NCBI GenBank assembly: GCA_963845185.1
Contig: CAWJRG010000008.1
Span: forward strand, 1 to 46,420
Length of the DNA stretch: 46,420 nucleotides
Reading direction: 5' to 3'
Origin: an uncultured bacterium
Lineage (GTDB): Bacteria > Oederibacteriota > PGYV01 > CAWJRG01
Positions 1-46,420 of the stretch are shown here, in pieces (position 1 is the stretch's first letter; each line of letters opens with the position of its first letter). The notes under the pieces are model-generated. The model had not been told where the DNA came from and ran no database searches. It saw only the letters and a list, made by a program, of their open reading frames with translations. Made by a program: the position numbers and the translations under genes.

Positions 1-1134
1 ACTATGCCAATTTAAAAAAGTATTTCCAATATTAATCAACAAAATAGATTCACTCGCTTTATCTTTTTGAGCTATAACTTCTTTAAGTATCATCTTTTGT
101 AATAAAATTGATCTGCAATATTTTTTCAATCCGTTAAATGCTAACCCTAAATTCATATAATAATTTATTCTACCTTCTTTACTCCCGCTTCTTTTATCAA
201 TTTCATATGCTTTTTTTAAGAATTCAATCGACTCACTGAATTTTTTCATATTTATTAATACTGCAGCTATATTAGAATAACACACTGCTTGCCCTTTATA
301 ATCATCCAAATCTCTATATTCTTTTAATGCTGATTTAAAATTTTCTAATGATTTATCAAAATCCCCAATGTCCCTTAAAATTCCGCCAAGATTTACTATA
401 CACGAAATTTCATTCAATTTATTACCGACAACTTTAAATAAGCGTATTGCTTCAATAATATATTCAATTGCTTTTCTATATTGTCCTAGTGATTGATATG
501 CCAAACTAATATTTTGAAAATTTAATGCACTCCCTTCAACGTCCCCTGTTATAAAGTTTGCAAGTTTTGATTTTTTATAACATATTATTGCTTTTTCGTA
601 TTCTCCCAATTTATTATAAATATTTCCTAAATTTCCAAATGATGATTCAATTCCATTTGCATTCATTATTTCTATATCTAAATTCACTGCCTTTAAAAAG
701 TAATCTTCTGCTTGTTTGTATTCTTCCTTTACTTCATATGCCAACCCCATAAATCCATAACAAGAAGATTCAATAAATTTATCTTTAAGCGATTTATTTA
801 ATTCCAAAGCCAATTTTGTATACTCAAAAATTTTTTCAACATTATTTATTTGTGCATAAGATTCTACTGCACCAAGCAAACAAGAAGCTTGTCCTCTTTC
901 ATCACCGATTTCTTTAAAAATTTTGTAAGCTTCTTCCGATAACAGAGTTGCAGTTTTATGTTTCTTAATGTACTGTAATTTAATTGCGAAACTTAATAAA
1001 TTGGCTGCTTTATTGATTAACGGAAAACTTTCAATCAATTTCATCAATTCTTTTGTTGTTTCTCTGCTATTATTATCATTATATTTATAAATAATTTGAT
1101 CCACAATTGCTATAAATTCTTCTTTATCCGTAAT
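1..1134 (-). pseudogene. 5' half of an interrupted TPR-CHAT protease gene (TPR-repeat region)
   Basis: Stop-free minus frame from ~1134 (ATT after GGAGG; in-frame TTG at 1152 is an alternative start) to the window edge, absent from the ORF track. It encodes repeated TPR motifs (FGNLGNIYNKLGEYEKAI, NISLAYQSLGQYRKAIEY, NLGGILRDIGDFDKSLENF) and ends ...NIGNTFLNWH, which continues in frame at 39823. Confidence 0.85.
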
Positions 1135-1193
1135 AAACCTCCAATAGTTCAATTTAAGAAATTATGTGTCTCATGTTGCGCCACGTCAATTGC

Positions 1194-1424
1194 TTAGCTT
1201 TTACCTTTTTCATTGTTACGTTTTATAATTTTATGAAAGTCAACAATGCAATATATATCAAGCGAAACCGAAACAAGAAACATAACAGCCAGAAAAGAAA
1301 GAATAATAACATGCCAGCCAGCCTTGAGACCAATTAAAAACGCTCCTAAAGTTAATAATACTATTATCGTTGAAACAATAACACCGGTTAAACAGTTAGT
1401 AAAACTTTCGTCTTTATTTGTCAT
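1194..1424 (-). CDS. small two-TM membrane protein
   Basis: 76 aa ORF with two hydrophobic stretches, a basic tail and an AAGGGGA RBS. Confidence 0.6.
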   Translation of the reverse strand: MTNKDESFTNCLTGVIVSTIIVLLTLGAFLIGLKAGWHVIILSFLAVMFLVSVSLDIYCIVDFHKIIKRNNEKGKS

Positions 1425-1626
1425 AAATATCCCCTTTTGGTGTACTCACACCCTGTAAAAATAATTGGGTTATTTGTCAGCCCCGCTCTCACCTTTGTAT
1501 TAACAATTGTACTCTTTGCTCTATTGTTTTGTCAAGCAATAGTTGATTTTGGGCTGCACCCAAGAGACTGGACACATGTGTTAGAATAGACGGAGACCTG
1601 GCCTGATAAGGCAAAGGAGACCATCT

Positions 1627-1986
1627 ATGAAACCAAAGAGAGTTTTTGACAAAGAATTTAGGATACAAGTAGTAGAAGAATTGCTATCCAAGGTAAGTAC
1701 GCCGGCGCAGATAAGCCGGAAATATGGAATATCAGGGGGATTACTCCAGAATTGGAAGCAAAATTATGCCCGTGGCAAATACGGCAATGAACCTGATGAA
1801 GTCGAGGGGCTTAAAGAACATGTCCGGGAGCTTGAACGCAAGCTTGGGCAGATGACTATGGACAATGACTTTTTAAAAAAAGCCTGTCAACACCTTGCAA
1901 AAGCACCAAAGAAAAGAGAGAGTTTATTCGGCGGGCCATATCCGGGCGAAGAAGGCAAGGAGAAGTTAAAAGATGGTGCAAAATGA
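1627..1986 (+). CDS. IS3-family transposase OrfA (HTH)
   Basis: KRVFDKEFRIQVVE..SRKYGIS..LQNW HTH and the ELERKLGQMTMDNDFLKKA zipper. Confidence 0.9.
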   Translation: MKPKRVFDKEFRIQVVEELLSKVSTPAQISRKYGISGGLLQNWKQNYARGKYGNEPDEVEGLKEHVRELERKLGQMTMDNDFLKKACQHLAKAPKKRESLFGGPYPGEEGKEKLKDGAK

Positions 1987-2792
1987 CTGGGTTGAGCCGA
2001 AGCAGTTATTACTACAAACCCAAAGAAAAAAACCAGAAAAAATTAAAGGTGGACTGTGATTTAAGAGATAAAATTGAACGGATAGTTCTTGAGTTTGCAG
2101 GATATGGATATAGGCGGGTTACAAAACAGCTTCACCGTGAAGGTGTGATTGTAAACCACAAAAGAGTACAAAGAATCATGCGTGAAAGCTCGCTTTTGGT
2201 GGTGTACAAACGCAAGTGGGTAAAAACCACAGACTCCAATCACCCGTTCAGGATTTACCCGAATATAGCGAAGGACATGATCCTGACAACGTTAAACCAG
2301 CTCTGGCGTTCAGACATAACATACATCAGAATTTTGCTTGGCTTCGTGTATTTAGCGGTGATACTGGACGCTTTTTCAAGAAAGGTCATAGGCTACAATA
2401 TTTCGCTGTATCTTGATGCCGACCTTGCTATAGGAGCGCTTAAAATGGCCATAGAGAGACGTAAGCCCGGAACAGGCGTAGTCCATCATTCAGACCGCGG
2501 CGTGCAGTATGCCTGCAACGATTACGTTGGCATCTTGAAGGAACACGAATTTACTATCAGCATGTCGCGCAAAGGCAACCCGTACGACAACGCCGGAGCC
2601 GAGAGTTTTATGAAAACAATTAAATGTGAAGAAGTTTATATGTGGGATTATAAAACTATCGATGACGTCTTGAAAAGGATTCCATTTTTTATAGAGGAGG
2701 TGTATAATCAAAAAAGATTGCATTCGGCAATAGGCTACGTTCCACCGGTAGAATTTGAAACTAAACTACAGGAACAGGCCGGTTTGTTCTAA
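1983..2792 (+). CDS. IS3-family transposase OrfB (DDE)
   Basis: YGYRR, WRSDITY, HHSDRGVQY, DNAGAESF and RLHSAIGY motifs. Confidence 0.93.
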   Translation: MTGLSRSSYYYKPKEKNQKKLKVDCDLRDKIERIVLEFAGYGYRRVTKQLHREGVIVNHKRVQRIMRESSLLVVYKRKWVKTTDSNHPFRIYPNIAKDMILTTLNQLWRSDITYIRILLGFVYLAVILDAFSRKVIGYNISLYLDADLAIGALKMAIERRKPGTGVVHHSDRGVQYACNDYVGILKEHEFTISMSRKGNPYDNAGAESFMKTIKCEEVYMWDYKTIDDVLKRIPFFIEEVYNQKRLHSAIGYVPPVEFETKLQEQAGLF

Positions 2793-2936
2793 TCCGAGTG
2801 TCCAAACGAAGGGGTTCATTCCATTTTGATGAGCGAAGTGAGGAAAAACTTACTATTACTTGTCCCCGTTCAAGTCCGAGCTTATGCGAGGACAAGAGGG
2901 ACAAGGTTTATTTATCTCCCAAACTGCTATAAATAT

Positions 2937-3011
2937 AAAATCCCCGGCAGCCTGGCGGCTCTCCGGGGATCCTGTAAGTAAATCATTGAATACCATGTGT
3001 TCCCACACGGC
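2937..3011 (-). ncRNA. candidate ~75-nt small RNA, copy 1
   Basis: Minus-strand TTGAAA-17-TATACT promoter (3046-3018), 5' hairpin GCCGTGTG-GGAA-CACATGGT with a GNRA loop and G-U pairs, and a 3' GC-rich hairpin plus U run. Confidence 0.6.
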
Positions 3012-3035
3012 AATATAAGTATATCATACGAACTT
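2937..3035. repeat. 99-bp direct repeat, copy 1 (copy 2 at 9763-9861)
   Basis: Identical sequence AAAATCCCCGGCAGCC...TATCATACGAACTT at both places. Confidence 0.92.
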
Positions 3036-3213
3036 AATTTTTTCAAATTTTTGACTTTCTTTTAGGATGCCGGTAGCCCCTGCAGCTGCCAGCGCTGGCG
3101 GCCGCCCTCCTGGTATTTTGATTTTTGAGGGGTATTAGATATTGAGCAGGGTTAAAAAGTCTTGCTGTAGCGAGTCCTGAGCAGGAATTTTTAAAAAAAT
3201 TATCATAAAATAG

Positions 3214-3245
3214 AAAAGCCGCCTAAAACATCAGGGCGGCTATCC
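3214..3245 (-). terminator. intrinsic terminator (near-identical copy at 4342-4374)
   Basis: AGCCGCC..GGCGGCT hairpin followed by TTTT on the minus strand, directly after a stop codon. Confidence 0.7.
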
Positions 3246-3246
3246 T

Positions 3247-3432
3247 CTATTTTTCATAATAGAGACATTTTTTTTCGGGGTCTTTGCCGGTAGAACTAAA
3301 AGGGCATGGCCCGGTGATTTGATATAATAGTAATAGCATACTACAATAACTTGACTCCTGAACAGATTCAGAAACATCACTTTCCGTTTCTTTTTTCTTT
3401 GTTTCATAAAAATATTTACAACTATTAATCAT
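3247..3432 (-). CDS. small Cys-containing hypothetical protein
   Basis: ATG at 3432 preceded by AAGGGGAG; followed by a terminator. Confidence 0.5.
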   Translation of the reverse strand: MINSCKYFYETKKKETESDVSESVQESSYCSMLLLLYQITGPCPFSSTGKDPEKKCLYYEK

Positions 3433-3548
3433 AAAACTCCCCTTAATGTGCTCACACCATGCAGCTGCTGGCCGCTTTCCTGGCATAAGGCCTTAAAAGC
3501 TCTTCCTGACGATCCTCCGGAAGGCCTTAAATCGCCTTATACCGCTTT

Positions 3549-3833
3549 TTATTTCGGTTTTGGCCTCAGCTGCTCACAATATCCGCATATTTCGTATTTA
3601 TCATCATACGGTAAAAATTCGTGTATGCAAACCTTGCTTCCTTCAGCCCAATATCCATATCCTTTGAGCGTTACGCCGCAATCCATGCATGTAACGCCGT
3701 AATTATCGCCTACCGTCCTGTTATGTTGGCAATCATCAGGGATTATTGTATTGTTTGGACGTTCTAATGATTCTTTTATCATTTGCATAAGTTCTTCCTT
3801 GGTATATTTCTTTGGTTCTTTTGATTCGTCCAT
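3549..3833 (-). CDS. hypothetical zinc-finger-like protein
   Basis: CQH..CMDC and CIH..CGYC motifs. Confidence 0.6.
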   Translation of the reverse strand: MDESKEPKKYTKEELMQMIKESLERPNNTIIPDDCQHNRTVGDNYGVTCMDCGVTLKGYGYWAEGSKVCIHEFLPYDDKYEICGYCEQLRPKPK

Positions 3834-3847
3834 GGCTGCTTACTCTC

Positions 3848-4315
3848 TTAATTTACTTTAGTGTGATAAGGGTCATCAATCATTCCAAAACATGTGTAAT
3901 GATTTCTAAGAACACGTGTTCCAAATTTTCTTCTTGCAACAAATCCTTTTTTAAACGCCCATTGTTCCTCAATTGTTTTGTAGTTGTATTTTTCCATGGC
4001 AAGAAATATTACAGAGTCTTCTTCATCTCCCAAATCATCATTATATCCAAAAGTATACCTACCCTTTTGCTTTCCCTGGCACATATAATTACAAATTAAT
4101 ACGCACTCTTTATCTAATCGTGTTGCATATTCTTTTCCGTAATTTTTGCGTTCAACAAATCCATTTCTGAAAGCCAATTCTTCCTCAACATATAAGTAGT
4201 TTTTTTGTTGCAATATATCATATAATGCAACTAATTCCTCGATAGCTAAACCCTTATCAAACTCATAATTTCTATGGTCCGGATAATATGAAAAATTTTT
4301 ATCTATTTTTGTCAT
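3848..4315 (-). CDS. hypothetical protein
   Basis: 155 aa ORF with an AAGGAG RBS and an internal near-repeat (AFRNGFVERKNYG / AFKKGFVARRKFG). Confidence 0.65.
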   Translation of the reverse strand: MTKIDKNFSYYPDHRNYEFDKGLAIEELVALYDILQQKNYLYVEEELAFRNGFVERKNYGKEYATRLDKECVLICNYMCQGKQKGRYTFGYNDDLGDEEDSVIFLAMEKYNYKTIEEQWAFKKGFVARRKFGTRVLRNHYTCFGMIDDPYHTKVN

Positions 4316-4341
4316 AAAAGCTCCTTTTGGACATTAAGAAT

Positions 4342-4374
4342 AAAAAGCCGCCCAAAACACCAGGGCGGCTAACC
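4342..4374 (-). terminator. intrinsic terminator (near-identical copy at 3214-3245)
   Basis: AGCCGCCC..GGGCGGCT hairpin with a T-run on the minus strand. Confidence 0.7.
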
Positions 4375-4389
4375 TTGCATAGTCAGCCT

Positions 4390-4896
4390 TTAAACCTTAT
4401 TTTTTTTCCACTTCCCTTTTGGATATTCTTTGAGGCTTCCGTAAACACCATAACAGTGAACGTAAAATGTTACCCTGCCTTTTTTTATACAGATATTTTT
4501 ATCTATTTCTTTTTTGATAAAATTCAAAATTTCGCTTATAAGCTTGTTTCGTTTCGCTTCCTTTAAATCCCACGGAACATGAGCATCCAAAAAAATTTCA
4601 TAATAAATATAGTTTTTTGATAATTTTAAATATTCTAATCCGCTGACTTCAATGCTTTGGGAATTAACAGCTTCAAAATATGGTATGTGAAAACTCCTGT
4701 ATAACTGCTCTTCGTTTTGTTTTAATGCCTTGTTTAAGGTGTCAGTCAATTTAAGTTCAATATTTCTTTTAATGGTTTCCTTAGCATAAGTCATGCTTTT
4801 CTTTTTCTCTTCGTCAAAAGTTTTAACCCGCTTCCATTCGCCTTTTTCAAAAGAATCCAAAAGTTCTTTCTCGCCTTTTTGCGGTTTTGTCTTCAT
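4390..4896 (-). CDS. hypothetical protein with an antitoxin-like N-terminus
   Basis: Likely start at 4896, since the longer ORF overlaps the upstream gene. EKELLDSFEKGEWKRV..YAKETIK resembles the N-terminus of CopG/BrnA-like antitoxins. Confidence 0.5.
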   Translation of the reverse strand: MKTKPQKGEKELLDSFEKGEWKRVKTFDEEKKKSMTYAKETIKRNIELKLTDTLNKALKQNEEQLYRSFHIPYFEAVNSQSIEVSGLEYLKLSKNYIYYEIFLDAHVPWDLKEAKRNKLISEILNFIKKEIDKNICIKKGRVTFYVHCYGVYGSLKEYPKGKWKKNKV

Positions 4897-4925
4897 CTTT
4901 TTTTCTATCACCGTTTTATGTGTCT

Positions 4926-5255
4926 TTATCTTCCAGAAAAAACAAGATTTAAAGGAAGTTTTGCGCCTACTCCGTGGGCTACTTTCGATAAAGTAGTATA
5001 TTCCGCATTTTTTGACCCGTTTAAAACCCAAGCCAATACCTGATGTCTTAATCCCGCCCTTTTAGCAAGGGCATAATAAGTAAGGTGTTCCCTTTTCATC
5101 GCAAATTTTATCTGTTCAACAAAATGATAAAACTCTTCAGCTTCATCATAAGCTTCCTGTGCCTCTTTGTGTTTCATAACTTTTTTAAAATAGGCGGCCT
5201 CTTTTTCCTTGCTTACCAAAGTAATTCCCTCTTTTTTAGCCGTTGTTTTTTTCAT
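4926..5255 (-). CDS. XRE-family HTH protein (HigA-like)
   Basis: LTYYALAKRAGLRHQVLAWVLNG..YTTLSKVAHGVG HTH pattern; GGAG RBS. Confidence 0.75.
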   Translation of the reverse strand: MKKTTAKKEGITLVSKEKEAAYFKKVMKHKEAQEAYDEAEEFYHFVEQIKFAMKREHLTYYALAKRAGLRHQVLAWVLNGSKNAEYTTLSKVAHGVGAKLPLNLVFSGR

Positions 5256-5269
5256 AACTTGCTCTCCAT

Positions 5270-5452
5270 TTATTTTAGATGTCTTTTGGCCGTTTTTTCA
5301 TCATGCATAATCTTATTTTTGTCGTTCTCAAATTCATTAATCGCTTTAATGTCCACTGCAAATTCTTTGCGCGAAACGTGAATTTTGTCAAATACCTTTT
5401 TTACATCCTTATCTTTTGCGATAATGATTTGTTCTTTCGTTATTTTTTTCAT
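5270..5452 (-). CDS. small hypothetical protein
   Basis: 60 aa ORF tightly packed in the minus-strand operon. Confidence 0.45.
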   Translation of the reverse strand: MKKITKEQIIIAKDKDVKKVFDKIHVSRKEFAVDIKAINEFENDKNKIMHDEKTAKRHLK

Positions 5453-5461
5453 GATTTTATC

Positions 5462-5719
5462 TCACTCCGGTAAACATACGGATATTTTTGCTATTGTGAT
5501 TTGCCCGTCATCCGTGATTTCAAAATCAAAAGCGTACTTTTTCACCGTATATTTGAAAAATCCCGGGGCTATGCGTTTTATTCCGTCGCTTTCCTTGTAT
5601 GGCCGGATTTTATGAGCCAGCGTGCATATATTGTCGTAAATATCCTGCCTTTCAGACGGCCGAGCAATCATAAATTCCTGTGCTGTTTTTGCTATTTTAA
5701 AAAGCTTGTACGAAACCAT
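5462..5719 (-). CDS. RelE/ParE-like toxin (putative)
   Basis: 85 aa with a RelE-like layout (IKRI..GFFKYTVKKYAFDFEI..ITIAKI), directly downstream of an RHH gene. Confidence 0.5.
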   Translation of the reverse strand: MVSYKLFKIAKTAQEFMIARPSERQDIYDNICTLAHKIRPYKESDGIKRIAPGFFKYTVKKYAFDFEITDDGQITIAKISVCLPE

Positions 5720-5731
5720 GCGAAATGCCCC

Positions 5732-5986
5732 TTATTTGTTTTTCCTCGTCTTTACTCCTATACTTCCGGCGAATGTGTCCAGGTCAACGGCAGAATCTTT
5801 TTCATTTGCCATATAATTGGCGTATGTCAATAAATCTTCCTCCGTCTGCCGCCTGTTAATCTCGTTTTTTACGGCTTTTTCAATAAACTTATTCAGCTTA
5901 AAGCCCTCTTTGTCGCAAATTTCCTTTAATTCGTGTTTTACCTCGCTGTCCATTTGGATAGTAAAGGACGATACTTTTGTTGTCAT
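5732..5986 (-). CDS. ribbon-helix-helix antitoxin/regulator
   Basis: FTIQMDSEVKHELKEICDKEGFKLNKFIEKAV RHH pattern. Confidence 0.7.
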   Translation of the reverse strand: MTTKVSSFTIQMDSEVKHELKEICDKEGFKLNKFIEKAVKNEINRRQTEEDLLTYANYMANEKDSAVDLDTFAGSIGVKTRKNK

Positions 5987-6110
5987 TGTTTTTCACCTGC
6001 CTTTTTGTTATCTACTTTTGGTGTCCTATTTCTGTTATAAATATATCATATATAAAACCAAAAAGCAACAAAAAAAAGTTATTTTTAGTTATTTATTGTT
6101 AATATGCAGT

Positions 6111-6632
6111 TTATCTCTCCTTTGTTGTCAGTTTGTGCCCCTGAGCAATCAGGTTCTTTGTCCATAATTCAAAAAAATCATTTAAAGAGGCTTTCAGTTT
6201 CGGATATTCTCTGATTTTATTGCCTTCATCATCAAAGTCATATACGCTGTCATACCTGTTTATATCCTGATAACTTATTGCCTCAGCTGTCTTATGTTCA
6301 AAATTAATTTCAATTTCCATGTCAGGGTCAGGCACAACATCGCCGTTTAAAATATAATTATGTGCCATGGCGATATTATAAATAATCCCTTTTCTCCTGA
6401 ACACAACATCAACGGACAATGCCATAAACCCCAGCGTTTCAAATTTCAAATAATTGTAGTTTGCGACTAGTTCCTTTAATCCAGAAAGAAATCCCCTATG
6501 TTGAGGGGATATATTATGCCTTTCCGGAGGGAATTTATCATTGACCTTCGACTCCTGTCGTCGGGGTTCCACTTTTCCTTCGAAAATTATTTCAAGGCGT
6601 TCAAAGTTCCTTTCGTAAATTGTTTTTCCCAT
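6111..6632 (-). CDS. DUF1249/DUF6908-like protein
   Basis: GFMALSVD, AMAHNYILNGDVVPDPDMEI and LNDFFELWTKNLIAQGH motifs. Confidence 0.65.
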   Translation of the reverse strand: MGKTIYERNFERLEIIFEGKVEPRRQESKVNDKFPPERHNISPQHRGFLSGLKELVANYNYLKFETLGFMALSVDVVFRRKGIIYNIAMAHNYILNGDVVPDPDMEIEINFEHKTAEAISYQDINRYDSVYDFDDEGNKIREYPKLKASLNDFFELWTKNLIAQGHKLTTKER

Positions 6633-6835
6633 TTGCTTTTTCCTTTCCGGCAGGGCAGGTGTTCCCTGCCCCGCCTGTTGTGGTGTTTATAGCGGTATGG
6701 TTTCCAGTAGTTCGCCGATTTGCTTCATTACTTCGCAATAATTTTTTTCAATTTCCTTTTTTGTTTTGTAATCGTGCTCGTAGTCCATTTCCTCGTTTAG
6801 AATTCTTGCTTTTTTGTAAAGGTCCTGTAAAAACA

Positions 6836-7354
6836 TTAGTTTTCCTCCTTTTCGTTTTCCATTACGTACCTGAAACTTTCCCTGTACCTGTCAATCAAAC
6901 CCTGTTCGTAAAACGAGAAGTATTTTTCCCCTGTGCCGATTATGATATGGTCAAGCAATTGAATATCCATATTGCGGCATGCGAATAAAAGCCTTTTGGT
7001 TATCTTTTTATCGTTTTCCGATGGCGTGAAGTCGCCGCTTGGGTGGTTGTGCATGACTATTATTGACAGTGCGGCTATATTAAGGGCTTGTTTGATTATT
7101 TCCCTCGGATATAGCAGGCTTTGGCTCAATGTTCCTTCGCTTATTGTCCTGAAATCCATGATTTTATTCTTAGCGTCAAGATACACGCAAAAAACGGCTT
7201 CTTTGTCAAACGGCGCTATTGTCTGAAAATATTTGAGGATGTCGTCCTGTTTCTTGATAACATTTTTCCTGAAGCCCGTTATTTCCTCTCTTAAACTTAA
7301 AACTTTTTCCTGCAACCTCTTGAACTCTTCAACCTTCTTTTCCAGTGTTTTCAT
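6836..7354 (-). CDS. radC: RadC-like JAB-domain protein
   Basis: E..YLDAKN, YPREI, HNHPSGDFTPSEND and LLDHIII motifs. Confidence 0.9.
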   Translation of the reverse strand: MKTLEKKVEEFKRLQEKVLSLREEITGFRKNVIKKQDDILKYFQTIAPFDKEAVFCVYLDAKNKIMDFRTISEGTLSQSLLYPREIIKQALNIAALSIIVMHNHPSGDFTPSENDKKITKRLLFACRNMDIQLLDHIIIGTGEKYFSFYEQGLIDRYRESFRYVMENEKEEN

Positions 7355-7784
7355 GTCTTGCTCCTTTTCTGCGCTTCGCGCTTTGTAGTGAACTGTTCTT
7401 TAAACGAACAGCTCCTCATCCCTTCCAACCTTTTCAAAAGGCTCTCGAAAGGTTGCGAAGGGTGAGGGTAAAAAAGCTGAAGCGAAAAAAGGTTTTATAT
7501 AATTTGAATAATCGAAATAAAACATCCTTTGCCGCGCAGTTACTGGCACGGATTTGGAACAAATATAGTGACAGGGCATAAGGATTTTTTATTTATGTTC
7601 ATTGAAGGGAAAACAAGCCGCAAAAAGGGATTATTGCTTTTAAGCGACCAACAAAAACATGAAGCGGTATCATATTTTTGCGGAAGAAGCGCAACTTTTG
7701 CTTTTTGCGGTTTTACCGGGAAATCAGAAATCTTTTTTTGTGAAGTGCAGGGAAAGAATGCGGGTTATATTTGGAAGGATTAAA

Positions 7785-7817
7785 TAAAAAAGCCCGGAGT
7801 TTTGGACCTCGGGCTTA
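7785..7817 (-). terminator. terminator of the serpin gene
   Basis: AAGCCCG..CGGGCTT hairpin with a T-run on the minus strand, just after the serpin stop. Confidence 0.65.
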
Positions 7818-7844
7818 TATTACAATGCAGTAATTTTTTACGGC

Positions 7845-9125
7845 TTATCCTGCGTTCGGGTCATTGACCTTGCCCATGAATAATATCGTGTTTGACGTGT
7901 TTTCCCGTATCATGAATATAAACGGGCTGTTTACGGTAAAGTAATACTGAACCGGTATTATGCCATTACCAGTAACAACTACCCCTGTCGCTGCCGCGGC
8001 TTCTGTGCCATATTCAGCCACAGAAACATATGCCTTGTGAAAAACACCGCTAATATAAAGGTTCCCCAGGCTTGACATGCCTGTAAAATCAGCTTTTACC
8101 GGTGAAAAAGGAGTAGGCATGCCCATTGCCGATAAAGTGTTGACTAGACCGTATGAGGTGTTCACTGTAAATTTTGGGAGTGAAACCGCAACATCGCTTG
8201 TTGAAGTAACTGTCGCGGGCCTTGCCGCCAGCCACGAGTTCATCTTGTCGCCTGTCATGTAATTGTCAAGGCTCGCCATTCCGGCTGCGCCTGCAGGCGG
8301 AAGGAATATAAACATTGATACTTCTTTATCCAGGTAAGGCAGTTCCATGGCAGACGCGACACCGTAATAATTCTCCACGTTTGAGGCCAGAGTCTGGTGC
8401 ATGGTTTGCACCTGCTCTACCTGGCCCGAACTTGTCGTAAAAGCATTGTAGGTGGTGGAATTCACGTCAAACTGGCTCACCCACGTGGCTTCAAAATATA
8501 TTGCGTTGGTCAGGACAAGAGCTGTTGTCGGCCCAATACTTCCGCTTGGCAGTAAATTGGTAATCTTGCCGGCAGTTTCATTTGCGACCGCGGTATTAAT
8601 TGTATTCAGGCACGCGCTTGCGTTATTTACAAAATCCATTGCCGTGGCAGAAGCACTGTAGTATGTCTCCACTGTGTTTAGAAAACTCGGTAAAAACGGA
8701 TAGTTTTGTTCCAGCCAGAGGTTATTGGCTGTACTGAGCATGTAATAATGCTTGTTCGGGTTGTTTATTTCGGTGATTAAACTCGCGAAAGCCTGCCAAC
8801 GCGTGGTATTATCCTGCTGCAAATAAAGCACCTTTGCCATTTCCAATGCTGTCTCTCCTTTCGCGCCTTCATAGGTCATGGAAAGCGCAGTATAAATGCT
8901 GAACGGCGAGAAAAATACATTGTTGTTTGACGAGTTTATCTGGTGGTACAGGGCAAAGGTAAAATCATTGTCTCCCTCGGCTGGCGGCTCCTGCACTATT
9001 GCGGCCTGCACCTGCTGCGGGGTCTGAATAGGCATGATTGCCGCGGGATTGTGAGATTTGCAACTGTTAAAAGCAAGGAATATAAGTGCCGTGGCAAAAA
9101 CCATAAAGGCCTTTTGTTTTTTCAT
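7845..9125 (-). CDS. serpin-family protease inhibitor, probable lipoprotein
   Basis: NVFFSPFSI, LVLTNAIYF, LPKF, hinge EYGTEAAAATG and PFIFMIR..ILFMGKVNDP motifs; signal peptide ending LAFNSC. Confidence 0.93.
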   Translation of the reverse strand: MKKQKAFMVFATALIFLAFNSCKSHNPAAIMPIQTPQQVQAAIVQEPPAEGDNDFTFALYHQINSSNNNVFFSPFSIYTALSMTYEGAKGETALEMAKVLYLQQDNTTRWQAFASLITEINNPNKHYYMLSTANNLWLEQNYPFLPSFLNTVETYYSASATAMDFVNNASACLNTINTAVANETAGKITNLLPSGSIGPTTALVLTNAIYFEATWVSQFDVNSTTYNAFTTSSGQVEQVQTMHQTLASNVENYYGVASAMELPYLDKEVSMFIFLPPAGAAGMASLDNYMTGDKMNSWLAARPATVTSTSDVAVSLPKFTVNTSYGLVNTLSAMGMPTPFSPVKADFTGMSSLGNLYISGVFHKAYVSVAEYGTEAAAATGVVVTGNGIIPVQYYFTVNSPFIFMIRENTSNTILFMGKVNDPNAG

Positions 9126-9169
9126 AACTTGCCCACCTCCTAAAAACAGACATCTCTTAATTATGTATA

Positions 9170-9198
9170 ATTATACCTCTTGTTAAATATTTTGTCAA
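9170..9198 (-). promoter_or_regulatory. consensus sigma70 promoter of the serpin gene
   Basis: TTGACA-17-TATAAT on the minus strand, with a GGAGG RBS downstream. Confidence 0.8.
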
Positions 9199-9318
9199 GT
9201 TTTATTATTAACGACTTTTCAAGTCCCCTACCCTATTTTTCTTATTCTGCATGATTGAGAATGATAAAAAATTTGAAAGGAAAGTTGAAATTTATGTGGA
9301 ATGGTATATACTTATTAT

Positions 9319-9414
9319 TGCCCGGGGATCCCCCATTGAAACACAAAATGCGTGGCGTTTTATCCCATTCCCCTCCAATCCCCCCTTAACGCCATGCAGT
9401 CTCCGGGCATTTTC
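9319..9414 (+). ncRNA. candidate structured small RNA with C-rich loops
   Basis: Upstream TTGAAA-16-TATACT; outer stem 9319-9328/9400-9409 and inner stem 9349-9359/9388-9398, each with a G-U pair in plus sense; ends in TTTT. Confidence 0.5.
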
Positions 9415-9759
9415 ATAGCTCTTAGGCTTAGTTGTATCAAGCCTTAGAGATATAAATCCCCGTTCGAGTCCGAAATCGAAGATGATAACAAGAGGGATAA
9501 TTTCTTGATTTAATCAGAATTGGTAATTGAGGGGAAAACTGGAGCAACAAATAAAATGAATATATATGATATGCGACGTCCATGTAGCAAAAACAATTTA
9601 AACAGAAATGATAATTTGCGGGAAGGATAAAAAAAGGGCCCCGTGTTTGTTAGGTGTGTAAATGATATAAGAAGGGTATATCTTATACATTTGATGGCGG
9701 AGTCCTTTGTAGGATTTAATTTATAAAATAAATTAACTGCCTTGTCAAGATAAAGCCAT

Positions 9760-9837
9760 AAAAAAATCCCCGGCAGCCTGGCGGCTCTCCGGGGATCCTG
9801 TAAGTAAATCATTGAATACCATGTGTTCCCACACGGC
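9760..9837 (-). ncRNA. candidate small RNA, copy 2
   Basis: Identical to copy 1, with an ATGAAA-17-TATACT promoter and a longer U tail. Confidence 0.6.
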
Positions 9838-9885
9838 AATATAAGTATATCATACGAACTTTTCTTTTTCATGATTATCTAAAAT

Positions 9886-10177
9886 GTGAAACCGTTTCAC
9901 TTTTTGAACTTTTATACTTTATTCATATTTATTCGTCTTTGTCTTTTCTTGTTCTTGTCTTTGTTCTTAATACTTATACTTACTACTCTCTCGCCCTATT
10001 AGCTCACAACCTTACCTAATTATTCTCACTCCACCGAAACCGCCCTCGCCATCATTTAATTGACTTTGGGAGGGCGAGGGCGGTTTCGGCTGCGAGTGAG
10101 TTTGAGCTTATATTGTAAGGGTTGCGAGCGTTCTTTTACATCCCCGCCATGGGACGTATATTGTGAAACGGTTTCAC
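9886..10177. other. cis-acting region: long hairpin flanked by two palindromes (oriT/ssi/parS candidate)
   Basis: GTGAAACCGTTTCAC (9886-9900) and GTGAAACGGTTTCAC (10163-10177) flank a nested inverted repeat at ~10002-10129 (core CCGAAACCGCCCTCGCC / GGCGAGGGCGGTTTCGG). Confidence 0.55.
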
Positions 10178-10217
10178 TTTTGGTTTTTATGGGTTTTTCC
10201 GGTTTTTAAGGCAGTTG

Positions 10218-11033
10218 TTAAATTTTTTTTAGTTTTTTATCATATAAGTCTTTTACCAGCTTTAAGCCCCCTTGTTCCCTCTTGTAAACATAAATTGCGT
10301 ACCTTTCAAGGTTTTCTTTTGAAAGCCGGTTAAAATATACCTGCGCCTTTATCCAGGACGGGACCACAAAATATATCCTCGCGTAGCCTTTATATTCGTT
10401 CTTGTAATCATAAATCCAGTCCTTTATTGTTTTGGTATTTTTCGCGCCTGTCTGGTATTCGACAAGGTTTACCCCTGCGCCGTCCACAAATATAAAGTCC
10501 GGAATCCTGTACCCGCGCCTTATCCTGTGTATGAAACTGTCATTTAACTTTTTGCCTTCCGATTTTGCCTTTTCTTCGGCTTTTACAATCGTGGTATTGA
10601 CTTCCTTTACCCGCTCGCGCCTTAAAATGTAGTCCGTCTTATATTCAATAATGCCCTTGTGATATTTTAAAAACCATATAAGTATGTCTATGACCGCAAT
10701 ATCGTGGGCCAGTTCCCTGAAATTAATGTTGTAATCCGCTGCGTCAATGCCCTTTTCCTTTAAAAAGTTAATTCCCTGCCCTGTGAGCCGGTATATTTTT
10801 TCCCTTAATAGCCCTGTCTGGAAATAATAGCCCTTTAAATAGCGTTCAGCCGGCACAAATATCCCGTTTTTCTTTATTGTCTTCCCTTTCTCAAGCATTT
10901 GGACATACTTTTTGGCGTTGTCATAGCTTCCGGAAAAAAACATTTCGGCTATTTGCTGGATTTGGATTATTTTTACCCGGTATATGAAGGCTAATATGTT
11001 TATTTTGCGCGTCAACTTCTCATTCTTTGTCAT
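10218..11033 (-). CDS. replication-relaxation family protein (wHTH + PD-(D/E)XK-like)
   Basis: Likely start MTKNEK at 11033 overlapping the virD4 stop; YRLTGQG, ELAHDIAV and IPDFIF..VEYQTG motifs; adjacent to the coupling protein. Confidence 0.7.
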   Translation of the reverse strand: MTKNEKLTRKINILAFIYRVKIIQIQQIAEMFFSGSYDNAKKYVQMLEKGKTIKKNGIFVPAERYLKGYYFQTGLLREKIYRLTGQGINFLKEKGIDAADYNINFRELAHDIAVIDILIWFLKYHKGIIEYKTDYILRRERVKEVNTTIVKAEEKAKSEGKKLNDSFIHRIRRGYRIPDFIFVDGAGVNLVEYQTGAKNTKTIKDWIYDYKNEYKGYARIYFVVPSWIKAQVYFNRLSKENLERYAIYVYKREQGGLKLVKDLYDKKLKKI

Positions 11034-12972
11034 CTTTATCCTTTTCTTCGTCGTCGTCTTTGTCTTTTTCTTTGTCCTTTTCTTTTTCTTCATCCTGTTT
11101 GCTGACGGCCTCATTTAATGTGTCCGGAGCGTTCTTGATTAGATCGTGAATCCCGCCTTTCTTCGGCGTTTTGTTTTTCGGCGGCTTTTTCATGAACGAA
11201 TCATTATCCTGGCTATCAATGGCTTCTGCCGCGGGCGGCACGTCTTTAACTTCCCTGCTTTCGATTAAATCCTGCTCCGGCTCCGCCTTTATTCTTGGCG
11301 GCCTGAAATATATTTTATACTGTGAAAGGTCTTTTAAAGGATAAAGTTTTACCCTGCTGATAAATCTGCCTTCGTCTGCCTCAATTTTCACTATGCCCTC
11401 GCCGTATTTTAAAAATTTATAATCATTCGGGTGCGTAATGAATTCCTCTTCAATCTTTTCCGTAAATCCTGATTGCGCTACCCCGTCTTTGGTCGAAAAA
11501 CTGTTTACGCGCCTTTTTATCGTCCTTGTTCCCATGGCCTTGGCGAAATATTCCGCCGTTCCCGGGTCCTCAATGTTTAAAATTATTTTGTTCCGCGCGT
11601 TTGTCAGAATCTGGTTTTGCAGTGCTTTTCCGCATACCTCCAAATCGCCTAACGCCTGGTGTCCAAATATTATCCCCACTTTTGCCTCGCGCGCCTTGTT
11701 TATAAGCTCGGAAAATTCCTTGTATACGATTTTATCGAATTCATCCAGGTAAACGAAAAACGGTTTAAGCTCTTCATGCTGTATCGAGTAGCGTTTTCCA
11801 ATCTCGCTTTGTATGTGCATCATCATGAGTATCGACAATGGCTTGTAGTCCGACTGGTACCTGGCTGAATTGGACTGAAACAATAATATTTTGTTTTTAC
11901 TTATTATTTCAGCAACGTCGATTTCAGGCTTTGTCGTGTTTATCTGTTTTGTCCATTCCGGAATTGCGAACTTGGAAATTTTGTTTAAAAGCCCGGACAG
12001 GTCCTTTTTGACTTTTTCCATTTTTTCTTTAAGAAAATCAAGAATGTATTTCGCGTTTAAGTCGCCTTCATATTCCTCGCACACGGGCTTTAAATATCCC
12101 CACGGGTCGGATATGGCCTTGTATAAATTGACAAAGGTTATTGTTTTTATTTTTTTAAGAAGTATCGCTATTGTCGCGGATAAAAACAGGCCTCCTATGT
12201 CCTTATAGTATTGTTCCGAATTTGTCATGTCATAATATAAGGCCGCGAAAATCCTGTTTGTTATTTCAGTGGCGTCCGTGCCCGAAAGCGGGTTGTAAGT
12301 CAGGCTGTCTTCCCCGCCGAGATTAAAATAATAAAATTCAAGTTCGCGCTGCGATGCAGCTACGAATTGCTCGACTTTTTCCCGCATGTTGCTTTTGATG
12401 TCGAAGATAAAAAGCCCCGCGCCTTTGTCTATGTCCTGGTAGATGTGAGGGTAAAAAACAAGCCGCGTCTTGCCTGAGCCGGTCGAGCCGATTACCTGCA
12501 GGTGCGTATACCTCGCGCGTTCCGGAATGAACACTTCGTGGGTTACCTGCACGTAGTACTTCCCGTAATTGGTTATGTTTTGTTTGTCCAGAGTATGGTC
12601 CAGTAATGTTTCTTTATCGCTTTGCGGCGTCATTTTCGCGGTAAGGACAGAATATATTTCAAACCCTGCGACCCCTAGAAAAATCAGAAGGTGCGGAGTA
12701 TGGGATTTCAACAGAAGTGATATACCCCAGTCAAAAAGGTCAAATAAAAAATATGCGGCGACGAATAATCCTATGCGCGTTTTTTCTTTCCTTATCCCGT
12801 AATAGCCTATATAAAAAAAAGTCAGGGCAAAAACAATCCACCCAATAAGCGTATGCTCGTAATCGAAAAGGTAATCCGCCAAATAAATCACGCCCAGGCT
12901 TGCGATGGCAATTGTGTCAATTAATAATAAATTCTCCTTTTTTGTGTCTGCTGGTGCGACTGAATACATCAT
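11020..12972 (-). CDS. virD4: type IV coupling protein (VirD4/TraD-like)
   Basis: N-terminal TM helices, Walker A GSTGSGKT, IFDIK, YNPL, Walker B VYLDEF, AREAKVGIIFGHQALGDL and a charged tail. Confidence 0.88.
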   Translation of the reverse strand: MMYSVAPADTKKENLLLIDTIAIASLGVIYLADYLFDYEHTLIGWIVFALTFFYIGYYGIRKEKTRIGLFVAAYFLFDLFDWGISLLLKSHTPHLLIFLGVAGFEIYSVLTAKMTPQSDKETLLDHTLDKQNITNYGKYYVQVTHEVFIPERARYTHLQVIGSTGSGKTRLVFYPHIYQDIDKGAGLFIFDIKSNMREKVEQFVAASQRELEFYYFNLGGEDSLTYNPLSGTDATEITNRIFAALYYDMTNSEQYYKDIGGLFLSATIAILLKKIKTITFVNLYKAISDPWGYLKPVCEEYEGDLNAKYILDFLKEKMEKVKKDLSGLLNKISKFAIPEWTKQINTTKPEIDVAEIISKNKILLFQSNSARYQSDYKPLSILMMMHIQSEIGKRYSIQHEELKPFFVYLDEFDKIVYKEFSELINKAREAKVGIIFGHQALGDLEVCGKALQNQILTNARNKIILNIEDPGTAEYFAKAMGTRTIKRRVNSFSTKDGVAQSGFTEKIEEEFITHPNDYKFLKYGEGIVKIEADEGRFISRVKLYPLKDLSQYKIYFRPPRIKAEPEQDLIESREVKDVPPAAEAIDSQDNDSFMKKPPKNKTPKKGGIHDLIKNAPDTLNEAVSKQDEEKEKDKEKDKDDDEEKDKDDKE

Positions 12973-13796
12973 GCCTTTTTTATCCTTTCAATCGCGTCTT
13001 CAAGCCTTTTAATCACGCCTGACTTTTCGCTTAGTTTTCCGTATATCACTATTTTAATGATATTCTTTTCCCTGTTTAATATGATATCCCCGTCTTTTAA
13101 CATCTTTTTCTTCGCGGCTTTGCGCTCTTCGACCGGCTTCGAGAAAATATTATAAAGCTGCCTGATTCTTTTCTTCTGTTCTTTTTCCGGCAGGTTTAAC
13201 GTCCGTATTCCCTCTTTGAATGTCATTCCCATTTCAATTAATTTTTTTAAATCCTCATCCCCGCCTACGTTCAAATAATTTCTTACGCTCCTGTAGGAAA
13301 GGTCAAGGCGTTTTGCGATTTCAGCGGGCTTTAAATTCTGTTCGGTTTCAAGTTTTTTGATGTGCTTGTATACGTCCTCGAATTCCATTTCCATTCTTTG
13401 CAGGTTCTCGATTTCTGCGATGATGAACGCGTCCTCATCGCTTACGTCATTGCATATGGCTTTTATTTCCCTGCCTGATTCCTTCAATGCCCTGTATCTT
13501 GTAAAACCCGCTATGAGCTGGTACTTGCCGTCTTTCGGCCTGATAAATACAGGGACCTGCTGGCCGTGCTTTTTTATGCTTTCCTTTAGATTTTCAAAAT
13601 CTTCCCTGCTCACTTCTTTTGAACGGATTTGAAATGTGTAATCTTCAAGTATCTCTGACGGTTTGACTATGATAAATTCGCCGCCTTTTTCGAAAGCAGC
13701 CCTTACTTTTTTCTTTGCGTATACGTCCGTGTGTTTTTCAAACTGTTTTTTGGCTTTATCGCCGATCTTTCCCAGGTATTTGTTTATTTTCGGCAT
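12969..13796 (-). CDS. parB: ParB-like partition protein, copy 2
   Basis: LKESIKKHGQQVPVFIR..YQLIAGFTRYRA, ENLQR and HTH AEIAKRLDLSYRSV. Confidence 0.88.
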   Translation of the reverse strand: MPKINKYLGKIGDKAKKQFEKHTDVYAKKKVRAAFEKGGEFIIVKPSEILEDYTFQIRSKEVSREDFENLKESIKKHGQQVPVFIRPKDGKYQLIAGFTRYRALKESGREIKAICNDVSDEDAFIIAEIENLQRMEMEFEDVYKHIKKLETEQNLKPAEIAKRLDLSYRSVRNYLNVGGDEDLKKLIEMGMTFKEGIRTLNLPEKEQKKRIRQLYNIFSKPVEERKAAKKKMLKDGDIILNREKNIIKIVIYGKLSEKSGVIKRLEDAIERIKKA

Positions 13797-13797
13797 G

Positions 13798-14613
13798 TTA
13801 TCCCTCCAGAATTTCCAGAATTTCGCTTTTAATCTGCTCTATATCCTCGATGAACTCTTTTTCCAATATGTTGTTCCTGCTCAAATAAATGTCCACCGGT
13901 ATTCCAAGGGCTATTGCGTCCCTGTAAGCCGTGGACATTTTTATATAACTTTCAAATACAACGGCTTTGTTCTGCATGGTTTCTATTATTGTCTTTACAA
14001 AATGCTTCATTATATTTCCCGGCGTTACCAGGTTAATCAATATCCCCAGCACTTCAAGTTTGTGGTGAAGTTTCTTGTTTACAGACTTGATTATGTCAAA
14101 AAGAGTGTCTACGCCGTCAAGCTCGTCCCGTCCGGGCAAAAAGGGAATTATCACGTAGTCGGACAGGCACAATGCGTTGTAAACGAGGATATTCTCAGAT
14201 GGCGGGTTGTCTATGAAAACAAAATCAAATCCGGCGATTTTATCCTTCAGGTTCTCGCTGAGGGTGAATTCCCGGGCCGGCTTGTTAAGAAGAAATGTTT
14301 CTGCCTGTGTTAGTTCCCTGCCTCCGGTCAAAATCCATAATTCCTTTTTTACTTTCCTGTTCAGTTCGTATTCTTTCAAGGCGGGTTCAAAATCCACTTT
14401 CTTTATTTCAAAATGCTTCCCCATGTAGACCTTGTAAATTTCGCTGTCCCTGCTTTGCGAAAACCTTGAGCTTAAATTCCCCTGTGGGTCATTGTCAATA
14501 ATCAATACTTTGTATTCATCCGCGAATATGCTCGCTATGTTAGCGGTCAAGGTTGATTTGCCTACTCCGCCTTTGTTGTTAAAAAAAGAAATTATTACAG
14601 GTTTTTTAATCAT
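13798..14613 (-). CDS. parA: ParA ATPase, copy 2
   Basis: NNKGGVGKST, LIIDNDPQGN and FIDNPP motifs. Confidence 0.92.
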   Translation of the reverse strand: MIKKPVIISFFNNKGGVGKSTLTANIASIFADEYKVLIIDNDPQGNLSSRFSQSRDSEIYKVYMGKHFEIKKVDFEPALKEYELNRKVKKELWILTGGRELTQAETFLLNKPAREFTLSENLKDKIAGFDFVFIDNPPSENILVYNALCLSDYVIIPFLPGRDELDGVDTLFDIIKSVNKKLHHKLEVLGILINLVTPGNIMKHFVKTIIETMQNKAVVFESYIKMSTAYRDAIALGIPVDIYLSRNNILEKEFIEDIEQIKSEILEILEG

Positions 14614-14734
14614 TCCTGCTCCTTTTGAACATACCGGTAAAACCCTTATATACGTATTTTGGATTATCCAGTTATAATATAAATAGCCCTGCCCGTCAAC
14701 AGCTTTTAATCCGGAAAGAATCCCCCGTATTGGA

Positions 14735-14801
14735 AAAAGTGCAACGTTGCACTTTTCAGCTTTTTAGTTATTCAACATATATAAATAGTGCAACGTTGTA
14801 C
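14735..14801. promoter_or_regulatory. paired palindromes, candidate parS
   Basis: AAAAGTGCAACGTTGCACTTTT (14735-14756) and GTGCAACGTTGTAC (14788-14801) lie immediately downstream of parB copy 1. Confidence 0.6.
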
Positions 14802-14803
14802 CT

Positions 14804-15619
14804 TTAGAGTTTTTTCAGCTTTGCTATAATTTTAAGGAGTTCGGATATCACTTTATCCCTGTCTTCTATCTTTTCGGTAATTTTTATGAATATCTTTTTA
14901 CTGTCTACGCGGAACTTCCCGGGCCTGGCCGGTGTTGTCTTATGTTTTCCCGTCTTTTTTGATTTGACCGCTTCCTTTATCTCTTTTTCGCGCAGGGCAG
15001 GGGACACGTCAAGAAGCCGTATTGCCTGCCTGAAACTTATATCCTCACGTTTAAGCAGGTTGACAAGCCCGGCATCCTTGCTCAAATCCATATAATATTT
15101 GACCGTCCTTAAAGAAATATTGATTCTTTTGGCTATCTGTTCGAGCGTCAGGCCCTCTTTCCGCAGTGCTGTTATCCGGTTGTATGTGTCGGTAAAGGTC
15201 ATGCTCATGCGGAAATAGTTCTCGGCCTCGGCGATTTTAACCGCTTCGGCATCATCCACGTCCTTATATATGGCAAGTATGGGAAGGTTGTGTTTCTTAC
15301 AGGCAAAGTACCTGGTGAAACCGGCTATCAGCTGGAATTTATTTTCTTTTTTCCTTACAAAAACAGGCTGCGTATTGCCGCCCGTCTCTTTGATATTTTC
15401 CGAGAATCTCTCGAAGGTTTCCATATCCGGTTTTTCCGTCCGTATCTGGAAAGTAAAGTCTTCAAGTATCTGTGAAGGCTTTAATGTGATAAGTTCGCCG
15501 GTCTTGACAAATTCTTCCTTGGCTTTCAACAGATCCTCATGCTTTAAAAACTGTTCCTTGATTTCCGGCATTACTTTTTTTTCCAAAAGCCGGGAAAGCC
15601 GCGATTGCCCTTTAACCAT
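14804..15619 (-). CDS. parB: ParB-like partition protein, copy 1
   Basis: QPVFVR..FQLIAGFTRY, ENYFR and HTH EQIAKRINISLRTV. Confidence 0.88.
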   Translation of the reverse strand: MVKGQSRLSRLLEKKVMPEIKEQFLKHEDLLKAKEEFVKTGELITLKPSQILEDFTFQIRTEKPDMETFERFSENIKETGGNTQPVFVRKKENKFQLIAGFTRYFACKKHNLPILAIYKDVDDAEAVKIAEAENYFRMSMTFTDTYNRITALRKEGLTLEQIAKRINISLRTVKYYMDLSKDAGLVNLLKREDISFRQAIRLLDVSPALREKEIKEAVKSKKTGKHKTTPARPGKFRVDSKKIFIKITEKIEDRDKVISELLKIIAKLKKL

Positions 15620-15620
15620 A

Positions 15621-16433
15621 TTATCTTACCCCCGAGGAAAGAGTCTTTAATAACTCTTTTTCCAGGTCCGCGTACATTGTGACAGCTACGGCTTCTTCGG
15701 ACAAATACAGGTCAATGGGCATGCCGAGGGAAGTAGCCTCCATATATTTAACCGTGGCCGGAAGATTGGTTTTAAACACTTTGTTCTCAAATATTTTACC
15801 AACCTCTTTTGTGAAAAATTTGCTGATGATTGTTTCCGTGTACATGTTTATTACCACTCCCAGGATATCCACTTTGTGTTTGAGTTTAGCGTCAAGTTCC
15901 CTGATTACCTCGAGCAGCTGGTCAGTGCCGTCAAGTTCGGCCCTGCCGGGCTTGAAGGGAATTATAACCTTGTCCGCGATGTAAAGAGAGTTCCATGTAA
16001 GAACATTGATTGCAGGGGGGTTGTCAATGATTACAAAATCAAATTCATTGAGTTTGCCTTTAAGGTTCTCAGCTAGAGTCTTTTCCCGGTTAGGTTTGTC
16101 ATTAAGAAGTTCAATTGCAACGACGAGTTTGTGATTGCCGGTCAACATATAAAGTTCCTTGCTTTTAGTTTTGCTTTCAAGATGCCTAACTGTTTCCGTC
16201 ACTTTTTCAAAGTTCACCTTCTTGAAAGTAAAAGGTTCTCCTTTATATGCCTGGTAGACGGAATTATTCGGGTTTAAATCTTCCGATAGGGCAGTGGTGG
16301 CGTTTGCCTGCGGGTCATTGTCAATCAAAAGCACCTTGTATTTATTCGCAAGCATTGAAGAAAGGTTGACGGCAATCGTGGATTTTCCGACTCCGCCTTT
16401 GTTGTTAAACAGGGATATTATAACGGGTTTCAT
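15621..16433 (-). CDS. parA: ParA ATPase, copy 1
   Basis: NNKGGVGKST, LLIDNDPQAN and IIDNPP motifs. Confidence 0.92.
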   Translation of the reverse strand: MKPVIISLFNNKGGVGKSTIAVNLSSMLANKYKVLLIDNDPQANATTALSEDLNPNNSVYQAYKGEPFTFKKVNFEKVTETVRHLESKTKSKELYMLTGNHKLVVAIELLNDKPNREKTLAENLKGKLNEFDFVIIDNPPAINVLTWNSLYIADKVIIPFKPGRAELDGTDQLLEVIRELDAKLKHKVDILGVVINMYTETIISKFFTKEVGKIFENKVFKTNLPATVKYMEATSLGMPIDLYLSEEAVAVTMYADLEKELLKTLSSGVR

Positions 16434-16612
16434 TTATTTGCTCCTTTTTTTAAGTTTAGTTTTTTTGTTTCAAGAAAAACGTTTTCCAGGGCGAATTCTA
16501 TTATCTGCGCCATGGAGCGGTTTTCTTTTTCCGCTTCCTGCTTTATTCTTTCATAAAGCTCATTTGGAATACGGGTTGATATGCTTACTTTCTGCCCGCT
16601 TTCGCTCTGCAT
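16430..16612 (-). CDS. Arc/CopG-like RHH protein
   Basis: ISTRIPNELYERIKQEAEKENRSMAQIIEFAL; 4-bp overlap with parA; AAGGAG RBS. Confidence 0.8.
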   Translation of the reverse strand: MQSESGQKVSISTRIPNELYERIKQEAEKENRSMAQIIEFALENVFLETKKLNLKKGANK

Positions 16613-16619
16613 ATGGCTT

Positions 16620-17265
16620 TTCTCCTTATTATATATTTTACTTTACTTTGTAGTAAAGTAATTATAAGTAATTTACTTTAAAGTATCATAATTAAAGCTT
16701 TTTGTCAAGATAATATTTGATAATTTTTTTATTATTTTATTACTGTGTTTTTTATGTTTTTTTTAAAGGAATTTATAAGAGATTGAAAATCTCGTAAAAA
16801 TTAAGATACTTGCCGTTTAATTAATGATTCTTCATTGTTCTTTATAATGCATTATATTAATACATTACATTACGATGAAAAAAAACTAAAAAACTGCTTT
16901 ATTTTTAAGACTAAAAAAAATTTTTCCGCATACAATATATCAATACCGAGCACGTCAAGTATCAATAGAAAAACTTAAAATGCACGTCAAACATCAAATT
17001 TTCCGCATGCCAAGTATCAATATTGCAGGTATAAAGCGCACGCTAGGTATCAATATACATGAAAACACATGATATTGACTGTTTTCCACATTTTGCACGC
17101 CAAGTATCAATAGTGTGCATTTTTTATATTTTTACCCAAAATTTTTCTTGTAAAATAACCTGATTTCTAAAATGCATGTCAAGTATCAATAGTGGAACAA
17201 TTTGTGATTTACTATGTGGATTAAGCTTTTGCAAACAGGGAAGTTGCACGTCAGGTATCAATAAA
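16620..17265. repeat. plasmid origin: AT-rich region plus about 8 iterons
   Basis: Direct repeats of consensus GCAYGYCARGTATCAATA near 16927, 16950, 16982, 17006, 17038, 17095, 17173 and 17246, beside an AT-rich tract and downstream of rep. Confidence 0.8.
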
Positions 17266-17273
17266 AAGCAGTT

Positions 17274-18374
17274 TTATTTGTCCTTATATTCAATTTCCAG
17301 CTGCTTGTTGGGGTCGGTAAACAGGAAGGTGATAAATTCCTCTTTTTCACCGTCTCTGCGTTCTTTGGTTATCTCATAATCAACGATATATACCTTTGCC
17401 TTGAGTTCCTCCAGGGGATTTTTAAGGTTCTGTTTGACGTTGCGCGGGACCTTGGCCGACATTCCCATACGCTCCGCAAAGGGTATTAGACGCTCTTTCC
17501 AGTGGGTTTTCTTTTCCTTGCCGCGTTTCTTCTGCAGGTACTCGTAAATCCTTTTGGATATCGAGAAGCGCAGGGAAGTATAAAATTCCCAGTCAAGGTA
17601 AGTCGAGTAATACAGGCGCATGTTTTCGACTATGTAGTGGCCCAGGACAATGCGGCTCGGGAACATTTCCGGGGATCCGTCCACGTTGTCGGAAGAATCG
17701 CGCAGTTTATAGGTGTCAATAAGGCGGATATATTCGCGGTCGCTAGCCGTGTTTAAAAAGATTTTTTCCTTAAACCTCAGAAAAGCCTCTTTGCTCGTGA
17801 TTTTAGTATCAAAAATATATTTCAGGGCGTTTTCTATCTGCCTGTAAGATGCCCCGTTAATTGGCTTGTCAAGGCGTTTGCATATATCATACCGGGTAAA
17901 AGATATTTCGCCTGTTTCCGGCATGCCCTGCTCGTGGTACAGCTGAAGCAGGGTCTTGAATATATCCGCGTCCTCGTCGTTGGGAATCATGCTTTCAGAG
18001 GATGTTATCCATACCGTGCTTATTTTAGTCTTGGTTTTTTCATCGTACCTGGAACCGGTGAACCTAATAGGCTCGTTTGTACGCTTGCCGTGGCGGTAAA
18101 AGGCATGCTCAACAAGGTTTCCTTCGACCCGGGTCATGGCCGTTTCATCGAGCGGGATTTCTTTTTTTATGAGCGAGGTCAGATATGCCGGCGGATTGTC
18201 GATTCTGCTTGTTTTCATCTGATATTTACATTCCGCCATAAGTTCTTCAAGCGTGCTTAAAAGGTTTTTGCGTTCTGCGGAATTATATACTTTAATCCAA
18301 AAGGCCTTGTCCTTGTCGTAGGTCTGCCGTCCCAGAAGGGTATGCAGCTGCTCCTCGTAATATTCAAAATCCAT
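17274..18374 (-). CDS. plasmid replication initiator protein (RepA-like)
   Basis: DADIFKTLLQL..ISFTRYDICKRL..NGASYRQIENAL and SKRIYEYL wHTH patterns; adjacent iterons. Confidence 0.8.
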   Translation of the reverse strand: MDFEYYEEQLHTLLGRQTYDKDKAFWIKVYNSAERKNLLSTLEELMAECKYQMKTSRIDNPPAYLTSLIKKEIPLDETAMTRVEGNLVEHAFYRHGKRTNEPIRFTGSRYDEKTKTKISTVWITSSESMIPNDEDADIFKTLLQLYHEQGMPETGEISFTRYDICKRLDKPINGASYRQIENALKYIFDTKITSKEAFLRFKEKIFLNTASDREYIRLIDTYKLRDSSDNVDGSPEMFPSRIVLGHYIVENMRLYYSTYLDWEFYTSLRFSISKRIYEYLQKKRGKEKKTHWKERLIPFAERMGMSAKVPRNVKQNLKNPLEELKAKVYIVDYEITKERRDGEKEEFITFLFTDPNKQLEIEYKDK

Positions 18375-18396
18375 CAGGCGTTTGTCCTTTCAGCAG

Positions 18397-18570
18397 TCAT
18401 TTGGTTTTCTTCGGCTTTTTATCGGACGTATTGATAAATTTTTCAAGGGCCATATTTATGATATCGGAATATGTCCTGTGCCTGTACTCTTCCTTTTTTA
18501 AAAGCGTTTTGATTGCGTAGTCCGTCTCTTTTGGAATCCGCGCGCCTACGAATTTATCTCTTTTGACCAT
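18397..18570 (-). CDS. CopG-like RHH protein upstream of rep (57 aa, not in ORF track)
   Basis: MVKRDKFVGARIPKETDYAIKTLLKKEEYRHRTYSDIINMALEKFI..., with an AAGGAG RBS. Confidence 0.7.
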   Translation of the reverse strand: MVKRDKFVGARIPKETDYAIKTLLKKEEYRHRTYSDIINMALEKFINTSDKKPKKTK

Positions 18571-18651
18571 AATAATGCTCCTTGAATTTATTTAACATTG
18601 TTTAACATTACAGGAAAAAAGGAAAGGTGTCAATAGGGAAAACAATGGTTC

Positions 18652-18927
18652 TTATTTAAAAGGCCGGAATAGAATTGTGCTTTCTGTTCTTTTATCTATA
18701 ATCCTAACAGTTTTATAACAATTTTGACAGACAAGCCCTAATCGAAAAGCTTCCTGTTCTTGTATTGTGCTGAAATAAAAAGTTTTTATCATACCTCCAT
18801 TTTTTTTAGCTGTTTCTTCATTAATTTCTTCAAAAGGATTGAAACTATGTTGTTCTTCACGTGATAAATAAACTGTGTTATAAAATTTTTTATCCTCTTC
18901 TTCATAAAAACTATTTGGGTCAAACAT
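18652..18927 (-). CDS. hypothetical protein
   Basis: 91 aa ORF with an AGGAGG RBS. Confidence 0.6.
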   Translation of the reverse strand: MFDPNSFYEEEDKKFYNTVYLSREEQHSFNPFEEINEETAKKNGGMIKTFYFSTIQEQEAFRLGLVCQNCYKTVRIIDKRTESTILFRPFK

Positions 18928-19096
18928 AAAGGCCTCCTGATTAATTTTTTAAATATATTAAAGCAGGGAAGGGGAAAAGGCAAGAAAAATAAAATATTGG
19001 GGAATACAAATTAATTTGACAATAAAAATTTTTGTGCGTATAATTTACGTGCTTTTGAATTAATATTTAACAAAAAATTTTTCAAAAATTGGAGGA

Positions 19097-19498
19097 GTGT
19101 TAGATATAATGGTTGAGTATAATCTCAGTGTACTGCTCCTCAATAAAAACTTACTTCAAGCCTTTGAAAAACACTTCCTAAGCAATGACAGCGTAAACGA
19201 GGTCTATATCAACCCTGACGGAGAAAAGAATTTTAATATTGGTTCTTTTTATCCTGATGTTGTTGTGGACATGGATAATGAAGAAGTGCTTGTTTATGCC
19301 GTTGAAACTGAAACCAGCCTTGCTATAGGGAATGTTTTGGAGAAATGGGATAAATACAGCGAGGCTTTTGACGAGTTTCATATTGCCGTTCCTCATTCAC
19401 ATATTGATACAGCCAGGGAAATGATTAAAGCTGCCGGCATTGATAATGGGGAAGTAAAAGGATATGAGATGAAAGGCGAGGGAGTAAGGATCATTTAG
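19097..19498 (+). CDS. small PD-(D/E)XK-fold-like hypothetical protein
   Basis: FYPDVVV..VYAVETETS pattern; GGAGG RBS. Confidence 0.5.
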   Translation: MLDIMVEYNLSVLLLNKNLLQAFEKHFLSNDSVNEVYINPDGEKNFNIGSFYPDVVVDMDNEEVLVYAVETETSLAIGNVLEKWDKYSEAFDEFHIAVPHSHIDTAREMIKAAGIDNGEVKGYEMKGEGVRII

Positions 19499-19722
19499 TA
19501 TTGAAAGAGAATGGGTCTGCATTCCCTGTAATTTATTATCCTCCCACATAATAACGCCCATGCTTGCTCTTTAGCTGATAAATAAATCCCGGCCCTGCTT
19601 AAATTTACGACTTTCTGAATATCCGTGCTCAATAACTCCTGTCCGGACGCTCCGGCAAGGAAAGCCAGCACTTTAAGCGAGCTTGTGAATGTAAATATAT
19701 CCTTACTTTTTTTCACCTTCAT
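19495..19722 (-). pseudogene. probable truncated winged-helix protein
   Basis: LKVLAFL..LLSTDIQKVVNLSRAGIYL HTH start that then loses resemblance; adjacent to the IS1380. Confidence 0.35.
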
Positions 19723-19744
19723 TTTGTCACTATCCTTTGTTTAA

Positions 19745-21497
19745 CCCGCATCCGTTATATCAAATTCATAAAAGAGAATGAAAAAGGGCTAAAAGTATTA
19801 TATAATAAGGTAAATAAAAGTTTTTGAGCTGTAAAAAGGAGGACACCTAATGGGTGAAGCGAAAAAACACTGTTTTAAATTCAGTTTTACTGACAAAGTA
19901 AAAGCATATTTTAAGGGTTCTGAAATTACGTCGGACGGTGGATTAATTGCTATTCGAGAACTTGATGAAAAAATGGGTCTGACTATTTTGGCTGAAAAAC
20001 ACCTGACTGATAAAAGAAACGGAAGAAATATTCAACATGACTTAACCGAACTTTTACGACAATCCATATATAGCCGTTTGGCGGGCTACGAAGATGTAAA
20101 TGATGCCAAGCAACTAAGGAACGACCCTTCTTTAAGGGCAGTACTTGGTGACCGGGCATTACAGAGAAATGGCAGCAGTGAGGCCACTGTTGGAAAATTC
20201 GAAACAGAAATACTCACCGAAGGAAATAACCTGGAAAAACTCGATGAGATGTTAATGAATTGGATAGGCAAAGCGGATAAGATTAGGGGCGTTAAAAAAA
20301 TAGTGCTTGATTTGGATTCGTCCGAAAGCCCGGTATATGGTGAACAGGAAGGAAGCGCTTATAACGGTTATTTCGGATCAAAATGTTATCACCCCCTTTT
20401 CTGTTTCAATCAATTTGGAGATTGTCTTAAGGCAAAATTAAGACCGGGTAATGTCCATAGCGCCGATGCGTGGTTGGAGTTTATCGAACCCGTTTTAAGA
20501 AATTATATCAGCAAAGGGTTTAAAGTCACCTTCCGTGCAGACGCGGCTTTTGGGATACCGGAATTATATGAACTCTGCGAAGAACTTGGCGTAGAATACG
20601 TCATTAGGCTAAGAGAGAATAATTGCCTTGCAGAAGAGAATATCCGGCTTACTGAAAAAGCCCGTCAAAAAAACCGACAAAAAGTTCATCACGCTGTATA
20701 AAGATTTTATGTATCGAGCCAAGTCGTGGAATAAAAAAAGAAGAGTGATTGCAAAAATAGAATATCACCATGGCGAATTGTTTCCGCGGGTGGGATTTAT
20801 TATAACAAGTTTAAACTGGCTCGATAAAAAAGCAGTAAAATTTTATAACAAACGTGGTACTTGCGAACAATGGATCAAGGAGGGAAAACACACGCTGAAT
20901 TGGACGAAGCTATCCTGCAAGAGATTTAAGGAGAATGAAGCGAGATTGAAATTATTTATTTTGGCATATAATTCAGGAAATTTCTTACGGACCTGGTTTT
21001 ACCAAAGAAGATAAAACACTGGTCGTTAAAAACGATACAGTTAAAGTTGATAAAAATAGGTGGCAGATTAATAAAACATGCCAGGTATTACTGGTTGTTA
21101 TTGGCCGAGGTTTCTATTACAGCAAAGATATTTTCCGGTTTAATGCATAATATTCGGAAATTACGCCCGGCAAGCGGCTGATAGAATTGGCTTGGTAACA
21201 TGTAACATATTTATAGAGGAGCAAACAAAAATGATTGGACAGGCTTGTCTAAAAATATGGAATTGGGAAAGATTAGACCGAAAAATCGGGTAATCGGTAT
21301 AGTTTGGAGGAAAATATTTCATTGAACCAACAGAATAAAAACATTTCTCTTGATTTTGACATCATTTGGAGTAAAATTAATGATGAAAATAGGCTGGTTG
21401 ATTTTGATATGACGGATACCAGTTTAATATATTTAACGTATGTTTATTGTATTAAACGAGTGTTTATTTGTAAATATATATTTATATTGGAATCGGG
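19745..21497 (+). mobile_element. decayed IS1380-family element
   Basis: Contains a frameshifted IS1380 transposase; imperfect IRs CCCGCATCCGTTATA / TATATTGGAATCGGG, so ends are approximate. Confidence 0.65.
19850..21181 (+). pseudogene. IS1380-family transposase with two frameshifts
   Basis: TSDGGL, GYEDVNDA, LDLDSS, YHPLF, RADAAF and YNKRGTCEQWIKEGK motifs spread over three frames (shifts near 20630 and 20995; tail ..KLIKIGGRLIKHARYY..). Confidence 0.88.
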
Positions 21498-21676
21498 GTA
21501 CTGCAAATTTACACAAACGCTGTAAAAAATATATTTAAGGCAAATTTATTACTTTTGAAAGGCTTCCGGGCTGGTTGGTATAAGTGAATTTTACAACTTA
21601 TTGAATTCCAGCGGGCATTATGATACTATTAGCTATACAATTGAATGCAGTTAAGGTGAAATAGGGAGACAAAACA

Positions 21677-23890
21677 ATGGAATTTTACGCGCATACGCAG
21701 GGGAAAGACAAAAGGGACTGGCAAAAACTCAAAGACCATCTGGCCACAGTCGCGGATATGGCAAGCGCATTTGCAAAACAGTTCGGAGCCGGGGAGCTCG
21801 GATATCTGGCAGGGATACTTCATGATGTGGGGAAGTATTCAATGGAGTTCCAGGCAAAGCTTGATGGGAAAAACCAGAGGGTTGACCACAGCACGGCAGG
21901 GGCGAAAGAAGCGGCTGAAAGATACGGACAGATTGCGGGAAGAATACTTGCTTATACAATAGCCGGGCATCATGCAGGACTGGCGGATTATATAGGAAGC
22001 GGGGATGACTCGTGCCTTGAAGCGCGGTTGAAAAATAACAATATTCCGGATTATAGTTTTTATAAGAATGAATTGACTGAACTTCCAAAAGACAACCCAT
22101 CATTTCCGAAATTAAAAGTTTCCGAGAAAACAGAAATGGAATTTTCCTGTTTTATGCTTATACGCATGCTTTATTCCTGCCTTGTTGATGCGGACTGGCT
22201 GGACACTGAACGGTTTTGTGATGTGGAAAAATCACAAAAAAGAGAAAACGGACTGCCAATAAAAGAACTTGAAGAGAAACTGAATGAATATCTTAAAAAG
22301 GAATATCCTCCCGAAGCGGAACAAACAGACTTAAACAAACAAAGAACAAAAATAATGCAGGCGTGCCTTGATAAAGCAGAATCCAAACCCGGATTCTTTA
22401 CGCTTACTGTGCCGACTGGTGGGGGAAAAACATACTCATCACTCGCATTCGCATTAAAACACGCAAGGCTAAACAACCTTGAAAGAATCATATATGTAAT
22501 ACCTTATACCAGCATAATAGAGCAAAACGCCGAGGTGTTCAGGAAAGCACTTGGAGTTGAAAGCGTGCTTGAACATCACAGTAATTATGAATATAAGGAA
22601 AAAGACGAGGATGAAGACGACCTTGATTATAAAATGAGGCTTGCGACGGAAAACTGGGACATGCCCGTGGTAGCCACGACAAGCGTGCAATTTTTTGAGT
22701 CATTATTCTCAAACCGCAGTTCAAGATGCCGCAAACTTCACAATATGGCGAACAGCGTCATAATACTCGACGAGGCGCAGATGCTGCCTGCGCAGTACAT
22801 GAAACCCTGCATATACGCGCTGGCGGAACTGATAAAGAACTATAATTGCACGGTTGTTTTCTGCACAGCCACACAACCAGCGCTTTTTGACTACCCGCCA
22901 GAAGGTTTTAAACTGCCGGGTGGCATGAAACCTATGGAGATAATAGAAAAACCAAAAGAACTTTATGAAAAGTTGAAAGCGGTAAATGTAGAGTGGAAAG
23001 ATGAAATTGGAAATGACGATTTGATAGAAAAGCTGTCTGAAAATAAGCAGATTCTTTGCGTAGTAAATACAAGACGGCTTGCGCGGGAGTTATATGAAGG
23101 GTTAAAAAATAAAAGAATTGAAGGAATCTACCATTTAAGCGCAGGGATGTGCCCTGCTCACAGGTCGATTAGGATAGTGGAAATAAAGGATAAGTTGAAA
23201 AACGGTGAAAAGTGCATAGTGGTTTCCACACAGCTTATAGAGGCGGGGGTTGATATTGATTTTCCACTAGTTTACCGAGAAATTGCGGGGATTGACTCCA
23301 TAGCACAGGCAGCAGGCAGGTGCAATAGGGAGAGAAAGATAAAAGAAGGCGGCAAGGTTTTTGTATTCAAACCCGCGGGCCGCAAAGCACCTCCGGGATT
23401 TTTGGCAAGGACTTCGGGAGTGGCAAAGGAAGTTATTAACCTAAATGAAAATAAAGATTTATTAAGCCTTAAAAACATAAAGGAATACTTTGAAATACTC
23501 TATTCAAGGGAAGGTGAAGGATTGGACGGAAAAAATATTCTACAAAATATAAAAAACAGCAGCGGAAGATTGGAGTATCCTTTCAAGACGGTGTCAGATA
23601 ATTTTAATTTAATTGACAACACAACATATTCGCTGATTGTCAGGTATGACGAAAAATGCGAAGGGATTTTGGAAAGCGCAAAGTTTTCAGAACACCCAGG
23701 CTCCTTTGCCCGCAAGCTTCAACGATACACAATTCAGGTGTATAAACAGGATTATGATAAACTGTTAAAAGGAGGAAAGATAAAAAATTTTAAGGATGTG
23801 TTTTTTGTGCTTGAAAAAGATGCGTATTTACCAGAAATGGGGGTAATTATTGAAACTACCGGCAACGTCCCAGAGAATTATATTACATAG
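21677..23890 (+). CDS. cas3: Cas3 HD nuclease-helicase
   Basis: YAH, HDVGK, DHSTAG, AGHHAGL, LVDAD, PTGGGKT, DEAQ and QAAGRCNR motifs. Confidence 0.96.
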   Translation: MEFYAHTQGKDKRDWQKLKDHLATVADMASAFAKQFGAGELGYLAGILHDVGKYSMEFQAKLDGKNQRVDHSTAGAKEAAERYGQIAGRILAYTIAGHHAGLADYIGSGDDSCLEARLKNNNIPDYSFYKNELTELPKDNPSFPKLKVSEKTEMEFSCFMLIRMLYSCLVDADWLDTERFCDVEKSQKRENGLPIKELEEKLNEYLKKEYPPEAEQTDLNKQRTKIMQACLDKAESKPGFFTLTVPTGGGKTYSSLAFALKHARLNNLERIIYVIPYTSIIEQNAEVFRKALGVESVLEHHSNYEYKEKDEDEDDLDYKMRLATENWDMPVVATTSVQFFESLFSNRSSRCRKLHNMANSVIILDEAQMLPAQYMKPCIYALAELIKNYNCTVVFCTATQPALFDYPPEGFKLPGGMKPMEIIEKPKELYEKLKAVNVEWKDEIGNDDLIEKLSENKQILCVVNTRRLARELYEGLKNKRIEGIYHLSAGMCPAHRSIRIVEIKDKLKNGEKCIVVSTQLIEAGVDIDFPLVYREIAGIDSIAQAAGRCNRERKIKEGGKVFVFKPAGRKAPPGFLARTSGVAKEVINLNENKDLLSLKNIKEYFEILYSREGEGLDGKNILQNIKNSSGRLEYPFKTVSDNFNLIDNTTYSLIVRYDEKCEGILESAKFSEHPGSFARKLQRYTIQVYKQDYDKLLKGGKIKNFKDVFFVLEKDAYLPEMGVIIETTGNVPENYIT

Positions 23891-23905
23891 GAGGAGGGCA
23901 TTTTT

Positions 23906-24925
23906 ATGGGTGTTCTATATGGTTCGGAATTGATTAGCTTGTTAAGGAAAAGTGCCGATGCTATTTGTAGAAGATTATGGGTTGCTGTACCTTTTATGGG
24001 AGGCCCGAATACGGTTAAGAGGATTTTAGGAGACAAATGGACGAAGGGCAATATTGACGTAAAGATATTAACCGGGGCTTGCAAGTTTATAAAGCCCGCA
24101 TTTGAAACTTTAAAGTTATTTGAGCATTATGGAAAAATTAAGGTAATACCAGGACTTCACGCTAAAATATACATAATGGACGACGTCGTACTACTGACGT
24201 CTGCAAACCTTACTGATACTGCTTTCAGAAAAAGGCATGAGTTTGGGATTTTTTTGAACGGGTTGGAAACCGTTCAGGCAGTTTCCCTGTACGAAAAGTG
24301 GTGGGATAAAGCGTCGATTTTAATACCTCAAATGATAAAACCTGATAAAAAAAGTAAAGCTATAGAAACTGAAGACAGTTTCGGTTTTAATCTTCCAGTC
24401 TTGTGGACTCTGCCTCAAAGTCCGGACATGGTGAAACTGAATATATTAAGTGGTAAATACAAATATTGGTTTAAACCGCTTGGCTCGTCAGAAAACAACT
24501 ACCCAAGAACAGCACAGGCGCCTACAGATTTTGTAACCTGTACGAGTAAAAAACCTGCTGGCCCCAGCGGAATCAAAGCAAATAACTTGATGTTTTGCTT
24601 CAGTGTCGAAAATGAAAAACGCATTGTTGGCGCATACGTTGTGAAAAGTGCACCGAGATTAATGTCACAAGCTGAAATGGATAGCAAAAATCTGGATAAA
24701 AGGTGGCCGTGGTCTATAGAAGTAGAAAATTTAAATGAAAAATTCAGTATAGATTGGTGGAATAAGGAAGTTACATTAAATAAATTAGTCAAAGAGTTTA
24801 AGAATATTAACGATGATCCTATTACGGAAAACGGTCGTTACGATTTAAAGGCAGCGAATCAGCAGGCACCTTATTTTAAAGTGAGGGAAGACTTTGCTAA
24901 ATTTGTACTTGATAAAATTAAGTAA
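23906..24925 (+). CDS. PLD (single HKD) nuclease fused to a possible EVE/PUA-like domain
   Basis: LHAKIYIMDD + TSANLT + HEFG; the C-terminal YWFKP..IKANNLMFCFS..IVGAYVV..RWPWSIEV pattern suggests EVE/PUA. Confidence 0.7.
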   Translation: MGVLYGSELISLLRKSADAICRRLWVAVPFMGGPNTVKRILGDKWTKGNIDVKILTGACKFIKPAFETLKLFEHYGKIKVIPGLHAKIYIMDDVVLLTSANLTDTAFRKRHEFGIFLNGLETVQAVSLYEKWWDKASILIPQMIKPDKKSKAIETEDSFGFNLPVLWTLPQSPDMVKLNILSGKYKYWFKPLGSSENNYPRTAQAPTDFVTCTSKKPAGPSGIKANNLMFCFSVENEKRIVGAYVVKSAPRLMSQAEMDSKNLDKRWPWSIEVENLNEKFSIDWWNKEVTLNKLVKEFKNINDDPITENGRYDLKAANQQAPYFKVREDFAKFVLDKIK

Positions 24926-24937
24926 AGGAGGTTTTCT

Positions 24938-25627
24938 ATGGGCTACGGAATAAAACTTAAAGTATGGGGTGAGTATGCTTGTTTTACAAGACCGGAGATG
25001 AAAGCGGAAAGGGTAAGCTATGACGTCATGACGCCGTCGGCGGCAAGAGGCGTATTGGAGGCTATACACTGGAAGCCGGCCATACGCTGGGTTATAGACA
25101 AGATACATGTGCTCAACAAGATTGATTTTGACAATATACGGCGGAACGAGGTAAGCGGGAAAATACCGGAAGGGAACGTTAGGCGGGCAATGCGAGGGGA
25201 AGAAGTGGAGCTTTACCAGGCCATAACTGATGAGCGTCAGCAGAGGGCGGCTATGGTTTTGAAGAACGTAGCTTATGTTATAGAGGCGCATTTTGAGATG
25301 ACGGATAAGGCAGGGGAGACGGATAATCCTGAAAAACACTATAATATATTTCTCCGCCGCGCGCGGGAAGGGCAATGCTTTCACCGGCCTTATCTCGGGT
25401 GCAGGGAGTTTCCGGCTGATTTCGAACTGATAGAAGACGGAGAAAAGATACCGGAATCAGAATTGAAAGGTACGACTGACCTGGGCTGGATGCTTTATGA
25501 CATGGAGTTTAAAGACGAACAGGCAACCGGAATATACGGAGAAATAAACCCTAAATTTTTTCGTGTAGAAATGAAGGATGGGATAATAGACGTGGCAAAG
25601 CAGGCAAAAGAGGGGGTGAAAAAATGA
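24938..25627 (+). CDS. cas5: type I-C Cas5
   Basis: VWGEYACFTRPEMKAERVSYDVMTPSAARG and PYLGCREF motifs. Confidence 0.96.
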   Translation: MGYGIKLKVWGEYACFTRPEMKAERVSYDVMTPSAARGVLEAIHWKPAIRWVIDKIHVLNKIDFDNIRRNEVSGKIPEGNVRRAMRGEEVELYQAITDERQQRAAMVLKNVAYVIEAHFEMTDKAGETDNPEKHYNIFLRRAREGQCFHRPYLGCREFPADFELIEDGEKIPESELKGTTDLGWMLYDMEFKDEQATGIYGEINPKFFRVEMKDGIIDVAKQAKEGVKK

Positions 25628-27420
25628 TACTCAGGGCTCTTTATGATTATTATCAGACACTGGCAGAGGATACTGATAGCGGTATATCTAAAACAGGATA
25701 TAGCAAGGAAAAAGTCAGCTTCGCTTTGGCAATAAATAAAAAAGGGGATTTAAAAGATATTATCGAGCTTAAAGAAGGAAAGAAACCGCTATTAATGGAT
25801 GTGCCGCAGCATGCAAAACGCACTTCCGGAGTTTCTCCGTATTTTCTTTGCGATAACCCGAAGTATATGCTCGGCGGGAAAAAAGAGAACTTTAAACAAT
25901 GCGCTGAACTGCATAAAAAGATACTCGCGGATATGGATGATGAATCAGCGCAGGCTGTCTTAAAGTTTTTTGGCAAATGGGAGCCAAAGGATTATAAAAG
26001 CAATGAGCTGATAAGAGAGCATAAAGAGGAAATAGTCAAGGGAGGGAATGTGGTTTTTAGCGTTGAGGGTATAAAAGGATATGTTCACGAAAAGCCAAAA
26101 ATCAGGAAAGCATGGGAAAAATATACAGGCTCGGAAGCGAAAGAAAACGGAGGGATAAAAGGGCAGTGCCTCGTGACCGGAGAAGAAACAGAACTTCTTG
26201 AGGTGCATAACAGTATAAAGGGAGTCTGGAACGCGCAGTCATCAGGGGCGGCAATAGTATCTTTTAATAAAGAATCGTTTGAATCATACGGGAAAAAGCA
26301 AAGCATCAATGCGCCGGTCGGCAAAGACGCGGCTTTTGCTTATGTAACAACGCTGAACTACATGCTTAACCCGTCGTCTTTGCAGAATATGCAGATTGGG
26401 GACGCAACTACGGTTTTTTGGGCTGAGAGATACGGGACAGGGCAGGAAGAACTTTTTTACGCGCTTTTTAATCCATATGATATAGAGGAAAAGAAAGAAA
26501 ACGAGGAAGAAAAAGGGACAAAGAAAAGAGCAGAAAAAGAAAAGGAACAAAAAAAGACAAGGTTGAACGATCCTGCAACTGTAAAGCGTATGAGGGATTT
26601 TCTTGGCCGCGTTGCGCAGGGTAAAGGGCTAAAAGATTTTAAGGGATATGATAAGGATGTGAGGTTTTATGTTTTGGGGCTTTCGCCCAATGCCGCAAGA
26701 ATTTCAGTCAGGTTTTTCTATGCGGACACTTTCGGCAAGATGGTTGAAAAAATTAAGCAGCATTATGACGATATGCTGATAGAAAAACAATATAAAAACG
26801 AGAGTGACGCGATAGCGATATGGCAGTTATTGAGGGAAACAGCGGCGCAGGGCAAATCGGAAAATATCCAGCCCGCGTTCTCGGGCGGATTAACAAAAGC
26901 TATATTAACAGGCGGCTTATATCCGGCCGCTGTTTATCAGGCTGTTATTTCAAGGATGGGCGTTGACAAAAACATTAACAGAAACAGGGCGGCTTTTATA
27001 AAAGCGTACATAGAAAGAAAAAACAGAATAAATGGAAAGAAAGGAGGTGTGACAATGGGGTTGAATGTTGAAGAAAAAAACACAGGGTATTGCCTCGGCA
27101 GGCTCTTTGCCTTGCTTGAAAAGGCGCAGTTAGATGCTTCGCCCGGAATCAATGCCACCATCAAGGACCGGTATTTCGGGACAGCTTCGGCGTCGCCAAA
27201 AGCGATTTTTCCAATCCTTTTAAAGTTAAGCCAGCATCATATCGCAGGAGCGAAGTACGGCAAGTTTACAGACAAACAGATAGAAGAAATAATGGGAGAA
27301 ATAAATACGTTTCCAGCGCATTTGAGTCTTGATGAGCAGGGGATGTTCATGCTTGGGTATTATCACCAAAGAAATGCTCTATACAAAAAGAGAGAAGAAA
27401 ATAAAAAGGAGGAGGTTTAA
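25624..27420 (+). CDS. cas8c: type I-C Cas8c (Csd1)
   Basis: MILRALYDYY, CLVTG, LGLSPNAARISVRF, GRLFALLEKAQ and GYYHQ motifs; an internal AGGAGG-ATG (MGLNVEE) fits the usual Cas11c internal start. Confidence 0.95.
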   Translation: MILRALYDYYQTLAEDTDSGISKTGYSKEKVSFALAINKKGDLKDIIELKEGKKPLLMDVPQHAKRTSGVSPYFLCDNPKYMLGGKKENFKQCAELHKKILADMDDESAQAVLKFFGKWEPKDYKSNELIREHKEEIVKGGNVVFSVEGIKGYVHEKPKIRKAWEKYTGSEAKENGGIKGQCLVTGEETELLEVHNSIKGVWNAQSSGAAIVSFNKESFESYGKKQSINAPVGKDAAFAYVTTLNYMLNPSSLQNMQIGDATTVFWAERYGTGQEELFYALFNPYDIEEKKENEEEKGTKKRAEKEKEQKKTRLNDPATVKRMRDFLGRVAQGKGLKDFKGYDKDVRFYVLGLSPNAARISVRFFYADTFGKMVEKIKQHYDDMLIEKQYKNESDAIAIWQLLRETAAQGKSENIQPAFSGGLTKAILTGGLYPAAVYQAVISRMGVDKNINRNRAAFIKAYIERKNRINGKKGGVTMGLNVEEKNTGYCLGRLFALLEKAQLDASPGINATIKDRYFGTASASPKAIFPILLKLSQHHIAGAKYGKFTDKQIEEIMGEINTFPAHLSLDEQGMFMLGYYHQRNALYKKREENKKEEV

Positions 27421-27421
27421 A

Positions 27422-28288
27422 ATGTCTGAATCAATCAAAAACCGCTATGAGTTTGTCGTGCTTTATGACGTGGAAAACGGGAACCCTAACGGCGACCCGG
27501 ATGCCGGAAATATGCCGAGGATAGATTATGAGACAGGATATGGCATTGTCACGGATGTTTGCATTAAAAGAAAGGTAAGGAACTATGTGGAGATAACAAA
27601 GGAAGGCAAAAAGGGTTTTGATATTTATGTAAAAGACGGCTCAATCCTGAACAACACCAACAAAAAAGCTTACGAAGCGCTGAAACTCGAGCCGGAAGAA
27701 AAGAAGCTGCCCAAAGACGAAGACGACGCGAAAAAGGTAACGGATTTTATGTGCAAGAATTTCTACGACATCAGGGCTTTTGGCGCGGTAATGACCACAA
27801 AAGTAAACTGCGGTCAGGTAAGAGGGCCGGTCCAGTTCAGCTTTTCCAAAAGTATTGACCCGATAGTCCAGCAGGAAGTTTCCATCACAAGAATAGCAGT
27901 TACAGATGAAGGTGATAAGGCAGCGGAGACAGGGCATACTATGGGTAAAAAGTTCATTGTTCCTTACGGCCTATACAGGATGGAAGGATATATATCGCCT
28001 TTCTTCGGGAAACAAACAGGCTTCAACGAGGAAGACAAAGACCTGCTTTTTGAGGCGCTGAAAAATATGTTTGAGCATGACCGCTCCGCGGCGCGCGGCA
28101 AAATGGCAGTGCGTAAGCTATGGGTGTTCAAACATGACTCCGAACTTGGTAACGCCCAGGCGAATAAGTTGTTTGAGACGATAACCATAAAACGCAAAGA
28201 TGAAAGCAAGCCTGCGCGGGCGTTTGAGGATTACGAAATAAAGACAACGGCTGCGCCGGGCGGGGTTAATGTGGAGGAATTGATTTAA
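27422..28288 (+). CDS. cas7: type I-C Cas7 (Csd2)
   Basis: NPNGDPDAGNMPR, DIRAFGAV, GQVRGPVQ and FEHDRSAARG motifs; start at 27422 after GGAGG. Confidence 0.96.
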   Translation: MSESIKNRYEFVVLYDVENGNPNGDPDAGNMPRIDYETGYGIVTDVCIKRKVRNYVEITKEGKKGFDIYVKDGSILNNTNKKAYEALKLEPEEKKLPKDEDDAKKVTDFMCKNFYDIRAFGAVMTTKVNCGQVRGPVQFSFSKSIDPIVQQEVSITRIAVTDEGDKAAETGHTMGKKFIVPYGLYRMEGYISPFFGKQTGFNEEDKDLLFEALKNMFEHDRSAARGKMAVRKLWVFKHDSELGNAQANKLFETITIKRKDESKPARAFEDYEIKTTAAPGGVNVEELI

Positions 28289-28312
28289 ACAAAGAGGAAA
28301 AGAGGCGGGAAT

Positions 28313-29128
28313 ATGAAAAAGGAAAGGCAAATTGTCGTAAGCGGTACGGCGGTGACAATACTGCAGGTCAATGGGCAGGATTACATATCGTTGACGGATA
28401 TGATAAAAGCAAAAGACGGGGATTTTTTCATATCCGACTGGCTGAGGAACAGGAACACTGTCGAGTTCCTGGGCATCTGGGAGAGCGTCAACAACCCCGG
28501 TTTTAATTATGGCGAATTCGCCGTAATTAGGAGCCAGGCCGGATTGAACCGTTATAAAATCAGCGCGAAAGAGTGGATTGAGAAAACCGGCGCGATAGGC
28601 CTTAAAGCCTCGGCAGGAAGGTATGGCGGGACTTACGCGCACAAGGATATAGCTTTTGAATTCGGCATGTGGATAAGCCCGGAATTTAAAATTTACCTGA
28701 TCAGGGAATTCCAGCGCTTAAAAGACGAGGAAAATAAACGCCTGAAGCTCGGATGGAGCCTGCAGCGGGAACTCGCGAAGATAAATTATAAGATACATAC
28801 CGACGCCATAAAGGAAAGGTTGATGCCTGCGGTTGTTGGAAAAAGGCATTGCTCGCTCATATACGCGGATGAGGCGGATTTGCTGAATGTGGCGCTTTTT
28901 GGAATGACGGCAGGGGAATGGCGCGGAAAAAATCCCGGGAAAGAAGGCAATATCAGGGATTTCGCCGCGCTGGAGCAGCTTGTTGTTTTGAGCAACCTTG
29001 AAAGCATAAATTCCATGCTGATAAGGCAGGGTTTGCCGCAGAATGAAAGGCTAATGAAACTGAACGAAATGGCGATAATGCAGATGAAATCTTTGCTTAA
29101 AAACGACAATATAAAGAAGCTGAAGTGA
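28313..29128 (+). CDS. KilA-N domain protein
   Basis: DYISLTD, WLRNRNTVEFLGIWE and GRYGGTYAHKDIAFEF motifs. Confidence 0.88.
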   Translation: MKKERQIVVSGTAVTILQVNGQDYISLTDMIKAKDGDFFISDWLRNRNTVEFLGIWESVNNPGFNYGEFAVIRSQAGLNRYKISAKEWIEKTGAIGLKASAGRYGGTYAHKDIAFEFGMWISPEFKIYLIREFQRLKDEENKRLKLGWSLQRELAKINYKIHTDAIKERLMPAVVGKRHCSLIYADEADLLNVALFGMTAGEWRGKNPGKEGNIRDFAALEQLVVLSNLESINSMLIRQGLPQNERLMKLNEMAIMQMKSLLKNDNIKKLK

Positions 29129-29808
29129 GCAAAATGCCGTTTGACGAAGATGATTTACTGGCCCTGTCGGGGCTACAGCACTATTTTTACTGCAAACGGC
29201 AATGGGCGCTGATACACGTGGAGGAACAGTGGGTTGAAAACGCGCTGACTGCCGAGGGCAGGCTGCTGCATGACAGGGTTGACAACAGTAAAAACATTGA
29301 ATACAGGGAAGGCGCGATAATAGAGCGCTCTGTCGCGCTAAAGTCGGCGGAACTCGGCATATACGGCGTGGCTGATGTGGTCGAATTTTTCAGGAGCGAA
29401 GCAGGCGTGAAGCTGGCTAATGAAGAGGGCCTGTGGCAGCCGAGGCCCGTCGAATATAAACGCGGCAAGCCTAAAGCCGGGATATGCGACAGGGCGCAGC
29501 TTTGCGGACAGGCCATGTGCATAGAGGAGTTGTACGGAGTAAAGATAGAAAGCGGAGACCTGTTTTACTGGCAGACAAGGCACAGGGCGCCGGTCGTTTT
29601 TGACACGGATTTAAGGCAGGCAGTGCGCTGCGCGGCTGAGGATATGCATAATATGATTAAAAACGGCATTACGCCCGGGGTTCCGGACAACGTGAAATGC
29701 AAAAATTGTTCGCTGGTTTCCGTTTGTGTGCCGAAGGTTCAGAAAAAGAAACACGGCAGGGTTGATAAATATATAAATGAAAATATACACGGCGGTGATA
29801 ATGCGTAA
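29125..29808 (+). CDS. cas4: Cas4
   Basis: LQHYFYCKRQWALI, GVADVVEF, PVEYKRG and terminal C..CSL...C. Confidence 0.95.
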   Translation: MSKMPFDEDDLLALSGLQHYFYCKRQWALIHVEEQWVENALTAEGRLLHDRVDNSKNIEYREGAIIERSVALKSAELGIYGVADVVEFFRSEAGVKLANEEGLWQPRPVEYKRGKPKAGICDRAQLCGQAMCIEELYGVKIESGDLFYWQTRHRAPVVFDTDLRQAVRCAAEDMHNMIKNGITPGVPDNVKCKNCSLVSVCVPKVQKKKHGRVDKYINENIHGGDNA

Positions 29809-30832
29809 ACTATTGAATGTGCTGTATGTCACGACACCGGAGGCTTACCTGTCCCGGGACGGCGAGAATATCGTGATAAAAGTGGATGACGAGGAAAAAT
29901 TCCGTGTGCCGTGCCACAACCTGGAGGGAATAGTGTATTTCGGGCACAGGGGCGCGAGCCAGGCAGTGCTCGGCATGTGCGCGGAACGCGGGATTTGCTT
30001 CACGTTCCTGACGCCGCAGGGCAGGTTCCTGGCGCGGGTGGAGGGCCCGGTTTCGGGCAATGTGCTTCTGCGGAAAAAGCAGTACAAAATAAGCGATGAT
30101 AAAACAGAAAGCGCGAAAATAGCAAAACTGTTTGTAATGTCGAAGATTTCAAACGCGAGGGCTGTCTTATCGCGCGTAATACGCGACCATCCGGATAATA
30201 CTGACACGGCAAAAATCAAAAAAGCCATGGATGACATGTCGCTAATGATTTTTAAAGCCGAGAAAAACAACGACCTTGAGGAAATACGCGGGATAGAGGG
30301 AATGTCGGCGCACCTGTACTTTTCGGTTTTTAACGAGCTTATTGTGGCGCAGAAAGACGGGTTTTATTTTACCGAGCGCAGCCGCAGGCCGCCGAAGGAC
30401 AACATAAACGCCCTGCTTTCTTTTGTTTATACCCTGCTCGTGCATGAGTGCCGCTCTGCGCTCGAAACAGTGGGGCTTGACCCTGCTGTGGGATTTTTGC
30501 ACAGGGACAGGCCGGGCAGGCCGAGCCTCGCGCTGGATTTGATGGAGGAACTAAGGCCGTATATAGCGGACAGGGTGGCGCTGTCCCTGATAAACAGGCA
30601 GCAGGTTACGCCGGATTCTTTTACGGCAAGCGAGGCGGGAGGGATATACATGAAAGACGGGGCGAGAAAGACATTGCTTGAAACGTGGCAAAAAAGAAAA
30701 GCCGAGGAAATAACGCACCCATTTCTTGACGAAAAAATCGAAGTGGGATTGATTCCTTATTCGCAGGCTTTGCTGCTCGCGAGGTATATGCGGGGCGATA
30801 TTGAAAGTTATCCGCCGTTTTTTTGTGGATAG
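29801..30832 (+). CDS. cas1: Cas1 (I-C)
   Basis: MRKLLNVLYV, RGIEG, NALLSFVY and GFLHRDRPGRPSLALDLMEE motifs. Confidence 0.96.
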   Translation: MRKLLNVLYVTTPEAYLSRDGENIVIKVDDEEKFRVPCHNLEGIVYFGHRGASQAVLGMCAERGICFTFLTPQGRFLARVEGPVSGNVLLRKKQYKISDDKTESAKIAKLFVMSKISNARAVLSRVIRDHPDNTDTAKIKKAMDDMSLMIFKAEKNNDLEEIRGIEGMSAHLYFSVFNELIVAQKDGFYFTERSRRPPKDNINALLSFVYTLLVHECRSALETVGLDPAVGFLHRDRPGRPSLALDLMEELRPYIADRVALSLINRQQVTPDSFTASEAGGIYMKDGARKTLLETWQKRKAEEITHPFLDEKIEVGLIPYSQALLLARYMRGDIESYPPFFCG

Positions 30833-30837
30833 CACCG

Positions 30838-30875
30838 CTTGTCCCGAACAAGTTCGGGACTTGAGCGGGGACAAG
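30838..30875. repeat. REP-like nested palindrome between cas1 and cas2
   Basis: CTTGTCCCGAACAAGTTCGGGACTTGAGCGGGGACAAG; related copies in opposite orientation at 2859-2905 and, weaker, 9458-9496. Confidence 0.55.
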
Positions 30876-31007
30876 ACTCCGTAAGATTTTGCCGGGTAGT
30901 TTTTAACATGATAACTTATGGATGCTACCCGTTAAATAATCCACAGGATTATTTAACTGTATGTTGACGCTTGGCAAAAACAACGGACTCTAAGGAGGTC
31001 TTATAAT

Positions 31008-31298
31008 ATGATGGTGTTGATTACTTACGATGTCAATACGGAATCCGAAGGCGGGAGCAAGCGGCTGAGAAAGATAGCGAAGGAATGCAAAAATTACGGG
31101 CAGAGAGTACAAAACTCGGTGTTTGAATGCCTTATAGAACCCGACAGGTTTGTCAATTTGAGAAGCGCGCTTGAAAAAATAATGGATAAGGATAAGGACA
31201 GCATAAGGTATTATTTTCTCGGCAGGAACTGGCACAGGCGGGTCGAGCATACTGGCGCGAAAAAAACTTATGACCCGGAAGGGCCGATGGTGATTTAA
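31008..31298 (+). CDS. cas2: Cas2
   Basis: LITYDV..RLRKIAKECKNYGQRVQNSVFEC..DSIRYY. Confidence 0.96.
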   Translation: MMVLITYDVNTESEGGSKRLRKIAKECKNYGQRVQNSVFECLIEPDRFVNLRSALEKIMDKDKDSIRYYFLGRNWHRRVEHTGAKKTYDPEGPMVI

Positions 31299-31483
31299 TT
31301 TTTTTTAGTTGGGCAAATGCGAATGTATTGTTGTTGGCTTGTTGCTTATGGTTCGCAACCAATAGAATTAAATGGTTTTATGATTTTGTGAATTATTACG
31401 TTAAGTTATGAAATACGTTCGCATTGAGTTTCGCAAAAAGTGCTATTAATATAATAAATAAATAAGGAGGATAATTAGAAAGA
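31299..31483 (+). promoter_or_regulatory. CRISPR leader
   Basis: AT-rich stretch with TGCGAA / TTCGCA motifs typical of I-C leaders. Confidence 0.7.
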
Positions 31484-33010
<1,527 letters not shown>

Positions 33011-33066
33011 TAAAAATTGAAAGGCCGAAGTCGCCATTAATTATTAAGGTTGCTCCAGTATGTCTC

Positions 33067-33921
33067 TCACTTTTTTTTTGATGACGAAGGCATTGTAACA
33101 GAACGCTCTACGGCCTGTTTCAAGTCTTCGTCCTTTATATGTGAATATCTCATCGTGCTTTGTATATGCTTATGCCTGAGAGTTCTTTGTATTATCTCAA
33201 TATCGCTTCCTGATTGCCTGAGCCTGGCCGCGAAGGTATGACGCAGGGAATGAGGGGTTAAATCTTTCTGGATGCCGGCCAAGCGCAGGTATTTTTTTAT
33301 TAATTTTTGCACTGTGCGTTCAGTTAGCCGGCGTTTCCTGTTTGACTGAAAAATGAAGTCACTATGGCGCAGTTCTGCCCTGACAACAGATATATATTCA
33401 TCAAGCATTGGCTTGAACTTTTTACGCAGATAGACCTTTCCGGGGCCGGTTTTACTGTCCCGGATTATTATATGGTCGTCCTGGATATCCTTTAGCCTGA
33501 TATTTAAGACCTCGCTGATTCGCATACCGGTGTAAAGCATGGTCGCAAACAGGGTATAATCACGTAAAAAGAGGGGATTATCCTGCAGGACCTCAAAAAA
33601 GCGGTATTGCTCGGCTTTAGAGAGATATTCCGGCTCAGTTAGTGTAATGCCCTTAGATTTGATTTTAAACCGCTTGTTGACCTGTTTGCGCTCGTATAGG
33701 AACGTTAAAAACTTGTTTATCTCGGTTTTTTTAAGGTTCTGGGTCTGGTTGCGGCTATTAAAGCCTGAAAAGAACGTGTCAATGGATTCCTGGGTGATGG
33801 CGTGAAGGTTGTCTTTATGGAATTTAAGGAATTGTTTGACGCTAACGAGATAGTTTTTAATCGTGTTTGCACTTTTGCCCTCGGCCTGTAAAGATGTAGA
33901 GAAAGTTTTAATATAGTCCAT
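33067..33921 (-). CDS. XerC/D-like tyrosine recombinase
   Basis: KSANTIKNY, YTGMRISE, TPHSLRHTFA and LRHKHIQSTMRY (R-HxxR-H-Y). Confidence 0.93.
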   Translation of the reverse strand: MDYIKTFSTSLQAEGKSANTIKNYLVSVKQFLKFHKDNLHAITQESIDTFFSGFNSRNQTQNLKKTEINKFLTFLYERKQVNKRFKIKSKGITLTEPEYLSKAEQYRFFEVLQDNPLFLRDYTLFATMLYTGMRISEVLNIRLKDIQDDHIIIRDSKTGPGKVYLRKKFKPMLDEYISVVRAELRHSDFIFQSNRKRRLTERTVQKLIKKYLRLAGIQKDLTPHSLRHTFAARLRQSGSDIEIIQRTLRHKHIQSTMRYSHIKDEDLKQAVERSVTMPSSSKKK

Positions 33922-34307
33922 AATTAATTTTAACGCAGCTGTGGCCAGATTGTCAAGAGTTCGTATAAAGTTAAAAGGGAGTAAAATGTAAATTGCAGTG
34001 ATTGTGTAAATTTGCAGTGGTAATGCTATGTATTATTTAATTGACATATGTAAACTAAAATGAACATTGAAAAAGGAATAAGACTGATATAGAAATTTTG
34101 TTTAATGTTACATATAAAATTACCTTACAATATGTAATACTCCATAGTTTGTATGGTAACTATTCTTTGACTACAATTTGTAGTCGAGGCTTATCAGGGG
34201 TCTTTGTTTGTATAAAATTAACGGCAATTTAACGGCAATTTGTCGGAAATTTTGATTGACAAGTTTAAAGGGGTATATTAATATATTTAAAGGAGGTTTT
34301 GATATTT

Positions 34308-35411
34308 ATGACTATTAAATGGAATCCAAAATATAATATTACGACTAAAATGGCTCGTTGCCTCATGGATATTGAGGCTATCAAAAAGGTTATGGACAAT
34401 ATTTCTGTACCTCCGGCTGCTGCCGCAGAGTTAAAATATAATGCTATGATCAGGGCCACTCACTATTCAACCAGAATTGAAGGAAACAAACTTACCTTAA
34501 AGGAAACTGAGCAAGTAATTAAAAAAAATAAAATCGTTTTTTACGGCAGGGAAAGGGATGTTAAAGAAGTTCAAAATTACTGGAACGCATTGATTGCGGT
34601 TCAAAAATGGGCCGAAAGCAAAGCTGAATTTTCAGAAGATATTGTTAAAAAGACACACGGCATAGTTGTTAATGGTAAAAAAGGTGTATCAACGCCGTAT
34701 AGAGAAGGACAGAATGTTATTAAAGACTCTAAAACAGGATGGATAGTATATATGCCACCAGAAGCTAAAGATGTTTCTGCGCTTATGGAAGGCATGGAAA
34801 GGTGGGTTCGTAAGGCTGAAAAGGAAGGAATTCCAGCGCCAATTATTGCGGCCCTGGTACATTACCAATTTGTTACTATACATCCATATTATGACGGGAA
34901 TGGCAGGACAGCCAGGCTGTTGGCCACTTTTATCCTTCAAAAGAGCGGATATGGATTAAATGGATTTTTCTCTATGGAAGAATATCATGCTGCTAATCTT
35001 CCAAAATATTATAAAGCCCTCGTTGTGCATAAACATCATAATTATTATGAAGGCAGGGCAGATGCAGACCTAACATCATGGATAGAATATTTCATATTAT
35101 TACTTGCTGAAGTTTTTAGGAATGTCCAAAAAGAAACGCTTAATTTTATTAAAAAAGGGGTCAAGGCTGAACCAGAAGCCCTAAGAAAACTTGATATAAG
35201 GGGAAGAAATGTATTAGGATTGTTTTTAAAAAAAGATGCTATTACAACTGCCGATATTGCGGCTTTGCTTGGTTTATCGCAGCGAATGGCAAGAAATTTG
35301 GCTGAGAAATGGGTAAAGCAAGGAGTTTTGCTGGTTGCGGAAAAATCAAAAAAATCCCGGGCGTATAGATTAACGGCAATATATCGGCAATTTGTCGGAA
35401 ATAAGAATTAG
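34308..35411 (+). CDS. Fic-family protein with C-terminal wHTH
   Basis: STRIEGN and HPYYDGNGRTARL motifs; C-terminal ITTADIAALLGLSQRMAR. Confidence 0.92.
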   Translation: MTIKWNPKYNITTKMARCLMDIEAIKKVMDNISVPPAAAAELKYNAMIRATHYSTRIEGNKLTLKETEQVIKKNKIVFYGRERDVKEVQNYWNALIAVQKWAESKAEFSEDIVKKTHGIVVNGKKGVSTPYREGQNVIKDSKTGWIVYMPPEAKDVSALMEGMERWVRKAEKEGIPAPIIAALVHYQFVTIHPYYDGNGRTARLLATFILQKSGYGLNGFFSMEEYHAANLPKYYKALVVHKHHNYYEGRADADLTSWIEYFILLLAEVFRNVQKETLNFIKKGVKAEPEALRKLDIRGRNVLGLFLKKDAITTADIAALLGLSQRMARNLAEKWVKQGVLLVAEKSKKSRAYRLTAIYRQFVGNKN

Positions 35412-35419
35412 AGGTCTTT

Positions 35420-35490
35420 GTTCGTATAAAGTATTTTATACGAACTCTTGTTTTAAGTGGAATTTACGTACAATGTATATTATACGAATG
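35420..35490. other. dif/lox-like recombination sites
   Basis: GTTCGTATAA-AGTATT-TTATACGAAC (35420-35445) and TTACGTACAA-TGTATA-TTATACGAAT (~35464-35489). Confidence 0.65.
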
Positions 35491-35492
35491 TT

Positions 35493-36214
35493 TTATTCAA
35501 TAATTTGACTTGGTTTTGCGATTAGAAATGATTGTGGAATTTTATATGAATTGAGTGAATATGGTATATCTTTAGCATTATCACAAAAATAATTATGATA
35601 ATTAGCTACCCAAAAATATTTATTCCATATTTTAGGGTTAGATTCATACATAATCAATTTAAGTTGAGTAATGTCCCTGTGTCTTTCTATAAATTCAAAA
35701 TTTGTTTTTGATGACTCTTCAATAATAGTTAAATAATTTATAAAATATTTTTTATCTGTTCTTCTTCAATGCTTACGACATTTAATAAAACTTCACCTAA
35801 TATAGTTTGGTCACCAATATATAAATTACCAATATCAATTGCGCCCCTTACAAAAAGCCCCTCTGCCACAAGATTAAATTGTATTGCTGCAACAACATTA
35901 CTTATAGTTAAAAAAAACTCATCAGTAGGGTCTGCAAACTGAACAGGATAACCTATAATTATATTATCGCTAAATATTTTATATTTAAATTGCTTAATGA
36001 CCTCATCCTTACTAACTGATTTAAAATCATCAAGAAGTATACTACAATTATTCATTGCCTTAATTATTTTATTTAAAATAAGTTCTTCTTCACTATGCTT
36101 AATTGCGGTATTATATTCTTCTTTAAAACCTAAAATATCCATATAAATGCAATATGAACCTAAAAATGTAGGCTTGCCCTCTTTTTCATATGGATTATCA
36201 ATAATTTTTGTCAA
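35493..36214 (-). pseudogene. nucleotidyl-cyclase-like protein, frameshifted or internally deleted
   Basis: YMDILGFK, FSDNII and FVRGAIDIGNL in the first frame; the C-terminal part (YFINYL..KYFWVANYHNYFC) continues in another frame from ~35755 to a stop at 35493. Confidence 0.6.
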
Positions 36215-36633
36215 AAATGTAGCTCCTTATTTATTTTCCAAATATTTCTTCCTCGCCGGATGATTGATCTTCTTAAAGCCTTTTTTATCAGTTGACGGAT
36301 GCGCTCGCGGGATAAGCCGAGAGCTTGACCAATTTCTTCCATTGTGTGGGCTTTGCATCCTATACCGTAACGCATTTTCATTATATTTGCGTCTCTTTGA
36401 GATAAGTCTGGAAGAACTGCAAAAAGTCTAGCCCGGGTAGCTTCGTCCAATTCAACTTTTTGAGGCCCGTTAAGCCGTATTTTTGGCGGTGGACCGCCTA
36501 TTATACCTATTATTCCTCTGCAGTTGGGGTAATTGGTACATCCAAAAAAGTAACCGCCCTTGTTTATACCTCTTGTGGCCCGCTTCTTGATCATAGGCGA
36601 GCCGCATTTAGGACAAGGTTTGGGTGTAAACAT
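36211..36633 (-). CDS. topoisomerase-type C4 zinc ribbon fused to a sigma70 region-4 HTH
   Basis: CPKCGSPM..FFGCTNYPNC, then LSQRDANIMKMRYGI..TMEEIGQALGLSRERIRQL..KALRR. Confidence 0.8.
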   Translation of the reverse strand: MFTPKPCPKCGSPMIKKRATRGINKGGYFFGCTNYPNCRGIIGIIGGPPPKIRLNGPQKVELDEATRARLFAVLPDLSQRDANIMKMRYGIGCKAHTMEEIGQALGLSRERIRQLIKKALRRSIIRRGRNIWKINKELHF

Positions 36634-36642
36634 AAATATATA

Positions 36643-36843
36643 CTACTTTGCCGCAATAAGGATTATTGGGATTAAGAGCAACGCAAATAAGATTAAAGAC
36701 AATATCAAACATCCCATTGCTCTTCCGAGTTTCCTTTGGCGGCCGGAACGAGTTAATGGGATTCCTATACTGCGTGAAATTCGGGATTTCATAGCTGAAA
36801 TTCCGGTCAATCGCTTCCAGGAAAAACCGCCTAAGTTAAGCAT
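36643..36843 (-). CDS. small basic membrane-anchored protein
   Basis: GFSWKRLTGISAMKSRISRSIGIPLTRSGRQRKLG plus a C-terminal TM helix; AAGGAG RBS. Confidence 0.7.
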   Translation of the reverse strand: MLNLGGFSWKRLTGISAMKSRISRSIGIPLTRSGRQRKLGRAMGCLILSLILFALLLIPIILIAAK

Positions 36844-36921
36844 ATAATTACTCCTTATTAATTCATATCCTGTTTACTTACTTCTTCATTTTTACAATGC
36901 CTTGTAAGTCAAATTCAAGGC

Positions 36922-37653
36922 TTATCGAGACTCTTGTTTCTCTGGCTTTTCAAGTATTTCCTTTATTTTATTAGTAATGCTTATCTTTTGTTTCATTGGT
37001 TCTGCTTCTTTTAAAACAGCTAAACCAATATTTGCTCTCCTATCTATATCTTCATAAGTAGGTTGTACAATATCAATGAAAATGATTCCTACTGTCGGTT
37101 CAAGATGATTGTCAATAATAATCTGATAAATTTTAGTGTGTAACCCTTCTTTTGCTGTTTTAAATATATTCGTAGATTTCTTCTCTTTACTATCTATTTG
37201 TGTTATTACAATAAAGTATGCTCTAAAAAATCCGATTTTGCTTGCAGAACAAGCTTGCTTTATCCCGTATATAATACCCTGAAATTTATTGTAAATTTCA
37301 TAATCCTTTGAGTCAATTCTAACTTTTATTCTTTTAACTTCACATAAAACTATTTTTTCATACCATGAATCACACCAAAATATAATATCAAAATCCCCTG
37401 GTTTACTACTAAATGTATTTTTTACTTCAGTCTTATAGTTCGCATTTTCATTTGATGTTAGAGCATGAAGTAATAAATTTCTGACACCTAAATTTTTCAT
37501 AAGCCAATTTATTGTTTGACTCTCGCTCATATCAATTAGCAGATTTACATCTTTTTGTTCTTTATCCACGAAAAGTGGATAGTTAGCTGCCTTAATTGGA
37601 CCTTTTGATAATTCTATAGAATCATAAAGAACATACCGCCACTGTATATGCAT
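36922..37653 (-). CDS. PD-(D/E)XK nuclease-like protein
   Basis: PGDFDII..LCEVKR and GIKQA pattern. Confidence 0.55.
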   Translation of the reverse strand: MHIQWRYVLYDSIELSKGPIKAANYPLFVDKEQKDVNLLIDMSESQTINWLMKNLGVRNLLLHALTSNENANYKTEVKNTFSSKPGDFDIIFWCDSWYEKIVLCEVKRIKVRIDSKDYEIYNKFQGIIYGIKQACSASKIGFFRAYFIVITQIDSKEKKSTNIFKTAKEGLHTKIYQIIIDNHLEPTVGIIFIDIVQPTYEDIDRRANIGLAVLKEAEPMKQKISITNKIKEILEKPEKQESR

Positions 37654-37700
37654 TTAATATATGTCGTTGGCCATAACTTTTTCACCATCTTTATAAAAAT

Positions 37701-38009
37701 TTAGAAAACATTTCCCCGTCCTTCCTTAGTTAATCTAAAAGCACTACTGCTTAAAGTTGATTTTCCAATATCATGCATTATATAGCCCTTTCTAATAAGA
37801 TAATCAAAATCTTCAAGCAATTGGTCATATTCATCTTCAGTTAATTTTGGTGCTCTCTCAATTGTAGCACCGAGCTTTGTTTCGGTTTTACCTTTAAGAT
37901 TCACGGCTATTTGATTAACAAGGTCAATTCCACTAAAACTTTGTTTTCCATCCGTAATTAAATCCTGAATCGCAGATCGAATTTCTTCTCTTATACTGTC
38001 TCCTTTCAT
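37701..38009 (-). CDS. small winged-helix-like protein
   Basis: Likely start MKGDSIREE at 38009 after AAGGAGG; FDYLIRKGYI..FRLTKEG wing motif. Confidence 0.55.
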   Translation of the reverse strand: MKGDSIREEIRSAIQDLITDGKQSFSGIDLVNQIAVNLKGKTETKLGATIERAPKLTEDEYDQLLEDFDYLIRKGYIMHDIGKSTLSSSAFRLTKEGRGNVF

Positions 38010-38248
38010 TTCATTATCCTCCTTAATTAATTTTTTGTTTTCATTCTCCAACAGGGCGTTCAAAAAATCAAACCCAATTTCATTTTTCCAAACATTTCTT
38101 CCTAGCCGGATTTTGCTTTGGATTATGTAATCCCTCGACTCTGCGGAATGATAAAAAATACAGAGAACAGCAGGAGTACGGCTCCGAGCTTGCCTGCTTC
38201 GGCAAACGGTCTTAAAGAATGTTTGAACTGTCAAGTATTTTCTCTAAA

Positions 38249-39826
38249 TTACTTTCCTATTAGCATAAATGGAGCCCAATAAAAAGGCGCTTCATAACCC
38301 TTTGTGTTTTTCAATTCCTTATAAGCATTTTGCACAGCTGCAACTTTATTAAATCCTTTACGAAGATTCTTGTAAAATAGTAACATAAATTTTTCCGTCG
38401 AATCACTATATACTGACCATGCTGAAACTAATAAAGATGATGTGCCAGCATATTGAAATGCACGAGTTAAGCCAATAATTTCATCTCCAGGTTTCCAAAA
38501 ATTTAAACCTGTTTGACAGGCACTTAATACTACTAAGCTTGAATTAATTTTAAGATTAAAAATTTCTTTAGCTGTTAACATTCCATCATAAAGTTTAAGT
38601 CCCGATTGCAAAGGGTCTTGCCAGTTAAAAGCACCATGACAAGCAAAATGAATAATATCTTTATTGCTAATATTTTCAAGTACCGTTTGTTTAGTTGCGT
38701 CAGTAAAGTGTTGTTCGTCCGTAAATATGGTTGAAATTTTATGAGTTTCATTATCAAAACCATTACTAAAGCTTACTATACTATTTATGGATTGTTTTTT
38801 ATTAAGATATTTCATTATTGAAGCAGAAGACAAATATACTATCGGGTTAGAATCAATAATTTGTTTATCCTTAAGTGATAAAGCCTGAAGAGGAAAGTAA
38901 TGAATAACTCCAAAGGGTATAAAAAAAATAATATCATCAGATTTTAATAAATCAGCAATAGGCTCAATTAAATATCTGCCAAAGTCTAACCATTCTGTAT
39001 TATGCGTTTTTTTATCAACAATCTCTTTTTCTTCACCCTTTTCTAAGTCTTGAACATAGGAATTAATATATTCAAAATAATTTTTAGTATAATGTATTAT
39101 TTTCTCTTCATTAATAGATATATTTTTAACAGTAATTTTCTTTTCAACAGGTCTAATAAAAAAAATAATTATTTGATCACCTGTATAAAAATATTCTACA
39201 ATTACATTGTTTTGTGTTTGAAAATGCATGCAAATTTCTTCAAAAGAAAGAGTTTTACCCTTCCTTTGCGCAACATATTCCGCGTCATAAGATTCCATTT
39301 CCTTGTAAATATCCTCTAATTCTTTTAATATTTTATCAATCTCTTCTGATTTTTCATTATCTGTCTTATTCTTGATATAATTCGTTTGTGCTCTTCTTAT
39401 AATAGATAATAAGGAATTTTCTTTAGCTAGTAATTCTTGAAATCTTGAATTAGTTGAATTTTTTGGGCTAATATCCGAATTTGCCATTATTTCTAAAAAG
39501 GCTCTTGATTTACATTTCTCTAAATATTCATATGCTTCAATATTTTTATCTAATTTAAGACAAATTAAAATCATATAACTGTAAATTTCGACACTTTTTA
39601 TTGAAAAAAAACTTTTAAATTCTTCGTTAATCAAATTTATACTTGTTTTTTCAACAAGATTTACTGCTTCTTTGCAATAATTGTAAGCGATTTCAGGATG
39701 ATTTAAACGCTCAAAATATATTCTCGCCAATGAAATGTTGGCGGTTTTCTGTGAATCATAATTACTAATAGAATTCGCAACTTCTAATGCTTCCTTAAGG
39801 TACTTAACACCCTCTTCATTTCTATG
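38249..39826 (-). pseudogene. 3' half of the TPR-CHAT caspase-like protease gene, cut by the IS21 element
   Basis: Catalytic IIHFACHG and VVLSACQTG, plus APFYWAPF; the frame stays open up to the IS end with no start or RBS. Confidence 0.9.
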
Positions 39827-40021
39827 TGCAAAATTCGGAGCATGAGGACCAGGTATTTCGGAGCAAAAGGACCAGTCGTTTCGGCCGAAAAGGACCAGAC
39901 ATTTCGGTCCAAAAGGACCAACTTATCCACTTATTTCAGGATACTATAACGCAGCCTGAAATCCAAGCATAATCCTCAAAAACTGCCATACTGTGCCATT
40001 CTAAAATTAGGAGGCACACAG

Positions 40022-41605
40022 ATGGCACAAAAGAGGTTATGCATGAGAAAAAGCAAAGAGATTTTGAGGTTGAAGTACGAGTTAGGCAAGACAGAAAGAG
40101 AAATACGGGACATATGCGGGCTGAAAAGCAAGACAACGGTCCACAGGTGCCTTGAAAGAGCCGGGAAGGCGGGTATAACATGGCCGTTGCCCGAAGGCAT
40201 GACCGAGGACGTGCTGGAGGCACAACTGTTTCCGGCCATACAGCCTTGCAAGGAATTCAAAAAAATCGCAATAGATTGCGCGCATGTTCACGAACAGATG
40301 CAGATGGATAACGTAACCAAAAAACTCATTTGGGAAGAATATGTCGAATCAAATCCAAACAACCACTATGGATATACTCAATTCTGCCAATATTACAACA
40401 GATGGACAAATAACCTGAATTTCAGCATGAAACAGGTATATAAGGCCGGGGAAAAAGTATTTGTGGATTTTGGCAGCGGGTTATCCGTAATCGATAAAGA
40501 GACCGGCGAGATAATGAAGACGCATGTGTTTGTAGCAGTGCTCGGTGCGTCAAAATATTCGTATGCGGAAGCGGTATTTAACCAGGACCTGCCGTCATGG
40601 ATATTGGTAAACAGACATATGCTTGAATTTTTTGGATGCGTACCTCAGGTAATAATCCCGGATAATTTGAAGGCGGCAGTAGATAAAGCTGATTGGTATG
40701 AGCCGTTTATTAACCGGTCATACGAAGAATTTGCCGGACATTACGGGACAAATATATTTCCAACAAGGCCCAGACAGCCCAGGGATAAAGCTCTTGTAGA
40801 AAATGGCGTCAGACTGGTCAAGCGGTGGATTCTGGCTAGGCTGCGGAACAGGATGTTTTTCAGTCTCGCAGAGTTAAATGCGGCAATACGCGAACTGCTT
40901 GAGAAGTTTAACGACAACATAATGAAAAAAGTCGGTAAATCAAGGAGAGAACTATTCCTCACGTTGGACAAACCCAATATGAATCCCCTGCCTGAACATC
41001 CTTTTGAATATGCGGAATGGAAAAAAGCCAGAGTTGGTTGTGATTACCACATATCTTTTGGGAAGCACATGTATTCCGTGCCGCATTATTTGAAAGGCAG
41101 CGAAATAGACATAAGAGCGACAAGTTCAATCGTAGAAGTATATTTAAAGGGCAACCGGATATGCTCGCACAAAAGAAGTCACAAAGAACATGATTTTACC
41201 ACGGTAAAAGAGCATATGCCGGAAAGACATCAGGCAGTAGCCGGTATAACCCCGCAAAGCCTATTGGATTGGGCTGAAAAAACCGGGCCCAATGTCCTAA
41301 GAATGGTACAGACTAAACTCGATTCAAAAATGTTTTATGAACAGTCATACAGGAGCTGCCTTGGAATATTGAACCTTGCCCGTAAGTACGGGAATGAGCG
41401 CCTGGATAAGGCGTGTAAACGTGCCTTGCACTTCGGCACTATGTCCTACCCTAAAGTTTCAAGTATTTTAGAACAAAAACTTGAAGATCAGGAATATGAA
41501 AAGTTGTATATAACAAGGCCTCACTTGAACCACGAAAATATCCGCGGCGGTCAGGAATTTGCAGACAGACTTCTTGAAAAACAAAAAACGGAGGAAATAC
41601 AATGA
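40022..41605 (+). CDS. istA: IS21 transposase IstA
   Basis: AGEKVFVDF, FVAVLGASKYSY, PDNLKAAV, PRDKALVE and YSVPH motifs. Confidence 0.95.
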   Translation: MAQKRLCMRKSKEILRLKYELGKTEREIRDICGLKSKTTVHRCLERAGKAGITWPLPEGMTEDVLEAQLFPAIQPCKEFKKIAIDCAHVHEQMQMDNVTKKLIWEEYVESNPNNHYGYTQFCQYYNRWTNNLNFSMKQVYKAGEKVFVDFGSGLSVIDKETGEIMKTHVFVAVLGASKYSYAEAVFNQDLPSWILVNRHMLEFFGCVPQVIIPDNLKAAVDKADWYEPFINRSYEEFAGHYGTNIFPTRPRQPRDKALVENGVRLVKRWILARLRNRMFFSLAELNAAIRELLEKFNDNIMKKVGKSRRELFLTLDKPNMNPLPEHPFEYAEWKKARVGCDYHISFGKHMYSVPHYLKGSEIDIRATSSIVEVYLKGNRICSHKRSHKEHDFTTVKEHMPERHQAVAGITPQSLLDWAEKTGPNVLRMVQTKLDSKMFYEQSYRSCLGILNLARKYGNERLDKACKRALHFGTMSYPKVSSILEQKLEDQEYEKLYITRPHLNHENIRGGQEFADRLLEKQKTEEIQ

Positions 41606-42342
41606 GCATAGAACAGACAATAGACAAGCTTATTGAAATGAAGTTGACAGGTATGTCACAGTCCTACAAAGAAAGAAGGATAAAACCGGATCACAAAGAC
41701 CTCTCGTTTGACGAGTTTTTTGGGCTTGTGGTAGATGACGAGCACATATACAGAAAAAACAAACGACTTAAAAAACTTTTAAAAAAAGCCAAATTTAAAT
41801 TCGCTTCTGCCTGCCTTGAAGATATTGATTACAGGCAGCAAAGAGGCATGCTAAAAACGCAGGTGGTAAATCTTCAAAATCCATCGTGGCTGGAAAATCA
41901 CCAGAATATTCTCATTACTGGCCCTACAGGCATCGGAAAAACATATCTTGCCTGCGCGTTTGGTACCTGGGCATGTAGAAATGGCTTTACAGTCTATTAT
42001 TCCCGCTGGTCAAGGCTTCTCGCTGATATACACGCTTCCCGCAGCGATGAGAGTTATCTTAAGTATCTTCGAAAACTCGCTAAGATAGATTTGCTTATAA
42101 TCGATGATTTTGGAATGAATTCTCTTTCCGAGAATAACAGAGATGATTTTTTTGAAATTATTGAAGAAAGGTACTTGATCGGCTCTACTATTATTACAAG
42201 CCAGTTGCCTATCAAAAATTGGCACGAATTCATGGGCGAGGCTACAATCGCAGACGCAGTAATGGACAGGCTTCTTCAGGTTTCGTATAGATTCGAACTA
42301 AAAGGAGCTTCCATGCGGAAACAACAAAAAAACATCGAATAA
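41602..42342 (+). CDS. istB: IS21 helper ATPase IstB
   Basis: GPTGIGKT, LLIIDDFG, TSQLP and ADAVMDRL motifs. Confidence 0.95.
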   Translation: MSIEQTIDKLIEMKLTGMSQSYKERRIKPDHKDLSFDEFFGLVVDDEHIYRKNKRLKKLLKKAKFKFASACLEDIDYRQQRGMLKTQVVNLQNPSWLENHQNILITGPTGIGKTYLACAFGTWACRNGFTVYYSRWSRLLADIHASRSDESYLKYLRKLAKIDLLIIDDFGMNSLSENNRDDFFEIIEERYLIGSTIITSQLPIKNWHEFMGEATIADAVMDRLLQVSYRFELKGASMRKQQKNIE

Positions 42343-42454
42343 AGCATTTGGTTTTATCGGCGGTTATTAAAATCTTGATAAGCGCAAATGAAAGTAATAT
42401 AATAATATTACTGAATTAGTTGTTTATTTTAAATAAAATCGCGAGGTGTTCAGA

Positions 42455-42868
42455 ATGCCTGAATTATTAAGATTTGGAGTTTCATTGGACAGCCACCTTC
42501 TTAAAAAATTTGATAACCACGTTAAAAATAACAAATATCCAACAAGGTCAAAAGCCATAGCCGATTTGATAAGAAAGGTATTTGTGGAACAAGAATGGGA
42601 GGATGGCAAAAATGTAGCTGGAGCCATAATAATTGTTTATGACCATCACAAGAGAGATCTAGTAAATAAGTTGATTAACACACAACACGATTTTCAGGAC
42701 ATTATAATAGCCTCACAGCATGTTCATCTTGATCACAACAATTGTCTCGAAGTGGTCGTTGTAAAGGGGAAAACGTCAAAAATTCGTGAGCTGGCGTCGA
42801 TTTTAAAGTCCGCAAAAGGAGTAAAACACGCAGCTTTATCCGCCGCCACAACTGGTAAAAATTTTTAA
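42455..42868 (+). CDS. nikR: nickel-responsive regulator NikR
   Basis: RFGVSLD..RSKAIADLIR, YDHH and HVHLDHNNCLEV motifs. Confidence 0.95.
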   Translation: MPELLRFGVSLDSHLLKKFDNHVKNNKYPTRSKAIADLIRKVFVEQEWEDGKNVAGAIIIVYDHHKRDLVNKLINTQHDFQDIIIASQHVHLDHNNCLEVVVVKGKTSKIRELASILKSAKGVKHAALSAATTGKNF

Positions 42869-42922
42869 TTCCATGTCAGCAATTCTATACTTATAATAAT
42901 TAAACAATGTGGAAAAATCCTG

Positions 42923-42971
42923 TTGACATCTGGCTTCTATTCGTGCTACATTTTTTATAAACGTGGCACGA
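42923..42971 (+). promoter_or_regulatory. promoter overlapped by a NikR operator
   Basis: TTGACA (42923) and TGcTACATT -10; GTGCTAC-N13-GTGGCAC (42943-42969) resembles the deltaproteobacterial NikR box GTGTTAC-N13/14-GTAACAC. Confidence 0.75.
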
Positions 42972-42984
42972 AAGGAGCAATGGT

Positions 42985-43674
42985 ATGAATAAAGAAGGGT
43001 TAATATTAGCTTTGTTTTTTGTTCTTTTCGTCGTGGATAATGTATTTGCCTCAAGACCGCTTTCTACCGACGACGCGTACACAATCGAAAACGGCAAGAC
43101 CGAGATAGAGCTGGGCTATGATTTTGTAGGAGGAACGGCTGGAGAAGATAATACACAAATGGCCGTCATCCAGGTAGGACACGGCATTACGGAAAAGATG
43201 GACATAAAGGTCGTATTCCCCTATTCCGTGAGCCCAGCAAGAGGCGCGGAAGGTGTTTTAATCGGCTTAAAGCTGACGGTTTTAAGTGAAGCCGAAAATA
43301 TACCCAGCGCTGCGGTGAGCGTTTTTACCGAGCCGGGGCAGCCGGAATACTCGGTAAACGGCATAATCTCAAAAACGCTGGGTTCTGTCAGCCTGTACCT
43401 GAATTTTGGCTATGAATCAACTGGTGTTCCGGGTGAGCAGGGAGGATATACATGTTCGATAGCCGGGGATTACAATATAACCGAAAATATCTCGATCGGA
43501 GCGGAAATAATTGACTCAACGGAAGAAAAGTTTATTCATCATAATGTTACGCCGTTTATAGGCGCACGTTTTTCAGTGGCAGAATGGATCACGATAGATG
43601 CAGGAACAGGAATTAACTTTAGCAAAGAATCTCGATTAGTTCATGTGACATCTGGATTGACGTTAAAAATATAA
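42985..43674 (+). CDS. putative outer-membrane beta-barrel (transporter-like)
   Basis: Signal peptide, ASRPLSTDDA N-terminus and alternating beta-strand pattern. Confidence 0.65.
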   Translation: MNKEGLILALFFVLFVVDNVFASRPLSTDDAYTIENGKTEIELGYDFVGGTAGEDNTQMAVIQVGHGITEKMDIKVVFPYSVSPARGAEGVLIGLKLTVLSEAENIPSAAVSVFTEPGQPEYSVNGIISKTLGSVSLYLNFGYESTGVPGEQGGYTCSIAGDYNITENISIGAEIIDSTEEKFIHHNVTPFIGARFSVAEWITIDAGTGINFSKESRLVHVTSGLTLKI

Positions 43675-43690
43675 TTAAAAGGAGGAATAT

Positions 43691-44377
43691 ATGCACATAC
43701 CTGATGGTTATCTCGGCCCACCTACCTGTGCCGTAGCTTTTGCGGCTATGGTACCTATTTGGACGGTTGCCGTAAATAAGGTTAGGAAAACGCTCAAGAC
43801 AAAACAGGTCCCTTTACTTGCATTAGGAGCGGCGTTTAGTTTTGTTATAATGATGTTCAATGTCCCTATACCTGGAGGTACGACCGGTCATGCTGTAGGC
43901 GGTGTTATCATCGCAATACTGCTTGGCCCATGGGCTGCGTGCATAGCTATTACCGTAGCGCTCGTGATACAAGCGTTGCTTTTTGGTGACGGTGGAATCA
44001 CAGCATTGGGCGCAAACTGTTTTAATATGGCTTTTGTCATTCCATTTACTGGCTACTATCTGTATAAACTTTTTGCTGGAAAGTCAAAAATTGGCTCAAT
44101 GCGGCAAATAATATCAGCTGGGGCCGCAGGATACCTAGGAATAAACCTTGCGGCTTTTTGTGCAGGAGTGGAATTCGGTTTACAACCTATTTTTCATCAC
44201 ACAGTATCCGGCCAATCTTTGTATTGTCCTTACGGTTTGAACGTGGCGGTACCAGCAATGTTGCTTGAGCACATAATACTTTTCGGCTGGGTGGAAGCAA
44301 TCGTGACGGCGTTGGTGCTTGTTTACATCGGAAAACAAATGCCCGAGCTATTACAGAACGGGGGTGCAGATAAATGA
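43691..44377 (+). CDS. cbiM: Ni/Co ECF substrate component CbiM/NikM
   Basis: MHIPDGYL N-terminus, PGGTTGHAVG and GDGGITALGAN motifs. Confidence 0.95.
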   Translation: MHIPDGYLGPPTCAVAFAAMVPIWTVAVNKVRKTLKTKQVPLLALGAAFSFVIMMFNVPIPGGTTGHAVGGVIIAILLGPWAACIAITVALVIQALLFGDGGITALGANCFNMAFVIPFTGYYLYKLFAGKSKIGSMRQIISAGAAGYLGINLAAFCAGVEFGLQPIFHHTVSGQSLYCPYGLNVAVPAMLLEHIILFGWVEAIVTALVLVYIGKQMPELLQNGGADK

Positions 44378-44712
44378 AGCCAACGATAAAATTGTGGATA
44401 GGACTAGCAGTGTTGGCAATCCTGTCACCGCTCGGATTGCTGCTGCCGTTATTTTTTAAGGCCGGGGCTGCGTGGGGCGAGTGGGGCACTGATGAAATAA
44501 AACAAATTGCAGGCTATGTTCCAGAGAAACTGAAAAAATTATCGGAATTATGGAAAGCTCCAATGCCTGATTACTCTTTTGCGGGCTGGGAGAATAAAAA
44601 CATGGAGCATTTGAGCTTTGCTTATATTTGTTCGGCAATTTTAGGCATAATAGTAATTGTTGGGATATCTTTTATTATAGGCAAGCTGCTTGTAAAAAAA
44701 GAGGAAAAATAA
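44374..44712 (+). CDS. NikN/PDGLE-like ECF accessory membrane protein
   Basis: LSPLGL..AWGEWG..APMPDY with two TM helices. Confidence 0.8.
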   Translation: MKPTIKLWIGLAVLAILSPLGLLLPLFFKAGAAWGEWGTDEIKQIAGYVPEKLKKLSELWKAPMPDYSFAGWENKNMEHLSFAYICSAILGIIVIVGISFIIGKLLVKKEEK

Positions 44713-44713
44713 A

Positions 44714-45565
44714 TTGAAACGAAACAGTTTTATTGAAAAAACAATCCTCGCTGCGGTATCTATTATAAAAGAGTCTGTTTTTTCAGAAGAAATAGCATCC
44801 AAAATAGGTTTTCTGCAGGGACTGGATGCCAGATTTAAGGTTTTGTCTATTTTTGTTTTCGTGTTCTGCGCTCTTTTTCTGAGACATGAGCAATTGCTTC
44901 TAATACTTTATGTATTATGTCTTGCGCTTACGGTTTTATCCGGCGTAAGTCTTATTTTTTTCTTTAAACGTACTCTGCTGTTCATACCCCTTTTTTCATT
45001 TTTAATAGTATTCCCTTCAATATTCGGTTTTTTTACGCCGGGACAAGTAATATGGGAGGGACATATCGGCAGTGTTGTGTTTTCAATAACCAAACAGGGG
45101 CTAAATGGCGCTGTATTAATTATAACGCGTGTAACGGTTTCGGTATCCCTTATAATCTTACTCAGCCTTACAACCCGACATTTTGAATTGCTTAAGACGC
45201 TTAGGACGTTCGGAATACCGGATATTTTTGTAATGGTGGCCGGAATGTGTTACCGCTACATATACCTTTTCGCTGGAATTGTCGAGAACACTTTTCTTGC
45301 TATAAAGAGTCGAACCGGAGGAATCATAAAGACAGGGCACGGCCAAAAAATAACAGCCTGGAATATAGCAATGCTGTGGCGTAGGTCATATATATTAAAT
45401 GAAAATGTATACGACGCTATGCGCTCACGCGGTTTTACGGGTGAACCGGTATCGTTAAATGCGTCTATGGCAAAAATGCGGGATTTTATCTGGTTTGCAT
45501 TTTTTATTACTGCGGCAGCATCTTTTATTGCTCTTGATTATTTTATTAAAGGCTGGAAAACATAA
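44714..45565 (+). CDS. cbiQ: ECF T component CbiQ/NikQ
   Basis: LDARFK, YRYI and AMRSRGF motifs. Confidence 0.9.
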   Translation: MKRNSFIEKTILAAVSIIKESVFSEEIASKIGFLQGLDARFKVLSIFVFVFCALFLRHEQLLLILYVLCLALTVLSGVSLIFFFKRTLLFIPLFSFLIVFPSIFGFFTPGQVIWEGHIGSVVFSITKQGLNGAVLIITRVTVSVSLIILLSLTTRHFELLKTLRTFGIPDIFVMVAGMCYRYIYLFAGIVENTFLAIKSRTGGIIKTGHGQKITAWNIAMLWRRSYILNENVYDAMRSRGFTGEPVSLNASMAKMRDFIWFAFFITAAASFIALDYFIKGWKT

Positions 45566-46392
45566 TGAATGAAAATATTTTTGAACTAAAAAATATTGAG
45601 TATACTTATCCTGGTAAAGTGCCAGCCCTAGCAGGCATCCGTCTTGATATAAAAAAAGGTGAACGTATAGCGCTAATAGGCGCAAACGGATCGGGGAAGT
45701 CAACTTTACTTACTATGCTGAATGGTCTTATTTATCCGAGTAGTGGAACAATTGTTTCTTTCGATAGAGAACTTTCAGAAGCAGCGTTTAACGACATGGA
45801 TTTTGTAAAATTTTTCAGGGCAAAAACAGGTTTTGTATTCCAAAATCCCGAAGTACAACTTTTCTGCCCTACCGTGAGAGAAGATATAGCTTTTGGTCCG
45901 CTCTGTATGGGAATGCCTGCTGAAGAAGTCCGGAAACAAACGGAAGAAACAGCAGCAGAACTCGGTATAACAGAACTGCTCGACAGGCCGCCGCATCGTT
46001 TAAGCATAGGCGAAAAAAAGAAAGTGGCGTTAGCCACGGTGCTGGTGATTAACCCGGATGTCATGCTTCTTGATGAGCCAACAGCTGGGCTTGACCCGCT
46101 CACTACTCGACATATAGTGGACATACTAGCCAAGGCTTCCACGGAAGGAAAAACAATAATAACAGCAACACACGACCTTCATATAGTTGAGGAGATATTT
46201 GACAGAGTGATAATTCTATCAAGGCATGGTAACATAGCTGCCGAAGGTAAACCTGACGTACTTTTGAATAACTTTAAATTGTTGGAAGAAAACAATCTCG
46301 TTCATGCACATGGACATAAGCATGCGGATGGTACTACAATGCACGTACATCCGCATCAGCATTTACATCACAAACACGAACACAAAGAGTGA
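45565..46392 (+). CDS. cbiO: ECF ATPase CbiO/NikO with His-rich tail
   Basis: GANGSGKST, FQNPEVQLF, LSIGEKKK and LLDEPT motifs; terminal His cluster. Confidence 0.93.
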   Translation: MNENIFELKNIEYTYPGKVPALAGIRLDIKKGERIALIGANGSGKSTLLTMLNGLIYPSSGTIVSFDRELSEAAFNDMDFVKFFRAKTGFVFQNPEVQLFCPTVREDIAFGPLCMGMPAEEVRKQTEETAAELGITELLDRPPHRLSIGEKKKVALATVLVINPDVMLLDEPTAGLDPLTTRHIVDILAKASTEGKTIITATHDLHIVEEIFDRVIILSRHGNIAAEGKPDVLLNNFKLLEENNLVHAHGHKHADGTTMHVHPHQHLHHKHEHKE

Positions 46393-46420
46393 GTGGACGC
46401 CTTAAGCGGATTTTTCAGAT

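Follow-up and report, generated by a model that had tools for sequence, protein, structure and literature searches.

An IS21-family element with predicted nickel/cobalt uptake genes interrupts a TPR-CHAT gene on a probable circular plasmid

Insertion sequences of the IS21 family generate target duplications of 4-8 bp. For the family member IS5376, passages of PMC10122671 describe 5-bp target repeats and multi-repeat ends, and the IstA complex is described there as resembling Tn7 and Mu. IS21 and IS5376 measure about 2.0-2.7 kb and carry transposition genes only. In transporter IS (tIS), passenger genes lie inside the inverted repeats and form one mobile unit with them, the cargo being a resistance gene. 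Systems of the Tn7/Tn5053/Tn552/Mu type follow the logic of a DDE transposase with an AAA+ regulator and also carry cargo. IS21 reportedly takes part in cointegrate formation (R68.45; Berger and Haas 2001).

The DNA analysed here, called the window, is the whole of contig C8 (46,420 bp). Its right-hand part is occupied by most of a 6,740-bp element of the IS21 family composed of istA, istB and a cargo operon of about 4.2 kb (Table 1). The element shares with IS21 and IS5376 an istA/istB pair passing the NCBIfam IS21 models, TG...CA termini (TGCAAAATTCGG... and ...CCGAAATTTGCA) with repeated IstA-type sites, four at the left end and two to three at the right, and a short target duplication, which has 5 bp at two of the three copies in this genome and 4 bp at the copy on contig C5. 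istB lies directly downstream of istA and overlaps it by 4 nt. The format is different, since six cargo genes are located between istB and the right end, which is reached 4,224 nt past the istB stop. Among 16 related loci, the seven with located ends have the right end or its repeats 65-270 nt past istB. The first-pass annotation was right about the IS21 family, but a plain IS21 of 2.5 kb does not describe the element. Nothing found matches IstA at more than 52% identity, and among named relatives an ISIde2-family transposase comes closest (46%). As in tIS, the passengers lie within the inverted repeats of one mobile unit; the cargo, however, is a metal-uptake operon with its regulator instead of a resistance gene, and the family is IS21. 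The combination of DDE transposase, AAA+ regulator and cargo recalls the Tn7/Mu-type systems, but the analysis turned up no target selector, no resolvase and no TnsA-like gene. Identity of the transposase with TnsB or TniA was rejected, because NCBIfam scoring assigns it to the IS21 family.

Table 1. Features of the window, in order of position.
Feature	Position	Strand	Evidence or remark
A, taken as last base of element right end (...TTTGCA)	1..1	+	C5 and C1 right ends finish TTTGCA
CTATG, right-hand duplication copy	2..6	.	window 1-6 reads A CTATG
TPR part (N-terminal) of split TPR-CHAT gene	7..1152	-	382 codons from TTG at 1152
IS3-family element	1549..2824	+	100% identical copies on C5, C9, C10
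Replic_Relax ORF, sub-threshold	10218-11114	-	Pfam 23.4 bits vs cut-off 25.3
Type IV coupling protein	11020-12972	-	Pfam/NCBIfam profiles
ParA/ParB pair 2	13798-14613, 12969-13796	-	Pfam/NCBIfam profiles
ParA/ParB pair 1	15621-16433, 14804-15619	-	Pfam/NCBIfam profiles
CopG-like RHH	16430-16612	-	Pfam/NCBIfam profiles
Iterons GCAYGYCARGTATCAATA, at least 6	16944-17267	-	replication module 16944..18374
repA	17274-18374	-	Pfam RPA 38 bits (cut-off 27)
1.7-kb IS, DDE_Tnp_1_4 transposase in two ORFs	19731..21435	+	four 99.6-99.9% identical copies, C9 and C10
Type I-C CRISPR-Cas locus, plasmid-borne	21677..32994	+	profile matches and repeat array
CRISPR array, 23 repeats	31484-32994	+	within 21677..32994
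CHAT part (C-terminal) of TPR-CHAT gene: last TPR, linker, CHAT domain	38249..39826	-	525 codons + stop
CTATG, left-hand duplication copy	39822..39826	.	TGCAAAATTCGG directly after, at 39827
IS21-family cargo element, first 6,594 of 6,740 nt	39827..46420	+	99.9% identical to C5 496018-502611
Left terminal repeat region: TG terminus and four 18-nt TTCGG-N-AGGACCA sites	39827..39920	+	23-nt spacing; starts 39834, 39857, 39880, 39903
istA, IS21-family DDE transposase	40022..41605	+	NCBIfam transpos_IS21 NF033546 253.2 bits (cut-off 160); Pfam rve, Mu-transpos_C_2
istB, AAA+ helper ATPase	41602..42342	+	NCBIfam IS21_help_AAA NF038214 242.3 bits (cut-off 200); Pfam IstB_IS21 3.5e-68
nikR, nickel-responsive repressor, cargo	42446..42868	+	NCBIfam NF003381 171.8 bits (cut-off 105)
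229-aa cargo protein	42985..43674	+	34% identical neighbour of cbiM in genome G051
cbiM, cargo	43691-44377	+	Pfam/NCBIfam
PDGLE-domain gene, cargo	44374-44712	+	Pfam/NCBIfam
cbiQ, cargo	44714-45565	+	Pfam/NCBIfam
cbiO, cargo	45565-46392	+	Pfam/NCBIfam

Together, cbiM, the PDGLE-domain gene, cbiQ and cbiO (43691..46392) are predicted to encode an ECF-type Ni/Co uptake transporter. The 229-aa cargo protein gave no family match in Pfam, NCBIfam and PADLOC searches; its hydrophobic N-terminus suggests an outer-membrane protein, and its gene carries two plasmid-specific substitutions. The genome holds three near-identical copies of the element, each with its own duplication of 4-5 bp: CTGC/CTGC on C5, TTTAC/TTTAC on C6 and C1, and CTATG/CTATG on C8. 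All three have both boundaries in common, and their interiors are at least 99.9% identical outside error-rich contig ends. Identical left ends stand at C5 496018, C6 142562 and C8 39827. The complete copy on C5 finishes ...TTGGTCCTTTTGACCGAAATTTGCA, and its right end and that of the copy at the end of C1 both finish ...TTTGGTCCTCATGAAACGAAAACCTTGGTCCTTTTGACCGAAATTTGCA. Both carry inverted TGGTCC...CCGAA repeats ending in CA, which had been predicted for the sequence left of base 1. With three copies, the dosage of nickel/cobalt uptake in this genome would be set by transposition.

The plasmid circle discussed below is, by itself, ordinary genome finishing; what stands out more is the IS21-family element with its cargo. 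It is quite possible, just short of probable, that with this 6.7-kb IstA/IstB unit a transporter IS is described from the IS21 family for the first time. On this reading, the unit acquired a whole Ni/Co ECF uptake operon under NikR control that resembles the one native to the lineage, holds the only copies of that operon in the genome, is currently active, travelled between the chromosome and a plasmid with CRISPR in an uncultured bacterium of a candidate phylum, and there knocked out a plasmid-borne, caspase-like TPR-CHAT protease. An IS21-family element with a metal-uptake operon and regulator widens the group of 'IS with passengers' past the two families named in TnCentral. In nature, IstA/IstB can evidently move 4 kb of cargo or more.

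The first-pass annotation had proposed that one TPR-CHAT gene is split over both ends of the segment 2-39826. The two fragments are now confirmed as halves of one gene. On the minus strand, the frame from 1152 to 1 finishes ...NIGNTFLNWHS, and the frame from 39826 opens with HRNEEGVKYLKEALEVA and continues for 525 aa to the stop at 38249. When one copy of the 5-bp repeat is kept, the rejoined frame has 907 codons and no internal stop. The TTG at 1152 is a putative start codon. Pfam detects TPR families in the first fragment and CHAT in the second (1.1e-43; PF12770, 150 bits). The two fragments (P0001 and P0002) were aligned with six full-length homologues in MAFFT (alignment A1). Exactly five columns separate the end of P0001 from the start of P0002, and the join residues N-W-H-R-N fill them; the stretch of 25 residues over the join is just as long in the homologues, and the TPR repeat is restored in register with them. 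HFACHG and LSACQTG line up with conserved homologue columns in the same alignment; we take their His and Cys to be the catalytic dyad of a CHAT protease. In global alignments, six of eight homologues run gap-free through the region of +-30 residues around the join; gaps of 5 and 40 residues occur in the remaining two. Extrapolation from BLASTP matches to 23 homologues of at least 800 aa gave exact abutment in six, and offsets of about 40, 80, 86 or 114 residues in 17. Such offsets would be expected from register slip or a different repeat number in TPR arrays. A span of about 40-114 residues corresponds to roughly one to three TPR-pair units. Full-length homologues have 810-919 aa and are 35-41% identical over the CHAT half. 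Neither the first 1,500 nt nor the CHAT region has a second copy elsewhere in the genome. Since both gene halves are still open and undecayed, the insertion is recent.

At the junctions, CTATG stands on both sides of the element, the left-hand copy directly before its TG terminus, as expected for the 5-bp target duplication proposed earlier. The chance of a 5-nt match at two fixed places is about 1 in 1000, and the restored frame and repeat register are additional. Because matching 5-bp repeats stand on both sides, a simple insertion is indicated. The A at base 1 fits the last base of the element, although a single base matches by chance in 1 of 4 cases. C8 halts 146 nt before the right end of the element, so that, together with base 1, 145 nt of the element are absent. 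No contig spans the step between 46420 and base 1, where these 145 nt are missing. We infer that they join 46420 to base 1. The assembly contains three left ends and two right ends, and the missing right end fits this gap. C8 holds the only orphan left-linked copy, and its start is the only orphan right flank with a matching repeat. Overall, the interpretation given in the first-pass annotation is supported. The extent of the transposon wrapping round to base 1 is corrected, however, as it would comprise 39827-46420, the 145 unassembled nt and base 1; the segment 2-39826 does have plasmid gene content, but it counts the duplication twice. Since both duplication copies lie in this segment, the plasmid before insertion had 39,820 bp. 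The closed molecule with the full element would have 46,565 bp.

The plasmid character of the segment is indicated by a replication initiator with an RPA match above the cut-off and adjoining iterons. Relatives of this RepA occur on 21 PLSDB plasmids with annotated TrfA/RepA (24-28% identity). The GC-skew minimum adjoins the iterons, which is weak evidence for an origin because gene orientation switches at the same place. Partition and transfer functions are represented by two ParA/ParB pairs and a coupling protein, with a relaxase-like match below its cut-off; no mating-pair genes were seen. The type I-C locus comprises cas3, a PLD-like gene, cas5, cas8c, cas7, a KilA-N gene, cas4, cas1 and cas2. 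The GC content of C8 is 0.397 vs 0.424 in the remaining genome. Three different mobile elements are common to C8 and the chromosomal contigs at 99.6-100% identity, and therefore both belong to the same host. Plasmids of uncultured phyla can rarely be tied firmly to a host, as these shared elements do here. Through the split gene, an unplaced contig of 46 kb from a metagenome-type assembly becomes a probable replicon with a defined size of 46,565 bp.

We propose that the ancestor was an iteron/RepA plasmid of 39,820 bp with two ParAB systems, a type IV coupling protein, type I-C CRISPR-Cas and a still uninterrupted TPR-CHAT gene, about 907 codons long, that encoded a caspase-like protease. The 6,740-bp element would have entered a TPR repeat by ordinary IstA/IstB transposition, a chemistry presumed from its family. 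A staggered cut would have duplicated CTATG and left the gene in two halves. The assembler then presumably broke the circle inside the three-copy repeat, which would explain why the contig begins at the last base of the element and breaks off 146 nt short of the right end.

Given the split gene and the repeat, the topology must be either circular or flanked by element copies. A circularly permuted plasmid with the cargo element inserted in its TPR-CHAT gene is the best explanation and, in our judgement, a rather probable one; C8 is likely a free 46,565-bp circle, that is, a separate molecule. Two unrelated fragments, in which the TPR frame continues leftwards as another gene and CTATG matches by chance, are hardly conceivable. 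TPR arrays are indeed repetitive, many TPR proteins lack CHAT, and only 6 of 23 BLAST extrapolations abut exactly. However, the repeat directly adjoins the element boundary, base 1 matches the last base of the element, the restored frame aligns without a gap at the join in most global alignments, the join stretch has the homologous length, all 17 offsets are of TPR-pair size, and both gene regions are single-copy. The plasmid could also reside in the chromosome, flanked on both sides by direct copies of the element (C6 - element - window 2..39826 - element - C1), a state formed by homologous recombination of the plasmid and chromosomal copies or by IS21-type replicon fusion. All four junctions would be identical to those of the free state, and thus the assembly junctions do not separate the two, both of which the first-pass annotation had allowed for. 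The assembler bridged the C5 copy and failed at C6-to-C1 and C8-end-to-C8-start, as would suit this arrangement, and according to passages of PMC9330008, IS21 frequently forms tandems that drive rearrangements. An R68.45-type tandem replicon fusion likewise has an IS21-family element at a plasmid-plasmid or plasmid-chromosome join, but the assembly here contains no tandem right-end/left-end junction.

We nevertheless consider such a cointegrate unlikely. In a single state, the C8 copy would have to equal the C1-linked copy, but they differ at element position 6373 (T vs C). From the C6-linked copy it differs at 2354, 3332 and 3340, the alleles at 3332 and 3340 being private to C8. Owing to the differences at 6373, 3332 and 3340, the C8 copy is probably not the C6/C1 copy. 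The difference at 6373 could be an end error, since the last ~500 nt of C6 and the first ~635 nt of C1 are rich in error-like indels and substitutions and the site lies 221 nt from the C8 end. Elsewhere in the assembly, too, contigs end at IS copies of 1.5 kb, so no special cause is needed for an unbridged repeat. The segment is also equipped with RepA, iterons and two partition systems of its own. A mixture of circles and cointegrates, a head-to-tail multimer or tandem array, or partial misassembly of C8 at the repeat is improbable. Two of the three element copies are unbridged, contig ends show error-like variation, and a 3-kb overlap between C2 and C5 (95-98.5% identity) shows that some ends of the assembly are redundant. 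Nothing in the assembly demands such a topology, however, and the CHAT|element junction is internal to the contig rather than at a break.

With its N-terminal TPR array and C-terminal CHAT domain, the protein encoded by the rejoined gene resembles Csx29 of type III-E CRISPR. Identity with Csx29 was rejected (NCBIfam 59.6 bits vs cut-off 300), and PADLOC gave no match for the CHAT half. Csx29 is found beside gRAMP/Cas7-11, whereas the cas genes here are of type I-C and lie 5 kb off on the opposite strand.

The minus-strand TPR frame beginning at 1152 exits the window at base 1 as ...NIGNTFLNWHS, and the CHAT frame entered at 39826 begins HRNEEGVKYLKEALEVA and stays open for 525 codons, with its stop at 38249. 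Pfam assigns the first fragment to TPR (TPR_12, 3.9e-31) and the second to CHAT (1.1e-43). Window positions 1–6 read A CTATG, and CTATG recurs at 39822–39826, directly before the element start TGCAAAATTCGG at 39827; this pair of copies, pointed out in the first-pass annotation, is confirmed by the sequence. Joined through one CTATG copy, the two frames give 907 codons with no stop. A database search returned 923 proteins matching the CHAT half at E ≤ 0.001, the closest at 35–43% identity (best 40–43%), and many of them are 810–919 aa long with TPR and CHAT. When both fragments were compared by BLASTP with 23 CHAT-half matches of at least 800 aa, the matches extrapolated to neighbouring residues in six; the other 17 showed offsets of about 40 (10 cases), 80 (3), 86 (3) or 114 residues (1). 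Offsets of 40–114 residues amount to between one and three TPR-pair units, a result expected when repeat arrays are aligned locally or when homologues have fewer repeats. When the fragments were aligned by MAFFT to six full-length homologues, five empty columns separated the end of the first fragment from the start of the second, exactly the five residues spanning the join. The proposed comparison of the rejoined protein with full-length TPR-CHAT homologues gave eight global alignments, six of them gap-free in the 30 residues on either side of the join. The assignment of both fragments to one gene is thus upheld, and the split is real, far beyond chance.

No second or intact TPR-CHAT copy is present in the genome, hence no empty site there, and 40 relatives searched yielded nothing above 32% identity. 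The conserved CHAT motifs HFACHG and LSACQTG are intact in the split gene. Identity of the TPR-CHAT protein with Csx29 was rejected (59.6 bits, cut-off 300), and neither the CHAT half nor either of the two ORFs downstream of it had a PADLOC match.

The window corresponds to the full 46,420 bp of contig C8. Since the assembly holds no sequence to the left of base 1, the boundaries of the element were derived by comparison with its other copies. In a BLAST search of 39800–46420 against the genome, recurrence begins exactly at 39827. The complete copy on contig C5 measures 6,740 bp, is flanked by CTGC on both sides and has the right end ...TTTGGTCCTCATGAAACGAAAACCTTGGTCCTTTTGACCGAAATTTGCA, which is also found on C1. 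The element also recurs on C6, where it runs into the contig end, and, in reverse orientation, at the end of C1. TTTAC precedes the element on C6 and follows it on C1, so that these two contigs join through one element copy. On C8, the contig studied here, the left flank is CTATG, and the contig ends 146 nt before the right end of the element. The A CTATG at its start represents the last base of the element followed by the repeat: base 1 had been proposed as the final base of a ...CA right end, in agreement with the right ends on C5 and C1. Three left ends but two right ends occur in the genome, with no tandem element junction; a third right end, missing from the assembly, fits the gap of 145 nt from 46420 to base 1. 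Between the C8 copy and C5 496018–502611 there are four differences in 6,594 nt, all of them protein-changing and within cargo genes; the transposition genes are identical.

A segment bounded at both ends by one insertion site implies that the target was a 39,820-bp circle when it was hit. The earlier reading, a plasmid split by an IS21-type insertion and now either circular or cointegrated, stands overall, and the inference of a plasmid circle is sound, if ordinary. At present the molecule is probably a free circle of 46,565 bp. A cointegrate, in which the plasmid lies between two element copies in the order C6-element-plasmid-element-C1, shares all four junctions with the free circle but appears unlikely, since the C8 copy differs from the C6-linked copy at element positions 2354, 3332 and 3340, and at 6373 it has T versus C in the C1-linked copy. 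This argument loses weight because position 6373 lies 221 nt from the end of C8 and because C6 and C1 are visibly error-rich at their ends. Overlaps with other contigs at the end of C2, at the start of C5 and at the ends of C6 and C1 reach no more than 95–98.5% identity and contain indels, indicating that the assembly is redundant and error-rich at its ends. The assembly break at the element needs no special cause, since the assembler also broke at 1.5-kb IS copies in other places. Topologies other than the free circle and the cointegrate are highly improbable.

The 39.8-kb remainder has the gene content of a plasmid. The assembly comprises 11 contigs with 3.50 Mb and is 99.4% complete. RepA matches Pfam RPA (38 bits, cut-off 27), and its relatives are annotated as TrfA/RepA on 21 PLSDB plasmids (24–28% identity). 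At least six iterons adjoin repA; the minimum of the cumulative GC skew lies near them, although gene orientation also switches there. Maintenance and transfer genes include a CopG-like gene, two ParA/ParB pairs and a type IV coupling protein; a Replic_Relax ORF scores below threshold. RadC, DUF6908, a serpin, a tyrosine recombinase and a Fic protein are also encoded. The GC content is 0.397 in the remainder, 0.416 in the element and 0.424 in the other contigs.

The less ordinary point is the element itself, a cargo-carrying IS21-family unit that bears the only Ni/Co ECF uptake operon of the genome. Its designation as IS21 holds at family level, as both transposition proteins score above the NCBIfam IS21 cut-offs (IstA 253 bits against 160, IstB 242 bits against 200), and has to be amended to a three-copy unit with cargo. 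Four sites of 18 nt, with a spacing of 23 nt, lie in the left end and two to three sites in the right end; for IS5376, PMC10122671 describes 5-bp repeats and ends made of multiple repeats. The 4,224 nt from the istB stop to the right end are occupied by cargo, and all eight element genes have open frames in the C8 copy as well as in that on C5. A motif scan of the window for an inner right end after istB gave 0 matches, and the 75-nt right end aligned locally to 42300–42460 with a score of 16 (shuffle mean 14.6, maximum 22); no vestigial end was found. Among the papers searched, none describes an IS21-family element with passenger genes.

Features of the plasmid, the element and its cargo (window coordinates unless a contig is named)
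Feature	Position	Detail
IS3-family element	1549–2824	
109-nt direct repeat	2937–3045, 9763–9871	97% identity
Serpin gene	7845–9125	Pfam 5e-108
Serpin paralogues	C9 7129–9800	two, tandem
Iterons	16944–17267	
1.7-kb IS	19731–21435	DDE_Tnp_1_4
Its two overlapping transposase ORFs	19850–20701, 20628–21014	
Type I-C cas operon and array	21677–32994	
PLD-like (DrmC-like) gene	23906–24925	
KilA-N gene	28313–29128	
Short shared repeats	30830–31005, 21332–21436, 9630–9748, 9272–9412, 6472–6550, 38114–38212	
Fic gene; zinc-ribbon-sigma-70 gene	34299–35411, 36211–36633	
ORFs downstream of CHAT	37701–38234, 36922–37653	
Complete element copy	C5 496018–502757	
C6-linked element part	C6 142562 to contig end	
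C1-linked element part	C1 331421–334805	
Cargo nikR		171.8 bits, cut-off 105
Cargo 229-aa gene		without family matches
Cargo cbiM		355.6 bits, cut-off 225
Cargo PDGLE-domain gene		
Cargo cbiQ		135 bits, cut-off 111.8
Cargo ECF-type ATPase gene		
Substitutions versus C5, 229-aa gene	43158, 43166	Q/H and V/G
Substitutions versus C5, cbiO	46109, 46199	R/Q and F/S

Relatives of IstA reach at most 52% identity in genome_contigs (15 loci), 48–49% in metagenome_contigs (21 loci), 48% in PLSDB and 49–51% among 98 other genomes of the phylum. Termini were sought at 16 such loci with a crude terminal-repeat finder and determined at seven, where terminal or sub-terminal repeat pairs delimit elements of 2.56–2.75 kb in which istB is followed after 65–270 nt by the right end or by its repeats. 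No cargo was shown at these loci (16 loci, termini found at seven). The cargo operon resembles that native to the lineage. G017, a genome of the same order, carries cbiM-PDGLE-cbiQ-cbiO on its chromosome at 66–76% amino-acid identity, with neither istA nor istB within the 16 kb examined, and the operon also occurs in two other genomes of the phylum (49–72% identity). At E ≤ 1e-30, CbiM has no matches in the present genome other than the three element copies.

The IS21-family unit lies with defined ends inside a TPR repeat, and a 5-bp duplication is present. According to the mechanistic accounts in PMC10122671 and PMC11208146, IstA tetramers synapse multi-repeat ends, IstB readies the target, and cuts staggered by 5 bp yield the duplication. 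By this family chemistry, IstA and IstB would have inserted the element into the TPR repeat, duplicating CTATG. The insertion is presumably recent, since the reading frame remains open in each half of the gene and 3–4 substitutions separate the element copies. It may well inactivate the TPR-CHAT protease, because the TPR array is cut off from the CHAT domain.

Copies of the IS3-family element on C5, C9 and C10 are 100% identical to it, and those of the 1.7-kb IS on C9 and C10 are 99.6–99.9% identical. C8 shares these two and the large element with chromosomal contigs, which assigns it to the cell line of the chromosome. Repeats of about 65–170 nt are 75–91% identical to many sites on chromosomal contigs; one lies directly before cas2. 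The serpin gene has its two paralogues on the chromosome at 76–77% nucleotide identity.

The plasmid also carries a complete type I-C cas operon and an array of 23 identical repeats, a repeat found only here in the genome. No self-targeting was seen when the 22 spacers were compared with the genome (matches only ≤ 18 nt). The PLD-like gene sits between cas3 and cas5, and the KilA-N gene, which matches the PADLOC candidate PDC-S22 (1.6e-129), between cas7 and cas4. The stretch from the recombinase to the CHAT gene encodes the Fic protein, which matches the PADLOC SoFic model (1e-51), and a small protein with a zinc ribbon and sigma-70 region 4 that resembles the MzaA C-terminus.

Follow-up and report, generated by a model that had tools for sequence, protein, structure and literature searches.

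A type I-C operon holds a predicted nuclease gene between cas3 and cas5

The window, i.e., the whole stretch of 46,420 nucleotides that was analyzed, is a 46-kb plasmid-like contig. Comparison of its two ends revealed no terminal overlap that would indicate a circular molecule. The contig carries a complete type I-C locus comprising cas3, cas5, cas8c, cas7, cas4, cas1, and cas2 along with a CRISPR array, and IS elements and a transposase fragment adjoin this locus. Between cas3 and cas5 lies an additional open reading frame encoding a 339-residue protein, which we refer to as PLD-EVE after its two predicted domains. The features of the locus are as follows.

21677..23890, forward strand: cas3 of type I-C (PADLOC Cas3c, E 7.7e-233; Pfam HD, DEAD, and Cas3-like_C_2)
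23891..23905, forward strand: cas3-PLD junction, 15 bp, with a GGAGG ribosome-binding site (read from the sequence)
23906..24925, forward strand: PLD-EVE gene (P0001, 339 aa; open frame and translation)
23906..24325, forward strand: predicted N-terminal PLD nuclease domain, residues ~1-140 (Pfam PLDc_2, Foldseek, and family profile)
24158..24208, forward strand: putative HKD catalytic motif, H85-x-K87-x4-D92 ... S99-A-N101 (read from the translation)
24455..24922, forward strand: predicted C-terminal EVE/YTH-like PUA domain, residues ~184-339 (domain model and structure comparison)
24926..24937, forward strand: PLD-cas5 junction, 12 bp, with an AGGAGG ribosome-binding site (read from the sequence)
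24938..25627, forward strand: cas5c (PADLOC Cas5c, E 3e-76)
24938..28288, forward strand: cas5c, cas8c, and cas7c (Pfam and PADLOC, E 7e-50 to 1e-185)
28313..29128, forward strand: KilA-N protein gene, the second guest, between cas7 and cas4 (PADLOC candidate PDC-S22)
29125..31298, forward strand: cas4, cas1, and cas2 (Pfam and PADLOC)
31484..32994, forward strand: CRISPR array with 23 copies of a 32-nt repeat (repeat search family D1, spacing of 66-72 nt)

A sequence-only reading of this DNA had placed the PLD-EVE gene inside the operon, separated from cas3 by 15 bp and from cas5 by 12 bp and preceded by a GGAGG ribosome-binding site, with which both the coordinates and the gap sequences agree. 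The gap between cas3 and PLD-EVE reads gaggagggcattttt, with GGAGG located 8 nt from the PLD-EVE ATG, and aggaggttttct separates the PLD-EVE stop from the cas5 start. An AGGAGG-type site was also found before cas5 in four sister operons. No intrinsic-terminator-like site was detected at either PLD-EVE junction, and promoter-like sites with 10 of 12 matches clustered at 21356-21535, upstream of cas3; both observations come from consensus scans, which are no proof of co-transcription of cas3, PLD-EVE, and cas5. The tight junctions of 15 and 12 bp, each with its own ribosome-binding site, suggest that the PLD-EVE gene is integrated into cas expression.

Such an arrangement could belong to a dedicated CRISPR accessory, which would either cut modified Cascade-bound targets that Cas3 cannot process or make fragments for capture by Cas4-Cas1-Cas2. 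The location of the gene inside the operon, its short junctions and own ribosome-binding site, and the lack of a terminator-like site toward cas3 or cas5 all speak for this role, and a true accessory gene would show the same tight junctions. The operon also holds a second extra gene, located between cas7 and cas4 and absent from the sequence-only reading. Its product is a KilA-N protein according to Pfam (KilA-N, E 5.9e-23), PADLOC (PDC-S22, E 1.6e-129), and PHROG (2657, transcriptional regulator, E 1e-59).

The N-terminal half is predicted to form a single-HKD PLD nuclease domain

The HKD stretch (LHAKIYIMDDVVLLTSANLT) encodes H85-A-K87-IYIM-D92 followed by S99-A-N101, and it is the only HKD motif found in the 339 residues of PLD-EVE. 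Residues H85, K87, D92, S99, N101, and E112 are invariant in the five closest full-length relatives. The Pfam PLDc_2 model matched the protein with an E value of 2e-8 (34.6 bits versus a cutoff of 27), and the short Pfam PLDc motif model fell below threshold (18.4 versus 21.9). A phmmer search of the PDB with the single PLD-EVE sequence returned chance-level matches only (E of at least 0.58). When PDB sequences were compared with the family profile, R.NgoAVII (E 1.1e-7) and BfiI (E 3.3e-6) were recovered, and the RE_NgoFVII PLD domain was detected in 25 of 36 family members. At the structural level, Foldseek identified SauUSI (7clg, E 2.7e-9) as the best match of the N-terminal domain, along with NucT (6ehi, TM(target) of 0.75, rmsd of 2.3), Nuc (1byr, TM(target) of 0.76), Zucchini, BfiI, and NgoAVII. 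An intact HKD motif in a single-HKD PLD half had been noted earlier; the residues read from the translation, the PLDc_2 match, the R.NgoAVII and BfiI profile matches, and the SauUSI, NucT, and Nuc fold matches all agree with that call, and the N-terminal half is, according to these predictions, a single-HKD PLD nuclease domain.

Nuc and BfiI are dimeric, metal-independent enzymes. A homodimer prediction for PLD-EVE scored 0.66 versus 0.01 for the best of three controls, a pass that may reflect likeness to the solved Nuc and BfiI dimers; of the proteins with solved structures, 20 of the 30 that are pairs of one chain attain the mark used, against 1 of the 23 that are single chains. Contact agreement between prediction runs was at least 79%, with a partner pLDDT of at least 78, and the predicted interface (residues 81-88, 97-100, and 109-115) corresponds to the HKD region.

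Identity with DrmC of DISARM was considered and rejected. The NF038319 model scored 34.4 bits versus a cutoff of 133, with a match limited to the HKD stretch (residues 84-126), and the PADLOC DrmC matches span only that same short stretch.

The C-terminal half is predicted to adopt an EVE/YTH-like fold

The AF2 model of the whole protein (pLDDT of 87.3) displays two domains joined by a low-confidence linker (residues ~141-183), and the model of the C-terminal domain reached a pLDDT of 90.6. VIA-align comparison of this domain placed the EVE protein PH1033 at the top (Z of 11.9, rmsd of 3.1, 130 of 161 residues aligned), together with YTH domains (Z of 9.6-10.7), THYN1 with 5mC DNA (Z of 9.8), VcaM4I (Z of 9.5 over 130 residues), and McrB N-terminal domains (Z of 6.7-8.3). 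The 16 chains with a Z of at least 8 were all EVE, YTH, ASCH, or McrB-N, and Z had dropped to 4.9 at rank 19. Foldseek likewise matched the domain with PH1033 (E 4.4e-4) and VcaM4I (E 9.4e-4). Pfam EVE (PF01878) gave no match on PLD-EVE and Pfam YTH (PF04146) remained below threshold (17.2 bits versus a cutoff of 22.1); among the 36 family members, EVE was detected in one and YTH in one. The EVE domain called by eye in the sequence-only reading was thus recovered by fold search, though Pfam barely detects it. Taken together, the models point to a PUA fold of the EVE/YTH type in the C-terminal half, with membership assigned by fold only. Readers of this kind hold the flipped modified base in an aromatic pocket; in the PLD-EVE family, the aromatic residues W188, F214, Y232, W267, W284, and F330 are either invariant or conserved to at least 90%.

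Among YTH-like folds there are also readers of m6A in RNA, and certain PLD nucleases have RNA as their substrate. PLD-EVE could accordingly serve a purpose other than DNA restriction, with the YTH-like domain reading modified RNA (e.g., m6A) and the PLD domain cutting RNA as Zucchini does, or it could be a toxin-like module that stabilizes the plasmid or the cas operon. The Z scores of the m6A-RNA-binding YTH domains are almost level with those of the EVE proteins, the sole Pfam hint on the C-terminal half is YTH, Zucchini figures among the PLD fold matches, and the host possesses many N6-adenine methyltransferases. Nor do other guests found at the same kind of operon slot, such as a DUF3990 pair and DUF3800, obviously belong to the DNA restriction enzymes. 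Nonetheless, the best profile matches of the nuclease domain are the DNA restriction enzymes R.NgoAVII and BfiI, in line with the frequency of RE_NgoFVII in the family, and an EVE protein leads the fold matches of the reader, with the EVE-nuclease VcaM4I close behind. Moreover, neither the 15-bp nor the 12-bp junction contains an antitoxin-like small ORF. We therefore regard an RNA-directed or toxin-like role as quite improbable.

Relatives of PLD-EVE show no linkage to type I-C cas genes

The closest relative of PLD-EVE is only 37% identical. Starting from a five-sequence alignment, 161 related loci were found. Flanking sequence of 3 kb or more was available on both sides at 65 of these loci and on one side or both at 115. 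A tblastn search with the seven Cas proteins of the window and the KilA-N protein produced a match in 0 of these 161 loci; since detection relied on the type I-C proteins of the window and on an exact-repeat array finder, for which the array of the window was the positive control, other cas types could escape this count. An array was present within 10 kb at a single one of the 161 loci (L160). This locus was rejected as a CRISPR-operon relative, as the array lies beside a Cas12f/TnpB-like gene, 5 kb from the PLD gene and with a peptidase gene in between, and there is no operon.

Pfam analysis of the neighbors at 12 of the 161 loci, which include none of the seven full-length metagenome relatives, revealed no cas gene. 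The relatives' genes at these 12 loci are solitary and stand in defense-type surroundings (PIN, AAA_15, AbiH, type I R subunit, HEPN_Toprim, Dam, or integrases) or among housekeeping genes. Two plasmid relatives are annotated as "restriction endonuclease PLD domain-containing protein" and sit beside SbcD/SMC or ATPase/helicase genes, with an annotated cas gene at 0 of the 2 loci. A full-length relative was present in 0 of 60 kin genomes. No match to PLD-EVE was obtained by tblastn against a phage collection, and a scan of viral contigs yielded one locus, matching the N-terminal domain only. Many of the relatives of the N-terminal domain (40-47% identical) are proteins of ~400 residues with a different C-terminal domain, for which Pfam gave no match, the PDB profile search matched the PLD part only, and the ESM Atlas returned unnamed clusters with scores of 0.86 or less. 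The PLD-EVE family is an uncharacterized, unannotated branch of PLD-EVE enzymes.

These results bear directly on the dedicated accessory role, which the sequence-only reading had favored in the form of a CRISPR-linked effector. The absence of I-C cas genes beside a relative, whether at the 161 related loci or at the two plasmid loci, and of full-length relatives from the 60 kin genomes argues against it. As far as the I-C queries could show, homologues occur in other contexts with no cas enrichment, which is the computational part of the outcome that had been set in advance as speaking against a CRISPR link.

Sister operons carry different guest genes at the same junctions

Unrelated genes were found between the cas genes in 8 of 10 type I-C operons of the host phylum. 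The guests include DUF1016 nucleases, KilA-N/ORF6N proteins, and DUF3800, and a DUF3990 pair was also seen. Among the 25 I-C operons of a Clostridia-class sample, a single one had a guest between cas genes, and cas3 adjoined cas5 in 23 of the 24 operons in which this could be measured. In sister operons, with Cas5 proteins 77-89% identical, the position before cas5 is occupied by a gene for an unknown protein of 280, 198, or at least 118 residues, or by nothing; in the L189 sister operon, the cas3-cas5 junction is an empty 65-72 bp. The cargo proteins of the sister-operon junctions show no similarity to each other. The I-C operon junctions in the host lineage thus appear to be cargo slots for interchangeable guest genes, an observation that is new here. 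Literature searches brought up no publication on a PLD-EVE gene or on fixed-junction guests in a type I-C operon, and the main text of a preprint on CRISPR-linked genes (10.1101/270033), whose supplements may list more, contains no I-C, PLD, phospholipase, KilA, or restriction entries. An integron-like or site-specific cassette mechanism was considered and tentatively set aside, as inspection by eye of the junctions of five operons revealed no shared repeat or recombination site.

That other genes fill the cas3-cas5 junction in sister operons may point to a functionally favored position, which would suit an accessory. On the other hand, the sister operons work with unrelated cargo or with none, as in L189, the Clostridia-class operons mostly keep cas3 next to cas5, and PLD-EVE has the full architecture of a stand-alone type IV enzyme. 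That unrelated genes or nothing occupy this junction in sister operons also runs against the earlier proposal of a dedicated effector, and on balance we consider a dedicated CRISPR accessory unlikely.

In five of six cases, the guest gene is poorer in G+C than either of the flanking cas genes measured. This includes the PLD-EVE gene (0.377 versus 0.417 and 0.474 for the flanking cas genes); the G+C content of the KilA-N gene (0.468) lies between those of its flanks. PLD-EVE might be an inert passenger that was inserted recently by chance and, being neutral or in decay, makes no contribution. Its low G+C content would fit such an origin, as would the IS elements and transposase fragment beside the locus and the uniqueness of the protein in its form, its 90% cluster having one member on one contig. 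Yet the 339-codon frame is intact and every catalytic and family-conserved residue is kept, both folds are modeled with high confidence (pLDDT of 87 and 91), and a well-placed ribosome-binding site precedes the PLD-EVE gene, with cas5 retaining its own. An inert passenger therefore seems a rather remote prospect.

PLD-EVE as a candidate stand-alone modification-dependent nuclease

We consider it reasonably probable that PLD-EVE restricts modified DNA as a stand-alone nuclease, that it is expressed together with Cascade-Cas3, and that it complements them without depending on them. The earlier proposal that the protein cuts modified invader DNA is still the best functional guess, as the activity of a self-contained type IV restriction enzyme and not of a CRISPR effector. 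A predicted nuclease and a predicted modification reader are combined in one protein, and no methyltransferase family appeared among those window ORFs that were scanned with Pfam; a type IV enzyme is recognized by such a pairing of nuclease and reader in the absence of a cognate methyltransferase. C5-cytosine methyltransferase (PF00145) is absent from the 99.4%-complete host genome, which we count in favor of host compatibility with a modified-DNA nuclease. N6/N4 methyltransferases are numerous in that genome, N6-adenine ones among them.

According to this model, PLD-EVE would work by itself as a type IV-like restriction endonuclease that depends on DNA modification. Dimerization across the single HKD motif of each copy would create one PLD active site, as in Nuc and BfiI, and the C-terminal EVE/YTH-like pocket domain of each copy would recognize a modified base. 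The target would be DNA carrying that modification, most likely a modified cytosine of a phage or foreign plasmid, and cleavage would require neither metal ions nor ATP. The gene presumably entered the cas3-cas5 junction by horizontal acquisition and, sitting in this slot, would therefore be transcribed with Cascade and Cas3. Interference by type I CRISPR systems is reportedly escaped by phages whose genomes are modified (Bell et al. 2020, PMC7641849, with reference to Vlot et al. 2018). The benefit may thus be complementary, with PLD-EVE attacking modified genomes that evade type I CRISPR and with no need for the Cas proteins. If true, the expression of a modification-dependent nuclease and Cascade-Cas3 from one promoter would allow a mobile plasmid to close the modified-phage gap with just one transcript.

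A broader scheme would make the I-C operons of the host phylum a platform with fixed slots at the cas3-cas5, cas5-cas8c, and cas7-cas4 junctions, in which interchangeable single-gene defense modules are co-expressed with Cascade-Cas3. PLD-EVE would then cover modified phage DNA escaping Cascade and would supply Cas4-Cas1-Cas2 with its cleavage products, so that innate restriction of modified DNA is coupled to spacer acquisition. We offer this scheme as a speculation with a small chance of being correct. Whatever its merit, the junctions in the host lineage, with mostly nucleases and KilA-N/ORF6N-type proteins as guests, are a convenient hunting ground for new single-gene defenses, and guest-bearing I-C operons offer a natural setting in which to examine how innate and adaptive immunity may act in synergy. 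The PLD-EVE family itself could serve as a reagent to detect modified DNA.

Comparison with known systems

VcaM4I and SauUSI are modification-dependent restriction enzymes with solved structures, and each resembles one half of PLD-EVE. The predicted reader matches VcaM4I, an EVE-HNH enzyme whose nuclease, unlike that of PLD-EVE, is HNH. The PLD domain finds its best Foldseek match in SauUSI, which has a PLD-helicase-reader organization; SauUSI comprises ~950 residues with an ATP-dependent helicase, whereas PLD-EVE has no motor. With BfiI, R.NgoAVII, and Nuc, PLD-EVE shares one HKD motif per chain, and the tentative dimer prediction for PLD-EVE is symmetric across that motif. It differs from BfiI and NgoAVII, whose B3-like DNA-binding domain recognizes an unmodified sequence and which have partner methyltransferases, and from Nuc, which has no reader domain.

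PLDc-EVE fusions are already listed among predicted type IV restriction enzymes by Bell, Wolf and Koonin 2020 (PMC7641849). As in those fusions, a PLD-superfamily nuclease is joined to an EVE-type reader and relatives occur in defense-type neighborhoods, but the reader described here is so divergent that Pfam EVE detects only 1 of the 36 family members. The passages of that work on these fusions describe no such gene inside a cas operon. Around the tested END nucleases, PMC12191111 describes N-terminal PLD nucleases whose C-terminal sensors can be exchanged, with EVE/PUA listed as one of the alternatives fused to homologous PLD domains, and PLD-EVE/PUA fusions are reported there among the PSI-BLAST relatives of the END N-terminal domain. 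The different C-terminal domain of many ~400-residue relatives of the PLD-EVE N-terminal domain is a likeness to this pattern. Compared with END-PaCF1 by description only, PLD-EVE resembles it as a putative single-gene defense in which an N-terminal HxK PLD is coupled to a C-terminal sensor setting the specificity for modified phage DNA; the sensor is predicted to be EVE/YTH-like in PLD-EVE, in contrast to the inactivated EndoIII/OGG domain of END nucleases.

Nesting of one defense system in another also has precedents. A type IV system lies inside the type I R-M locus of Vibrio cholerae VPI-2, according to PMC11411939, and PIN-GNAT-EVE genes are found beside type I R-M according to PMC7641849. 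Like these guests, PLD-EVE appears to be an independent defense gene in the operon of another system and presumably co-expressed with it. Unlike them, it resides in a type I-C cas operon, and the junctions concerned are filled differently from one related operon to the next.

The PLD-EVE gene lies within a type I-C operon

The window spans all 46,420 bp of its contig, one of 11 in a 3.5-Mb genome. The contig resembles a plasmid or conjugative element: among its genes are those for a RepA/TrfA-like initiator, a type IV coupling protein, a relaxase-like protein and an integrase, along with two ParA-ParB pairs and IS transposases. Its ends show no overlap that would indicate a circle. Judged from the matches listed below, the type I-C locus is complete and its assignments are strong.

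Features of the contig
7845-9125, minus strand: serpin (E 5e-108)
21677-23890, plus strand: cas3 (Cas3c, E 7.7e-233)
23906-24925, plus strand: PLD-EVE gene, an ORF between cas3 and cas5
24938-25627, plus strand: cas5, part of the complete type I-C locus
Downstream of cas5, plus strand: cas8c (Cas8c, E 4.5e-163), then cas7
28313-29128, plus strand: KilA-N gene between cas7 and cas4
After the KilA-N gene, plus strand: cas4, cas1 (Cas1c, E 9.8e-155) and cas2
3' of cas2: CRISPR array, 23 copies of a 32-nt repeat
34299-35411, plus strand: Fic-domain protein
38249-39730, minus strand: CHAT-domain protease
42446-46392: NikR and CbiMQO-type metal transporter cluster

The tight packing described in the sequence-only reading held up: the PLD gene ATG follows the cas3 stop by 15 bp and is preceded, 8 nt upstream, by the reported GGAGG, and the 12 bp between the PLD stop and the cas5 ATG read aggaggttttct. 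In a consensus scan, neither junction had a terminator-like site and promoter-like sites with 10/12 matches were grouped upstream of cas3 (21356-21535), a layout that fits co-transcription of cas3, the PLD gene and cas5 and is not proof of it. Just upstream of this promoter region, positions 19850-21014 hold a 283-aa DDE transposase ORF, which matches only profile positions 4-271 of 435, followed by a 128-aa ORF; together they look like a broken IS element. The longest cas7 ORF begins at a TTG and overlaps cas8c by 92 bp (27329-27420). Since relatives align only from residue 32 on and the Pfam match begins at residue 38, the true cas7 start is probably further downstream. The cas1-cas2 spacing (30833-31007) is 175 bp, compared to 3-16 bp in all other measured operons, and includes a hairpin with a 12-bp stem (30931-30957).

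A predicted dimeric PLD nuclease joined to an EVE/YTH-like domain

AlphaFold2, supplied with 36 family sequences, modeled the 339-residue protein (mean pLDDT 87.3) as two domains with a low-confidence linker (pLDDT below 50 at residues 174-179). The N-terminal domain (about residues 1-140) matched Pfam PLDc_2 with 34.6 bits (cut-off 27). Its single HKD motif (H85-x-K87-x4-D92 ... S99-A-N101) is intact, as previously read, and the five full-length relatives closest to it all share H85, K87, D92, S99, N101 and E112. Among solved structures, the family profile matched R.NgoAVII (E 1.1e-7) and BfiI (E 3.3e-6), and Foldseek recovered SauUSI (E 2.7e-9), NucT and Nuc (TM to target 0.75 and 0.76, respectively), Zucchini, BfiI and NgoAVII. 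By sequence and modeled fold, the domain is a PLD-superfamily nuclease.

With one HKD motif per chain, an active site would require two chains. The predicted homodimer obtained a complex score of 0.66 versus 0.01 for the best of three controls; of proteins with solved structures, 20 of 30 one-chain pairs and 1 of 23 single chains attained that mark. Runs shared ≥79% of contacts, partner pLDDT was at least 78, and the interface comprised residues 81-88, 97-100 and 109-115. A symmetric homodimer is supported by prediction. Nuc and BfiI dimers have solved structures, so this result may simply mirror likeness to those proteins.

Folded alone, the C-terminal domain (about residues 184-339) reached a pLDDT of 90.6 and a pTM of 0.85, and its fold was searched both with Foldseek and by a Foldseek-independent method. 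In the latter, the top match was PH1033, an EVE protein (Z 11.9, rmsd 3.1, 130/161 residues). YTH domains (Z 9.6-10.7), THYN1 with 5mC DNA (9.8), VcaM4I, which is an EVE-HNH restriction enzyme (9.5), one ASCH protein (8.7) and N-terminal domains of McrB (6.7-8.3) came next, before a drop to 4.9. Foldseek likewise matched PH1033 (E 4.4e-4) and VcaM4I (E 9.4e-4). These matches bear out, at the level of fold, the EVE domain that had been called by eye. Sequence models scarcely detect it: Pfam YTH scored 17.2 bits, under its cut-off of 22.1, and EVE and YTH were each detected in one of the 36 family members. Conserved aromatics are W188, F214, Y232, W267, W284 and F330.

Relatives and their genomic neighborhoods

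When 1.84 billion cluster representatives were searched exhaustively with HMMER, 385 proteins matched at E ≤0.001. Full-length matches are a minority, the closest being 32-37% identical (P0008-P0011), and another group, roughly 350-365 aa long, aligned from residue ~75 through the end. Most strong matches cover the N-domain only, at 40-47% identity, in ~400-aa proteins whose C-terminal domain differs and is unrecognised. These are the commonest relatives of the N-domain; in alignment A5 (P0002-P0006, P0013 and others) their C-terminal domain is conserved over ~220 aa, has no Pfam match and ends in the consensus ...NAGLRFFGY. They may be the END nucleases, the single-gene PLD-plus-sensor defence proteins of a preprint (PMC12191111). 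The 90% cluster of the PLD-EVE protein has one member on one contig, and no full-length relative was present in 60 genomes from its order and phylum, 13 of which had PLD-domain matches in other architectures.

The sequence-only reading had proposed a CRISPR accessory effector whose homologues should be linked to cas genes, and such linkage is not supported by the loci covered here. Using two conserved peptide patterns, 161 relative loci were collected (80 in reference genomes, 80 in metagenomes and 1 on a viral contig), nine of them full-length, with flanks of at least 3 kb on both sides in 65 and on at least one side in 115. Queried by tblastn with the window's type I-C proteins only, none matched any of the seven Cas proteins, nor did any match the KilA-N protein. 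An exact-repeat finder, for which the array of the window served as a successful positive control, detected one array among these loci. It is on a metagenome contig (L160), 5 kb away from a relative that matches in the N-domain only; a peptidase gene stands in between, and a Cas12f/TnpB-like gene adjoins the array. The array (L160:8639-9070) has 7 repeats, and the neighboring 548-aa protein (L160:9313-10959) a Cas12f1-like TNB domain.

Pfam annotation of the neighbors of 12 of the 161 loci, a set that takes in both full-length genome loci and none of the seven full-length metagenome loci, revealed no cas gene. The neighbors were a mixture of housekeeping and defence-type genes, the latter comprising a PIN toxin, an AAA_15 ATPase, AbiH, a type I R subunit, HEPN_Toprim, a Dam methylase, HerA, integrases and a transposase. 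Two distant plasmid relatives, annotated 'restriction endonuclease PLD domain-containing protein', neighbor SbcD/SMC genes or ATPase/helicase genes. With relatives in such surroundings, we consider a true Cas-dependent accessory unlikely. An RNA-directed or toxin-like role has a slim probability.

Guest genes occupy cas-gene junctions in the host's phylum

Cas5 was searched in 99 genomes of the host's phylum, and inter-cas gaps were measured by tblastn. Four same-order operons have a Cas5 77-89% identical to that of the window.

Guest (non-cas) genes at cas-gene junctions
Window: cas7-cas4, KilA-N protein (28313-29128, plus strand, 271 aa; PADLOC PDC-S22, E 1.6e-129; PHROG transcriptional regulator)
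G012 (L189): cas3-cas5 empty (65-72 bp); cas7-cas4, DUF3800 gene (L189:6605-7222, E 5e-9)
G015 (L190): 280-aa protein, no known family (L190:3093-3935), 10 bp after cas3 and 26 bp before cas5; cas7-cas4, no guest gene
G021 (L191): 198-aa protein, no known family (L191:26-622), ending 17 bp before cas5; cas7-cas4, ORF6N protein (L191:4057-4587; Pfam E 1e-33; PADLOC candidate PDC-S05, E 2.7e-57)
G013 (L192): protein of at least 118 aa, no assigned family (L192:1-357), ending 23 bp before cas5; cas7-cas4 off contig

The contigs of G021 and G013 stop short of cas3. The three pre-cas5 guests are mutually unrelated and have no known family by Pfam or PADLOC; the 198-aa protein has a D...E-x-K pattern (PDVVII...FFEAKV) and by eye looks like a PD-(D/E)XK nuclease. 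Two further phylum operons carry DUF1016/YhcG PD-(D/E)XK nucleases (L245:7490-8704 and L247:4417-5517, both minus strand), one at cas5-cas8c in G057 and one at cas7-cas4 in G048, and G067 has gaps of 1180 bp at cas5-cas8c and 415 bp, with a 131-aa ORF, at cas7-cas4. If an operon counts as guest-bearing when one or more stretches long enough for a gene separate cas genes, or when a gene other than cas3 immediately precedes cas5, 8 of the 10 phylum operons examined qualify, a count that leaves out two weaker Cas5 matches (G088 and G026). The guest-free operons are G040 and G090, the latter with one junction only on its contig. A 74%-identical KilA-N copy lies upstream of cas3 in the G040 I-C locus (L244:1144-1959), adjoining a WYL-domain regulator; given this second copy, the KilA-N protein may have a closer tie to I-C loci than the PLD gene has.

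No similarity between guest proteins was found by blastp, and no common repeat was seen by eye at the junctions. Related genomes are non-independent samples, but unlike cargo in operons that are otherwise nearly identical means separate gain events. Guest G+C was below both measured flanking cas genes in 5 of 6 cases (e.g., PLD gene, 0.377 versus 0.417 and 0.474; L190 guest, 0.192 versus 0.271 and 0.309), and that of the KilA-N gene (0.468) lay between its flanks. For a PLD gene with an intact HKD motif, the part of an inert passenger seems improbable.

In a comparison sample of 400 genomes of a Clostridia-class group (25 I-C cas5 loci in 24 genomes), cas3 adjoined cas5 in 23 of 24 measurable loci, and none of 22 had an insert at cas7-cas4. 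The sole cas3-cas5 insert, of 1.3 kb, holds two overlapping genes (L218:5271-6162, minus strand), one for a DUF3990 protein (E 1.9e-51) and the other a 146-aa partner ORF. In the host's phylum, cas-gene junctions appear to be slots for guest genes, a pattern whose basis is 10 operons of one phylum and one comparison sample. This pattern, which goes beyond the sequence-only reading, is a more interesting lead than the PLD-EVE gene itself.

Proposed function and known systems

A cutter and a modified-base reader in one chain, and window ORFs that on scanning gave no methyltransferase, make a type IV, modification-dependent restriction enzyme the most likely reading of the predicted architecture. 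In the host genome (99.4% complete), nothing matched the C5-cytosine methyltransferase family and N6/N4 methyltransferases are many, which suggests that a cytosine-modification target would be safe for the host and a general 6mA target would not. On balance, we favor a stand-alone PLD nuclease whose dimer would target modified foreign DNA; its gene, housed in a cas-operon guest slot, would be expressed together with the operon, and its action would complement that of Cascade-Cas3 without needing it.

Literature searches, and a term search of the main text of a CRISPR-linked-genes preprint, gave no published report of a PLD-EVE gene in a cas operon or of type I-C operons with guest genes at fixed junctions; the supplements of that preprint and of PMC7641849 may bear on the point. 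With the PLD-EVE gene, a known but largely untested kind gains a new and divergent member. In the END nuclease preprint, a single PLD-plus-sensor protein was shown by experiment to restrict hypermodified phages, with the C-terminal domain setting specificity, and EVE/PUA is named as one of the other sensors that homologous PLD domains carry (PMC12191111). 'Numerous' fusions of EVE with PLDc nucleases are listed among predicted type IV enzymes by Bell, Wolf and Koonin (PMC7641849), and the PLD-EVE protein resembles these fusions in combining the same class of cutter and reader.
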